Shown here: positions 1 through 64,000 of the stretch, piece after piece | Position numbering within the stretch: the stretch's first letter is position 1 | How the letters are laid out: every line of letters starts with the position of its first letter | Origin: Botryllus schlosseri | Lineage: Eukaryota | NCBI GenBank assembly: GCA_051294905.1 | Contig: CM119371.1 | Coordinates: 11,534,001-11,598,000, forward strand | DNA: 64,000 bases | Direction: 5' to 3' | Notes under the pieces: generated by a model | Seen by the model: the letters and a program-made list of their open reading frames with translations, nothing else | Database searches by the model: none | What the model was told of the DNA's origin: nothing | Translations under genes and position numbers: made by a program

Positions 1-2446
1 ATTTTCTAATACCTCATTCCCATAGTTTTCTTAATAAAATTAGTATTCATTTTACAAAAAACGTCGTGTAAAGGTAAAGTACTTGTACATTTCGTAGTGC
101 TCAAGTATAAGTTTTTAAACTATTAACTTGATAAAATGTTCAGAATATCAACTTTTTGCGTAAAGTCTGTCTTGCATTTAGTTGCCGGCTCTGAAAGCAA
201 GCAAAGTTTGTGGTATTTGCGCAACATCGAAATTTGTACACTTGACGCTTATCTTATGTCGAAAACATAAGTTAGTTAACAATATTTCGAATCATGGGTA
301 TGAATAATTTTTAAAAACCTAAATATGGCGCATCCAAACTTCGTAAATTCTTTCGGTTAGTTTTTGTCGTTTTTATCTACTTTAAAAGACTCATTCAGAC
401 CTCGAAGCTACGTGAACACTTGTTCATTGGAACTTGAGTCCAACACCAAAAAGATCTACTTTACAAAGCTCTACTCTGAAAGCAAGCAAAGTTCGTATTA
501 TTTGATCAACATGGAAATTCGTGCACTTTGCGATGATAATTTAAAATATAGAGTATTAAAGTCATTAATGCATCGGTCGCAATTCCGCTCGAATACAAGT
601 AGAGATTTCAAAGTAAGTAAGTGGTTATGTTCGTAGACTAACCCCACTTCTACGTAACGATAACGGGTTTTCATAGAAATCTGCTTACTTTTATAACTTT
701 ATATTTTGTGAAGTAGAGAGTAGTTTAAGGTTATGTTTGTCTAACCTTGACGAGTGCTATTGTCACACTCGATTACCATCTTTAATTCATGGCTATCTCA
801 ATGATGTTGACTAAATTTACGGCTTCAGAACGTGCTAATTAGACCTAATCGTTATAACGCTGGGGTTCGCGTACAGGTATCGAAAGTGTTTATATAATTA
901 AAGCCCCGCGAATCGCACGCCTGCGGCTATAGTTCGTTCGATTATTTTCGCCTGGGGATTCGCGTATTGCTGCTAAGCTGTTACGACTTTAGAAAATTCT
1001 ACAAGACTATTCGGAACGCGCACATGCGAGTGATTTGTTTCCGTAGCTACGAACTGGAGAATCGCTTGCCTGCGTCTAATGAAAATAAGTCGTAAAATGT
1101 GGAGGCTGCAGAGACCGTAACTTGTATACATAAAATCAAGTTTAAAAATATGGACGGATGAGTTATCTCTGACCAATAGAGTAATATAACCGCCTATAGT
1201 TTAGTGGGGTATTGCTATAATGTATATCCAAACAATCGTTGCAGACTCTGAATGTTACCTAGGTCCTTATCACAAAAAATCATGCATCAGAAGCGTAGGG
1301 ATTCATATTATCAAGTCGCAGCGCTCAAAATCGCATTTTATATTAAGTAATTAGTGATGATGTGTAGAATTTTGATATTAATAATATTATCCGGAGAATA
1401 TAGCCTTGCATAGACATCATAGTTTTCGCATTTATGTATAATCTGAATAGGAATTTAAATACATAGTCCTAAATACACATAATAGAAAATCTGTCGATTC
1501 TAGCCAAGGTAAGATTTGACGCGGCAATCATAAGTCGTAAAATGTGGAAACTGCAGAAACCGTAACTTGTACACATAAAATAAAGTTTAAAAAATATGGA
1601 CGGATGATATTAGTCCTAAATACACATAATACAATATCTGAGAAAAGTATCAAGATGCGGCAATCAATGCAGCGATGATATAGCAATGGATGGATGATGT
1701 GGCACTATAGGCGTGGCGCTTGATGATGTGGCACAGATGACGTAGCAGATGAATGTACCCTCAGGGCATGAAAATGGGTGTGGCAATTAGGATGACGTGG
1801 CGCTCTCTGATTGGACGGTCTATAAGGTCGATACCCTCACTACTTGCGTCTGGGTATACAAAGAGCTGTCGTACATCGATATATATCTTACGTTGTAGTA
1901 ATGATAAGCATTTGCAGTAAATCATTATGGTAAGGACTGTAAATATCCGTCTACGAACACTAAAATGACTAATATGGGGTCACAACAGTTTGAGTTATAA
2001 GCCTTAGAACTTACCATACGCGCGCGCATCACGAACCATGACTCACTCTCTCGGCGGTCTGCCGCGAGCTGACTAAAACGGTCGGCATAGTTTTGATTAG
2101 AAATTAGCGCCTGCTAGACGTAGACCGTCGACTCAGGGCTCTCTAGAACGATGAATTCTAAGCCTATATAATACACCAGACTGTATCGTCGTCGAATACC
2201 TATACCAAGGTTCATAAAGTACGCAATTTAGCATGTCTGTTCCCAACCAACGTTTTCTCGGCTTGCTGTTGATATAAGTGGCCAGACACAGAGCTCAAAA
2301 TGATTTGAGTGGCGCAATCGGATCCGCGTTGAAATTCTGAATCGAACGCTACCTTGTTTACCGTGCTCCAATCCCATTAAGGTACAGTTTTTCGATTTTG
2401 AAAATTGAAGTAAAATTTTTCGAAAATTGCAGCCGATGCCATTCGG

Positions 2447-2836
2447 TTGAAGCGATTGGACAAAAACGATGTTAAACAAATTATGGAGCTACAAAGGCAA
2501 GACATTCCACCAGCGCTGAATGCAAAACTGCAGAAGTGTCAACCCACATCAGCATCTGTGAAGCGCTCATTTTCCTTACTAAAGTCATTTTTACGTCCAA
2601 ATTGTCACTTTAAAGACTCCAACATTCCACACTATATGAAACTGAACTACAACAGTGGTTTAAAATAAAAATGGATGCGTATTACTGTTACGTAGTGTAT
2701 GTGTTACTCGTCAGTTACATGAGTGACGTTGGTTACATGTAAAATTTCACTATTTTTTCATAAAGTCATATAAAGTCATATTTTCCATAAAATAAAGTCA
2801 TATAATTGAATTTACGGTCATATAAAAATGGCCCTA
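2447..2836 (+). mobile_element. 3' fragment of a hAT-like DNA transposon
   Basis: CQPTSASVKRSFSLL resembles the hAT S..ERxFS motif; it ends in AAAAATGGCCCTA. Confidence 0.55.
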
Positions 2837-4049
2837 GTTATGACTCGAGTCCGAGTCCAAGTCACAGTATTGAAATCATATTCAACTCATATTTTCAATC
2901 CTGCTTGGATGATATCGAATTCCTTGCTTGCCAAACATGCTCATTTTGTCCCTATCAGAGTCATGGTACATGCTTATTTAGGCAGATAACGGTCAGTTCC
3001 TGGTCTCATTTACCGATGCTACAGATAGACGAGACAGGCCGCCAATCTGATAACTTTACTAATCCTAAAACTTAAAATCAATTATCTGTCTTGTCAGTCT
3101 GATACATTACAAATACAAGCATTCAGTTTTTATTACGAGCACATCGACGACAGCTCACAAATAGCTGATAGAGAACCAACGAATTCACGTCTAGATACCA
3201 GCTGATAGAGAATCAACAGATGCATGTTTGTGTACGGGTATTTTCACCAGGCCAGCATGCTGTAAAAGGGTGCATGCAGCTATGCCCAGTGACAAAAAAC
3301 AGATACCTTTTGATATAACTAAAGGTTTTCCCAATTGCATTACAGACTACATCGCAGTTACAGCATTGGAGAAATAATTGGGGCTGTTAAAAAACAATTT
3401 TTCCAATTTTCCGGCTACTTCTTAGAATTGTTAGATTGCCTGAAAAAAAGCTCAAATTTGGCTCAATTCCGACCGGTAGAAAGTAATGCTCTGGGAGAAA
3501 ATTTTGGATTCATTACGAATACAGATTTTCTAATTTTACTGGCTACCTCATGATATTGTTAGATTGTTCAATTCCAACAAGGAGAAGCGAAGTTATTAGA
3601 GTAGGATATTTTGGATATGAAAAAATAGTCGGCTTACCACTAGTATGTAATTATATTATATGAAAGAATTTCTCACTAAAAACAATCCATTAATTTTCAA
3701 ATCCAAAATTTTCTCTTCTCATATCATTGATTCTACTTTTTAAAATTTAACCAGATTCAGTGTTCTTTTAGCGCAACATAACAATTTTACCAAGTAGCCA
3801 TCAAGTAAAATAAAAAAAGAAGTTATTTTTGAATAGCCCTACTGTACAAACATCACACAACATTAGCCATTCATTATTACTAACGTGCACAATGCACATA
3901 CCTAATAAAACGTCAAAAGGGCGGAGGGTATGGTGTGTTTTCACAGACGGCAGATCAAATGAATGATGAGTTACACTTCAAAAATACCAAAGTGGAGAGA
4001 AAATCCTAAGATATATTAAAGCGGCATGTCCTTGGAATAAATCCACGTC

Positions 4050-4259
4050 TACTCACTTTCCACTGGTGCACTAGATGCAGGAATTGACAAGCATTTTTGA
4101 ACTTCACTGAAGAGCGTTGGATACTCATTCTTTCTAGTCGCCCAAAATTGCAAATAATCATCGCCTTCAAATCTACACATGAGCTTATAAGTCTCTTCCA
4201 AGTACTTGACCACCTGAGTCATTACATTGGCTCTAATTGAACTTTGCTTCGATTCTTTG
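4050..4259 (-). pseudogene. hAT transposase dimerisation-domain remnant (continues at 9062-9110 beyond the gypsy insertion)
   Basis: KYLEET...DYLQFWATRKNEYPTLFSEVQKCLSIPASSAPVES. A likely TIR end at 9433 (CAGGGTTGTAATGACTCGAGTC on the minus strand). Confidence 0.75.
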
Positions 4260-4514
4260 TGTTATGTTCGTGCATTTTACGTTGGTATCGTTTGTTTCGT
4301 ATTTGTCTAGGATTAGTAATTACCGCCAATCATTATTTCCTCGTGTGTCGTGCTTTGTATTTATACCCTGTGTTCTGTTGACTCGTCGTCTTTTCATTTA
4401 ACTGCACTCCGGATCGTGTCGCAGCCTTAAAGTTATTCTGCTGATAATATACTGATTTCTTATTGCAACCTCGTCGTATTGAGTTATTGTTCAAACAAGA
4501 TCAAGAACATAACA
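4260..4514 (+). repeat. 5' LTR of gypsy element
   Basis: Direct repeat of 8807-9061, TG...CA termini. Confidence 0.95.
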
Positions 4515-4516
4515 AT

Positions 4517-4536
4517 TGGTGTCAGAAGTCGGATTC
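4517..4536 (+). promoter_or_regulatory. Primer-binding site complementary to the 3' end of tRNA-Leu
   Basis: TGGTGTCAGAAGTCGGATTC, 2 nt after the LTR. Matches the tRNA-Leu(CAA) complement TGGTGTCAGAAGTGGGATTC (from memory) with one mismatch. Confidence 0.75.
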
Positions 4537-4540
4537 ATAG

Positions 4541-7015
4541 TTGTTTCTGCGACGAACATATATCATAGAAGCAAGTATATTGAAGCTTCTAGAGAAGCAG
4601 CAAGAAATGATGGCGAAGCAACAAAAGCAGCGTAAAGAAACAATGGCAAATCAAAATGCACAGCGTAAAGAAGATATGGAGCAGCAAAATGCTCGGCACA
4701 GGGAAGATTTGGACCAACAACGCGCACAGCATAAAGAAGATATGGCACAGCAAAAGCTGCAGCATGAGCAAGCCATATCGCAATCAGCGCAGAGGTTGAG
4801 TCCCGGTGCGTCAACATCTGAAGCTACCGCTCCCAAGTTTGATTCGTTCATCAAATCAAAGGAGAAATGGGACCAATATCTGCAACGATTCAACCACCAC
4901 CTTGCAATTTACGGCATTTCCAATATGGAGAAGAAAAGAGCGTGTCTACTCTCATGGGTTGGACCTGAAACGTACTCGCTCCTACGTAATTTGTTCGGTG
5001 CTGCTGATGTCAGTGCACAAACCTTCGACGCGTTGACCGAGAAGTTGTCTACACACTTCAAGGACTCCATTCATGTGCAAGCAGCCAGGTACGAATTTTA
5101 CAATTGCAAAATGCAGCCGGGACAATCGTACGCCGATTGGATCGCTACTCTACGCGGAATCTCCAAGGATTGCAACTTCATATGCTCAAGAGATGGCTGT
5201 GATCAGAGCTACGTTGATGAGCTAATGCGCGATCTCATCATTAAAGAAACGCCGCACGCGGATGTGAGACGGCATTGTCTAACACAAACCAATCCATCCC
5301 TTGACGACGTTCTCAAAGTAGCCGCAACATACGTGAGAACGCTGGAAACCGATAGGGTTATCCAGGGCGAGAGTAACGCTAAAGACACTTCCATCGTCAA
5401 CGAAATGACGGGAAGTTATCAGATGGGGAGAAAACCTTCCAAATCCAACCAAGGCAACTTCCCGGAAAGACTGAAATCCTGCAGCCGCTGTTTCATCGAT
5501 CACCAGAGAAAAGACTGTCAATATCGACATTCAGTATGTCAGAAATGTGGTCGTAAAGGTCATATCAAACCTGTGTGCATGTCTACCAAACCTAGTATCA
5601 CGCAACAGGTCACATCCGTCAATTTCTGCTCAGTGCCGCTCCTCTCCTTCGACATCGATCAACTATATCGACACGTAGGAAACCAGCTCTGGATCAACTC
5701 CAGCATCAACGGCATTCCGTTGCCGACACAGTGGGACACTGGTGCACCCTCCGCCATGGTGGGATTGACTGGGTACAAAACTTTGGGCTCTCCGAAACTT
5801 TCGGCATACCATTGCTCTTTCGTAGCGTATGGCGACAAGCCACTGAAAGTGAAAGGTATTTGCACCGTCACCGTGCAGCTGGGTTGCGAAGTTCGAGTTG
5901 GCTTAAAATTGGTGGTTCTCGACGAACACCATGGGCAAAACATTTTTGGTCTCGATTGGAGCGATGCTTTCTCCATGACCGCTAAGGGAACGTCTGCTTT
6001 GGATGAAATTTCCTCGCAGATGGTCAAATCGCAATCATGTAATACTGTTGACATTTGTGATTCGAACGACAAATTGGTATCTTTTCAGTCCAAATTTCCC
6101 TCTGTTTTCTCTAATGTGTTAGGACGATGCACCAAGACAAAGGTGACAATTCACTTGAAACCTAATGCCAAGCCCGTATTCAACAAGCCACGCCCTTTGC
6201 CTTTCGCAAGGCAAATCGCTGTTCAAACCGAATTGGATAGATTAGTCAATCAAGGTATCCTCGAACCAATCAATTACAGTGATTGGGCAGCACCAATTGT
6301 TGCCGTCACTAAATCAAATGGATCAGTACGCATTTGTGGTGACTTCAAAGCATTGAATCAACAAATTCAAATAGATCAACATCCCCTGCCCTCCTTAGAT
6401 GAAATCCTTCACAAGTTACAGGGTGGTTGTATTTTCTCGAAAATTGATCTTGCCGACGCTTATTTCCAGCTAGAATTAGATGATGATGCGAAGAATTTGT
6501 GTGTCATCAACACGCAATTCGGTCTATTCCGTTATCGACGGATGTGTTTCGGAGTCGCATCTAGCCCCGCAAATTTTCAACGTTGTATTGATGCCATGAT
6601 CGCCGGCTTACCCGGTGTTGCTAGTTTTATCGATGACATAATCGTTACTGGCATTGATGCACGCGATCATTTTCGCAACTTATCGCTACTCTTTGAGCGC
6701 CTCACCGAATACGGTTTCACCGTCAACTTCGCGAAATGTGAATTTTTCAAAAGTAGTATCGAGTATCTTGGTCACATAATTGACAAAGATGGCAAACGCC
6801 CGTCTAACAAATCCGTTGAAGCAATCAAACAGTTGCCTAAGCCTCAGGATGTTCGCCAGCTACAGGCATTCCTGGGCAAAGTCAATTATTATCGCGCGTT
6901 TATTCCTAATTTCACGAATAAAGCCGCTGCCTTGTATCGCCTTCTTCAAAGAGACGCGAAATTCATTTGGAATACGACTGTGACGCAGCTTTTCGCATTC
7001 TCAAAAACGACGTAA
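4541..7015 (+). CDS. gag-pol: Gypsy Gag-protease-reverse transcriptase polyprotein
   Basis: CCHC knuckle CQKCGRKGHIKPVC, protease DTGA, RT motifs KIDLADAY, MCFG and FIDD. Confidence 0.93.
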   Translation: MFLRRTYIIEASILKLLEKQQEMMAKQQKQRKETMANQNAQRKEDMEQQNARHREDLDQQRAQHKEDMAQQKLQHEQAISQSAQRLSPGASTSEATAPKFDSFIKSKEKWDQYLQRFNHHLAIYGISNMEKKRACLLSWVGPETYSLLRNLFGAADVSAQTFDALTEKLSTHFKDSIHVQAARYEFYNCKMQPGQSYADWIATLRGISKDCNFICSRDGCDQSYVDELMRDLIIKETPHADVRRHCLTQTNPSLDDVLKVAATYVRTLETDRVIQGESNAKDTSIVNEMTGSYQMGRKPSKSNQGNFPERLKSCSRCFIDHQRKDCQYRHSVCQKCGRKGHIKPVCMSTKPSITQQVTSVNFCSVPLLSFDIDQLYRHVGNQLWINSSINGIPLPTQWDTGAPSAMVGLTGYKTLGSPKLSAYHCSFVAYGDKPLKVKGICTVTVQLGCEVRVGLKLVVLDEHHGQNIFGLDWSDAFSMTAKGTSALDEISSQMVKSQSCNTVDICDSNDKLVSFQSKFPSVFSNVLGRCTKTKVTIHLKPNAKPVFNKPRPLPFARQIAVQTELDRLVNQGILEPINYSDWAAPIVAVTKSNGSVRICGDFKALNQQIQIDQHPLPSLDEILHKLQGGCIFSKIDLADAYFQLELDDDAKNLCVINTQFGLFRYRRMCFGVASSPANFQRCIDAMIAGLPGVASFIDDIIVTGIDARDHFRNLSLLFERLTEYGFTVNFAKCEFFKSSIEYLGHIIDKDGKRPSNKSVEAIKQLPKPQDVRQLQAFLGKVNYYRAFIPNFTNKAAALYRLLQRDAKFIWNTTVTQLFAFSKTT

Positions 7016-8790
7016 TCGACGCTACGCAGTTAGCTCATTATGATATAAACAAGCATCTCATTTTGTCAACGGATGCCTCTCAATTCGGAATCGGCGCTGT
7101 CCTCTCAATCGAGCACAATGGCGAAGAGAGACCGATCGCGCACGCATCGAAAACGCTTTCCGATTCGCAAAAATCCTACTCTCAAATAGAGAAGGAAGCT
7201 CTGTCAATCATTTACGGAGTCACTAAATTTCGTCAATTCTTGTATGGTAGAAAATTTACGCTCGTAACGGACCACAAACCGCTTTTAGCTATTTTCTCGC
7301 CAGACAAGAAAATTCCCGTGATTACAGCGATGGGCACTAACGCTCATGGCTTACCAATACGATATTCGCTATAAACCGACTAATCATCACGGAAACGCCG
7401 ACGGTTTATCTCGCCTACCAAAGGGTCCAGACCCTGAGTTTGACGAACTGGAAATTCGTGAAAACGCGGAGATCGTTCACGCTATTAATATGGCATTCGA
7501 TAACTTACCGTTAACTCGCAATGAAATTCGCGACGCGACGCTGAAGGACAAAACCATGAAACTAGTAAAATTATCTGTCACTCATGGTAATTGGAATCCA
7601 AAGACGCACATTGATGATTTTTCTTGGTTTACGACTCGCAAACATTCGCTTTCTCTGCACGAAGACATAGTCATGCTCAATATTGTTGGTTTTCAGCGCG
7701 TAGTAATTCCGCAGTCACTTCGCTCGCGAGTCTTATCATTGTTGCACGAAGGACATTGGGGTATCGCGAAAATGAAGCAGATGGCTCGACGTTACATCGC
7801 ATGGCCTTCCATTATTCGCGACATTGAAAATCTCGTGAAGAGTTGCGACGCTTGCCGTAAGGTAATGAAAGCGCCTGATCGTCAGTATCGCGAATGGACT
7901 AAAACTTCTGAATGCTCCGAATTCACTTGGATTTCGCAGGTCCAATAAACAATAAAATGTTTCTTGTCCTCGTCGATGCGCATTCGAAATATCCTTTCGT
8001 TAAAGTAATGAATGTCGGAGCTACCACAACCTTGTGTGTGGTCGACGCTTTGAGGGAAGTCTTGTCTATCGAAGGCTTGCCCGTAACAATTGTCACGGAT
8101 GGTGGGCCGCAATTCACATCCAATGAATTCGATACGTTTTGTTCGCATATGGCAATCAGCCATATCGTATCACCGTCTTTTCACCCTGCCTCGAACGGGG
8201 AAGCGGAGCGTTTCGTCCAGACTTTAAAAGCTGGATTGATAAAAAATTGCGACGGGGGAAAAGATCTCAACTTCGCGCTCCAAACACTTCTCGCTACGTA
8301 CCGATGTGCACCGCACCCGGGCATAGACTGGAAAACGCCTACCGAGATCTTACATGGTCGACAGCCGCGCAATTTGTTAAGTTTGTGCTCGCCCTTCGAC
8401 AAATCGAAACCCGTTACGTCTGGACAATCAGTCACTCATTTTGAGATTGGTTCCTCGGTTTACGCTCGCAGTTACCGAAGCGGACCAAAGTGGGTTGCTG
8501 GCGTAGTGACGGAAATACTGGGGCGTGTTGTGTACATTATAAAAACAGATCATGGGTATTGGACGAGGCACAAAAACCAACTCCAACCACGCTTGATTTC
8601 CACTGGTCACGATAAAGCCACACAGGAAGTTGCTCACCCTCAACAGTCCCAAGCTGAGCAACCATTGGTCAGGAATAGGGCACAACGCCCTGCAGCTAGT
8701 CCTGCTCGAACGTCGGGCAGACGTTATCCGCTTAGAATTAGAACCCAAACTGATTTCTATTCGGCCAACCTAAATTACCTTGTACTCCTA
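6967..8790 (+). pseudogene. pol: Frameshifted RNase H and integrase part of gypsy pol
   Basis: RNase H TDASQ/YSQIEKEAL/TDHKPL (6967-7374); integrase HHCC HEGHWG..CDAC (7346-7948); core HLDF/TDGG/NGEAER (7912 onward). The pieces lie in different frames. Confidence 0.9.
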
Positions 8791-8806
8791 ACTTGCAGGG
8801 GAGGAC

Positions 8807-9061
8807 TGTTATGTTCGTGCATTTTACGTTGGTATCGTTTGTTTCGTATTTGTCCAGGATTAGTAATTACCGCCAATCATTATTTCCTCATGTGTCGTGC
8901 TTTGTATTTATACCCTGTGTTCTGTTGTCTCGTCGTATTTTCATTTAACTGCACTCTGGATCGTGTCGCTGCCGTAAAGTTATTCTGCTGATAATATACT
9001 GATTCTGTATTGCAACCTCGTCGTATTGAGTTATTGTTCAAACAAGATCAAGAACATAACA
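8807..9061 (+). repeat. 3' LTR of gypsy element
   Basis: Direct repeat of 4260-4514, preceded by the PPT. Confidence 0.95.
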
Positions 9062-9691
9062 CTTTGCTTGTATAATTGAAAAGTCTTGAGCACGGTACTT
9101 TGATTGCGGAGAATTTATTACCTCTTCAATCACTGGATGATTTTTTACAATGATTGCTACTATGCACCATTGTCTGTTGTTTTTACGGCGACCTATCTAG
9201 ACTAGTGCAACGAAAGCAGTGGTGACAAATAGCGATGTCGGCAGAATTCGTCAGATGCGTTGATCTAGCCATTACGATTCGCAAATTTCTTCGTCTTCGA
9301 GTCATATAAAAGAAGCCAAGTCACTGACTGTGGTCGAGTCATTTTCCCATTTCAAGAAAATGACTCGAGTGAAGTCGATTCACAAAAAAATCGTGACTGG
9401 AGTCGAGTGATGACTCGAGTCATTACAACCCTGAACACGTAGGCTACATGACAGCGATATGCAAATGAGTATATTAGGATATGCAGATTCATAATGATTC
9501 GACATATTACGACTAATATATACTTATCAACAAGAGCTTAGGAATTTAGCAGAGGCTCCAATGCTACAGATTGTAAATAAACTTCCATGGGTAAAGTGAT
9601 AGTAATATTAACAGTAATAGCTTCCAAAACATCGTTTGAATCAATTATTTGTAAATTCCATTTTCCAGTCCGCCTGAGACAAGATGTGTAC

Positions 9692-10096
9692 TTTGGCACC
9701 CTGCCGCAAAATTCCTTTTGTAACAATATCGCAGGATTCTTCGACGTAAATATTTCTCATTCGAATAAATGTCACCAAATGCAATAACGCCTCAATGGAA
9801 TATGTAGCAACAGCCACTCGCTCGATCTAAGTCAATAGAACGAACCAGTTAGTAGGAACGGAAAACAAGAACTTAAATGAGTTATCACATGGTCAATACA
9901 TATATACCTGATATCGTCCGAGTCCTTTACCAAGCCAAGCGATAGTATCGGGATAAAGTGAATTAAGATCGATAATAACCAATTCTTCGAAACCGGATTT
10001 TGCAATGAAGCGTCCAACAGACTCCACAAATTTGTCTCCAATTAGCCAGTCCATCATCACATCTAATGACTTTTTCTGAAAGTCCATTACTGACAT
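9692..10096 (-). CDS. Possible distal exons (about 9908-10096 and 9692-9826)
   Basis: Open frame ...FEELVIIDLNSLYPDTIAWLGKGLGRYQ|GTATAT, an 81-bp intron, then ttag|IERVAVATY...RQGAK|GTACAC (135 bp). The upstream acceptor is unclear. Confidence 0.4.
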
Positions 10097-10582
10097 TTAT
10101 AAAATAAAATACTCACTCTCATATTCATGCACCTATGTAGAACTTATTATTTATAGAAATGGTCAACATAAATAGCAATTTGAAAATTTTGGAAACTACG
10201 TGCTTCATCTCAATCTAAAAGTAGAAAATATTGGAATTTATACAGGATTCCAAGTGCAGTCTAACTTAAAATCTTTACATGCTCTGCATGTAATCTATGT
10301 AATCTATGTAATCTATCCCTACGTTTACGAAAAGAACAATCAAGACTAGATACCGACCAATTATCTGTCTCTGATAATATCGAGTCGATCTCACACTTCG
10401 ACAAAAATATCAGTATCAGTTATTAGAGGCAAAATATGTCAACAATTTTAGGGACGTCGCAATATGGCAGTAGTGAGTCAGAGAACCAGGCTATTATTTG
10501 TGACTGCTAGACTGAGAATATTGATCTATTTCATGGCTCACTGTCGCACAATGTACAAATATTGCTTTTCTGGTGTATTTCA

Positions 10583-12474
10583 TAGGGATGGTGTGAGCCT
10601 CTGAAAGGTTCAGGTTCGCGTGCACGCGAACCTTTTTGAAAGGTTCTGTGTCAACGTAAACGTCAACCTCATGAGGTTAGGTGACGTCATATTGCTACTT
10701 CCAACCCTACATTTCAGTGAAGTGTAGCCTGTAATAATGTACACGTTACCTAGCGACCACTCGGGTCATATAAAGCCACAAAGCTGAAGTGAATACTGAC
10801 GTTTTAAACGTCGCCAAATGTATCAACTGGCGCAATAAAATGTTATAATAATCCCATAAAATCAATATCTTCCGTCGCTTTGCCAACAATTTCGACTTGC
10901 AAGGGAACATAAGCTCACGCCTCAACGGTCTAGGCTAGACAGGACAATGTGTTTGGCGTTTGCTCAATATTAACGTAGCAATACTCAGAGTGTAAAACGG
11001 GTTTCTATACTTGCTACCGATATTATCCCATTAACGATTTATACAGCAGTAGCCAACTCCCCAATCGCATGGATTTGTGTTTTATTATACACTAAACATA
11101 TGAAATCAAGATTGACTCCGGGCGCTTGCTAGATTTTTTTACATCAGACAATGATATCAACTTCATTGATTGGTTGAATACGCATCATTCGCTGACTACC
11201 TAGATCAGGGGTGGGCAACATACGGCCCGCGGGTCGGATCCGGCCCGCGACGGGATTTTGTCCGGCCCGCGGACAGTTTTCCGTTTTACATGATAATGTG
11301 GCCCGCGGCCCTAGTCTGCCGAGATTTCCCACTACTTGCTTACAACGTCAAATTTTAGTGACTGCATGTGCATGTTATTATATACGTATATGCGCAGGGT
11401 GCTAGAGTGGAGCTTACGCGTAAGTTCGTCGAAGCGAGAAGACTTGCATTATCGGCATTTGCGGTGTACTCAACCCTAATTTCGTTTGTGGTAATCATGG
11501 TGTTTGTCGACTACAATGGTCAATTACACCAGGCTGATATTTCTTATTTTTCATTCTGTAACCGCCGACTTGTAGCACGGCACACTTCTAGGCTTTTGTA
11601 AGACGAAAACACTGTTCATACCAGCGGTCGCCAACTCAAAACGGGTCGCGGGCCACTTTTCAAATTTCGTAGAGGTCGCGGACCGCTTGAATTCATTATC
11701 GAGGTTTCTCAGGCCACACAGTTGAACAACGATGCTATCTCGTCACCTACTCAACCCTAACGAATATATGTGTTAGTAAATTAGGGGTACCGGGGTTATC
11801 GAACTCCTTGAAATCTTAATTGAGGATTGCACCGTGTGTTGATTGATCAGATAGAAGGAGACATGGCGGCGCCTGTATGACAATGCTATTCTCAATTCCA
11901 CATTGTCTTCGTCATTATCGGCGAGAAATGGCTTTGAAGTGATATTACTGTCGTTAAAATGTATTCATTAAATGCGATTTATTCCTTGTATATGTGGAAT
12001 GTGGATAAATGGGCGAATATTGTATCGATTCAGCAATCCGGCCCGCCAAGTACCTAATTTTCCTATATCCGGCCCGCCGACTCGAGAAGTTGCCCGCCCC
12101 TGACCTAGATGTAGTGTATTTCGCTTCTGATGTTGTGTGAGTACGGGTCATGCTCACAGCAGACAGTCACTAAATATTCACAAACGGGAAGTTGGATATT
12201 TCGAGCAAACTTTTGGAACAAAGCAAGTAAAAGTTTTAAGATTGCCAAGTTGCATATACTCGTTTAGTGTCGACTTTTTTCATGCGGCCAGCGCCATACA
12301 TAGGATGGCCCGCAGTTGAAATGCAATAAATTTCAACCAAGTGAAAATTGAATTTTATGAAGAAGGTTCACAGTATACAGAACCTACCAAGGTTCGTTTG
12401 TGAGCGTGAACCTCTAAATTTCGGGGGTTCACACACAGAACGCGACCGTGAACCTCACGTTCACACCATCCCTA
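10583..12474. mobile_element. hAT (Ac-like TAGGGATG ends) non-autonomous element
   Basis: TIR TAGGGATGGTGTGA; perfect TSD GTATTTCA; subterminal GAACC/GGTTC repeats. Confidence 0.9.
11206..12102. mobile_element. hAT/Charlie MITE nested in 10583-12474
   Basis: TIR CAGGGGTGGGCAAC / GTTGCCCGCCCCTG; TSD ACCTAGAT. The same family starts again at 63666. Confidence 0.92.
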
Positions 12475-12707
12475 GTATTTCATATCCAAACATATCACTG
12501 CAAATCTGTTTAAATGTATGTTTTAAATGTTTTGTTTTCAAAATACGGCTTAAGCTAGATGCCATTCTTTCGGATTAGCGGCTTGGTATATCGGGGTTAT
12601 CGGCAAAGGTGCTACTTATCGGTTTACCGATATCGGCTAAAACCGGTATCGGTCAGGCTCTAACCATGACATATCAGTACTTGAGAGGCTAATTGTATGC
12701 TATTTAT

Positions 12708-13745
12708 TAGGATGCTGTGAACATGAGGCTTACGTTCGCGTTTTGTGTGTGAACCTCTGAAGTTTGGGATTCGCGTTCAAAAACGAACCTTGGTAGATTA
12801 TAAACTGTGAACCTTTTTATGTATTACAATTTTTCACGTCATTATAACGTCTTTAGTTTATTTTTTAATTTCAACTTTGGACTACTCTCTGCGTGGTGCT
12901 GTCAGCATGGAATGAAATTCAGCACTTAAACCAGCATGGACCTAGCCAATTTTGAAAAATTATTTGCTCGAAAGTTTGCTCGGAACATTCAGCTTTCCGT
13001 TTGTACATCTTTGGTGACTCTGTACTGCCCGCAATCACACAGTAGCAAGAACAAAGCACACTACCTGTAGGATATCTGTGAATTGTGCTTAGTCAACCAA
13101 TTATCTGCATCGTAGAAATTAATATCCGGAATGCATCGATGTCTAATCTATCGTACGCACGGGATTGATCTTGATTTGATAGCCTTGATAGCTTTGATAG
13201 CTTTTTTTAGCCAACCAACTATTAACCCGGCATAGATTTACCGATTTTCCGGATTTTACTCCGGTATTGTAATGTCTGAAAATTTTGAAAAAGTATTGTC
13301 TTTTCACATTCCCAAAATATGGGAACCCTACTATATACTGTATAACCTGTTTTAGAGATAATATCTGGCGCAAGCATAGAAACCGGTGTTTCACTCATAA
13401 GAATACATCCATCCAGTCTAACTGAGTCCTCGTCGAGATTGTTGGCTAACCGACGGACGATATTGATTTTGTGGAATTATTATAGCATTTGATTGTTCGA
13501 GTTGATACATTAGGTATGACGTTTAAAAAGTCAGCATTTACTTCAGCATTGCACATAATATGGCCTGAGTCATCGTTAGTTATCATGCGCATTAATATAT
13601 TACTTAACGAAAGTGTAGGTAGGGTTGCAATTAGCAACATGAGGTCACCTGACGCCATAGGTTCACGTTCGCGTCCACACAGAACCTTTCAAAATGGTTC
13701 GCGGTCACACGAACCATGACCTTCCAGAGGTTCGCGTCATCCCTA
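12708..13745. mobile_element. Second, inverted copy of the TAGGGATG hAT family
   Basis: Degenerate TIRs; TSD CTATTTAT/CTATTTCT; internal segments reverse-complementary to 10583-12474. Confidence 0.75.
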
Positions 13746-14058
13746 CTATTTCTGAGAGTATTTAGTTTCCATCTGACATATGGATTTGTTCGTAAAAACA
13801 TGAGAGCCTTATAAACACACTATTACCCTTGTACGAAGCCACACATATAACACAGGATACTGCTCCTACACTTCGACCGCAAAACTAGATTTGAAATATT
13901 CCCAACCAAGGATTCAGTCAAGTGCTAGTGGCGTTTCGTAGGAGTTTTTCTTTTACTACCCTATTCAACAACGGATAATAAGTCGAAGAAAATCGCACTT
14001 AACCAGGGATCACATTATATATAATCATCACAAGGGATAAAGGCCAAATGATCTAGAG

Positions 14059-14835
14059 CAGTGGTTCTCAACTGTGGACTTTTTCACAGGGTCCGCGAAA
14101 TCTCCAAATTAGAAAAATGGTTGATACCCTAATTTGTAATTTTTAATTGGAAAAACCACAAGGCAGTTTCGCTTCATAACTGCTAAATCTTCAGGACTCC
14201 AGACAAACAGAATGGCTTTCTGAGATGAAATATTAGACTGTGCCCACTCAACCTAATTGCAAAATTGCCGATAGCCTGCTGATACAAATATGTTGCTGTT
14301 TAGAGATGTTTTGTTGGGGTTTTGGAAAAAAATTGTTTGTACAAATCCATTTTCCTCTATGATATACATCATCGCCATTCCAGAATAACTTCCAGATGAG
14401 CTGCCAGACAGAAATGACTAGGCTGGACGGTATATGTTCATTAGAAATCATATTCTCGATGTTGGTGCCATACATGGTGTGATTATACCGAAAGATGTCA
14501 TTGGAAGCGTTACGCACTGCCACCCGGTATCTTTGCGTAAATGGCTTCGTTCAAATCAAACCGGCACACGATCAGGAAATGCATCTACAGAATTCGCTTT
14601 AAAATAATAATAGAAGTATTTCCAAGTTTTACAAAATTAGATATGATGTTATTTTGAAGAAAAGTCATTTTGATGCATTTATCATCAGCTTGCACTTAAT
14701 AATTGCTCAAGACAGGTGAAGGTTATACGATAACTGAGCTATATTTGAACTATAACTTAGTGTGTGGGGATGGGGCCGCGGGGGTCCACGACAGTCCAAA
14801 GGGGGCCGCGAAGACAAAAAGATTGAGAATCATAG
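14059..14835. mobile_element. hAT/Charlie MITE
   Basis: CAGTGGTTCTCAA / TTGAGAATCATAG; TSD ATCTAGAG/ATCTAGTG. Confidence 0.8.
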
Positions 14836-14850
14836 ATCTAGTGGTCTCAC

Positions 14851-15182
14851 AGCATGCGGAATAGTATGATCGTTTATCAAGTCGTGAATCAAGAGTTCCA
14901 TTTCAGGTGACGGCGTGGGAACGTAGTTTGCGATTGTGAATCTCTGTACCTAAATAAGAGCGAATGTATATCATAAATGTCAAAATGTATATTCCACAAT
15001 CGGGAAAGCACACTCACTGCTAAATCGCCGTGCCCTTGTTGTAAGGCTTCCAAATTAGGAACACACTTCAAATGAAGGCTGCAAGATATTTTGGAAACAT
15101 TGGATTTCCGAATGCTCGTGCCGAAATCGCGCCAGTCCTTCTGCCGAAAACTTCGATATTCTTCAAATACTATCGCTTTTAC
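14851..15182 (-). CDS. Probable further phase-0 exons of the same gene (15018-15182, 14851-14949)
   Basis: ttcag|VKAIVFEEY...GHGDLA|GTGAGT (165 bp), a 68-bp intron, then tttag|VQRFTIANY...TIPHA|GTGAGA (99 bp). Both are open and multiples of 3; linkage to the NLR is inferred. Confidence 0.55.
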
Positions 15183-16633
15183 CTGAAATGCAGATTTAAT
15201 ACTTCAACGAAAGGAGTTACTCAGACCTTTCATTTCGTGTCCCACGCGAACTAGTTTTCAGATGTTTTGAAATATATTACTTCTTTTTATAATTGGGTAG
15301 AAGTGTAGGTCGTTACTTGTGCTACTTGAGAAGCAACGCCAATCCCTTCGACAAACTCTATTACGGCGAATCAGAAATCACCAAATCGTAAGCTGTTTGT
15401 ATTTAGAACTGCCATTTAATCCTGCAAAACACTAGGAAAAAACTCGAAACCATATAAAAACATCACTAGAAATTAACCAATGCTCATCTCTGGCTCTCTT
15501 CCAGCATAGAACACATGGTATTTGGTGTAGGACACAAAATGTCCTATGTCGAGACAGATCGACTATCCTAGAACCGATGCACATATAGTTCTATTGTGAA
15601 GTAATACGCACTTCCGGTTTCGTGTTGAGCTGTTAGTAAGCAGTCTCCATTCATCTGGTTGTCTATATAAGACAATGCATAAGAAGCCATTTATACCATG
15701 GCAATAAACCAAAAGAAATGAAGCGTTCGAAAACAGCTTCCCTCGATTCCGATAAAATGTAACAGAATATGTAAACTGGAGAAGAAGAATTAGCATGATG
15801 AGTACAGGCGTAGATTGATGATGATAAATTCTTTCAAGTCATCATGATAAGCCCTTTTTTCGTTGGAAAAGCAGACATCCTGTTTCTTCTAATGCAGTGG
15901 TTCCCAGCCTGTGGTACGCATACCACTAGAGGTACGCGAAGGTCTTCCAGGTGGTACGCGAGTAGATTCTGTTTTCTTCGACCGATGAGAGTAATTAGTT
16001 CAGTTTAGGTTGATTTTGAGTTTTTTGAAGCCGTCGTCTCACGCTATTCCCCAGCTGCTAATTTTCCCTTATACATGGGGCGAGCAAGGATTTTCATCCC
16101 TGATGACTCTCAAGTCGCAGAGACGAAACCGATTTGTTGCGTCCATACATGACTTTCGATGCGCTGTAAGCAAACGTATGCCACGCATCGACAAGCTAGT
16201 GAAAAATAAACAAATGCAGCCATCGCATTAAATAAATTAACTTTTGTTGTGTGTTTTTATTTCATTATGTTGTTTTTCTTGTCACTGGTGGTGAAAAAAA
16301 CAATTGCATACATCCCATCAACCTTGGCTGATAATGCCTAGTTCAGGGGTGTCAAACTCAAATTGCATCGCGGGTCGTATCGAAGTCATGAAATCGCTCG
16401 CGGGCCGGTCCAGTAAACGGAATCCAAAATGTTGCCTCGTGCCATTGCTTCTCGATGGAAACAAGCATATAGATAATACACTCATTCTAGCGAGTCGCAA
16501 CACCAATATTTGCGAGCAATGAAATTGGCGAAAATACGATGTTTGTCCGGTTGAATACAGTTAAGAACCGCTAAGACAATGGCATTACCGGCGATACAAG
16601 TAGTCATATTTCAGTGCACCCTTTGCTTTAGTC

Positions 16634-18138
16634 CAGGGGTGGCCAGCCTGCGGCCGTAAGAGGGAATTTGTGCGGCCGTAGACACGCAATTCAATTAGTA
16701 TATGTTGGCGGCCGTCGATATGCAATTCCAATTTACGAATTGACTCCCGATTTCTTGGAAGATTTTAAATAATCTTGAAATTCAATGCAACTACATTTTT
16801 CGATTTTAATATAGTAGCACCCTTTGCAATCAGAGCCCCACAATACAGATGCGAGCATCAGTGTAGATCAGGGCCGGCCAACCCGTGGCCCGCGGGCCAC
16901 ATGTGGCCCGCGAGAAGGTTTTGAGTGGCCCGCGAGGTAATTTCCGAAATTTCTAATATCAAAAATGGATTGCACAGATTGTGAACTTGCAAGGCCAACC
17001 AAAAACTTGATTAGTTTCGCCGCAACACTTGAGATGTGATGACTAAAATATCAGTTCCGACGCATTGACAGATTCATCAGCCAGTCCCATATTGGTATAT
17101 CTTCGTACACTACAATAAAGCAGAATAATTTGAGATGGATTTATCAAAAGTAAAAATTTTCTACAAGCTTAGCGCAACATGTTGTCACTCGATTCCTTGT
17201 TTTTAATAGTGTTGCCCTTTTTGTGAAAATGGAAGAACGCCTGATGTATCAGATTGAGTCTAACTATATTCGCGATTACGAGACAAAGTGTCGTTCAACA
17301 TATGCGACCTTGCGTTTGCGCTCGCAGTAAGACCGTTGACTATGAAACCTAGGCACGGAATGATTGACGCATTTTGGTCGCAGCTTTCGATATCGATATG
17401 TCCATGCGCCGAATAGCCCAGTCCTCGCAAACTTAGCCCAGCGATATACGGCAGGCCCGCAATGTAGTCAAGTTACAATATTATTGACCTATGAACTTCA
17501 TAAAATTTTCGCGCTTCGCGCGGTAAGTGGCCCGCGCAATATTTCGTCAATCGAATGTGGCCCTTTGGCTGAAAAGGTTGGCCAGCCCTGGTGTAGATTA
17601 TGCGCCTTACATGGAAATATCAGCTCGGAATCGTGTGCTCCTCACTATACTAACAATCCTGATAGGAGGTCAAGAAATAACAGCATGCTACAAAGTGACT
17701 AATACCAATTATGGCCCACCCGAAGATGCATCATAATTTATAACTTGCTTTAAATTTTTGAAAACACCCCTACATCAACTCTATACCAGTGAATCTGATC
17801 ACACGGGATGAGAAAGGATAAATGTTTTATGGTAATATGTAACACTACTAATATCAATGACGAAATTCGTTGGTGAATCTGAATTATTTTCGCGCTTCAC
17901 GCGACTATGAGCACTTTCTTCCTTAACACTACCAGTGACCACTCGGGATTTTGGTGCGCATAGTAAGCCTACCATTAAATAGATTAGTCCCGAGTTCACC
18001 AGAAATGGACCTAGACACTTTAACCTGGGCATTTGGCGTCCAGCTCGTTCATTACGACTATATGCCCTGGAATGCGGCCGTAGGCTACACAAGTAATCGA
18101 AATGCGGCCGTGAATGGCAAAAAGGTTGGCCACCCCTG
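16634..18138. mobile_element. hAT MITE, nest level 3
   Basis: CAGGGGTGGCCA / TGGCCACCCCTG; TSD CTTTAGTC/CGTTAGTC. Confidence 0.88.
16869..17590. mobile_element. hAT MITE, nest level 4 (innermost)
   Basis: CAGGGCCGGCCAACC / GGTTGGCCAGCCCTG; perfect TSD GTGTAGAT. Confidence 0.92.
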
Positions 18139-20098
18139 CGTTAGTCATAATCTGGCGTTAGCCCTGCGTATGCGTTCTGATGAGTACAAGATATTTAACT
18201 GCCAACGCGGACGTTGTAATTTGGTTTATTAATGTGGATGTGATGGATAATATAATCTTTTTTCAATCTACTCAGAATTTCTATGCGGGCCGAATAAAAT
18301 CGTCTGGCGGGCCGGATCCGGCCCACGCGTCGTATGTTTGACATCCGTTGCTTAGTTTAATAGAATTTATTACACCTCGCATAGGCCAAATACGTGAGTA
18401 TGACGTCATAAACGGTGCAAACGCGCGTAACTTATATAGGTGGTACGCGAGCACTGCATAAAACCTCAAAATGGTACGTTGGTGGAAAAAGGTTGGGAAC
18501 CACTGCTCTAATGTTTCAAAACAAGTTTAAAAGACCACATATTTAGGTCATGTACCGGAGTGAACAATTCTCTTCTATATAAGATACCAACAATGCAATG
18601 TTTGTTGTTTGCAAACTTTTACGTTTTACGCAAGAGCATAGTGTGCCGTCACAAAGTGCATTGACCGATAAGTCTGGAGGATAGTAGGTAGATAATGTAG
18701 GGTAGGGAACTAAATTAGGTACGGAGCTACTAATAACAATCTTTAAATGAAGAGTGGTTTATAAAGATGATAACTGCTACCGACTACAATTTGTTGCATC
18801 TACGTATAAATTTATAGGTCGAAATGAGGCCTTGAACGAAAGAAGATAGAGAACCACTGGATTCAAGTACATCGAACACTCACTCATTCTGTACTACAAC
18901 AAGCCAGGTTTCATGATAGATGATTTTAATAACAATATTTGATCTGTTGCTGTTGTATGCTAACCGTGATGTCGCTAACGAAAGCCGAAATTTGATTAAT
19001 TCACGAAATTGGGAAAAATTCTTCCGGAAGAAATTTGACACAGAATTGAATTCAGCAACGTTAAATTAGCCTAGATCAATCATTAAAATTTCTGGCGCAA
19101 AATTTTTTTCGAAATTTATAGACCAGTGTTATTAGTGCTCGTAAGCCCGTTTGGATGCTTTAGTCAAATATAGTGGTTCTCAAGTTTGTGGTCGTTGGCC
19201 CTTTCCTGGGGTTCGAGAAGATTATGAACTTAATCAACTTACAACATAGGCCGTGAGTAAGTCTGGGCAAAGGTGCTGACCATTTTTTTGGTAATCAGCC
19301 AACTAAATTTTGAGGTGAGCCACGGAACATTTTAAAATTGGAAATGGAGTCACGACCATAAAAAATTGGAAGCTACTGGATGTGCAACCTGCTGGTGCAG
19401 ACCGGCATTTCGGCTCAGAAATATAGTCTTATCCGTATGATATGAACAGTATAATTAGTTTCCCTGCAGTTTCAAACTCATCATCTCAACCAGATCTGCG
19501 GCTAACTTTGATCACGAGGACTGAGAGAGGATAAAAATCTTATAGTGATATATGGAAGAACCAATATTACTGACTGAATTCATTTATAAAATTTAACAAC
19601 CAGATGCATATAGTAAGCCCACCAGAAGTTGCTCCGATCACCATATGGTGTGCCCAGACCAGTCTTTCTTGGGGGCTGTAGTTGGCTTAAAAGTTTTATT
19701 TCGGCCATGGCCACAACACAAAACCACATATCTGCACCGACCTAACAGTATAGCAGGGGGTCAAACACACGGCCGGCGGGTCTGACAATTTCATACGCCC
19801 CGTCAAGAAGTATGTTGCAGACCAAATGAGTATACTAACCCTAGCAATCACCAGAGCTCAAATTCGAGATTGCCCAATAGGCTACGGTAGTTAATTCACG
19901 ACCTATGTTTAAAAATATCCACCCCTGTACACAAGCGATAGGCAAAGCATTGCCAGTGTGACGTCATATGCTCATACGTCTTTTTTATATCAGCTAGGCT
20001 GCGATAAGAGTGTCCGGAATTTAGGCCAAGAAAATATGATAACCCTGAAATAGTATGAATGTCATCAGAACGTATTTTAAGCATAAATTTATATTTAC

Positions 20099-20432
20099 CA
20101 AAACATGATAACCCATTCTATGCACGAGTCGAATATCTTGAAGTTGCAGTGGAATTCTATCCAGCGAACGCAAAGTCACTCTATCTACGGCTTTCGCCTC
20201 AGCGATCCTGGCTGCTTTAACCCAGTTAAGCGCATTAATTTGTCCATTCTAAACATAGACAAATTGAAAGTAACACATATATCATGTCCCATAAAGATTA
20301 ATTTATTATTACTTCCGATAGATCAGGCGACACAACGCAACTTCCGACGATAAATGTTATATTTCGAAATGTTTCTTGCCATAACGCGATGTCCAATGAA
20401 TCACAAGGAGCCTTCAGATATAGTTCTCGGAT
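20099..20432 (-). CDS. NLR repeat cassette 10 (A 20313-20432, B 20099-20248)
   Basis: A=IRELYLKAPCDSLDIALWQETFRNITFIVGSCVVSPDLSE; B=NGQINALNWVKAARIAEAKAVDRVTLRSLDRIPLQLQDIRLVHRMGYHVL. 64-bp intron. Confidence 0.82.
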
Positions 20433-21689
20433 CTGAAAGAAATCATGACAATTATATGTATAGCTTTTTTAGAACAAGTGTTGTCCGAAGCATGTTTCGT
20501 TAATAATGTAACTGAGTGTAGCCTATGCATTGTAATCTCTGACGTTCTGCGTTCGGAATCTCAATGTAGGTATCAGAGTAACATGTAAGGATATTTATTT
20601 ACTTGGCACGTCAATACATGCTTACAAAATTTACATCACTTGTAAGTCTCGTGAGAACATGATACAAATCGACACCAGAAGATCATAACAATTCAAATAC
20701 TTCGGCAAGGATAATATAAAACGATATTTGTAGATTGTTTATGTTTATATATAACGAAGCAAATACAGAGCATATATGTGACCCCTCTGTAATTGTGTAT
20801 GAAGCTTGTCACATATAATAATGGAATTGGTCACTAATGTGAAGTGTATGAGGCAATAATTAACGAGATTCTTGAAGTTGCAGTATGTTGTTGACGAAGC
20901 TACATTGACCGGTATTTACAGAATTTGTCATGCTTATATTTATATAGGCTATTCGGATATTCGAATATGAATTAATATTTGACTTGGGTCATGATTAGTA
21001 GCCTACTTTAATACTACTTATAACGTATGTGTAGTATCCCCAATTCGAAGCGAAGCTCCGATATCTCTACAACCGTTCTGAAATTATAAAATACGCAATA
21101 TTTGTGACATATGTACATTGCACATCCTTGAATTCCGATTCATGCACTGACAAATGGTTCAGATCGGGACACTCACTTGTTATCCAAATAATGTCACTAC
21201 TTGTCATACTAGTGGTGAAGAATAAAATATATTAATATAAAATTAAAGCTCCCTCATCCTTGCTATGCCTTGGCCATTTATTAGTATCGATATACGCTGG
21301 GGGAAAGCATGAGTCCGTTTTCGTTCCAAAGATCCTTCACTTGGATCAACGGACAATATCAAGGCCAAGGGCCTGGAAATCCAATATTTCGATGTAGGCC
21401 ACATACGGCCGCGTGTTTAAGACCACTGATCTAGGCGGCGCCGGAAAGGCAACTGCGTTGACGACCTCTACTTTTTCGAAGAATCAAAAGTTACATACCA
21501 ATACTTTTCGAATAGTTTCCCCGTGTATTCAATAACGTCTGCATACCCGCTAAATATGTCACTGTCGTAGTTCAAGATCCTCGTCAAAGGGAAACATCTA
21601 TTCACCCCCATATAATAGCAACTTATCTAAGATATCTGTAGACTACTCAGTACCTATCATCATATGGAATACCACGACATATCCGTGAA

Positions 21690-22345
21690 TTGCCGTATAA
21701 TCATTTCTAAAAAAGGCTACTCTTCCTACCAGGAAAAATACGCAAGATTTATAGAAATGAGCTTATCGGCGTTGGCCATTACAGCGCCACGACGCACCAA
21801 GACATATACAGTTTTAGGCCATGATGTAACACGCGACTCAACGAAGTGTGCCGGAACGATCGGCAGCGAGAAACCTTGGCCGAAAAGGACTGCCCTGGGG
21901 ACCGAAAACTTCGTTATATATACGAAATACATATAGGTTTATTTGTCCATAGGCACCTAAATGACTGACGCCGAATGTTCCTGTCTTGGTAATCTGAACC
22001 TCACAAGACAAATACCATCCCGCAGAGAAAAATTTGATGCCAGTGAAGAAATACCAATTTGAAATCGTGTGATCTTTTAGTTTAGTACGTTCCGGCGATT
22101 CCATATTTTTTGATATAGCAGACAGGAGGTCACGAAATAACATCATGTAACGAAGTCATACCAACGAGTCCGTCCGTCAGAAGATTTTTAATTATTATTT
22201 ACGGGCTCTACAATTTCAAAGACACCTCACTCAGCTCTACCGCTGGGTATAGAGAGGACAAGAAATTGACAGCAATATATATGCAATTCCCGATCTTATT
22301 GACCGATTTTCATCATGAATTATCAAAAGTTTTCGCGCTTGGCGC
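21690..22345. repeat. Unclassified dispersed repeat; inverted copy at about 31010-31650
   Basis: For example GACAGGAGGTCACGAAATAACATCATGTA versus its reverse complement at about 31220-31247. Confidence 0.75.
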
Positions 22346-23456
22346 TGTTCATCTGAACAGTCCAACTGTAATTTCGTGGCAAAAGCGAACAACGTGATTG
22401 GGGGGGAGATAGTCGGTTTATCACCCTATGGGAGCCCAAGACTCAAGTTTTTGGGGCGTTTGGGCCTGACGAAGTGCTGTTTCGTTCCTGCCAACGGGTA
22501 TACACCCGAAGATGTTCAATTATTATTGGGGGGTCCTACCTTTTCAAGCACACCTTACTCAGCTCTACCGGTAAATCGGATTACGGGAGCAGAGAGAGGA
22601 TAAAAATTGATAGCAATATACAAGCAATACCGATCATATTGACCAATTCAGTCATGAATTATATAAATTTCTCGCGCTTTGCACGATTAAGCAAGCAAAG
22701 CTGACTCACTAAACGGACACTCAATGTGTAAACAGCGTCATATTGACCGATTCAGTCATGAATTATACAAATTTCTCGCGCTTTGCGCGAATATGCAAGC
22801 AAAGCAAGCTCACTAAACGGACCCCCAATGAAAAAACAGCGTATACCAAATGTAAACAGCGTACAGTCTGAGGGGGGTCTGGGAAGGAGGGTCCCCCAGA
22901 AGTTCGGTGTTACCACCCTATGGGGGCCCAAGACCAACGTTTGGGGGGCTGACGAAGTGCTGTTACGGCCCTGTTAGTAATAACATGACTATTCACGATT
23001 TCGGTGCGAAAAGTATAAGCGGATATAAGAGTAAATAGATTAGTCCCGAGTTCACCTGCATTGAGCATGGGTAGATTAACATGGGTATTTGGCCTTCAGT
23101 CAGTTCATTACGACTATGGAGTATGCACTGGCATGCGACCGTAGCCAACATAAGAAATCGAAATGCGGGCGTAAATTGCAAAAAGGTTGGCCACATCTGA
23201 TGAACGATCTATCTTGACCTGATCCGTCGAGGCTTGAGAGATATCTTTAATCGAATTAAATTTGTTTTACAGAAGCAGATAATCTGTTCTTACAGCAGCA
23301 AGTAGCATCCAGCGTATACAACACAGGCAAATTAACAGCAAGCACTAGCGAGCAAACAAACGCATTTATACACCACGTCTTAACCTAACAATCAATCACA
23401 CAATCATTGACCTAATCAAATGAGAGAAACAGAAATACTAAATGAGAGTTCACAGG

Positions 23457-24974
23457 TCATAAGTAATTAAAGCTTCGCAACACTCCTTCTCTTATGACAT
23501 GCGTTATCTCTCGTTCAGGAATACGAGAAATTCCGATTTGCTCCCTCAAATTGCAGAAAGACTGTCGACGTAGCGGCTTTGTAAATATGTCGGCAAGCTG
23601 CTTTTCAGTCGGAACGTATTCGATGTCAATCTTGTTCGCATCGAGCTCGTCTCGGATATATCCAAATTTCACGGCTATATGTTTCGTTGCTTGGTGATTA
23701 ACCGGGTTTCGGCTCATCGCGATCGCGCTTTGGTTGTCTTCAAAGATGGTGATCGGCACTTTGACGCTTTTTCCCATCTCTTCAAATAATTGACGAAGCC
23801 ATGCGGTCTCACGAGCGGCGAGATTGAGTGCGATAAACTCTGCTTCGGCTGTGGCCTGCGCCGTTACTGATTGTTTCTTCGATCTCCAACTAATTGGAGC
23901 ATTTCCCATCAAAATGATGTACCCCGAGGTTGATTTCCTGTCATCACGGTCACCACCGAAATCGGCATCTGCAAAAGCTGTAATAGTGTTAAAACCACTC
24001 TTATAAGTTATACCGTAATCAACAGTTCCTCGAATGTAACGCAATAAACGTTTAATCATTTGCCAATGATATACGGTCAGATCACTGTTGTATTGTGCTA
24101 GTTTAGCCACTGCGAACGCAATGTCGGGTCGAGTATACACCGCCAGATAAAGTAGACTCCCAACAGCAGCTTGATATGTCGACGAATCGAACCTTCTGTC
24201 TGTCGGTTTTGCTTTCTCCAGCACCGCTCCCGAATCCATTGGAGTGGACACAGGCTTACACTCGGACATTCCGAATCGTCCCAGCACACTTTTTGCATAA
24301 CAGTCTTGTCCGATCCAAATACAATCATCTGTCTGCTTGACACGCATACCAAGAAAATGGTGTAACATACCCATATCTTTGACATTGAACATCTTTTGCA
24401 AAGTAGACTTCGTCTTCGCAATTACTTTCTTCGTTTTTCCCGCTAAGAGTATATCGTCAACGTAGACTGCTAATTGTACGTCTCCATCGTCGTAAACGCC
24501 ACTGTAAATACAAGGATCAGATTTCGTTTGTTTAAAGCCCACCTTAATCAATTCCTCGTGTAGAAATTGATTCCAGCATCGCGGTGATTGCTTCAAACCA
24601 TATATGGACTTTCTCAAGAGACAAACCTTATCCGCTTGTTCTTTCTGTACAAAGCCTTCGGGCTGTTTCATATAGATGATCTCGTCCAATCTACCATGTA
24701 GAGAAGCGGTTTTGACGTCCATCTGATGAATTTCCATATTTTCTTCGACTGCCAATGCAACAAACGCTCGAAATGAACTTGCATGAAAGACAGGCGAAAA
24801 GGTTTGTTCGTAGTCTTTTCCGTATCTCTGGGTATTTCCAAGTGCTACAAGTCTTGCTTTGGCACGTGTCGCGTTTCCATTTTCGTCGTATTTATACTTG
24901 AGAACCCATTTATTCCCCAAAATCTTCGCATCGGGTGGAGGATTAACGAGATCCCATACTTTTAAATATTTCAT
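23457..24974 (-). CDS. pol: Copia reverse transcriptase / RNase H
   Basis: KARLVA, QMDVKTA, IYGLKQSPR, YVDD, ADADFGG, EDNQSA, KHI, QLADIFTK. Confidence 0.93.
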   Translation of the reverse strand: MKYLKVWDLVNPPPDAKILGNKWVLKYKYDENGNATRAKARLVALGNTQRYGKDYEQTFSPVFHASSFRAFVALAVEENMEIHQMDVKTASLHGRLDEIIYMKQPEGFVQKEQADKVCLLRKSIYGLKQSPRCWNQFLHEELIKVGFKQTKSDPCIYSGVYDDGDVQLAVYVDDILLAGKTKKVIAKTKSTLQKMFNVKDMGMLHHFLGMRVKQTDDCIWIGQDCYAKSVLGRFGMSECKPVSTPMDSGAVLEKAKPTDRRFDSSTYQAAVGSLLYLAVYTRPDIAFAVAKLAQYNSDLTVYHWQMIKRLLRYIRGTVDYGITYKSGFNTITAFADADFGGDRDDRKSTSGYIILMGNAPISWRSKKQSVTAQATAEAEFIALNLAARETAWLRQLFEEMGKSVKVPITIFEDNQSAIAMSRNPVNHQATKHIAVKFGYIRDELDANKIDIEYVPTEKQLADIFTKPLRRQSFCNLREQIGISRIPEREITHVIREGVLRSFNYL

Positions 24975-25090
24975 CGATGTGATTTCTTAATTTGCAGCTT
25001 CTTTCCACATATCAGAGTGCCCTGACTGGAAGGCTTCTGTCAAGTTTTTCGGTTCATTCAACTGATGAACTGATGCGGGTATCGCATAAG

Positions 25091-25774
25091 TCAGCACTTC
25101 TGGTCTTCGGTTTGCTCGAAATTCTCATTGTAAGCAAGTCTTGGTGGAGGATTTCCTGCATTCCGTCGCGATGATCGACGCACTCCTTCCACTTGTTCAT
25201 TCGTCGGCATTTCTACCAATCGGTTATCCGCTGATTGCTGTTCGTCACTGTTTAATGAAGGATAGATGTATGACGATGTAGGACACTCAGGCTGAGCTTC
25301 AGTCGATTCTCCTTCCTGGCCAAATCGGGATTCATCAAATTTCACGTGTCGCCGAATCAGAACTTCTTTCCTGTCTTCGGACCACAGACGGCAACCTTTG
25401 GATAATAAATCATAACCGATTAAATTGCACACTTCAGCTTTCGGATCAAGCTTTTTCTTCCTTTCACTTTTCTCTATGAAGGCATAGGCTTTACATCCAA
25501 ATATTCTCAAGTGTCTTACATTCGGCTTAGTCCCATGATAAGCTTCAAATGGAGTTTTGTTGTTGAGAGCAACGGTTGGACTTCTGTTCTTCAGATAAGC
25601 GGCTGTCATTATTGCTTCCGCCCACAAGAAACCAGGTAATTTTGCTCCATGAAGCATCGCAGAAGCTCTCTCACAGAGAACTCGGTTCAAGCGTTCCGCA
25701 ACTCCATTTTGCGAAGGACATGACCGTACAGACTGTGTGGATGACAGGATGTCAGGATGAAACTCCTTCTGCAC
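25091..25774 (-). pseudogene. Copia integrase C-terminal part (HHCC and first catalytic residues deleted)
   Basis: QNGVAERLNR, WAEA, YLKNRSP, FGCKAY and KLDPKA are present; the WH-RLGH zinc motif is absent. Confidence 0.85.
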
Positions 25775-26650
25775 AGCGCATGATTTGAGAGTCTTTTCGA
25801 TCTAGCTCTACATCATCGGTATCAGATTCTTCAGTGTCTTTACCAGCTGCACCAGTACGAAAAGAATTGATATCACGATTCAATTCGTCATGATCATCAT
25901 TGGTTTTCAACGGTATCTTCATTTCTTCTTTGTTACAAGGTCGATAATCTAACATGTAGAGACCATTTTTCAGTGATCCAGCTGCAACAATATGACCCTC
26001 GTATCGATCCAAAATTCGAAGCTTCTTCGAGTTGAAAGTAACTTCATACTGATGCCTGGCAACAGCAGCTCGAATCGAGAATAACGTTGTCGATAGGTCC
26101 GGCACATAAAGCGCATTCTGCAAATCTGCAATGCCATATTCTGCGCCATCTCGGAAGATAATTATTCGAAGAGTTCCGATCCCTTCAGAGTAAATCAGGT
26201 TTCCATCGCCTAATTCAATTTCTTCGTGGCAATGTTTCAGGTCGATAAATAATTCTTTCCTGCAACTCATGTGACTAGTTGCACCACTATCACATATTAC
26301 AAATTGTCGATTTCGAGACAAAAATGCTGACGTATGAAGCAAGTAATGTCTTTTGACTCCAGAGATTGATTCAACACGTGGCATGTAATTCTTCGATCCA
26401 AGATTCTTGGAACGCACGACTTCAGATGAATAAAACATCGCATGTTTCGCTGATTTCTTAGTACGATATGCTTGTCTGCGACTATTGCCGTTTTCGTCGT
26501 CGACATAGTTAGCACTTTGACGTTGTCTACTTTCTCGGCGTTTCCTGAATTCACTTCCTTTTCCACGTTCACAAGACACGCGTTTTTCCTCACGTTCTTC
26601 ATTATTTTCAGGACGGTTCCAACAATCCGACATTTTATGACCATACTTTC
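25752..26650 (-). pseudogene. Copia gag end and protease
   Basis: HKMSDCW (second half of the zinc knuckle), DSGATSHM, ALYVPDL. Confidence 0.85.
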
Positions 26651-27802
26651 GAGTGTCTTTATTTTGTACATACAAGCTAATGAAAAGCTAATTAAGCTAA
26701 TTAAGCTAATGAAAAGCTAATTAAGCTAATGAAAAGCTAATGAAGCTAATGGAAAGCTAATTAAGCTAATGAAAAGCTAATGAAAAGCTAATTAAGCTAA
26801 TGAAAAGCTAATGGAGTTATTGGAAAGCTAATTAAGCTAATGAAGAAGTAAGCTAATGAAAAGCAAGCTAATGAAAAGTTAATGAAGCTAATGAAAAGCT
26901 AATTAAGCTAATGAAAAAGAAAGCTAATGAAAAGCAAGCTAATGAAAAGCGACGGCACCTCTTTCGTCTCGATCGGACCACGGGGAGGGAAGTTATGGTC
27001 CGAAAACCAAAGTTCGGACTTAAATTTTCTTCGATTTCGTCCCCATGTTAAAGGATACGGAAGTTGGACTTATGCCGTTGTTTCTAAAAACAATTTCAAT
27101 TTTTTTTTCTATTCCTTTTTTTCGGGTATCGTTCGACGCAGCTCACGGCGTAGAACGCGACGACACACTCGGCGTGGCTCTAGGAGGTCGCAGAAAGATT
27201 TTAGATTTTAGATTTTTATCCTCGTTCTGTTATCAGGAGCTTGAATCGACTATCCGCTTAGCTCTACGACGCACAGGAGCCGAGATACGACGATTCGTGT
27301 TATAGCTCGGATCCTGTGAGGCCCAGCCCCTAGCCCGACTCCTCGTTGGAAGCGCCGTCGCGAGACGAATCCGCAGAAAAAATTATCCGGATTGGGTTAT
27401 CCGGAGCCGAGATATGTCCGGTCAAAGGGAAAAAAGCGACTTTCGATCGGCTCTGGAGGCCACACCGTTTGTCCGATCCAGATAATTTCTTCACAGGGCG
27501 TCGACTTCATTAGCTTACTTTTCATTAGCTTACTTTTTCATTAGCTTAATTAGCTTTTCATTAGCTTCATTAGCTTACTTTTTCATTAGCTTAATTAGCT
27601 TTTCATTAGCTTCATTAGCTTTTCATTAGCTTACTTTTTCATTAGCCTAATTATCTTTTCATTAGCTTCATTAGCTTTTCATTATCTTGCTTTTCATTAG
27701 CTTACTTTTTCATTAGCTTTCCATTAGCTTAATTAGCTTTTCATTAGCTTCAGTAGCTTTTCATTAGCTTTTCATTAGCTTGCATGTACAAAATAAAGGC
27801 AG
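26651..27802. mobile_element. Foldback-type DNA element with internally repetitive long TIRs
   Basis: Arms of about 300 bp built from AAGCTAATGAA/AAGCTAATT repeats in inverted orientation; unique outer TIR CTTTATTTTGTACAT. Duplication CCATACTTTC at 26641-26650 and 27803-27812; non-coding middle. Confidence 0.9.
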
Positions 27803-28468
27803 CCATACTTTCCGCAATGATCACAATTTCCATTAAATTTCGGTTTTCCACTCTTTCGTCTTGCATTGTTTCTTGCGTGGTACGCCTGTACAGACTCTTT
27901 CGGTCGAATCGATAGATCAGTTTGTACGCGCAGTAACAAATCATTTAACGAAAATCTCGGCTTGTTCTGTATCTCATTCAAAATATAGCTTCGAGTTACA
28001 TCAAGACTAGGAGGCAAGTGCTTGATCACTCCGAAAACTTGGTCGGTCTCGGCAACGGCACGACCCAAGCTTGCCATCCTTTGGAATAGCATTTGACATT
28101 CCTCAATTTTCTCAAGGACGTTCTTTTCCGTGAATGTCGGCAACATATCGATCTCCATTTTCAATGTGAGATAAAGCGTAGCATTCTGTGGTTCAAACTT
28201 CGCTTTCAAGGCATTCCAAATTTCCTTAGGATCATCGTGGTGATCTTCAGGTATAGTTGGTAACACGGATCCACTCAAGTTGCAAAGTAGAATTCCCGCG
28301 GCTTTCATTTTCATTTTTCTAGAGGCAGCTCCTTCTGCGGTGTCATTGCCCATAACACTATTCCACAACTCATTCGCCATGAGGAGGCCTTTCACTTGGA
28401 CTTTCCACGACGTTCAATTACTGTTTTTACCGCATTTCAGTTTATCTAGGCTTGAAATTGCTGACATT
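27803..28468 (-). pseudogene. gag: Copia gag N-terminal part
   Basis: LW.../KEIWNALKAKF/LPPS motifs, ending in CDHCGKYG at the foldback insertion. Confidence 0.85.
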
Positions 28469-29342
28469 GTGGCTGTAGACACGAGATTAACAATGGCGCA
28501 TAACCTTTGATGAACGATCTATCTTGACCTGATCCGTCGAGGCTTGAGAGATATCTTCAATCGAATTAATTTTTTTTTACAGAAGCAGATAATCTGTTCT
28601 TACAGCAGCAAGTAGCATCCAGCGTAGACAACATAGGAAAATTAACAGCAAGCACTAGCGAACACACAAACGCATTTATACACCACGTCTTAACCTAACA
28701 ATCAATCAAACAATCATTGACCTAATCAAAGGAGAGAAACAGAAATACTAAATGAGAGTTCACAGGTCATAAGTAATTAAAGCTTCGCAACAACATCTGC
28801 TTTAGTTGCTGAAGAGTGTTGTCAGGTATCGTGCGAACATCATAGTTGAAAATAGAATGAAAGTGATGATCATGTTTGTTTTTGTTGTATTTGTATTTCT
28901 TTAATAAAATATTATTTGTTTTGTGGTAACCATGCCCGTTTCCCATGTTAGAGAGAACAGCGTTGTACGTACGTAGTGTTATCAAAACGTGACTGTTAAA
29001 CTGAATTGCATATTTTCATTTAGATATTGAAGTTATGCGGACCGCCCCGCGGACTCAACGAATTTTGGAAAGTGGCTTGCGTCTCGTTTTGAGTTGGTGG
29101 GCCCTACCCTATACCCTTGACCAGACATTGCTTCATTGTTTTGCTATTATCGACTTTCTGTATTTCTTTAGAATACCAACCAATCGTTACAGCCAGATTG
29201 TATTGTATAGAGACGATGTTTCTTTTTTGTATTCAACAATTTTTGGCGCTTATCGCCGATAAAGTCATTTGCGCCCGATCATGAATATTGTCCTCTGTTT
29301 GGTGCTTTTTTGCGGACGACTTCGAGTCACAGTCTCATTCAC

Positions 29343-29347
<5 letters not shown>

Positions 29348-29383
<36 letters not shown>
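29348..29383. repeat. (CT)n microsatellite
   Basis: Pure dinucleotide run. Confidence 0.95.
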
Positions 29384-29386
<3 letters not shown>

Positions 29387-30010
29387 CGCGTCCTCGTCGG
29401 AGTCGGTTGCAGCCGATTTTTTTAAGCTCGACTTTACTTGCTTCATCTGAGCTTTTCGTACGACACTGCATATGCAGCGCGGTCAGCGATGAGGAGCCTA
29501 ATAGAGACGATGTACTTATTTGATGCGGATGTGGCCAAGCTAATTGACCTCTAAGGACGTATCGATTAGCTCCATCCTATACCGAATTGGCTACTGTGCT
29601 GCATGTTTTCTATGTCACCATTGTTGCCGTATGTTTGTTTTGTGTTTTGGTTGCATAAAAATTACGAGTCATTCTCTGATTCTCTCTCTTGCGCGCGTAA
29701 ACTACGTACAAAGTGAAGGTTTATGCAAAAATAACTCTGAAAACTGTTTAATTAGCTGGCTAATAAAAATAGCCTAAAGATTCCGGAGATTGCGTATAGT
29801 CTGACAAAAGAATGAATGTCGACTACGTGTACGTTAACCTGCGCTTCGTATCTTATCGTTAGATATATAGAGATACAAAGTGAAGATACAGATATTATTC
29901 TTGTATCATATCAGATATTATTCTAATATCTTTTCCTTATGAGAAGAAAAGCGGCACAGGATTAATCGACAGTAAATCAGTAGTTTCAATGGTTAAAATA
30001 CTCAACTCGC

Positions 30011-30346
30011 CTTCTCGCGATATTTTATTGCATTGAGCAATCGGATATCTTCAATCCGGAGGGCGATCTTATCAACCGAAGACAAAGTTACTTCCTCAAT
30101 GACTTCCACGTCAGCAATTACTGCTGCTTCGATCCATTTTGCAACATCCATTTTTCCGTGCTGAAAATGTGAAACAGAAGATCACATAGGCCTACTGTTA
30201 ATTTTATAAATTTAATTTAGCTTCACCTTTGATATTTTCGGCGCAACAATGCAACGCGAAACGGTAAATGATATATTTTGAAATGTTCGTCGCCACAAAT
30301 CGGCGTCGAACGAATCGAAATTAACTTCAATCCAAAAATTTAACAC
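30011..30346 (-). CDS. NLR repeat cassette 9 (A 30227-30346, B 30011-30160)
   Basis: A=VLNFWIEVNFDSFDADLWRRTFQNISFTVSRCIVAPKISK; B=HGKMDVAKWIEAAVIADVEVIEEVTLSSVDKIALRIEDIRLLNAIKYREK. Exon B ends at a GC donor (AAG|GCGAGT). Confidence 0.82.
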
Positions 30347-30485
30347 CTGAAAATGTAGAATCAATCGGTCTTTCACGTGTTGTAAACGAGATGAATGTGT
30401 AAGATACCACTATACAAAGATGACATACAGAATCCGAATCACAAATCACTAGTTTGTTATTGCTCAAATATGCAAAGTCAGTCAC

Positions 30486-30816
30486 CTTCTCGCGATATTC
30501 TATTGCATTCAGCAACCGGATATCTTCAATCTGGAAAACGACCCAATCAACTGAAGACATAGTTACTTCCTTGATGGCTGCTACATCTGCGATCTTTGCT
30601 GCTTCGATCCATTTAGCTACGTTTATTTGTCCATGCTAACGTGCAATACAGACGATATAATAATGTTACATTACATGGAATTTGATTCAACATTACCTCT
30701 GGTATTTCAGGTGCAACAATGCAACGCGCAGCTTCGAATGTCAAGTTTCGAAAGGTTTCTCGCCATAAATCCGCGTCGTACGAATCGAAGCAAACTTTCA
30801 TCCAAAGGTTTGATAT
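30486..30816 (-). CDS. NLR repeat cassette 8 (A 30697-30816, B 30486-30635)
   Basis: A=ISNLWMKVCFDSYDADLWRETFRNLTFEAARCIVAPEIPE; B=HGQINVAKWIEAAKIADVAAIKEVTMSSVDWVVFQIEDIRLLNAIEYREK. 61-bp intron. Confidence 0.83.
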
Positions 30817-32622
30817 CTTAAAACCATTACATGATCCATCGTACTTCGCCATACTTATGCTCAGGGCCAAAACAGAACTTCGTCACCCACCCCACACCAT
30901 TTGGGGATAAATCAAACTGAAAACCAGACCCTATCAGGATTTGCGTTTTCACCGCTACATGTGAGCGAGATTATTATACTAATTAGTGAGACGTTTATCG
31001 CCTAATCGCGCGATGCGCGACAATTTTCCATAATCCATGATTGAATCGGTCAATAATATTGAGAATTGCAGATACATCGCTATAATTTTTTTATCCTCTC
31101 TCTGCCCACGTATTCAGATTTGCCGGTAGAGCTGAGTGAGGTGTTGTCTTGAAAAATGGAGGGTCCGAAAATAATAATTAAACATATTGGGGCGGGCCCG
31201 TTGGTATAATGACTTCGCTACATGATGTTATTTCGTGACCTCCTGTCTGATATGTCAAAAGATATTGAAATCGCCCAAACGTACTGAACTAAAAGATGCA
31301 CGCGATTTCAGATCGGTATTTCATCACTGGCAAATAATTTTTCTCTGCAGGAGGGCATTTGTCCTGTAGGGCTCATATTGCACGGACAATAACATTCTAC
31401 GCTAGTCATTTAGTCGCCTATGGGCAATTAAACATATATATGTATATATCGAAGTTGTTAATCAATAAAGGCGGTCCTTTTCGGCCAAGGTTTGCTCACT
31501 ACCGATCGTTCCGGCACACTTCTCGGAGTCGCATGTTACATGGCCTAAAACTTGGTGCGTCGTGGCACAATAATGGTCGACTCCGAAATGCCCATGTCTA
31601 TAAATCATGCGTATTTTTTCTTGTGGGAAGGATACCCAATAATCGAGATATTTCGCAAGATTAAATCGCGCGGCGCGAAAAAAATTGAATAAAGTTTCAT
31701 GAATTTTCAAAAAATGCTCCGTCATTTATGATCATTCATGAAATGATTTTGGGACCCGTTGAGCTAGTGTTCCCCAATTGGGGGTTTGGGATGTGGCTGT
31801 TACGGTCCTGCTTATACTGAATGTGTGTAACATGCGTCAATAAATATTTGTGTCACTATATACACTGAAATAATATAGTAGTGTCAATGTTAGCTTCTTG
31901 TATGGAAATATGGCGAAGTAGACTGTAATAAATAGGCAATGTGGTTTGGGCTTAAAGTGGATCGTTCCCATGCTGCTGGAACGACACACCGAGTAATACG
32001 GGGAATTTCACCATTGTTTGTTAAATGTCTGTAATACATACTCATTTTTCAAAAGGTTCAGAGTAACGGGCTACATGAACTGCTTTAGCGAACTACAATC
32101 ACGGTTGTCATACATGAGCTTTGTTTCGCCAGGCTTTCACTGGCAGGGGTTTTATAAAAATACCAGAGAAACAGAGGATTAAATGATTGGTAGTTTTCTT
32201 AACTTCCTAATTTTGGAGTAATCATACGAAGAAGATATTTTGTGGATATACCACAAAAAGTACCAGGTGGGCTCATTTCGGCTCGAGCCTTCGTCGAGTA
32301 TAGACGTCTTGTTTTGCTCCTCAGTCAAGTAATCGTAGATGGCGTGTCAAATACTTATCGGTGAATAAGACCAGGATTTGATGGACCACTTAACATATGA
32401 CAGATTTCTGCGGTGAGGTATCCAAGAAACCGAGTAACTAGTAGGGCATACACTATAAACCTTTTCTTCCGTGTTGACGTTATGATATTGATTTCGGTGA
32501 CATTAAGCAATTTAAATTGAATTCTGATAGGAATATTCTCCCGTCACCGACAGAAATGATTATGGCCGGCACCGTGTATATTATAAGAACATAACGAATT
32601 TAGCAGTCTCGTAATTATTCAC

Positions 32623-32966
32623 CTTGAGAAATTCGATCGAGGAATTCGATCCAACCAATTTCTGAACATCTTCAATCTGAAGTGGAGTTACCTCATCGGA
32701 CTCTAACCAGACTTCGTTGACATAGGAGCCCGCGATCTCTGCTACAGATAGCCATGTTGTAACATCGATTTCCTCAACCTGAGGTGCGGAATAAGTATTA
32801 ATGCCTCACATACGATATTACCTCAAACTTATATTCATGGCACTTTTTCTGTTCGTGGTACTCGTACGAAGCACTGCATAACGGTAAAGCACATCCGATC
32901 AAACACCTGTGACCACGTCCTCTCATATGACGATTCCTTTTCTGGTTTTATCCACAATTTATTGAT
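32623..32966 (-). CDS. NLR repeat cassette 7 (A 32844-32966, B 32623-32778)
   Basis: A=INKLWIKPEKESSYERTWSQVFDRMCFTVMQCFVRVPRTEK; B=VEEIDVTTWLSVAEIAGSYVNEVWLESDEVTPLQIEDVQKLVGSNSSIEFLK. 65-bp intron with a weak GTGCCA donor. Confidence 0.8.
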
Positions 32967-34015
32967 CTGCATGAATTGAAAAAGGTTAGTGATCACTTGA
33001 TGTATCATGTTTCATCATATTCGGAACAACAATTTACGTCTTATGTGGACAGTCACCGTTCTAACAATGGCACCACCGCAACACAGTGAACATAACAATG
33101 GCCAGTTTTGTTAGAGATTGTTCGGAACAATGCCAATCGTCAGACTTTGAGAGTTGTTTTGACGTGGTTCCACTTCCCTGACAAGATTTTAATTTTAATT
33201 TTCAGAATCAGAGCGACAGTAGCTCTCGATTAAGACCAGTTCCATTAAATTTCAGCCCTCGGGTCGCAAGCTAGAACACCACCAATTATGCTGCTTTTAG
33301 ATTGCTCAGCAATAAGTGTAACTGCTTGCCAGAGCGTAACGACGGGCGTTGCGTACCCTATCTATCCGTAGGTTAATAATCTATACCGTAACCAAGTCGT
33401 TACGCATCTTGTATCCCAAACTAGGGCATGTGGTTCTAACTATCCCCTGTCGATTACCGACTGTCTCAAGGTCGGGAAGATGGGTATATTGGCAACAGTA
33501 AGGGTACCCGGCGTACAACTGCATACTAATCATTGTGTTTACCATTGGCCAATGATCCATCGTGGCTGCCCCACTAATAGAAGGAGACATAAGACGCTCG
33601 CAATTTAGGTTGAATTTTGATATGGTTGTCTTCGCACCACCAGAACATATGATCAGAACCCGGGGCTGGCGACTAATTATGTAATTCCAGATCACGCATG
33701 CAAATTGCGTCGCGGGCCAGACCAGTCGACTGATACTTGTTACCTCGTGCTCTTGCTTTTCATTTGAATACATAAAAAGCATAAATAGATTTTACTCGGA
33801 TCATTGCGTTTTTAAAGGAGCAAGTCGCAACACCTCTATTCGAGAACAATGGAATTGGCAAAATACGATGATTGTCCGGTTCAATACAATTAGGAACCGC
33901 TAAGACAGTGGCATTAACGACGATATGTAAGTTGGCATATTCTATGCTCCCTTTGATTGAGTCGTAATCTGGTGTTAGTCAGGCATATGCGTTGTGAGGA
34001 ATACAAGACATTTAA

Positions 34016-34633
34016 TTGAAAACGCAGACGTTGGAATTTGGTTTATTTTTATTAAACCGCGAGTCCGGTTTCCCTTATGTCTGGGGATATATTGGGTTGA
34101 AAGTGAGACAGCAGTGCGACCATAGATATTTCACCCGCTTTGAAAAGCAATTGATTTCAGTGGTCAAAAAGTGTTACGACAAAGTGAAAACCAACGTGAT
34201 TTTCACGACAACGCAACTGCTCCCTGCAACACGTAAAGACGTGCTACCCGCACTTCAGCAAACCAATGTAGTTTATGAATTTAAGTGTCACTGTGATTGT
34301 GGCTACGTGGGAAGAACGTCAATGCGCTTGCAGGAATGCATAAATCAGCATGTCCCTAGATTCATTAGAACACGCTCGGTGAAAAGCTCACCCTTAACTC
34401 ACCCGCTTAAGATTGGTACGGAACAATCAAAGGCCATAAATTCTGCAATTGGCAAACACTTGTTGGATAATCCCGCCTGTGCGAAAAATTATCGAGACGA
34501 CAGATTTCGCATACTCGGAAAGGGTCGCTCACACTTTCATTTGTGTGCCTTGGAGTCGACTTTTATCAAAATACACCAGCCAAGGCTGTGTCAACAAAAA
34601 GAGTTCGTGTATCATCTAAAAATAGTACATTGA
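34016..34633 (+). pseudogene. Penelope-like element, 5'-truncated, GIY-YIG endonuclease region
   Basis: VVYEFKCHCDCGYVGRTSMRLQECINQH, SAIGKHL, LESTFIKIHQPRLC. Confidence 0.85.
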
Positions 34634-34724
34634 ACGCTCTCGTATCCGACATTTCGTGCTGGTGACGTCATATTTTGTGTTACGATTGTTGATATACGCT
34701 GTTCTTTCGAATTCTCTACTAGTT

Positions 34725-34770
34725 GCTGACGATTACCTCTGACGAGTGTCAGCCGAAAATATTCGGCTTC
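34725..34770 (+). ncRNA. Candidate minimal type I hammerhead ribozyme in the Penelope terminal repeat
   Basis: CTGACGA-G(tgtcagc)C-GAAA-ATAT-TC core; palindromic helix III AATATT; upstream GCTGACG complementary to loop 2. Confidence 0.6.
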
Positions 34771-35071
34771 ATTTCAATATGAATATACTATTCAATTGTA
34801 TATTGAAGTTCTGTACCTCAAAGAAGCTGTTCAATTATATATTTGCGCAACTAATATATTTTCCTAGTAAACTGCATATATCGGTTCCGCATTGACGTTT
34901 TCGCTTCTATGAATAACTACTTTTTGGTCCAGATTTGTATAAAACTCTGAATTACTGTGCACTTTTGACCTTCTTCAAATTGGATGTCAATTTCGCCGAC
35001 TTGTTTCTAGTTGTAACTAGAGTGGAACCACAGCGCCGTAGCCGGATGGTTATAGCGGGGCCCATGAACAT

Positions 35072-35547
35072 TAGGGCTGTTCAAAAATAACTCCGTTTCC
35101 CGGATTCCAGCCATTCACTGAATAAATTGTCAGGATACCCAAAAAATCGCTGCACACCAAATTTGATTCAATTCTAATAAGTATAGGACTACGCTGATAC
35201 AATTAAAATTTGTAATTTATTAGGAAAAAATTTTAAAAAATAAATTCTGCCACCCCTATGATATTGTTGAGCTGTCTTCAAAGACGATGCAAAACAAATT
35301 TGAGTCAATTCCCACCAGTAGAAGTCGAGTTATGTGATTTTCTCGATGATAATCCTCGGATTATCCTTGATCGCTGGATAATCCTAGATTTATCAACGAA
35401 AAACTCAATAAATTAAAAATTTTAATTGGATCTGCGGAGTCCTATACTCGTTAGAATTGAACCAAATTTGGTGTGCAGCGTTTTTCAGGGTAACCTGATA
35501 ATTTAATAAGTTAATGGCTGGAATCCGAAAAAAATTGAACAGCCCTA
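35072..35547. mobile_element. Largely palindromic MITE
   Basis: TAGGGCTGTTCAA ends, long imperfect inverted arms, perfect 8-bp TSD ATGAACAT. A related decayed copy lies at about 3379-3841. Confidence 0.88.
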
Positions 35548-35848
35548 ATGAACATGGAAGTATTTCCTGTAAAAATCTCAACATTTGTATCAAATATAAG
35601 AATTTTTCAATCTAAATCTAAAATTGAATTGCGGGCCGGATGAAATCGTCTGGTGGGCTGGATGCAGCTCGCGGGCCTTATGTTTGATACCCCTGGCCTA
35701 GGCCAAGGTGGTTGTCTGATTTCAAAGATAACTCCAAGTTGTTTCGGCACCTTCCTAACTTTCCATTATATCGCAGCTTTGTGGTGTTTTGAAATGATGA
35801 AGATATTAATGAACTGATGCTGATATTGATACCGAACAAAACAAATAC

Positions 35849-36183
35849 CTTGCCCGAGAAATTCGAATCAATCAATCTCTGAAGATCTTCAATCCGAAGG
35901 GGAGTCATTTCGTCTGACTCTAAAAGAACTTTGCCTACGTTGTATCGGCCCGCGGTCTCAGCAGCAGAGACCCAAGTTGTCACATCGATTTCTTCCATCT
36001 GAAATTCGGAAGAAGCGATGCCTCATACACGGTATTACCGCTAATTTATATTCAAGTCACATTTTCTACTCGAGGTGCTCGCACATAGCAATGATCCACG
36101 GCAAAGCGCATCCGTTCCAATGCGCGTTCCCATTTTCTTTCACGTACCGATTCCCTATCTGGTGTTATCCATAATTTGTTGAT
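35849..36183 (-). CDS. NLR repeat cassette 6 (A 36061-36183, B 35849-35998)
   Basis: A=INKLWITPDRESVRERKWERALERMRFAVDHCYVRAPRVEN; B=MEEIDVTTWVSAAETAGRYNVGKVLLESDEMTPLRIEDLQRLIDSNFSGK. 62-bp intron. Confidence 0.83.
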
Positions 36184-36479
36184 CTAAATAAATTCAAATA
36201 CGTTCATGATGTGATAATGCATCAAACAAGACCGGTTCACGGCTGATTCCAATAAACATGTATTCAATACTCGAAATCATGTTGCAATATCGGTTATCAT
36301 CCGGACCCTTCCTTGCTTGACATAACATCACGTATAAATAATTTTAATATTAGTCATTCGTGATCATCAGTCGAAAACTGGCAATAAAATTTATTGACGG
36401 TTCTCGGAATTTCCTATGCCTATCCTACAAGTCCTCACTTGCAAATGTCGTCCCATATAGCTATTATTGTTGTGTAAAC

Positions 36480-36917
36480 TAGGGTTACCATACGTCCTCT
36501 TTTAACAGGATTTGTCCTCTTTTGACTTTTTTGAAAGTGTCTTCGGAGGACGCCCTTTTGTCCTCTTTTTTGAGATTTTGTCCTCTTTTTTGAAAATTTA
36601 GGTTAGATGTAGAGCAAATTGCGAGTGATATGCCCTAAATTAGCACAGAACTGACGCACCGGCGGGTATTTCGGAGTGAAAAACGGTTATTTGAGCTCTG
36701 GGCGGAAAGATGACCTTTTTTTTAGTCATCCACCTAGCAATGCGGGAACAAAAACGGTATTTTGAGCTCTGAGCGGAAAAGATGACCATATTTTTTAGTC
36801 AACCGATCACAAAGTGGGAAATATTCACCGGTTTTTGAGAATTCCTCTCCGGTTTTGCAAGTCTCAAATTTCTTAAAAAGTGTCCTCTTTTTAGATTTCC
36901 AAAATACGGTAAGCCTA
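36480..36917. mobile_element. hAT MITE (TAGGGTTACC ends, Blackjack-like)
   Basis: TSD GTGTAAAC/GTCTAAAC; TGTCCTCTTT subterminal repeats; second copy at 60285-60637. Confidence 0.8.
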
Positions 36918-37519
36918 GTCTAAACATAATAAATGTTCTGGTACAGTGTGTTCGATTCTCTGACTGACATAGTCAAAAAACAGGCACGTAAGCACTAGAC
37001 GCGTGTCGTATTCCTCCTTTTATAGTAGGCCATACAAGATGTGACCCGTACATGGCGTACATACATCTTACTGGAATATGAGCATCAGATATTGAAGACC
37101 TGGCCACACGGAATGGGGCACTCGAATGCGACATGCGAGTGTAGGAATACTAGAGATTAGGGTTGCCCATAATTTGGAAAATCTCAAAAATGATGCGTAT
37201 CCATAACTCATTCTATAGATCACACTGATCGACATTTTTCAATATTTTTTCTGCTTGTTTAGAACGATTATCCCTTATCAGCGCCGGTATTTTAGGTAAC
37301 TTAACCGTCACACACGTTGACAAATTGTCCGCCTGGCATTTCCTAATGTTTTTCAACGCAAAGACGTTGTCTTGTAGTGAATTTGATATTTAAGGGATTT
37401 TATGTTGATCAAACCTTTAGAAACGATCATTGATCCTAATTTGGAAGTCTGTTTAGCTTGAGCAAGTCAAAAATCTACAAAAATCACCAAATTTTCAATG
37501 TTTTCTTCCACTTCCGGAT

Positions 37520-38425
37520 GATGACTCCGGAACATGAAGTTGACGAACCTGCGGGGCTCGTGCACTCTCGAATCAAACTCACAACAGCCCTAAGGAAAAA
37601 ATGTGTATTTGGTCTGAAAGTGCATGAGCCCCGTCCTGGTCCGCTTACGTCCGGGTACGCGGGATGGATATGAAGAAAAGACGCCTACTTGAAAAACAAA
37701 CGCAAATTCTGCCAACATGCAGAAGATACTATGCGCCATACCTTCGCCGAATGGCAACTTACAAAAAACTGTTCTCTCTTGTAATACAGGATCTCGAGAA
37801 CGACCTGCAAACTACTATCGACGCTACACCCGACGAGATAATGCGCAACGTATACGACGGACCGCAAGCTCCGACCATAATAAAAGCCTTTATGAACGTG
37901 AAACCCTTGTGTGGGAATGGAAAAATGCACTCGACATCCAAAATGAATACGCCCAAAATATTGACCAACGCATCAATGATATAAGAAGTAAAATATACCG
38001 AAAAATTTAAGCGAGCCCACTGAACGCACCGATAAAACGAGATAAATTGTATCGTATTTATCGACCCACAAAACCCAACCACTCTAACCTCCCATCCAAT
38101 CCCACTCCACCCCACCCCCTAAACCCTTCCCCAGCCCATCTAACCCCCACCTCCCAAACCCCGCCACCACTCCGCACCGAATACCCAGCACCCAACCCAA
38201 TCCACAAACGCAAACGAGCGCCAGATACCGGCGGCTCCTACTACAGACCACGACTACAAATTTACATCGACTACAGCGAGATGAGATGGAACCGAGCGGC
38301 TAAGACCTCGACTACAAATCCAAATTCGGCGACGGCTGAGACGAGATGACCCGATGACGGGGAAAGATTTTCTTTATGAAATTATTGATATTTTATGTAC
38401 ATACTTGAATAAAAATCACTCAAAA
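37520..38425 (+). mobile_element. Possible decayed LINE (L1/Tx1-like) 3' end
   Basis: FCQHAEDTMRHTFAEW resembles the post-RT zinc finger; C-rich 3' UTR; AATAAA near 38408. Confidence 0.45.
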
Positions 38426-38599
38426 AGGGTACGTCAAAATCAGATTTAAGAATTAGGCTTCCTCCGTGATGCGCGATTCACAAAATACCGCCTTTGAAAT
38501 GTTAGTCACCTCAATAGCTGTCAGGTAAAATGCAAAGATACCTCAAATACGTGACTGGCCGTACTAAACTGGAAATGCCTTCAGAACTACATTCATTGC

Positions 38600-39780
38600 A
38601 GTAGAACTGGTTCTGTCTTTTGGGTTGCGTCGGCCGTGAGGGGCGGTTGACGGTATTGCTGGTCGGTTACTTGGTTGTTGTGTATGGATCTGTATATTTT
38701 GTGAGCTGAATAAACCTCCATAGTGGACAAGGGCCTCTACATTGGCGAGCACGCCAGGCCCAGTATAGAGAATTCACCACAGTCCATCAGCTCGCGGGTC
38801 TGGCTAGTTAGCGAAGTCAGACGATTGGAAAGAGAAATAGAAGCACAATCATTGATAATGCAGCGGCCGAAATTGGATGTGTGCAACGACGATTTGAGGA
38901 CATGGAAGGTACATTGATTTCTGGAATCGACGGTATGTCTGCAAACTGCGTGAGAGCTATGGAAGAGATGGTTGAATACAAGTTTCAGGCATCCGAGGAT
39001 AAAATGATTTCGGTGCTCAAGGCAATACTACAAGGTGATGATGTTGGTTCTGAAAATGTTATGGGCGTTGAAGGTTCCGGTGCTTTTGTCAGTGAAGGTG
39101 TTGAAGTCGGAAAATTGTCCAGCAGTGAAGAGTTGCGTGGTGGACCGGTACTCAATTTGTGCTCAGATACTACATCCTCCATCGCCTTTCCAGAGAATTG
39201 CGGTATAGCAACTGATGTCAGTTTGGGTGATCCTGTGCTTGAATATGAAGTAAAAGTCTCGACTAAATATTCAGATGTCATGGTGCAGCTGCCATGTAAG
39301 CGACGTGACGAAAAACGATCAGAAAGTGGCTACAGAGGCAATCCTAATAACCGGGAGACGATATCGAATTACACAGTGGGCATTGCAGCAATCGCTGGAA
39401 GCGTGTTGGGACATAATCCGAACGATTCCGTTTCACCTGTCTCAGATCTTCCGAAGTGGTTGAAGTCGTACGTCTTCTATTGAAAATTTAGGAACCGCCG
39501 TGTAGAAGATAGAATGGACTGACGACTGGAACTTGCATGTGTTTTCTTGTGATTACTGTACCTTGATTGTTCATGTTGATATTTTGTTGCTATTTTGTGA
39601 GTTGGTGAGAGTCGCCTACGTTAAATAGTACCTCTCAGAATTAGAGGAGGGTAATGTGCAACAGCCCTCCTGTGCCCCTTATTCGGGTCCGCTATCGGTC
39701 ATGCTCTGTATATTCGGTGGAGAGCATGAACTGGCTGTGTCTTTTGGGTAGCGACGGGCCGTGAGGTGCGGTCAATGATA
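38600..39780 (+). mobile_element. Decayed small LTR element
   Basis: LTR end AATAAA...CTCTACA (38741) followed by a tRNA-Arg-like PBS TGGCGAGCACGCCAGG. PPT AGAGGAGGG precedes TG at 39655; partial LTR similarity between 38603-38648 and 39728-39772. A related solo LTR lies at about 47950-48111. Confidence 0.6.
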
Positions 39781-40283
39781 TATATACAATGATTGGGAAC
39801 TGCCACGCCCCCTAACGCTGTAAGGTTTACTCCCGCCGATATCAGCGTGTGCGCGGATAAGGTTGACTGCATACACTTCATTGAGTGATGTTGACCGTGG
39901 TTGAGTACTGCTATCACCTTTGCCGGCAGATATTTCACTGTTTTTTCGTTTGTTAGTTGATTGTTCATAGGTTTTGTGAGCATAGTGAGACAGTACTGCA
40001 TACTAAGGTCTAATCAAACTTCCGCCAATGCGCAATATTCAGGTATACTGACAAGCTGCTTAGGTTTTTGCATCTGTGGATGAGCGTGGAAAAGCTTGGA
40101 AAATTAGGTCAGATTGAGATTCGAACATTTATAAGCATCTATTACGCCATCTGATATCTTGAAAGCGAAACTGATTAAGATGCTTGTGTGAGTAATCTTA
40201 TTGCTGGTGGGTGGCCACCCTGAAAATTCGATGAGAAAGCAATTTTATTGAAGGCTACTATAATATTTATTGGTTGCGTCAGA

Positions 40284-41690
40284 ATGGGGAGATAGTGTTG
40301 CATACCAGGGCGTGCTAAAACCTCTGCCCATGCGCATTTACTGTTTAAAGTTCCAGCAAAACGTTTTTGCACTGGAGCCAAATAGGCCTATGAATGGGTG
40401 GAAAACCTTGATAAATTTATCAGGAGCATGCGTCAAGATCCGTGGCTGGATCAATTGTACAAAAAAGACGATTTAAAGATTTGCGGACTTCATTCGCGTC
40501 ATCTGATTTGTTGAAAGGTGAAGAAATGATTCTATACTGTACTCTTCATCATTGCATAAGCACTACAGAGTGGTGGGCTACCTTGACTATATATTTTGAT
40601 TCCCATGGTAGTTGACTTGTAAAACTGACAAAACAAGTTTCGTTTTAATGTCTAATGCATTTGCTCTTGCGGACAGGACACAAATTGATCAATTTGAACG
40701 TTGGAGCTATTCCAATTTTAAATTTGCCTGTAAATTAGCTAGATTGTGTTCTCATGACTTTATAGCTATGTCGAAAACTTCATCGCGAATATTTCAACAA
40801 TGCTGTTCACTGTGATGTTTCATGTGTCTAACTACTTCTGATTTTTTGCATTTTCAGTGAAAGAGAATATTGTATTCAGTAGGCCTACAACGAAAGACGG
40901 GATGGTAGGATTCGTTTTTCTTGGGGAGTCGAGACCTGTAGATGATGATGAATCAGCTACACACGCTCTTCAAGTTTATGCCAGTGGCCTGGTCACGTCT
41001 GTTTCCAAACCCTTGGCATACTACGCAACAAAATCGGTGGCTTCATTTCAACTTTCGAGTATATTCTGGAGATGTGTCGGCATCTTGGAGTATTGTGGAT
41101 TTCTGGTAGCTGCGTTTGTTGCTGATGGACTCAGTGGAAATCGCAAGATGTTCCAAGAGTTGAATAACTTGAACTTAGAGTATCCTTACAAATGCAAAAA
41201 TATATTCAAACCCCAGCATGAGATATTTGTGATTTTTGACCCTTCCCATTTGTTAAAAACCGTACGCAACAACCTCTACGCCAGCCGCACTGATGGTACG
41301 AAACTTCTCAACAAGGGTGGTTGGTTAATTTATGCATTGGCGGCATTTTACGGCTGTTTGAACCGACGGAATTGAGATGCTGCAAATTGACGGATGCACA
41401 TATTCGTATGCAAAGCTTGGCAAAGATGCGGGAGATTTTTGCTGCTCAGCTTCTGTCAAATAGTGTTGCACGTATTATGCGAGCGAGGAGAGGTGAGGCT
41501 ATAGAAGCTTCTGCATGGTTTGACGGTATTTACAAGTGGTTCGACATTATTAATACATCAACCAAGTTCAGCTACAACGCCGATTGACGCTTTGACTGGC
41601 TGGAAAATGGTTTCTTGTCTAAAATGCGAAAATGGATAGATTCTTGTGCTGAAGGAACAGCAACTGCGAAAATAAAAAAATTCTTGAGTC
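40284..41690 (+). pseudogene. THAP-domain P-element (THAP9-like) transposase relic
   Basis: THAP remnants CCIPG, FKVP, ICGLH and GAIPIL; core ATHAL, PLAYY, VADGLSGNR, DPSHLLKTVRNNL, KM...AAQLLSNSVA. Contains stops and frameshifts. Confidence 0.85.
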
Positions 41691-43105
41691 TCGATAACCA
41701 TTAATGCATTTATTAACCCTGGACAGGTACGGTCAAATAGCCGAATCCATATTCTGCACTACAGATATTGATGAATTTGGTGACACCTGGATATCATATA
41801 AAATTACGGGAAAAGGATGTTCCCCATCCTAGCAATGATTCGGGCAAGAGCAAGCAAAGATGGACAAACATCTAAACAAGGCAGATTTCATCAAGAGTAG
41901 ATACGGCATCATTCGGGTCGTAATTGGCCATTTTTGAGCCAACGAAAGCGAGTGTACTGCTGCATTTTTGAAGGACATCATCCAAATACTTTTCCCAAGT
42001 TGAAGATGACAAAAATTGATATCAAGAACTGTTATTGCCTAGGATATCACGAATAAACTGTTTTTGTTGTCCACATAGATATTTTTTCATCGATCTAGTT
42101 CTGTACAGTTGCATATTAATGTTACTTTTTTCAAATGCATGCACCATTATTTCCGTCATATACACATGAATTAGGGATTTGAGGATTAAATCATGTATTC
42201 GTAAATGTGCCATCTGTGAAGTGTATGTATCTTGTTTCCTCATTTCTTTACATAACATGATGGAATCCTGAAAATTCAATTATGTATAGTAAGGCATCGA
42301 GATTTTCTGGAATGATCATGGATAGGTGACTTTTTTCAGAGGTGGGTGATGTCAGGGATATCTAGAAACTAGTTTCTAGATATCCCTGGGTGATGTATGC
42401 AGCGTTGCTACTGAAGTAGTTGAAGTATTGCTACAATGGTTTACTCAGGTTCAAATAGAAGTAGCGAAAATATAAATCTGTAGAGTACTTTTAAAAAGTT
42501 CTAAAATTAGATTTGGTTGTTCGCTCGAAGTCAGTTGGAAATAGTCACTTTTGAAATTGCAGGGTGAAGCTTAGTGATTACCGCAAAAGGACCATTGAAT
42601 ATATGGGTGCTATTTTCAAAAACTTTCAAAACTCAGGGATATCTGGATATCCCTGCAAAAACCAAGTTGTGATGTTTATGTTTGGTGAGTAGTATGAACA
42701 CATAATCACCCGAGGAAGTAGGCAAACCTACTCGAGTACTCAAATTAACTAGAATTACTTCTCTGTGTGCAACTTTGCATTTATTCATAGGTTAAATACC
42801 GTAATAAATGATCAAACTGAAATACAAAAGAACAGTTGTATCGACTAGCCTAATCACTATTGCTCCAACAACTCACGAGACGTGAGTGTCAATGCATACA
42901 TGCACGCACGTCGCACAATCACAACAACAAGAAGACGAGATCGCTCATGCGTTTAGGGAAACTACTAGAGAGAGAGGTAGTAGTAAGAGATAATCACACA
43001 TCCCCCCCAACTCCTAACGAAATCAACGAGCATTGAGTGAGGAGTTCAAAATACAGCGAGTAGAGAACGTCCAACCAAATACTCTAATGGCGATTGAATC
43101 GGGAA

Positions 43106-45455
43106 TCAACATAACATTTGTGCCCCAATAACGTAGTCCTTGTGCCATACTGGCGGAGTAACATTTCTGCCCGAGCGCTGGCGTCTATCATTAGACGGTG
43201 CGGCAACACTAGTGTCGTCGATCGGTACTTCAACTGGTAGATGATCTTCGGCACTCGATTCGGCGGATCTCAGCACGCCAGGGTCTACCTCATGTGACTG
43301 TCCACTTCGAGCGGGTGGCGAAACGACGTGAGGTGACGTAGCTGTGCCGGGAGACGAGACCGTTGGCTGAAAATATGTGTGCTTTTGGTTCGTGAAGTAC
43401 GGCTCAATCTTGCATAGAAATTTCCTGTTACGCAGCATCAATCTGCCGGAACCGTCCACTTTCACGAGGTACTGGTCATGGTCCCGGCACTGAACCACAG
43501 TGCCGGTTCTGTCCCAGCGAAGGGGATAACGACCGTTTTGGTTTTGAATGCGACAGACATCACCTTCAAGAAGCGGTGATAATGGCTTAGTGTTCAACGA
43601 CAGAGATTCCAGCTGCTTCGCAAATCTGGTACGTAACGTGTGCTCGCGACTCTGCCAGAGGTTCCTCCATAATGGCCTGATGTTGCGCTGGGTGAAAACT
43701 GGGACCCATGCTTTGATCGGCAACGCATCTTTCAAAGTCCTGCCAAATACTATTTCTGCAGGGGAGAGTCCATTCGCGGGGTCGGGGCAATTGCGAAAGT
43801 GTAGCAATGCCCGAGTAATTGCGTCGGTCCGGATGCTGCCATCCTGCGAAATGTTGCCGAGGAGTCGTTTCATCGATTTCACCGCGGCCTCCGCGCGGCC
43901 ATTTGATCTGGAGTGGTAGGCCGACGACAGCCTGTGACGCACCCCCCATTTTCGAAAAAATTCCCGAGTGCTGTGCGCAGCAAATTCGGGTCCCCCATCA
44001 CTGCTAAGTTCTTCGGCCACTCCAAACGTGCCAAAGTAACTTCGTAATGCATCTTGGAGTCCGAGGGCTCCAGACGATTGCCCACCGTGCTTCACATGGA
44101 ATATCTTTGGCCAGTTGCTGAAGCGGTCAACAACGACTAAATAGTGGTGGCCTGCGGCGGTGCAATAATCAGCGGCAACAGCTTGGAAAGGGTAGGTCGG
44201 TATGAATGGCTCGGCCGGAGGTATGTATGCTTGACTCGGTGCCATTTTACTGCAGTTGTCACAACGTGCTCGTGTACGTGCTATACACTCACTCATCCCA
44301 GGCCAAAATACTGTGACCTGCGCCCTCTGTGACATGGCAGCAGTCCCTTGGGGTGCCGAGTGTAAGATTTCACAGATAACCCCTCGCAGCGGCGGGGGAA
44401 TGACAATCCGGTCATTATACATGACAACATCGTCTACGATCGAAAGGTTGTCGCGGTACCGCCAATATGATTGTAGTTGAAAAGGCAGTTTGTCCGATTT
44501 GTCTGGGAATCCTGAGATGATGTGAGTTTTCAACTCACTGAGGACAGGATCGTATGCAGTACTGCGCTTTACATCGTCCCAGGAGACAACTTCAATGGCA
44601 TTCAATGATGCGCGGGAGGCGGCCGCGATGCTGAGTTCAATCAGATTGGTGTCCTCATGGGCAGACACGATGCTGTCGCAATGGTCCAATGGCATGTCAT
44701 CCACTGGAGTCGAGGGAGCAGGGTGCCTGGAGAATGCATCAGATGCAGGAATGAGTTTACCAGGAACATGGACGACACGGAAGCGCCATGACAATGTGCG
44801 CTGCTTCAGACGAAAAATCCTTGTGTTAGTAATTTCATCAAGGGAGCGGTCCCCAAAGATTTTTACCAAAGGTTTGTGGTCAGTGCAGATGATGAGATCG
44901 TCACATCCGAGGGTGAAGAACTTCGTATCTTCCAATGCCCATGCGATTCCAAGCGCCTCGCCCTCTATAGAACAATAACGTTGTTCGGCGGATCGGAGGA
45001 ACTTTGAGCCAGCGAGAGTGATTTTCTACCCATGGTCGCAACAGTCAGGGGTCAAGGAAACGCATTTGCAGTACTTCTGTCGCAGCCAGTAGCCAATGCC
45101 AGACCTTGACCAGTCCGGGGTCAGGCACGTTCTTCTAGTGGGGTCAAAGATCCGTACTCCATTTTTGATAGCGTTGATGAGCGCGAGCTTGGAGTTCGCA
45201 AATGCATCATCAAGTTCGGAAGTCCAGCAAAATGGAGTTTTCGTGCTTAGTAACGGTTTGAATGGTGCCATAATGGTAGAAAGCTGGCCATAATGGGATG
45301 CCTGGTTGACCAGCCCAAACCATGCACGTATATCTGCTATTTTTGTTGGCCGTGGGAAGCACTGTATTGCTTCTAAGTATTTGGGCAGAGGCCGAACATC
45401 CTCGCCAGTAATTTCGAAGCCGGCGAACTCGATGTGTCTGCGGCAGAACTGGATA
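43106..45455 (-). pseudogene. pol: Gypsy RNase H / integrase (frameshifted)
   Basis: PDWSRSGIG, TDHKPL, VAADY, SDGGPEF, SNGRAE. Confidence 0.9.
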
Positions 45456-45463
45456 GTCTAGAT

Positions 45464-46938
45464 CAGTGGTTCTCAACCTTTTTGGCTTCGCGGACCCCTT
45501 TTGACCGTCACAGACCCTCGCGGACCCCCTCCAGTTTTAGTTCAATTTTAGCTCTGTTATGATGCAACCTTCATCTGTTTTGTGCAAAAATGTATTGTAG
45601 GCTTGTGATAAACAGCAAAATATTGATTTTTCTTGAAAATAACATCATATACTATTTATGTATAAATTGGTAGACTTTGAATATTTCAAAGCTAATTTTG
45701 CTGCTGTATTTCTTGAAGTAAGTGGCGTGTCTTGAAAATCCACGTCTTCCTTTTGATATGAACGAGGAGTGCCGAATACCAATTCCGCAAAGATAGATGG
45801 AGGCTAATGCAATATTAACGCGTAAAGCTTCCGACTATACTTTTGGTGTGATCGCAACATTTATGGCACCAAAATGAAGAAACATATATTTTATGAACAT
45901 ATCACGCCCAGCATCTAGCGCAGGGACTGGCAACATAGGACGCACCGCGGGTCGGATTGGGCCCACGACGGCATTTTCATAGGCCCGCAGAGAGTTTCTA
46001 CCGTCAAAGTGAAATCCTAATCTAAAAGTATATAGACAAATTTTATGCGCCAAAGAATGGATCCAAGTTTACAACCTGAGAATGACTGTCATGAAACGAC
46101 TTGTTCTGTTCGAGCAAACATTTTCGACCATGAACTATTGAACATTAACACGACAAGGCTGCATACCAATATAACTGGTGATATGAATTTCAGGGTTGGA
46201 GCGTAATGCTTTGACACCAACGAAACACTCCTTGTTCATAAAAAAAAGCCTTGTCGATAGGGCATCCGCAATAAGAATGCGCCAAATCTGATAGCCGAGC
46301 TTTAAGAGTAGGTATATCATTGTCCGATTTATGACGAGTGTCAGCCGTAAATATTCGGGTTCATTTCAATATCAATATACTATTTAATTGTATATTAAAT
46401 TTCTGTACCTCCAAGAAGCTATTCAAATAGTGGTTATGTATATCACAGCAGGATCAAATGGATTTCGTGGCGAGGTTTCAATCCCTGCATTGGGAAAAAT
46501 TAGGGAAATACTTCGTAAATTTTTATTTCAAACGACTGTTCACTAATTTGATGAGACTGACAACTTCAAGTCGAGAAGGTTTCGCAGACATTACGAAGTC
46601 ACCCTGATTGACGTTACTATCTCCATATTTTTATTTTTACCACAAACCCCAACAAAACGTCTCTAAACAGCAATATGTTTGTATCAGCAGGTTATTGGAA
46701 AATTGGCAATGAAAATGAATTTCCACACTACGATAGCTCATGTCAGACTATTATTATTATGATATGAGTCATGAGGTTTTAGAAGTTGTGGTTCGAAACT
46801 GCCTCATGCTTTCTCAAATTAAAAAATGAAATAAAAAATAGGTTATCAACCATTTTAAAAATTTAGAGGTCTCGCGGACCCCCTGAAATTGCTTCGCGGA
46901 CCCCTAGGGGTCCGCGGACCCCCGGTTGAGAACCGCTG
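45464..46938. mobile_element. hAT/Charlie-type non-autonomous element inserted in the gypsy RT
   Basis: TIR CAGTGGTTCTCAACC / GGTTGAGAACCGCTG; perfect 8-bp TSD GTCTAGAT. Confidence 0.93.
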
Positions 46939-46946
46939 GTCTAGAT

Positions 46947-47200
46947 AGTCAATCATTCTCCACCAGTGCGTGGCAAGGTCATCGTCCCAGAGGACCGTGT
47001 CGTCCACGCACTTCGTTTTGCGTGGTGTGTCGGCAATGATGCTGTCGTAGCGGTAAGCGTACCCGTCGCCACTGGCCAGGTATCCCTGCGGGGCCACTCT
47101 ATACCGATATCTCCCGAACTCAGTGATGAATGTCAGAAGGTGTCTATCCTCTTCACGCACGGGCACGGAATGGTAACCATTCCAGGCATCTGTGACAGAC
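46947..47200 (-). pseudogene. Gypsy RT fragment
   Basis: DAWNGYHS, TFITEFGRYRY, PQG, CVDD. Confidence 0.88.
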
Positions 47201-48648
47201 CTTGGAGTATTTGGTTATATTAAGTTTGATCATGTGCAACTTTGCATTTATTCATAGGTTAAATACCGTAATAAATGATCAAGCTGAAATACAAAAGAAC
47301 AGTTGCATCGACTAGCCTAATCCCTATTGCTCCAACAACTCACAAGACGTGAGTGTCAATGCATACATGCACGCACGTCGCACAATCACAACAACAAGAA
47401 GACGAGATCGCTCATGCGTTTAGGGAAACTACTAGAGAGAGAGATAGTAGTAAGAGATAATCACACACTCTGAAAACTACGTACGTCTGCTTGATATTTA
47501 ATGATGTTATTGATGTAGAAATATGATGGAAAAGCGACACCTCAAGTTGTAATGAAGGTTGTGTCACTTGCAAAAATGGTTGAACGTCCGCGACCGTGTG
47601 AACATAAGCCTCGTTGATTGTCACAACGCTGAATCACGGGGATTGCGTATAATTGCGAGTCGTCAATGTGTGAATTGGATTTGCGATACGCGCATAACGC
47701 GCGAGATTGATCTTGTGAACTATGTGTACGACTGTACGAAGTACGTGTACGTGAATCAATAACGTTTATATGGCAGTGATCCGCTATCATAATCTGAAAA
47801 AAAATCCCGGACGCGAGAAAGAAATGCGCTTTAACACGTTAACGCTAGTCGCCACTGATAAATATACCCAATGAATTAAATATCATCGCTAGTTCCTCAA
47901 GGAAGTATTGCAGAGGAAGGCTTTGTTTACAGCACAACAGTGTATGCGATGTAGCGTGACCAGGAACACGCTGAAACGGAGAGCTCACGGTAATTTCTAA
48001 TCATTGTATATATATCATTGGGTGTGTCGACGGTATGGCTGGTCGGTTACTTGGTGTTCGAGTATATTTAGTGAGCTGAATAAACCTCCATACTGGACAA
48101 GGGCCTCTACACGAGCCTTTAAAAACTTTTCAAGAGATCAAGGTTATTTTATAAAGGTGGAAATAAGAGCATCCTCTGAAACATTTTGAAACCTGGTGTA
48201 TAATACTCCCCATCTGCCACTTACGTCAATTCAATGATTTCTACTGCCCATTCACACATAAAACAAGGGTACCTTGTAGTTCTAGACAGTTGAACCAGTG
48301 GCATATTCATGAGTTCAAAATCAATGGAACCTTTACACGTTTAAGTAGTTTGAGTATACTATATTCCGAACTTGAATTCCAAAGTTTCATATTCTCGTAA
48401 GACCCCTTGATCCCCTGTTTTAAAATGAAAACTTTCAATCGCCTGGTGTCACATTCTATTGTTTCATGCCCAACCTACAACGTGGTACAACGTAGTACAA
48501 CCCTTCAGACAATGATTATGGCATAAATATTTTGCAGCTAAATACGATTTTGTAACATTTTTCAAGTTTATACTGCGTTTATAACTTCCAAAATGTGTTG
48601 CGCAACCTTATTATTTGAAAGACCAACATTTAGATAGTGTTCCTTCAC

Positions 48649-48974
48649 CTTGTCAGAGAAGCTCAGTTCATTCAATCTGTCGAATTCTTCCATTCTGAAG
48701 TAAATTGTTTCATCGAAATCCAAAGCGACTTGCTTTACTTTTATGACATGAGTGGTTTTCGCAGCCGCTACACATACTTTTATCGCTACCTGGAAAGCGG
48801 CAGAGGTAATGACTCACCTTTGTTTATATCTAAAACTCATATTCACGTCACCTTTTTCACTCCCGCCACTTTGATGTTTAAATGCTCCACAGAGAAGCAT
48901 ATCATTGAAAACACCTGCCCCCAGACGCTTTCATCAAATGATTCGTCGTTCAGACTTATACATAACTCCGTAAT
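48649..48974 (-). CDS. NLR repeat cassette 5 (A 48852-48974, B 48649-48789)
   Basis: A=ITELCISLNDESFDESVWGQVFSMICFSVEHLNIKVAGVKK; B=VAIKVCVAAAKTTHVIKVKQVALDFDETIYFRMEEFDRLNELSFSDK (in-frame 9-bp deletion relative to cassettes 3-4). 62-bp intron. Confidence 0.8.
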
Positions 48975-49203
48975 CTGGACAAGTTAAAAATCGTAATAAT
49001 AGCAAAATGTGTAGCATATGTATCCCTTGGTGACGGTGCAAACGCCTGAAAGATACTGGATCGAGTGAACACGAAATTTAACAAAAGGTCCACTGTGTAC
49101 ACGAACCTTTGACGTCATGTGACATCACAATGCTAATTTCGTACAGTACTTTTCCGTAAGGATATAGCCGTGTACCTACTTGATAGACAAATGCTGTAGT
49201 TGT

Positions 49204-50105
49204 CAGTGTTGGGATCAAGTCATTACCTTCGAGTTACGAGTCATCTCGAGTCATTGCACATTTTGACTCGAGTCAAGTCAAGTCAATCGAATTTCGAAGG
49301 TGACTCGAGTCAAGTCAAGTCACTCGTTTTTTGGATGTGACTCGAGTCAAGTCAAGTCAAGTCAAGTCGAGTCACGAGTCAAGTCACAATTCAAGTGAAA
49401 TTGAATTTTCGAAGTATCAGCGACGATTCAAAGTCATTACATTTTGCTAGCTGTGTGAAAGACAGAATAATTTGCCATTTATCTTGCATCAAATTACTAA
49501 AATAAAGTTTAATATGCATGCAAGAAGGCGTCTATCACGCACACGTAGAACCGCAAATAAAATACGCGACTAACTGTATAGCTATATGCTATTACAGTCT
49601 GTTATTATATCAGCCAGTAGGATCGAATACGAAGCCTCGAGAATTTGTAACAAATTGACACGGATTTGAATCATACAGGAGGGTTGATAAAGGTGATCAC
49701 TGCGCAATGTTAGCACTGAGCCGTCCAAGAAACATAGATACGTTAATTGATATTGTATTCTTCTTCTATTACTACGACAACGTAACCTGTGATCATTTCG
49801 TTTGTGGTCAATATATTTTTGATGCAATAATGGAGGATCATTCAAACGTGCATTCAGTGAATGCCTGGTTACTCTCACAAGGGACACAAGCGTATCGCGA
49901 ACAATACGAACATATGCACAAAATACACTTATTTGATTGATACCGTTTAGTTGATGACTTGAAATTGACTCGTAAATTTTGCTCCGAGTCACGAGTCAAT
50001 CCGCATTTTTGAAACATCGAGTCAAGTCAAGTCAAGTCATTTTTACAAAGTGACTCGAGTCAAGTCAAGCGATACGAAAAAGTGACTCGAGTCATCCCAA
50101 CACTG
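49204..50105. mobile_element. hAT MITE with (GTCAA)n/GACTCGAGTC subterminal repeats
   Basis: CAGTGTTGGGAT / ATCCCAACACTG; perfect TSD GTAGTTGT. Confidence 0.92.
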
Positions 50106-50859
50106 GTAGTTGTACAGATTGCAGTTATGTCAGATGGTCACGATGTTTCTCGAAAATATAAAAATTGAAATTTGAATGTACCGCATGTGACTTTTCCATA
50201 CTGCGCAATTCCGCTGCTTTGAAAAGACACTTATATAATTATAGTTAGATGTTAGATTATTATACGACAGTTTCAAAGCTTTTGCTGAGTCATATTTACT
50301 ATGACGATACATGTCATATGTACGTCGATACGGTATGAAAGGAAACATGCAACCCCGCAACTCATAATATATTGACCGAAAATTTCGTGAAAACATAATT
50401 GTTGCGTCATACCTATTTCGTGCGCAGCACGACGAATATGTTGGACTTAACTTAACTTTTGTGACAATTAAATTCTTGCTGGTTCTCCGTGAAAACAGTC
50501 TCACTGGCAGAATATTATATTTCTACAAACTATAAATAGCGAAAATAAGTAAGTGGATCATAAAATAATACGACACAGAAGTGGATTTTAATTGAATAAG
50601 TACTGCAAATAGAAGAAAACTACTTGAATACTCCGACAACGTAGAAGTACTTCGTTACTTGACAACTTGTGATGTTAGTTGTCTTTGTTTAGATGATTAT
50701 TACGCTGCTGCCCGTTGCACCCGCGGTCGTGGGTTCCAAAGCGCAGTTATGTCAGATGGTCACGATGTCGTTCAAAAATTTTAAAATTGAAATTTGAATG
50801 TATGGCATGTTACTTTTCCATGCAATAACTGCGGCATTTCGCATCTATGAAAAGACACT

Positions 50860-51540
50860 TTAAGGAATTTAATGATCGAGCACTGTTTACGTTACCATGT
50901 TCTACAAGAGTATATATATTTTAACGGTTATTCGCAAAATGATAATGAAAATGATAACTAAAAGTCGCGTAAATCTAGGAGGTGGGCCCCTCACGAAATC
51001 AAAGCAAGCTCTTTTAACTGGTGCAGAAATCTAACGTTCGACCACTTTTACGGCACCATATTCTACATGGGTAGGCCTGGATGTATTTTCACAGTTATTC
51101 GCAAAATGATAACGAATAATCGCGTAAATGTAGGAAGGGGCCCCGTCATCAAATCGAAGTCATCTCTTTTAACGGGTGCAGAAATTTAATGATCGACAAC
51201 TGTTTGCGGTACCATATTCTACATGGGTACAGATATTTTCACGGTTATTCGTAAAATGGTTACTATAAATCACGTAAATGTAGGACAGCCCCCCTCAATA
51301 AAACCAAAGTGAGCTTCTTTAACGGGTGCAGAAATATAATGATCGACCACTGTTTACGGTGCCATATTCTACATGGGTAGGTCTGCATGTATTTTCACGG
51401 TTATGTAAGAGGTAGGCCTCTCATAAAATCAAAGTAAGCTCTTTTAACGCGTGCAGAAATTTAATAATCGGCAACTGTTCACAGCACCATATTCTACGTA
51501 GGTACATATATTTCCACGGTTATTCAAAAAATGATATGTA
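50860..51540. repeat. Degenerate tandem repeat, about 5 units of 125-155 bp
   Basis: Recurring GTGCAGAAAT..ATCGACCACTGTTTACGG..CCATATTCTACATGGG. Confidence 0.8.
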
Positions 51541-52169
51541 TGAAAATGAGAATTGATGATTGACCTCTTTTCACGGTACCGTAACTTTTTCTTTATGGAT
51601 ACTAGGATTTCCACGGTAATTCAGAAAATGGTGATAGTTGGAAAAAAGCGCGTAAATCGGAGAAATAGTTGAAAAACGCCCGTAAACCGAGGAGGGGGCA
51701 TCGAAAGCGCGTAAATCAACCAGGGGGCCTAGGCGACCACCCACCTCGCCCACCGCAAAAGCCACCACTGGCCCTACTGCGAGTCAGCAACGCAGTATCG
51801 AATTATAATATAAGAGCCCTATCCTAACTGGTATTTCATGGTATGTTCGATTTTTGTCAAGAAAACTATGCATATACCACTCCTACAAACACGAAATACG
51901 TCATATCCCCCTGTTATGATACATGTGTCAGGTTGTGTAAAATCATTGAAGTTTCAGCTTGCCTCAGCGTTCATGACATCGTCTTCGATGCGTTGCGGAA
52001 ACTTAATATAGATAACTAACCTAAAGATAGATGCGAAACATGTGACTGGAAGCTGGTTAAGTAACCAGATACAGCTAGCGATTGCTCGTCGCTACATGAA
52101 CATATATTGTATGCCAGTGGCCGGACAGCATTATGTCTAAAGTAGGTAAGGACTGTATTGACGCTCGGA

Positions 52170-52540
52170 TGCTACGTCTGGGGCATGTTCGGACTATGTT
52201 GCCACTCGGAAATCATATCCGTCGTATCTTCGCACTGTGTTCCGCCACTAGGACACCATGTCTTTGGTATGTTCGTACTGTTTTGCGCGACTGGACATTA
52301 TGCTGCCTGGGGTATGTTCGGACTATATTGCCACTCGGACATCATGACTTTGCTATGTTCGCATTGTGTTCCGCCACTAGGTTATCATGGCTGCGGCATG
52401 TTCGGAATTCGTTGCCACTACACTCCGAGTGGAATAATGGCTGAATGGCAACGCCACCGAACATACCCCAGACATATTATACGAGTGGCAACATAGCACG
52501 AACATATCCCAGACATGGTGTCCGCGTGGCAATACATAAT
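52170..52540. repeat. Short tandem repeats with an inverted copy (probable MITE subterminal array)
   Basis: ATGTTCGGACTAT.TTGCCACTCGG units followed by reverse-complement units from 52447. Confidence 0.65.
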
Positions 52541-52736
52541 GAATCAATCCGAAACATGATGCGGACTGGCCGTTGGCGTGCCATATCTGTTAACGAAACG
52601 ACCAGCCATCGCTTGCTTCATCTGGGTACTCAACTGTCAGTCCGCATCCATCAGTAAGTTATTTATCTATAGACTTAATAGTTGGTCAAACACCATCTCG
52701 CGGATAGTATATTCTCACTCCCATAATAATGTTCAC

Positions 52737-53075
52737 CTTGCCCGAAAAATTCAATTCATTCAGTCTCTGCAAATCTTCAATTCCCAAGGGAGTTCGACCA
52801 TCAAAATCCAAAGAAACGTGATTTATCGCTTTGACATTCGCAGCATCTGCTGCAGCTACAAATGTTTTAACGTCGATTTCCACTACCTGAAAAGCGTCGA
52901 AGATGGTAATGTCGCACATATTGTATTATATCAGATTTCATATGCGGGTCACCTTTTTTAATTGGTGCACATGTAAGTAGCAATGCTCCACAGGGAAGCA
53001 TATATTTTGAAATACCAGCCTCCAGACATTTTCATCAAATGATTCCCTCTTTAAAGTTATCCATAATTCTCTAAT
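52737..53075 (-). CDS. NLR repeat cassette 4 (A 52953-53075, B 52737-52886)
   Basis: A=IRELWITLKRESFDENVWRLVFQNICFPVEHCYLHVHQLKK; B=VVEIDVKTFVAAADAANVKAINHVSLDFDGRTPLGIEDLQRLNELNFSGK. 66-bp intron. Confidence 0.85.
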
Positions 53076-54815
53076 CTGAAAAAAATATTAACCTAGCATA
53101 TCAGAATGGCATTGGCAATGGCATTTTACCGAATCATCGTATCGTGCATCAAACTTAAATACATATTTTTATAAATTGAAGAGTCGAACAAATTATTATC
53201 ATTGACATCCTTATGGTATTTCAGTAATTGTGTGAGTGGTCAATATAAACTTATTATCGTTGCGATTCAGATGTTTCAATTGGTGTTTGGCGTGATTTTC
53301 TCTTTTTGATCTTGGATATGAGTCATGGTAGAGATAGGAGTCATGGTGTTGTTTAGCAGTCATTGTTCGTCTGCGAATGACAAGACTGCTGGTGTGCGTA
53401 CAATGGGTTTGAGTGTATGCATAGTATTAGGGTTGCATATAGAAAAACAGTTTTTTTAAACACTTTGTTTAAAACCTCTTTTGAACAGTGTTTTAAACAA
53501 ACGATTTTTTTTCCAAATGTATCTTTTTAAGTTGTAAAATTATGCCATAATTGTGTAAAAACTTTCCAAAAACATGTTGTATATGAGCCCACGGACAATA
53601 ACCACCCGATATAATAGCCGACATATATTGATGGGGAATGGTTGGAATCCTCAAAATAGTCGGTTCAACAGCAATATAGTACAGACATTTTGTCAAATGA
53701 GCTATATTTACCCTATATTTTCAATTGTCGATTTCAATCCACTATGACGCCACAATTGAGTATTCGTAATGCCATGGCTTAAAAAAACATGTTTTAAACA
53801 AGGGCCTTGTTTCAAACATGTTTGTATTGAATTGATGGGATGGATGCAGTAGGTTGTCTGCTTATTCGTAAGTTATGTGTCAATCAATAAAGATCTCGGT
53901 TGTGTTAAGTTATGTGAATATATATAGCATATATACCACTATAGCACTATACCACTATATGCATTCATTGCTGCTGGTGCTAAGCTAGCCGTATCAGGGA
54001 TGCTGCCATACGATGTACCATTAAGTATCTTGGAACATAGACTGCGAAGAAATCATGGGATATCACAATAGTATCGTTATATCTGTAGTGCTGTACTACC
54101 GCCCCTGAACAACGAATAAAGTACCAGCGCCGCCCGAGTCCCAGCCACCACATTTAAATGATAAACGAAAGTTTTTGTATACATATTACAATTACATAAT
54201 GAGTAAAAATTTAACCAGACTCCAGGGAAATTTTTCTAAATGATTCAATTGTGTATCCAGAACGATTGATAGTAAGGGAGATATTGAACTTTAGTGTGCT
54301 GGCAAAATTGTTCTTCACTGCATGACGACTCTTTAATCGTTTCATGCTCGGAAATTTCACGGAATGGAATGATTATCCAGTAACGAACTTTTGATTGGAA
54401 TATATCCTGAAGTCAAAGTACCATATATCCTTGTGCAGTTTTCGAGATTATTGCTGTATACTTCAACGTCAACAGGACGGTTACGGTTATGCGTACAGGA
54501 CCGTTATCAAGCCCAGAGAATTGGAAAAATTCACGTCTTATTAAATCTCTCTGATCCATGGGGCTTATTACAGACTCCAGACAGTGTCATTTTCACCTAA
54601 TAGATCATATTTCATAGTTACCAAAAAAGGATAAATTCGACTCATAAAACTTGATGAATAGCCTATGTTCGTCAATAATAAGTCATTTCTTTTCTCGTAA
54701 CTAGAACAATTGTGTGACAGGGTCGCATCAGTGGGAAGATTTCACGACCGTTTGAAACAGAGAGTAAAATCGCGGAAGGCGGTTTTGCTTAAAGCCATCG
54801 CACCCTCTGTGCAGC

Positions 54816-55098
54816 GGTGGCGAGATAGCGCAGTGGTATAATCCGCGGCTGCAACACCGATGGGTGCGGGTTCGAGTCCGACCGAGGTCGACTTCCGAAT
54901 TCCGACACCTAAGTGTTGGAGGTTTACCTAGGCTCCTCCTCGCCACCTCATCCGCGTCAGCGGTGTCTTACAAAAGTCTAGAGGTGGGCCGTGCTATAAG
55001 TCGGCAGTTACGGAAAATAAGAAGAATATCGGCCTGGTGTAAATGACCATAGTAGTCGACAAACACCATGAATACCCAAAACAAACAAACAAACAAAA
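54816..55098 (+). mobile_element. tRNA-derived SINE
   Basis: A box TAGCGCAGTGG, B box GGTTCGAGTCC, (CAAA)n tail, 14-bp TSD ACCCTCTGTGCAGC. Confidence 0.93.
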
Positions 55099-55718
55099 AC
55101 CCTCTGTGCAGCAATGTAAGTGTTCAAATACATCGTAGTTATCACCACACAATATACCACGCTTTCTGGTGATTCTGCCGACTGGTCAATCAGTCCATTG
55201 ATGGGTAAGATATATATTGTCAAGTAACAATTTAATTTTCCGGTACAGCCGCTCGAACAGACCGACGCCTGGATCGACCATAAATTGTCTTGACATAACA
55301 GATTTTGCAGTTTTTACTGCAAATTTCGCTGTTTTATTCATCATTCGTCTCGACACTATACACAGCAGTTGCCGTCCAATCCTCAACCGCCCCCATTTTC
55401 ACTCTCAGCACCCCCTACCCCCCCCCCCCCCCCCCCCATAATTCATGGACAGCCCCCTCCAATCGCCCATTTCGTGTCCAGCGCCCTGTTAACGTTCGCC
55501 AACGCCCCCAGGGGGTCGCTGGCGCCCACTTTGGGAATCACTGATCTAAACGGATATGACATTCGAAACAATCTCAATGTTCCAGAAAAATTTTAAATGG
55601 TATTGTGTGATATGTTCGATTCGTTGGCTGCCATCGTAAGCAAACCTAGGCGGATGACACACTTGCACACAGGATAGACGTCAATATCTCCCCTACTATG
55701 TTACATGATGCGTCCTGA

Positions 55719-56102
55719 CAGTGGTGGCTTTTGGGGTGGGCGAGGTGGGCGGGCGCCCGGGCCCCCTATTTGGAATATGTGCTTTTTTCAAGGATAATAA
55801 CGAATGAACATGGAAATACATGTACCAAGCAAGAATATGATTCCATACAGATGTGTCAATCATCATCAAATCTCTGCATTTGTTAGAAAAGTCCCGTATC
55901 CCGATAATCATCACGTCTCTGCATGCGGTAGTGATTGTAGTCTATCCATGCAATAAAAGACATCGCCGAATCCATCACCTGGGCAAACCTTGCCGGGATG
56001 AAAGAAAGTTAGAGTAGAAAGAAAGTTAGGATTGGACACTTAAAGCGCCCCCCCCCCCTTCGGTAAGTCTAGCCCAGCCCCCTGTTCGTAGGCCCACCAC
56101 TG
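55719..56102. mobile_element. hAT MITE (CAGTGGTGG ends)
   Basis: Perfect TSD CGTCCTGA; a related end occurs at about 51720-51770. Confidence 0.87.
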
Positions 56103-56360
56103 CGTCCTGATAGTTTTAGACTAGTTGCTGTATATAGTCCAAGATCGAGATATAGGTAGACTAGACATATATTGGAATGATAATGTGGGAATGCTTCAAA
56201 TATTTTTTGAGTTCAATACCATTCCAACAATCGTTAGAGCATAACTATTTTCCAGTGGAAGACGATTGTGGAAGATCATCAAATTTTGTTCTTAGCTATG
56301 TGTCGGAAATGTTGCATAAACATAGTCACGTAAACACACGCTTGGGAAGCATATTTTCAC

Positions 56361-56692
56361 CTTGCAACAAAAATTCAATTCATTTAATCTCTGGAAATCT
56401 TCAATTCGAAGTGGGGTGCTAACATCGAAATCCAACGAAACTTGATTTACCGCATTGACATGTGCGGTATATGCGGCAGCTACAAGTGTTTTTACGTCGA
56501 TTTCGGTGACCTGAAAATAAGTAGTTATAGCTGGCATATGGTAACATCTCAGATTTATATGCAAGTTACTTTTTGTTCTCGTTGCACATGTACGTAGCAA
56601 TGCTCTACATAGAAGCGTATCTTTGCAAACACCTTCCTCCAGACACTTTCATCAAATGATTCTTCGTTCAGAGGTATCCATAATTCCCTAAT
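56361..56692 (-). CDS. NLR repeat cassette 3 (A 56570-56692, B 56361-56510)
   Basis: A=IRELWIPLNEESFDESVWRKVFAKIRFYVEHCYVHVQREQK; B=VTEIDVKTLVAAAYTAHVNAVNQVSLDFDVSTPLRIEDFQRLNELNFCCK. 59-bp intron. Confidence 0.85.
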
Positions 56693-57377
56693 CTGAACGA
56701 GTTGTAAATCGTGGATAATAGCTGAATATACCAAAGGTGTCTTTACAGTGTTTACAGTCATGAAATTTTAGTGCTAATCGTCATTGTATACCTTGAAGAC
56801 TTGAACAGGCTATCCTAAAAATATTTTGGTTACTTCAGTAATTGTTGAAGTCATCAGTAACCTACTTCCCTGGGATTCAGCTGTGTTCAAATGCTGTTTT
56901 ACGATGTATGTCCTTGAAGAAATATCCCATAATACATCAATATAGACGAGTGCTGCTTGTAATAAACGAATCAAAAAGCATACTTTCGCCCTCCAATAAA
57001 CCATACATCCTGCTACGATAGGTATAAAGACATTACGAATTCATTATCGAACGTCACCAGCTATGTGCTTCATCAATAAAATGCTATGTGTCAATGGCAG
57101 CGTATCAATGGATTTCACATTTATTTCTGTGCAAACGTGCGACTGTTTACATGCTACTAGACAAAAGGAGCTGCATTTCAATGCATCATTTGTATAGCAA
57201 TGTGATGAACATGAGACATATACCAGAAACAATGCATCAAAATATTCTAGGGTCCTTATATACTGACAATTTACTATTTTGTTATAAATCTATTTCAATG
57301 GATTCAATGGGTGATATGATCGTTAAGTCAGAAGAATATCTGAAGAAAATGATTTGGTCGCAAAATAAATCAAATAC

Positions 57378-57718
57378 CGTCCCACAAAAATTCAGTCCTA
57401 TGATTCTTCCGATTTCTCCTATTTCACTGATTCGAAATGACACAGAATGGTCCGAATATACGGATAATTCTTCCACGTTAGCGATTTTAACAGTTTCTGC
57501 TACGTCGGCCCATGATCCGAGATGAATTATTTTCGTCTGAACCAAGGAAGAGTTAAAGTTTAGAATACCTTACTTCGAATTCACAGCCACGCTACCTTTT
57601 CAACTTCGGGAAGTTTAACATAACAATGATGAACCTCGATCGAAATCCGTTGAAATATACATTCCCAAAGATTTTTGTCGAATGATACCTCGTCGGAGCT
57701 TATCCACATTTCTTCGAT
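57378..57718 (-). CDS. NLR repeat cassette 2 (A 57596-57718, B 57378-57536)
   Basis: A=IEEMWISSDEVSFDKNLWECIFQRISIEVHHCYVKLPEVEK; B=TKIIHLGSWADVAETVKIANVEELSVYSDHSVSFRISEIGEIGRIIGLNFCGT. 59-bp intron. Confidence 0.8.
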
Positions 57719-57938
57719 CTAACATAATATGAAATCATTAGTTACCACATTGATGGGACAAGATGTGGAAAGCTAATGCGATGTCGTTGCTGCTCTTCGA
57801 TTAAAGATTGTAACAAAGAGCCAATCTTGGGTGAGAATATTTGATACTGACTTGCGAATATTACAAGCTGTTGGGATATCTGTAGAGTATGCATAAATAT
57901 TTATTTGTTCAATTTTACAAGTAATCAGTAGTACATAC

Positions 57939-58272
57939 TTTTGTCAAACTCAAATCGAACTTGGCGAGTTCTTCAACTTCTTTAATGTCCAATCGAAGAC
58001 ATTTCAAGTTAGCGATTTCGATTCGAGAAACATTCTCTTCCGTAGCTTTTAATAAATCGAAAACAACATCTTCGAATTTCTAAACAATATAAGTGTACAC
58101 GTGTACAGTGATGAAAAACTAATGACCCATTCGAAATCAGAATATTGTTCTTTACCCGTTCGATGCGAGGTAAATCCATGCGCAAAGTAGTAACTTCCAT
58201 GTTTCTAAAAATCTCTTGCCAATATTGCACGTTTGACCAGCTCGTATTTTGTCTCATATCAAATTTGTCGAT
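57939..58272 (-). CDS. NLR C-terminal repeat cassette 1 (exon A 58156-58272, exon B 57939-58079), divergent
   Basis: A=IDKFDMRQNTSWSNVQYWQEIFRNMEVTTLRMDLPRIER; B=KFEDVVFDLLKATEENVSRIEIANLKCLRLDIKEVEELAKFDLSLTK. AG/GT boundaries, phase 0, 76-bp intron. Confidence 0.7.
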
Positions 58273-58682
58273 CTTGGAAAGAAGATAACCTTTGTATTTC
58301 ATATTGGTTTGAAAATTGCTTATCGTGAAGAGAAAAAGAGTTAACATGCTTGTGGTTAATATTTAATGTTGTGGGTGGGGCACAGACGGACTGATATTGG
58401 AACAACACTGCTTCAAATTTATTTCAGAGAACTTATTCAAGCATATGACCGAATATCATTATTGTTTTATTGAATCAGAATATAGTATCCAGTCGCCATG
58501 ATATTCAACGCCGATATTATATTCATGTCTGCGAGTGATGCTGACTATTGGGATAGTCTGCAATATGGAAAAAATAATTATTAAACAATAGATGGAAAGT
58601 GTTACGAGATTATATCTACCTGAAACACCATGTACAAATTGATACCATTGCAACGGTTATTGGTGGCTAAGTCAACAGTTAC

Positions 58683-58990
58683 CTTGATATGCTGTCTTTT
58701 CGTCTCTGAGGCCAGAACCCTCAGCAAATAGTCATCAATGTTGCAGTTGTTGAACGATAATGATTTCACTCTTCCGAGATTTCCAATCACCGAGCACAAC
58801 GTATTCACCACTACTGGCGTCAGGGGGTAATTCGAGAAGTCAAGATCTTGTGCGTAACTTTCTAGTGTTTCGAACGCCGCCGCTTCTTTCAAAGATGTGA
58901 AAATATCCAATTTTTGCGCTGGAGGTATATCTTGTTTTAGTTGAAACTTCAAATTTTCCATGAGATATTCCGCTTTTAGTGGTAAATCAT
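58683..58990 (-). CDS. NLR exon following NACHT (HD2 end plus first RI-like LRRs)
   Basis: The phase-1 acceptor aaacag|AT GAT TTA joins in frame to the NACHT exon. LRR-like strings QDLDFSNYPL and VKSLSFNNCNI; phase-0 donor AAG|GTAAC. Confidence 0.85.
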
Positions 58991-59504
58991 CTGTTTGAAT
59001 GTATATAAAATAATGATAATTGGCGGAACCGCACCAATGGAGCGGTAATAAAGAGGGCCTTTTATATTTGGAAGCCGAATGTTTACCGTCAGTAGACAGT
59101 ATTGTAAAAATAGTTCTCACAATCTATGTAGTGTAGGCCCTATGTATATTTTGGGAAATTATTTCAACTTCCTATAATAGCTATTCCAAACGAAAAACAA
59201 CTTATTGTTTAGTAATAGGTCAGACAACCTCGATAAAACAGTAATTGCACCGCTGGCCTTGCTGACTGGTTAGCGTGAGTCCGGGCCGGTCATGCCCGAG
59301 AAAGTGGGCGTGGTAGCAACCAGCAGTGTATCTGGTGATATATCTGAATCCAAATCATATGCAGAACAACTGGTACGCGGATAAGATGTTGCTAGACACA
59401 GGCATACAGCCGTAGTAATGTCACAAGTATCAATTGCAGTAGTAGGCCTACTCGTAGTATAGCAGTATATATTCAGGCGTATAGTCTACTTCAATGACGC
59501 GTCG

Positions 59505-59793
59505 CTTGTTTGTTTGTTTTGGGATATTCATGGTGTTTGTCGACTACTATGGTCATTGGTCATTTACACCAGGCCGATATTATTCATATTTTCCGTAACT
59601 GCCGACTTATAGCACGGCCCACCTCTAGGCTTTTTGTAAGACACCGCTTACGCGGATGAGGTGGCGAGGAGGAGCCTAGGTAAACCTCCAACACTTAGGT
59701 ATCGGAATTCGGAAGTCGACCTCGGTCGGACTAGAACCCGCACCCATTGGTGTTGCAGCCGCGTATTATACCACTGCGCTATCTCGCCACACG
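59505..59793 (-). mobile_element. tRNA-derived SINE, same family
   Basis: Reverse complement of 54816-55098; 11-bp TSD ATGACGCGTCG. Confidence 0.93.
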
Positions 59794-60284
59794 ATGACGC
59801 GTCGTTAATGTTACGAACGAGACGAAGGCTAATTACTCGGTTTGTAATCCAATCACTCAGCTACTCGATTATGGTTAGAGTTATAGCTTGGGTTAGATAT
59901 AGGGATATAGTTTGGGTTTGATTGAGATCGGATTATCACTATGTGCCAGTAACTGCATTACAAAGTAAAAGTCATTGACGAATGACCGAATAAAACGTGT
60001 TTCGCAAAATCTATGACATTCTTGCACCAGCATGCATCGGTTTTGTAAGTCAGTAAATAGTACATATATCACAGTTTTTGACGCAATAATCGGGGTACAA
60101 ATCAATACTGTAAGTGATTTTATCGGGTGTACACGAAGTAATAAGTGAATTGAAATAATATATGCAATGATGTAATAAGGTGAATTATGTGCCTTTATTT
60201 TAGTGTGCGCAACCAGCCTGGTGAATTTACGAAGCCTACCTAATATATATATATATATACAGCATGACTCTATCGGCTAAATGT

Positions 60285-60637
60285 TAGGGTCACCATACGC
60301 CCTCTTTTAAGAGGATTTGTCCTCTTTTTTCACTTTTTTGAAAGTGTCCTCGGAGGACGCCCAGATGTCCTCTTTCTTAAAAATTCTGGTTAAATGTATG
60401 TTAAAATTCAACTGAGATATATGAAATCAGTACCTAAGCACGACAGACGACCGTTTTTTTAGTCAATTAACGGAAAATTCATGGAAAGTAGGTATATTGG
60501 GAGTCGACTCGGAAAGATGGCGTTTTTTAGTCTAACTCGGAATAAATTTACCAATTTTTTCGGATTTAACTCCTGTAATGTAGGTCTGATTTTTTTTAAG
60601 TGTCCTCTTTTCAGATTACCAAAATTTGGTAACCCTA
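60285..60637. mobile_element. hAT MITE, same family as 36480-36917
   Basis: TAGGGTCACCA / TGGTAACCCTA; shared internal sequence. Confidence 0.78.
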
Positions 60638-60745
60638 CTCATCGTAATCAGCACTATACTATGTCCCCCGGGCCTGTAATTAATTCAACTCTCTACTGAA
60701 CCATACAGCCACATAAACATTATTCAAGTCCAATAATTTACTGAC

Positions 60746-62158
60746 CTTTTTTGAGAATTTGAGAAAGTATATTTGCTCTCACACTCTCATTTTTCAGAAT
60801 GCCACTCGTGAAATTGCGGACAACAGTCCAGTAGGGCTTGCAGAATTCACAATCCACAATTCGCTTAAAATCATCTAGTCTCATTTCCGCTACGAAAAGT
60901 CCCGCTAACACTTCTTGAAGAGTTTGATGACTGAAAAAATATCTATACATCCCAGCGAGTATTTTCTGGCCTAGAATCATCAGTCCCGGAACTTTAATCA
61001 TGATATCACTGATGTCGTTGTATTCGAGGCTATATTTGGATAGGTCTTCGTTGGTGAATGTTACCTGTTGGTTCATTGTACCATTGAATGTCATTTCTTT
61101 CAACTTGCTGATGACATGAATTACGTCGATCGTGTCGTTGATGTTTCTTGTATTCTCACATTCCAGGAAAATTTGTATCATCGCAACCATCACTCCGGAT
61201 GCACAATTAGGAGGGTTCGATGGGGCCCGTTTCCTCGTTATCATATAAAATACCAGAAACAATGGTGTCAGACACATGTAGTGCATAGCAGGGTTAGATA
61301 ACTTCATTTCATGCCAATCCTTTTCGGAATTTTCCCCCATCAATTCGCAATACATTTTCTCTGCTTCATCTTCACTAAATCCCACTAAAGCCACTATAAA
61401 CTTAGGTCGCATCTCTTTAGTCAGGCGGGCCACTGAATGTTCTCTGGATGATATGATGATAGGAACGTTAGGTAAAAGATTCCCTGCCAGAATGTTACCA
61501 AATATCGTAGGCGTGTTTGAAACTTCCCATGGCTCAATTCTTCTGTCGCATATTGGGTCCCATGTAGCTTGATCCAATCCATCGAAGAACATAATAATTT
61601 TGAATACCCCATCAAGTATGGCCTTGAGACCATATGATAGTTCATGTACTGACAACTTGGTCACGATAGGACTGAATATAACATTAGCTAATGTGATATT
61701 CTCATGGTTTGGAATATCTCTGATATTCATGTGCAGTACGACATGATATTGTGAAGGTGTAGTTTCATTTCGGAACACTTGAACAAATTTCTCCCATGTA
61801 GAACGTTTTGGTCTTCGAAGGTTATTTGCAATGATCAGTCCCTTTGCTAATCTTTTCATCATGACGGTCTTGCCACTTCCCGGTTGTCCTATAATAGCGG
61901 ACGGACCCACGTGTTCCTCTTGGATGCGCTGTAGACAAGCTTTGTACTCTATAAAACTTCCACTTTTCGGTTTGCAGTGGGCACTGAATCCTTCTTGTGG
62001 CAAATATTCTCCTTTGTATAGTTCGAATCCTGTTTTCAATTGGGGATAAAACTCCACGTCTGGTTCGGATAAAGCTTCGTACGATTCCAAAACTTTACCC
62101 TGCACATTATTCCACGAGATACGATTGATTTTCTCCTTAAATCCAGCGAGATATTTGC
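60746..62158 (-). CDS. NACHT-domain exon of an NLR-type (STAND NTPase) gene
   Basis: Motifs: Walker A GQPGSGKT, Walker B IIMFFDGLD, sensor-1 IIISSR, LVGFS, CLTPL, and winged-helix FFSHQTLQEVLAG. Acceptor ttcag| at 62158 and donor AAG|GTCAGT at 60746; 1413 bp, phase 1/1. The N-terminal effector exon(s) were not identified. Confidence 0.93.
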
Positions 62159-63665
62159 CTGAACATTAAAATATTTTTGTCAATCATACCGATCAAAATA
62201 AAGTTCCAAGGATTGAGCTTGCGGTCAGGTTTTAGATTGGTATTCAGAAAGTTGGCCTTATAACGGCGAGGATAAGACTAGTAAGTGACTGGCCTAAGTC
62301 GTTTTTCTATGGATGATCTGATTCCGTTTTAAAGATGATATATCGCCAGACTCGAGCGAGTAAGTCAGTGTCCAATTTATGTTTAGTCATGCAATTTTTC
62401 TCGGGTAAAACCATGTCTGTGTAGGGCGAGTTCGCGTAACAGAGATAAATGTGGAATCGCAGAAAGGTTTTGGAAATTGATTACTAGTAAAGCTAATTCA
62501 TGTGAAAGTACAGACCGTGTGCGTAATTGCTTTCCAATGAAATTGACTATCCAGTATTATGCGAGGTGTAGTGAAGATAAAGAAATATAGTGCAGCTCAT
62601 GATGGGCCACTTACACAATGCTTGTTAAGAACTCTATTCGGAAGAGGAAATTTTCGACGATAACTGTGTAGGTCTGCTGTTTCCTGGTCCACATTTATTA
62701 CTACATCTATGTGCAAGTAACAGAGATGCGTTGGCGACATATTGAAAGGACGACTATGGATAATAAGTTGGATTGAGCAATCGAAAGATTGGCCCTAAAT
62801 TCCGATTTAATCACTGGAATTTTTGGCCTTTGCATTCACATTTAATGGACCCCTTGGATAGAAGTCTGCGGACCCCCGAAGGATTCACGGGCCGTAATTT
62901 AAGAATTGTGCTTTAACACATTCGTTTCGTCGATTCATACTAACTCCTGTCAATTCTTTTTGACATTTTTGTCAATATATTACATAACAATCTATATTTT
63001 AAAGAGCCCTAGTTTCGGCATTTTAAATTTTTTATTTTTGGCAGTTTTGGCATTTGGTTCCTCAAATGCCAAAATAACACGGCCCGTGCATTAACGTGCA
63101 AGTTACAGAGATGAGAGGCATGGAAAAGGCGCTCAAGCATGAGTGATCTCATTATGCTAAGCTGAGCATAATATGACGTCATGCTCTACTACTTTACTAT
63201 CAAACAGAATGATAATTTATACAATAATCCACGTAACATCTGCAGCTACTTGCAAGTGAAGCTGACTGAACGATTCATCAGGACCGCTACTGGTACTCGA
63301 CACAACGTATGTTGCTATCATGAAAATGAATCGATATGCAGACGTACGCTGTACGGGCAGCATGTGCATTGCGCAACCACTCCAGCGATGTTGCAATTGT
63401 TTCAGCCTTTCACCATTTCAAGTGAATGAAAATGTAATTTTACCGCTGATCAGGTACTATACGAGCTCTCTAGAGGTATAGCGGCGCACCGCTGCCATAA
63501 CATATTAGGCGCGATTCCAAGAAACATATTTTTGAAGTTTCTACAATTGACTTGAATGATGAGAATACAATTACGTTACATTCCTTTTGAAACAGTGCAG
63601 CTGGATGTGTACTCCGGGTTGGCGATTACTAACAACTATTTAAATGGAAGTTGATTCCTCTACGA

Positions 63666-64000
63666 CAGGGGCGGGCAACATACGGCCCGCGGGCCGGATA
63701 TGGCCCGCCACGGGATCTTGTCCGGCCCGCGACAGTTTCCCGTCTTGCATGATAATATGGCCATAGCGGCCAAGTCTGCCGAGATCCCCCACTACTTGCT
63801 AACTACGTCAAATTTTAGTGACTGTATGTTATTATATACGCTGTGTGCGCAGCGTATGAGAGTGGAGATTACGGTCGGACTCGAACCCATAAGTCATTGG
63901 TGTTGTAGCTGTGGAATATACCACTACTACGCCCACCTACTCAACCCTAATGAATTGTTTTATAGGTAAATTTGGGGTACCAGGCTTATCGAACGCCTCG
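63666..64000. mobile_element. hAT/Charlie MITE (family of 11206-12102), running off the window
   Basis: CAGGGGCGGGCAACATACGGCCCGCGGG start and about 170 bp colinear similarity. Confidence 0.88.

Follow-up and report, generated by a model that had tools for sequence, protein, structure and literature searches.

What kind of gene sets a NACHT exon ahead of a long series of short repeated exons, and what do those exons encode? The window analysed here is a stretch of 64,000 nucleotides of Botryllus schlosseri DNA. Our main reading, to which we give a probability of roughly 70%, is that its minus strand carries one lineage-specific ascidian NLR-type gene with a C-terminal array of ten cassettes, probably LRR-like.

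Anatomy of the gene

A sequence-only reading of the window had described ten two-exon units downstream of the NACHT exon, and on re-examination its coordinates, sizes and total length all hold, with NACHT exon and cassettes on the same strand. The gene as found starts at 62158, the first base of the NACHT exon, and ends at 20099, the last base of exon B of cassette c10. In order of reading, its parts are as follows.

60746-62158, minus strand: NACHT exon, 1413 nt, phase 1 at both ends
58683-58990, minus strand: linker exon, 308 nt, phase 1 to 0, kept in four paralogs
57939-58272, minus strand: c1, type 1; A 58272-58156 (117 nt), intron 76 nt, B 58079-57939 (141 nt)
57378-57718, minus strand: c2, type 2; A 57718-57596 (123 nt), intron 59 nt, B 57536-57378 (159 nt)
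56361-56692, minus strand: c3, type 3; A 56692-56570, intron 59 nt, B 56510-56361
52737-53075, minus strand: c4, type 3; A 53075-52953, intron 66 nt, B 52886-52737
48649-48974, minus strand: c5, type 3; A 48974-48852, intron 62 nt, B 48789-48649
35849-36183, minus strand: c6, type 4; A 36183-36061, intron 62 nt, B 35998-35849
32623-32966, minus strand: c7, type 4; A 32966-32844, intron 65 nt, B 32778-32623
30486-30816, minus strand: c8, type 5; A 30816-30697, intron 61 nt, B 30635-30486
30011-30346, minus strand: c9, type 5; A 30346-30227, intron 66 nt, B 30160-30011
20099-20432, minus strand: c10, divergent type 5, the last; A 20432-20313, intron 64 nt, B 20248-20099
20024-20044, minus strand: probable frame end, read either as a 7-codon tail exon after a 54-nt intron or as read-through of c10 B

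The proposed NLR-type identity is supported by a Pfam NACHT match (PF05729) at 7.1e-15, scoring 55.7 bits against a cutoff of 26.7, and by 28-33% identity to uncharacterised NLR-like proteins of Styela clava (P0001-P0005), which are the best full-length relatives. The translated NACHT exon contains the Walker A motif GQPGSGKT and also FFDGLDQ. The Styela identity spans the NACHT exon and the linker (model residues 1-581), the BLASTP alignment of P0001 reaching residue 581. A NOD2_WH match on the gene falls below the Pfam cutoff (E 0.0094; 16.5 bits, cutoff 23.1), and the Styela relatives that align over the post-NACHT part carry PF17776. In these Styela proteins the homologue of the linker exon is the helical and first LRR region behind NACHT, and the exon itself is 41-90% identical (tblastx) in the four paralogs that keep it.

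The phases agree along the gene, the NACHT exon ending in phase 1 where the linker starts in phase 1, and the linker ending in phase 0 ahead of c1. Joined in this way, NACHT exon, linker and cassettes give a partial model of 1483 aa with zero stops, from which we infer that they are spliced into one mRNA. Because the NACHT exon starts in phase 1, there must be an exon upstream of it. The NACHT exon has no start codon ahead of its P-loop, no 5' exon with a start codon was found in the 7.8 kb upstream, the 1.5 kb ahead of the NACHT exon in 11 paralogs shows no conserved exon, and no N-terminal effector domain (death-fold, TIR etc.) was recognised by eye in the open frames of 62159-70000. At the other end, the tail exon and the read-through of c10 B would both finish at the same TAA (20026-20024), and the exon A and B profiles found no cassette match downstream of c10 within the window.

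Twenty open, phase-0 exons

Exon A measures 117-123 nt and exon B 141-159 nt, with an inner intron of 59-76 nt between them. Together the 20 cassette exons come to 2712 nt, or 904 aa, so that the module measures about 91 aa. Every one is stop-free, a multiple of 3, in phase 0 and preceded by AG; 19 have a GT donor and one, c9 B, has GC (AAG|GCGAGT), in agreement with the AG and GT/GC borders first described. Given a stop frequency of 0.052 per codon on this strand, the chance of all 20 being open is about 1e-21, and the ten short inner introns hold 53 stops in 620 codons over all frames. When c4 alone was used as a tblastn query it matched exon A of eight and exon B of seven other cassettes (E 4e-4 to 3e-21); it missed both exons of c1 and the B exon of c2. 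With profiles of the ten A and the ten B exons, the window gave matches at i-E <= 0.01 in these 20 places only, every one on the minus strand, with A and B strictly alternating; at i-E <= 0.05 there was one additional weak, partial A-like match (33127-33086), lacking splice bounds. The exon anatomy is thereby established. Since every cassette exon is in phase 0, whole exons or whole cassettes can be added or removed without a frameshift, as the sequence-only reading had argued.

The two longest introns lie between c9 and c10 (9578 nt) and between c5 and c6 (12465 nt), and introns of 9.6 and 12.5 kb are unusually long for ascidian genes. Both hold transposon remains.

23457-28413, minus strand: Copia-type LTR retrotransposon remains in the c9-c10 intron (Pfam RVT_2 1.1e-70, SH3_retrovirus, Pol_BBD, Retrotran_gag_2)
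40842-41375, plus strand: TNP/THAP9-like DNA-transposase fragment in the c5-c6 intron (Pfam TNP-like_RNaseH_N 3.4e-13)
43106-47214, minus strand: LTR-retrotransposon pol remains (RNase H, integrase) in the c5-c6 intron

Within the last of these, 43109-45025 matches Pfam rve, RT_RNaseH and Integrase_H2C2, 45029-45457 matches RT_RNaseH_2 below the cutoff, and 46858-47214 gave no Pfam match. The 38-kb extent of the array is thus secondary, because retrotransposons inflated two of its nine inter-cassette introns.

Paralogs and turnover of cassettes

We find 12 paralogous NACHT exons at 54-87% identity, and one more at 47%. Each of the 12 is followed, 5-28 kb downstream on its own strand, by cassette exons, which establishes the linkage of the cassettes to NACHT; for the exon at 47% there was no cassette exon among the matches listed. 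The A and B profiles, as had been suggested for a search with the units, reached these paralogous loci, on which they had not been trained, with E values down to 1e-22. In four mapped paralogs each of the 40 A/B profile matches (i-E <= 0.05) could be refined to a phase-0 exon of matching size, free of stops and bounded by AG...GT, and in ten further short loci the same holds for 31 of 33, the two misses lying at locus ends. The anatomy is therefore conserved in the family.

The number of cassettes varies, with ten here against 4-6 in the 40-kb stretches of the four mapped paralogs. Five positional types nevertheless keep one order, with tandem duplications within genes: the window reads 1,2,3,3,3,4,4,5,5,5 and the paralog at C1:17.13 Mb reads 1,2,3,4,4,5. 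The type-1 clade joins c1 with three paralogs (SH-aLRT 100), and within-gene clusters of the same type include p12.4M_2/3/4 (SH-aLRT 97) and p11.4M_5/6 (96). Evolutionary gain and loss of cassettes, anticipated from the window alone, is supported by these counts and clusters. We propose that the array evolves through birth and death of whole cassettes, by tandem duplication and loss, a turnover that would be harmless to the reading frame because the exons are phase symmetric. Purifying selection is established as well: the dN/dS comparison that had been called for gave 0.24-0.80 over 29 cassette pairs, below 1 throughout, and 0.13-0.22 for the NACHT exon in four of six comparisons, dS being saturated in the others.

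Expression and the state of this copy

RNA mapping had been put forward as a way to confirm the junctions, and did not do so. Three bulk RNA-seq runs carrying the same species label were sampled at about 6%, 6% and 13% of the run; the mean depth was at most 0.19 on every exon-bearing bin, and no exon-exon joint of the gene was among the 15 joints listed, of 95. Such near-zero depth would suit a silent or decaying member of the family, a young pseudogene whose frames stay open only through recent duplication. The GC donor at c9 B, the large transposon-filled introns, the 5' exon that was not found and a nearest paralog differing at only 6% of non-synonymous NACHT-exon sites point the same way. 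However, about 4.4 kb of coding sequence runs without a stop, and for the cassettes alone the probability of this by chance is about 1e-21; the nearest paralog lies at a dS of 0.1-0.4, and all 29 pairs stay below a dN/dS of 1; and c3-c7 are open though they have no counterpart in that paralog. NLR genes are moreover often expressed at low levels or only upon induction, which also counts against decay. We therefore regard a pseudogene as rather unlikely.

Since no transcript joins the cassettes to NACHT, they might instead form a separate downstream gene, co-duplicated with the NACHT gene. Several observations argue against this: c1 starts in phase 0 right behind the phase-0 donor of the linker, none of the ten exon A peptides in the window begins with Met, the Styela homologues are single NACHT-plus-repeat proteins whose alignment extends a few residues into c1, and the same order and strand are kept in 12 of 12 close paralogs. 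Two genes thus appear very improbable, and we continue with a single NLR-type gene.

A further proposal is that regulated or stochastic alternative splicing of the phase-0 cassettes yields many receptor isoforms from this one gene. The uniform phase and homologous borders would permit it, and skipping of LRR-region exons is documented for human NLRP3 (PMC6642158). Yet the RNA samples held no junction reads, 12 paralogs with differing arrays already supply diversity, and the fixed order of five types favours a defined architecture over free shuffling, so that we consider extensive isoform production improbable.

Fold of the module

The cassette probably comprises three beta-alpha units that are irregular LRRs. 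The consensus of 28 cassettes has h-x-x-h-x-h strands at positions 1, 29 and 62, with an amphipathic helix pattern behind every one of them. The module would accordingly fold as three strand-helix units of about 28, 33 and 30 residues, a putative RI-like LRR super-repeat lacking the usual Asn/Cys ladder, and ten cassettes may then build an LRR-like solenoid of about 30 units. MAFFT brought the helix-strand segments of exons A and B into register in two runs, and in the second of these the Trp column was conserved in at least 90% of 62 rows. For one paralog cassette, two AlphaFold2 models of low confidence (mean pLDDT 61.7 and 41.9, with 20 intron-encoded residues included) together give E4-6, H15-27, E31-34, H66-75, E83-87 and H96-104, which read as beta-alpha three times once the intron-encoded stretch is set aside; neither found a fold match (Foldseek best E 0.23, VIA best Z 5.1). 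Language-model features (Atlas) place exon B of c4 nearest to LRR_4 clusters (score 0.90), with seven of its ten best named matches in the LRR_4 family or clan, a proximity that we take as a lead only; exon A had no usable match there.

As judged by sequence statistics, the LRR reading receives no backing. Pfam gave nothing at E <= 1 on four cassette-region translations and no LRR family at E <= 10 for the ten single B exons, and a PDB sequence search with the cassette returned no relevant match. Among 1.84 billion representative proteins, the exon B profile matched two short ORF fragments and a pair of spurious repeats, and no full-length or spliced product. With hhalign, the cassette aligned to the 55-aa LRR pair of Styela at P 0.21, exon A to exon B at P 0.28, and the three sub-repeats to one another at local P 0.056-0.53, none a significant likeness.

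It could be, then, that the cassettes are real exons of the NACHT gene and the module a new repeat fold rather than an LRR, in which case the NACHT protein would have a sensor domain of an undescribed kind. Sequence methods tie the cassette neither to LRRs nor to anything else, the LRR Asn/Cys position is unconserved in the 28 cassettes, and the ordinary 55-aa LRR pairs of the Styela relatives fail to align with it. Against this, the regular strand-helix pattern with its spacing of about 30 residues fits an irregular LRR solenoid, the cassettes directly follow an LRR-like linker, and both the Atlas lead and the beta-alpha order of the two weak models are in keeping with such a solenoid. We consider a non-LRR fold unlikely, and prefer the irregular LRR array.

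Proposed function

In the gene as we read it, the NACHT exon would encode the NTPase switch and the 904-aa C-terminal array a sensor or regulatory region; by analogy with other NLRs, the array may serve ligand sensing or auto-inhibition. A bolder version holds that the cassette is an undescribed sensor repeat (with a fold of its own, or of an LRR class that present models miss), seen so far in one ascidian lineage and exploited both by evolutionary birth and death among at least 12 paralogs and by exon skipping in the animal. To this combination we lend little credence, but if true it would provide a combinatorial intracellular receptor repertoire in an invertebrate chordate without adaptive immunity.

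Comparison with known systems

Two comparisons concern extracellular proteins. Small leucine-rich proteoglycans have super-motifs of three LRRs, which the putative three-LRR super-repeat resembles. The VLR genes of lampreys show cassette-wise LRR variation in jawless-fish immunity, their diversity arising by somatic assembly, of which there is no sign here. The Styela clava NLR-like proteins share the NACHT motifs of the window gene, but the C-terminus of P0001 and P0004 is a run of 55-aa LRR pairs unlike the cassettes; P0001 has a precomputed PF13516 match, and BLASTP of the spliced model against the Styela proteins gave nothing relevant past residue 586.

The architecture had been thought unfamiliar, and here the claim to novelty was overstated: frame-preserving modular NLR exons are known (PMC6642158, PMC4852459), and what is new, as far as sequence comparison goes, is the unit itself, a pair of exons that jointly encode about 91 aa and resemble no known LRR model in sequence. 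The exon analysis in Hoss et al. 2019 (PMC6642158) describes strictly frame-preserving LRR exons of equal length behind a large NACHT exon in human NLRs, a 171-bp exon that encodes two canonical LRRs (28 and 29 aa) with its border inside a beta-strand, and LRR exons of vertebrate NLRs that can be dropped or added without altering frame or fold. The window gene resembles these, NLRP3 included, in having a large NACHT exon followed by short, frame-preserving exons of near-constant length with borders at a homologous position of the repeat; measured by the symmetric phase and near-constant length of modular exons in that account, all 20 exons here and each of the 40 profile matches in the four paralogs are of this kind. 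It differs from the genes described there in that the unit is two exons (117-123 and 141-159 nt), both in phase 0, in that the cassette border lies just before the first strand, and in that the cassettes match no Pfam LRR model.

Zebrafish NLR genes, in the account of their exon structure by Howe et al. 2016 (PMC4852459), have a variable number of LRRs (0-6), each on a single exon, and the NLR-B30.2 group is a lineage-specific expansion whose largest exon holds the NACHT and helical domains. The ascidian family is likewise a large lineage-specific expansion in which repeat number varies between genes. By that same account, the zebrafish genes end in B30.2 and their LRRs belong to the Pfam LRR clan, whereas the ascidian array has no recognisable C-terminal domain and, in place of single-exon LRRs, is built of up to ten two-exon cassettes of five positional types.

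Anatomy of the cassette array

The window DNA is eukaryotic, rich in retrotransposons and of about 40% G+C; a prokaryotic-style ORF reading was rejected. Using tblastn with the fourth cassette (c4) alone, open-frame mapping and unit profiles, we located ten exon-A/exon-B pairs, exactly where the sequence-only reading had placed its ten two-exon units. The features of the predicted gene are listed below.

Features of the predicted gene in the window
62158-60746, minus strand: NACHT exon, phase 1 at its start and at its end
58990-58683, minus strand: linker exon of 308 nt between the NACHT exon and c1, entered in phase 1 and left in phase 0
Exon A of c1-c10, minus strand: 117-123 nt (n = 10)
Inner A-B intron of c1-c10, minus strand: 59-76 nt (n = 10)
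Exon B of c1-c10, minus strand: 141-159 nt (n = 10)
20026-20024, minus strand: TAA frame end after c10, the same stop being reached with a 54-nt intron removed or read through

All 20 exons have lengths that are multiples of three, lack stops and are preceded by AG. The donors are GT in 19 cases and GC in one (exon B of c9), where the sequence context is good. The array totals 2712 nt or 904 aa; on these points, too, the sequence-only reading was accurate. Given the stop frequency of this strand (0.052 per codon), the probability of all 20 exons being open by chance is about 1e-21, and the ten short inner introns hold stops at 53 per 620 codons. At i-E ≤ 0.01 the A and B profiles had no window matches outside the 20 exons, and the matches lie on the minus strand throughout in strict A-B alternation. 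The ten-cassette array is a real feature of the window. Two other readings, a non-coding tandem repeat and an array carried by a transposon, were rejected: the exons are open, they have splice signals, and their dN/dS values are below 1.

Relaxing the cut-off to i-E ≤ 0.05 added one weak, partial A-like match without splice bounds at 33127-33086 (minus strand). Scoring 12.3 bits over profile positions 22-35, it sits some 120 nt upstream of c7 and could be the remnant of a cassette since lost.

Gene model and expression

A minus-strand open frame of 475 codons (62165-60738) carries a NACHT domain (Pfam PF05729, 7.1e-15), and the spliced partial model comprises 1483 residues without a stop. In 5.8 billion protein clusters, a collection without gene models of the window's own organism, six matches were found in total: the closest full-length relatives are uncharacterised NLR-like proteins of Styela clava (29-33% identity), and one match is from Clavelina lepadiformis (24%). 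These matches mark the organism as an ascidian. By BLASTP against the Styela proteins, residues 1-581 align, which cover the NACHT exon and the linker and reach just into c1, with nothing relevant in the cassette part.

A first exon or exons with a start codon were not found in the 7.8 kb upstream, where open frames to position 70000 were inspected by eye and held no recognisable domain. Comparison of the upstream flanks of 11 paralogs by tblastx gave no conserved exon, the matches being limited to repeats and to the flank of the closest paralog, which is near-identical. At the other end of the gene, the 240 nt that follow the last mapped cassette in four paralogs showed no terminal exon conserved between them.

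No RNA run was listed in the index as containing positions 52600-62300 of the window. We compared four read or contig sets (X1, X6, X9 and X10), three of them RNA runs, with positions 48500-62300. In the three sampled bulk RNA-seq runs, which carry the same species label, exon-bin depth was at most 0.19 and none of the 15 joints listed, out of 95, was an exon-exon joint; the high depths sit on repeats (49.0-50.3 kb, 53.1-55.9 kb and 59.1-60.9 kb). Contigs of X1, whose RNA label was guessed, cross from exon into intron, so that this set looks like DNA or unspliced material. Low RNA depth in the sampled runs is no demonstration that the gene is silent.

Separately, thousands of RNA reads from X6 and X9 map in part to a C-rich run at 55409-55443, their unmatched ends being poly-C or poly-A, most likely a low-complexity mapping artefact.

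Introns and mobile elements

From c1 to c10 the introns between cassettes measure 220, 685, 3285, 3762, 12465, 2882, 1806, 139 and 9578 nt, and the two longest contain remains of mobile elements. The retrotransposons among these account for the 38-kb extent of the array.

Mobile-element remains in the introns between cassettes
9.6-kb intron: copia-type remains (RVT_2 1.1e-70, gag, SH3-like, beta-barrel)
12.5-kb intron: remains of another LTR element (RNase H, integrase)
12.5-kb intron: TNP-like transposase fragment

A compact paralog at C1:17.13 Mb (C1 being the contig of the window, which occupies C1:11534001-11598000) fits six cassettes into about 10.6 kb, as against 38 kb for the array in the window.

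Several other repeats were noted. The copia-like element carries, in the stretch that separates the gag from the pol frames, two oppositely oriented arrays (26674-26950 and 27521-27781) of a unit of 11-20 nt, AAGCTAATGAA and its complement. A short interspersed repeat is present as two inverted copies in introns of the gene (54728-55046, minus strand, and 59498-59921, plus strand); its RNA and contig depth is very high, and the family is therefore common, with transcription from some part of the genome. The c4-c5 intron holds a tandem repeat at 50948-51404 (150-nt unit, 3 copies, 80% match). Two intronic open frames (34016-34633, 205 aa, and 38812-39483, 223 aa, both plus strand) have no Pfam match and are presumably remains of unclassified mobile elements. 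Outside the gene, an LTR-retrotransposon pol at 4541-8991 (plus strand) with RVT_1 and integrase is split into four overlapping open frames of 824, 150, 208 and 359 aa, which suggest frameshifts.

Paralogs and turnover of cassettes

We searched the 496-Mb assembly (219 contigs) and found at least 90 matches to the NACHT exon (90 scored of 200 candidates), most of them about 30% identical to that of the window and many on contig C1. Judged by sequence, this is a large expansion of predicted NLR-type genes in an ascidian. Twelve paralogous NACHT exons share 54-87% identity with the window's, and for all 12, searches with four cassette exons placed such exons on the same strand, 5-28 kb downstream. 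A thirteenth, at 47%, had no cassette exons among the matches listed.

Four paralogs were mapped over a 40-kb stretch each with a profile cut-off of i-E ≤ 0.05. All 40 profile matches refine to exons without stops, in phase 0, 117-123 or 141-159 nt long and bounded by AG and GT, as do 31 of the 33 matches at ten further 3-kb loci, where both misses fall at locus ends. The four paralogs yield 18 complete cassettes, or 28 with those of the window, and across all 28 the inner introns span 52-76 nt. A tree of these 28, from a quick search on 91 columns with 13 of 25 inner branches unsupported, resolves five types in a fixed order, and cassettes cluster within genes at two paralog loci (p12.4M_2/3/4, SH-aLRT 97; p11.4M_5/6, SH-aLRT 96).

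Order of cassette types along the array
Window gene: 1,2,3,3,3,4,4,5,5,5
C1:17.13 Mb paralog: 1,2,3,4,4,5
C1:11.43 Mb paralog: 1,2, then four of type 5

Two matches to type-5 exon B (C1:12521828-12523079, plus strand) are separated by 53 kb from the NACHT exon upstream of them at C1:12.468 Mb; they represent either a very long array of that paralog or a detached cassette fragment.

The sequence-only reading had proposed dN/dS among cassettes as a check; by the Nei-Gojobori method it was 0.24-0.80, below 1 in 29 cassette pairs. For the NACHT exon it was 0.13-0.22 in four of six comparisons, dS being saturated in the other two. Together, the open refined exons, the dN/dS ratios, the linkage and the type tree show, at the level of sequence, that the cassette exons are coding and constrained, less so than NACHT, that they and the NACHT exon move together as a block, and that whole cassettes have been duplicated and lost. 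The proposal that cassettes can be duplicated or deleted is thus borne out for evolution by the type tree, the within-gene clusters and the differing arrays of the paralogs. Most likely, the window gene is a functional, lineage-specific predicted NLR gene, with an array of repeats that evolves in units of one cassette.

In one cassette of a paralog locus at 2.92 Mb on contig C12 (L035:1482-1811), the A-B intron is 60 nt long, a multiple of three, and stop-free, so its retention would add 20 residues in frame. The other A-B introns of in-frame length (five, and three more) all contain stops.

Fold and family of the cassette

Translations of the cassette region matched no Pfam family at E ≤ 1, the ten B exons none at E ≤ 10 save one stray DUF, and no relevant cassette match was found among PDB sequences. 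The search with models of the unit that the sequence-only reading had called for found paralogous loci within the genome; among 1.84 billion representative proteins the exon-B profile had four matches, two being unrelated internal-repeat proteins and two short ORF fragments (88 and 52 aa) running from exon B into the intron. By hhalign, no link was found between the cassette and the LRR pairs, 55 aa long, at the C-terminus of the Styela relatives (P 0.21), among three putative sub-repeats (local P 0.056-0.53) or between exons A and B (P 0.28).

The consensus of 28 cassettes reads as three units, IxxLWIxxxxxSFDxxhWRxTFQxhxFx, VxxChVxxPxxxxxxxIDVxxWhxAAxIAxxxx and VxEVxLxSxxxhxLxIEDIxxLNxhxhxxK, with h-x-x-h-x-h cores at positions 1, 29 and 62 and an amphipathic pattern after each. 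In two MAFFT runs the helix-strand parts of exons A and B were aligned with each other, half of the fragment rows being shifted onto the other exon in both alignments. AlphaFold2 was given the L035:1482-1811 cassette only, unspliced, the sole cassette readable as one frame by virtue of its open 60-nt intron. The two models, with mean pLDDT 61.7 (alignment A3) and 41.9 (alignment A6), jointly have strand-helix three times outside the intron-encoded stretch. For the better model, the best Foldseek match in the PDB (E 0.23) and the best match of a wide fold search with VIA (Z 5.1, rmsd 2.8 over 76 residues) are meaningless at such predicted quality. By language-model features, LRR_4 clusters are the closest to exon B of c4 (0.90), which is no more than a lead; the same comparison (Atlas) gave nothing for exon A. 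The cassettes lack the Asn/Cys ladder that canonical LRRs have. From the consensus cores, the MAFFT superposition, the order of elements in the AlphaFold2 models and the LRR_4 lead, we therefore read each cassette as three putative beta-alpha units and the array as probably an irregular LRR-like solenoid.

Comparison with known NLR systems

No living group is more closely related to vertebrates than the tunicates. Here one subfamily, with 12 members among at least 90 NACHT exons, has a C-terminal array unseen by standard domain models. Annotation pipelines probably split such genes into fragments or label them NACHT-only, which would understate sensor diversity and how it arises. As a natural example, the locus shows cleanly how exon modules of symmetric phase allow a receptor surface to grow and shrink.

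In the excerpts of Hoss et al. (2019, PMC6642158) drawn on here, NLR LRR domains have 'strict exonic modularity': the NLRP3 LRR exons are strictly frame-preserving, are 171 bp each and encode two LRRs of 28 and 29 aa, their borders fall at a constant site in the beta-strand, and exon 5 is skipped in human cells. The excerpted text of Howe et al. (2016, PMC4852459) describes hundreds of zebrafish NLR genes, with NACHT and helical domains in the largest exon and LRRs on single exons, 0-6 per gene. In the excerpted part of a metazoan NLR survey (PMC11508797), ascidians appear only as NACHT-LRR or NACHT-only, without an N-terminal domain. Given the repeat exons described in the first two sources, the modular principle put forward in the sequence-only reading was, on these excerpts, already established, and its suggestion of novelty stands only for the two-exon unit of about 91 aa, for which no description was found. 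Literature searches covering main texts turned up no account of a cassette of this kind from tunicates, and outside the genome of the window the unit has been seen only in two ORF fragments of uncertain source, among 1.84 billion proteins. Compared with known NLR LRR exons, the ascidian unit differs in comprising two exons, both of phase 0, in being invisible to LRR models and in forming an array of five positional types in fixed order. The window gene is a known design varied, not a new kind of system.

What the first reader, a model, noticed from the sequence alone, without database searches (positions are those of the whole stretch)
20099..58272. The ~91-aa unit looks like a triplet of Asn-less degenerate LRRs
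Seen: each unit has three short hydrophobic strings with LxxLxL spacing (IRELWI, VEHCY(V/L), (V/I)NxVSL). Each is followed by an amphipathic segment (FDExVWxxVF, IDVxTWVxAA, LRIEDLQRL). The LxxLxLxxN asparagine is absent, and W, C and the IED motif are conserved instead. Inference: a beta-alpha solenoid with a 3-repeat superperiod that standard LRR profiles may miss.
Basis: inference. Interest (0 to 1): 0.75.

Follow-up and report, generated by a model that had tools for sequence, protein, structure and literature searches.

The report
Three-turn LRR-like repeat in ascidian NLR
A NACHT immune-receptor-type gene of a probably sea-squirt-like animal carries ten copies of a two-exon, roughly 91-residue unit that likely folds as three unusual leucine-rich-repeat turns, which standard repeat profiles miss, but the fold of the unit itself could not be modelled here.

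Summary
The unit is real. Ten minus-strand units (86-94 aa) run from 58272 to 20099, each an exon pair (A 39-41 aa, B 47-53 aa, phase 0), behind a NACHT exon and an exon with one canonical LRR motif. Each has three hydrophobic-xx-hydrophobic-x-hydrophobic strings spaced about 28/33/30 residues; 31 of 20,000 column shuffles do as well. 'Asn absent' is overstated: position 9 is Asn in 4, Cys in 1 and Asp in 9 of 30 strings. No Pfam, PDB or Atlas match. Exon B aligns without gaps to residues 9-58 of a two-turn LRR unit of Styela clava NLRs (0 of 2,000 shuffles; hhalign probability only 2-9%); exon A has no reliable match. Units are under purifying selection (dS 0.62, dN 0.22), with no excess variation on the predicted concave face. 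The spliced unit could not be folded, so 'solenoid' is inference (about 0.8). Verdict: lineage-specific three-turn variant of the exon-modular NLR LRR tail. The scan noted exon-modular NLR tails elsewhere in this genome, but no look-alike of exon B.

The parts
60746..62158 (-). NACHT exon (about 470 aa, phase 1-1; Walker A, Walker B and winged-helix motifs present)
   Evidence: Pfam NACHT E 7e-15, NOD2_WH E 0.009; 18 Styela clava NLR-type proteins at 29-34% identity; boundaries; a contig of run X5 joins its 3' end to the next exon
58683..58990 (-). Exon L (102 aa, phase 1-0): HD2-like region plus a canonical first LRR motif (LxxLxLxxCxI type)
   Evidence: tblastn hits from 17 of 18 Styela proteins, E 2e-9 to 5e-3; no Pfam hit; donor chosen at 58683 by likeness to Styela, an alternative donor lies at 58620
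57939..58272 (-). Unit U0 (divergent): exon A 58272-58156, exon B 58079-57939
   Evidence: boundaries shared by paralogous ORF P0022
57378..57718 (-). Unit U1: A 57718-57596, B 57536-57378
56361..56692 (-). Unit U2: A 56692-56570, B 56510-56361
52737..53075 (-). Unit U3: A 53075-52953, B 52886-52737
   Evidence: one X1 contig stops exactly at the B3 donor with 7 unaligned letters (weak)
48649..48974 (-). Unit U4: A 48974-48852, B 48789-48649
35849..36183 (-). Unit U5: A 36183-36061, B 35998-35849
32623..32966 (-). Unit U6: A 32966-32844, B 32778-32623
30486..30816 (-). Unit U7: A 30816-30697, B 30635-30486
30011..30346 (-). Unit U8: A 30346-30227, B 30160-30011 (GC donor)
20099..20432 (-). Unit U9: A 20432-20313, B 20248-20099
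9908..10075 (-). Candidate ordinary 168-nt, phase 0-0, two-turn exon (56 aa, strings 28 apart); link to this gene not shown
   Evidence: sequence reading; no Pfam hit, no hit from Styela repeat profiles
9641..9826 (-). Candidate terminal exon (61 aa and stop); link to this gene not shown
   Evidence: no significant Pfam hit

Best explanation
The ten two-exon units follow a NACHT exon and likely form the C-terminal sensor and auto-inhibitory tail of one NLR-type protein, each unit predicted to fold as three beta-alpha turns (about 28, 33 and 30 residues) of a ribonuclease-inhibitor-like LRR solenoid. Shown: exon pairs, open phase-0 frames, string pattern, purifying selection, NACHT upstream and spliced to the first-LRR exon. 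Inferred: about 30 turns in one chain of roughly 1,600 aa plus an unseen N-terminus; positions 1, 4, 6 (including the string-2 Cys) point into the core; the Asn ladder is largely replaced, with Asp on turn 3 and conserved Ser/Asp/Glu at helix starts; the exposed position 5 shows an aromatic stripe (Trp on turn 1, Tyr/Phe/Ile on turn 2, small polar on turn 3) recurring every third turn. The unit probably arose from an older two-turn (58-aa) module by gain of one extra turn, then spread by copying the exon A - short intron - exon B block. By analogy with NLRP3/NOD2/NLRC4 (established knowledge), the tail would hold the NACHT inactive until a ligand or perturbation releases it to oligomerise; the ligand is unknown.
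For: Context: NACHT, relatives are Styela NACHT-LRR proteins whose model matches NLRP9, NLRP3 and NOD2 (P0007 proxy, Foldseek E 7e-20 to 1e-17); exon L holds a canonical LRR motif just before U0; RNA-type contig joins NACHT to L. Pattern: evenly spaced triple in 31 of 20,000 shuffles; Asn/Cys still at position 9 in 5 of 10 first strings. Homology: exon B aligns gap-free over all 50 columns to residues 9-58 of the Styela 58-aa two-turn unit (0 of 2,000 column shuffles); these are the top 3 distinct windows of 14,490 in 14 Styela proteins, scores 17-18 against a non-LRR maximum of 2.7. A related Styela unit without Asn at position 9 of its first string (P0007 898-952) models as strand-helix-strand-helix inside the solenoid, pLDDT about 60-80. 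Coding: pooled dS 0.62, dN 0.22 over three close pairs; three exon-A relatives in unnamed contigs keep the same boundaries. Block copying: all 10 A-B introns are 59-76 nt and 60-74% alike in the four pairs compared, the 9 B-A introns are 139-12,465 nt.
Against: The unit itself was never folded. hhalign probabilities against Styela repeat profiles are only 0.1-9%; with the wider Styela set exon B was reached by 6 of 100 shuffles and exon A by 31 of 100. The three top windows for exon B are near-identical copies from one protein, so one independent hit, and one reversed window scores 11.8. The Styela target sets were chosen after looking at them. Exon A's best Styela match is out of the expected register and is beaten by a reversed window (13.6 against 11.1). 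Exon A and exon B show no mutual similarity, so the 'extra turn by duplication' step is untested. The LRR position-9 and position-11 consensus is not met, and turn 2 is longer than typical. No A-B or B-A splice junction was listed. One DNA contig (X3) carries a change at the A0 donor G (58155).
Confidence: 0.78

Rival explanations
1. Each 91-aa unit is a small independent alpha/beta domain or a non-LRR repeat recruited as the NLR sensor, and the LxxLxL likeness is convergent.
For: No Pfam LRR, PDB or Atlas hit; position-9 consensus met in only 5 of 30 strings; exon A has no reliable Styela match; units are 16-69% identical to each other but the three sub-repeats are not detectably alike.
Against: Canonical LRR motif directly before U0, residual Asn/Cys at position 9 of string 1, 28-33 spacing, gap-free match of exon B to a Styela LRR unit. 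Pfam also barely sees Styela LRR tails: 1 of 4 proteins scanned passed an LRR cut-off among the rows shown.
Confidence: 0.12
2. It is an LRR-type solenoid but with another register or turn number, for example a fourth short strand at the start of exon B, or turn 2 looping out as an insertion on a two-turn module.
For: Five columns carry the hydrophobic motif, not three; turn 2 is 30-33 aa with a weakly amphipathic Ala-rich helix; exon A's best Styela alignment is shifted by five residues.
Against: The two extra motifs fall inside segments predicted helical; only columns 1, 29, 62 are evenly spaced.
Confidence: 0.07
3. The units are not one continuous tail: they are alternatively used cassettes, belong to more than one transcript, or the locus is decaying.
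For: No junction between units seen, near-zero exon depth in three RNA runs; introns up to 12.5 kb with LTR elements; a possible short terminal exon at 20044; donor change in the X3 allele; all exons are phase 0, so skipping keeps the frame.
Against: All 20 exons open with good splice sites, strict A-B order, no second NACHT ORF inside the array, purifying selection. Optional skipping of whole units would not change the fold reading.
Confidence: 0.12

Closest known systems
Styela clava NACHT-LRR models (P0001/P0002 'NACHT, LRR and PYD domains-containing protein 3-like', P0005 LOC120335173, P0007 LOC120326636, P0013 LOC144429750)
   Same: NACHT 32-34% identical, HD2-like and first-LRR region alike, tail of tandem beta-alpha repeats; exon B matches the last 50 residues of their 58-aa two-turn unit; some of their units also lack Asn.
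   Different: Their repeats are two-turn units of 51-58 aa, mostly keeping N and C at position 9; none of the 18 has the 91-aa unit (exon A and B profiles found nothing).
Vertebrate NLRP3/NLRP-type RI-like LRR domains with exon modularity (Hoss et al. 2019, PMC6642158; passages read)
   Same: Frame-preserving LRR exons behind a NACHT; turns of about 28-29 aa; repeated exon blocks.
   Different: There each 171-bp exon encodes two turns alternating 28 and 29 aa with the border at one place in the beta-sheet. Here the module is three turns over two exons (about 123 + 150 nt); neither exon alone is a whole number of turns, and the N/C consensus is mostly lost.
LRR proteins with an interrupted or moved Asn ladder: three-domain TLRs (PMC4877655, abstract) and FNIP/FGxxFN repeats (PMC9525666, passages)
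   Same: LRR solenoids persist when only LxxLxL is kept and Asn at position 9 is lost or moved.
   Different: Other LRR classes; FNIP keeps an Asn ladder at position 12, whereas no invariant Asn is seen in any column here.

Membership tests
LRR (canonical conserved segment) | LxxLxL strand core | tested here: met
   positions 1, 4, 6 hydrophobic in 29, 30, 30 of 30 strings
LRR (canonical conserved segment) | N/C/T(/S) at position 9 (PMC9525666 passage; Ser recalled) | tested here: not met
   N 4, C 1, S/T 0 of 30; D 9 of 30
LRR (canonical conserved segment) | hydrophobic residue at position 11 | tested here: not met
   1, 5 and 4 of 10 in strings 1-3; next conserved core residue falls at 13, 17 and 14
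LRR (canonical conserved segment) | repeat length typically 20-30 aa | tested here: inconclusive
   modal 28/33/30, range 26-33
LRR (canonical conserved segment) | hit to a Pfam LRR family | tested here: not met
   0 of 20 single-exon peptides at E<=10; the joined unit was not scanned
LRR (canonical conserved segment) | curved parallel beta-alpha solenoid fold | not testable with these tools
   only single exons can be folded; exon B alone gave two helices and no fold match; proxy Styela model is a solenoid
RI-like LRR class | strict alternation of 28/29-aa turns in two-turn modules (PMC6642158) | tested here: not met
   period is three turns
NLR (NACHT-LRR) | NACHT NTPase domain | tested here: met
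   PF05729 E 7e-15, above cut-off
NLR (NACHT-LRR) | winged helix and HD2 after NACHT | tested here: inconclusive
   NOD2_WH E 0.009 below cut-off; exon L matches the HD2-bearing region of Styela NLRs by tblastn but has no Pfam hit
NLR (NACHT-LRR) | C-terminal LRR array in the same chain | tested here: inconclusive
   NACHT-to-L splice seen; L-to-unit and unit-to-unit splices not seen
NLR (NACHT-LRR) | N-terminal effector (death-fold) domain | tested here: inconclusive
   no tblastn hit upstream of 62200 from 18 Styela proteins; 5' exons not located

The most novel reading that the evidence does not exclude
An ascidian NLR subfamily has evolved a distinct LRR class: a three-turn, largely Asn-free module with a Trp/Cys core and a fixed aromatic stripe every third turn, encoded by an inseparable exon pair. 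It would be invisible to all current LRR profiles, and many invertebrate 'NACHT-only' proteins could carry such hidden tails; its conserved rather than hypervariable concave face would point to a fixed repetitive ligand or a guard/scaffold role.
Probability: 0.3. Interest if true: 0.6.

Novelty: new variant of a known kind. Interest (0 to 1): 0.38.

Why it matters
NLR surveys count a protein as an NLR only when LRR profiles hit (definition in PMC8662601, passages read), so tails like this are dropped and repertoires of tunicates are under-counted. A three-turn module split over two exons also departs from the two-turns-per-exon rule described for vertebrate NLRs, and gives a concrete test case for how far an LRR solenoid can lose its Asn ladder. 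It is a structural variant of a known receptor design, not a new system.

Tried and rejected
No whole genome is held for this window, so copies elsewhere could not be counted. Word-based protein searches with exon B and exon A alignments among longer proteins found nothing at E<=1 (weak evidence). The 1.84-billion-protein HMM search with exon A gave 5 hits at E<=0.001: three are single-exon relatives in genomic contigs (P0019, P0021, P0022) and two (P0020, P0023) were judged chance matches to unrelated repeats; no spliced multi-unit protein was found. PDB sequence search: best E 0.089 for exon B, none for exon A. ESM Atlas: no usable hit for either exon. Foldseek with the exon-B model: no match, uninformative for a 50-residue piece. 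Complex prediction of exon A, exon B and the next exon A as separate chains: no answer, no evidence either way. RNA: no RNA holder listed; three raw RNA runs, 6-13% of each read, had near-zero exon depth and the joint table was filled by repeats; of four contig runs on 56330-59060 none listed a joint. By-eye alignment of exon A to Styela units and of exon A to exon B was not supported statistically. Diversifying selection on the concave face was rejected for this array (three pairs only). Styela repeat and terminal profiles did not pick out the window's exons. A candidate exon at 58557 has no phase-0 donor and was dropped. Six literature searches listed no paper on ascidian NLR repeat structure or a three-turn LRR module; subscription papers are not in the library and no supplements were read.

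Full report
Setting. The window is intron-rich eukaryotic DNA with LTR elements; no genome is held. The minus strand carries a NACHT exon at 62158-60746 (PF05729 E 7e-15; boundaries). All 18 longer relatives found are Styela clava NLR-type models at 29-34% identity, so the organism is inferred to be another ascidian. The next exon, 58990-58683, matches the HD2-bearing region of 17 of these 18 proteins and contains a canonical LRR motif. A contig of run X5 aligns to 58949-58996 and its loose end equals the end of the NACHT exon, which shows this splice.

The unit. Exon mapping gave ten units U0-U9 from 58272 to 20099, each exon A (39-41 aa) plus exon B (47-53 aa), all phase 0, total 86-94 aa. 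Profiles of A and B found no further copies in the six frames (next best E 0.016). A-B introns are 59-76 nt, B-A introns 139-12,465 nt. Units are 13-69% identical, closest as U2/U3/U4, U5/U6 and U7/U8 (only U5/U6 is a supported fork in the tree). Three exon-A relatives in unnamed genomic contigs have the same length and flanking acceptor and donor codons, and divergent high-depth contigs show paralogs in this species. Pooled over three close pairs dS is 0.62 and dN 0.22: these are maintained coding exons.

The triplet. Strings at columns 1, 29 and 62 have hydrophobic residues at positions 1, 4, 6 in 29, 30 and 30 of 30 cases, with modal spacing 28/33/30. An evenly spaced triple arises in 31 of 20,000 column shuffles (214 at the loosest threshold). 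Position 9 is Asn in 4 first strings, Cys in one, and Asp in 9 of 30 overall, so the Asn is mostly, not wholly, lost. Exon-A W18 is invariant, the string-2 Cys is in 8 of 10, IED in 6 of 10. Helical moment is strong in segment 1, moderate in 3, weak in 2; AlphaFold2 on exon B alone gives helices at 6-15 and 36-44 with no strand, as expected for a piece without neighbours.

Is it an LRR? Library searches are blank: Pfam (0 of 20 exons), PDB sequences, Atlas, longer proteins. Pfam is weak on Styela tails too. Styela NLRs hold two-turn units of 51-58 aa, some without Asn. Exon B aligns gap-free to residues 9-58 of the 58-aa type (0 of 2,000 column shuffles); those windows rank first among 14,490 (17-18 against 2.7 for non-LRR windows and 11.8 for the best reversed window). 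Against this: it is one independent hit, the target was chosen after inspection, hhalign probability is 2-9% (0.3% against the whole-protein profile), and exon A has no reliable match. As a proxy, a Styela relative (P0007) was folded: its Asn-poor unit 898-952 forms strand-helix-strand-helix within the tail and the model matches NLRP9, NLRP3 and NOD2 (whole-protein match, so NACHT contributes). The spliced unit could not be folded. The solenoid reading therefore rests on context, pattern and partial homology; I put it at about 0.8.

Mechanism. Most likely the ten units make about 30 beta-alpha turns behind NACHT-HD2, closed by an ordinary 168-nt two-turn exon and a terminal exon at 10075-9641 (link unproven). 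By analogy with NLRP3, NOD2 and NLRC4 (established knowledge) the tail would restrain the NACHT and sense a ligand or perturbation. Position 5 of the strings, which faces outward on the concave side in LRR structures (PMC9525666 passage), is Trp in 7 of 10 first strings and aromatic or aliphatic in 8 of 10 second strings, so an exposed hydrophobic stripe would recur every third turn. The concave positions are not more variable than the rest (14 of 44 against 74 of 200 codons differ; dN 0.19 against 0.24), unlike what earlier scan notes report for 168-nt exon arrays in this genome (not checked by me). Since neither exon is a whole number of turns, only A-B pairs can be copied or skipped without breaking the register, which fits the strict pairing; this is inference. 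Origin from a two-turn module by gain of one turn is plausible from the exon-B match but untested.

Comparison and novelty. Human NLRP3 has 171-bp exons with two turns of 28 and 29 aa (Hoss et al. 2019, PMC6642158, passages read). LRRs with broken or shifted Asn ladders are known (PMC4877655 abstract; PMC9525666 passages). The unit fails the position-9, position-11 and two-turn tests, so I do not file it in the canonical or RI-like class; it most likely works like one. Six searches (listings only, except the four papers named, with PMC8662601 read as passages) showed no description of a three-turn, two-exon LRR module. Earlier scan notes describe other exon-modular NLR tails in this genome, one with no canonical LRR, but a sequence look-up with exon B, a look-up near this place and a word look-up returned nothing. 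Verdict: new variant of a known kind, interest 0.38.

Noticed in passing
window 23198-28792: Copia-type LTR element in the U8-U9 intron (LTRs 96% alike, RVT_2 E 1e-70), itself interrupted by a ~1.15-kb insert flanked by inverted short-period satellites (26654-26946 and 27506-27801).
   Followed up: partly
window 42766-47467: Second LTR element in the U4-U5 intron (terminal repeats 98% alike; integrase and RNase H hits at 43106-45025).
   Followed up: partly
window 4260-9064: Gypsy-type LTR element (LTRs 96% alike; gag, protease, RT in several frames).
   Followed up: partly
window 58155: A DNA contig of run X3 has another base at the first position of the exon A0 donor, so that allele may not splice here, although a paralog supports the donor position.
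   Followed up: partly
window 57491-57523, 58228-58286, 58753-58994: Divergent, higher-depth contigs show several paralogs sharing exons L, A0 and B1.
   Followed up: no
window 54817-55092 and 59506-59790: Two 94% alike inverted copies of a ~285-bp high-copy, abundantly transcribed repeat that looks tRNA-derived by eye; not scanned with a tRNA tool.
   Followed up: no
window 20044-20021: A possible acceptor 55 nt after exon B9 would add seven residues and a stop, repeating the GYH motif at the end of B9: a possible alternative terminal exon.
   Followed up: partly
window 30010: Exon B8 ends at a GC donor in an otherwise consensus context.
   Followed up: no
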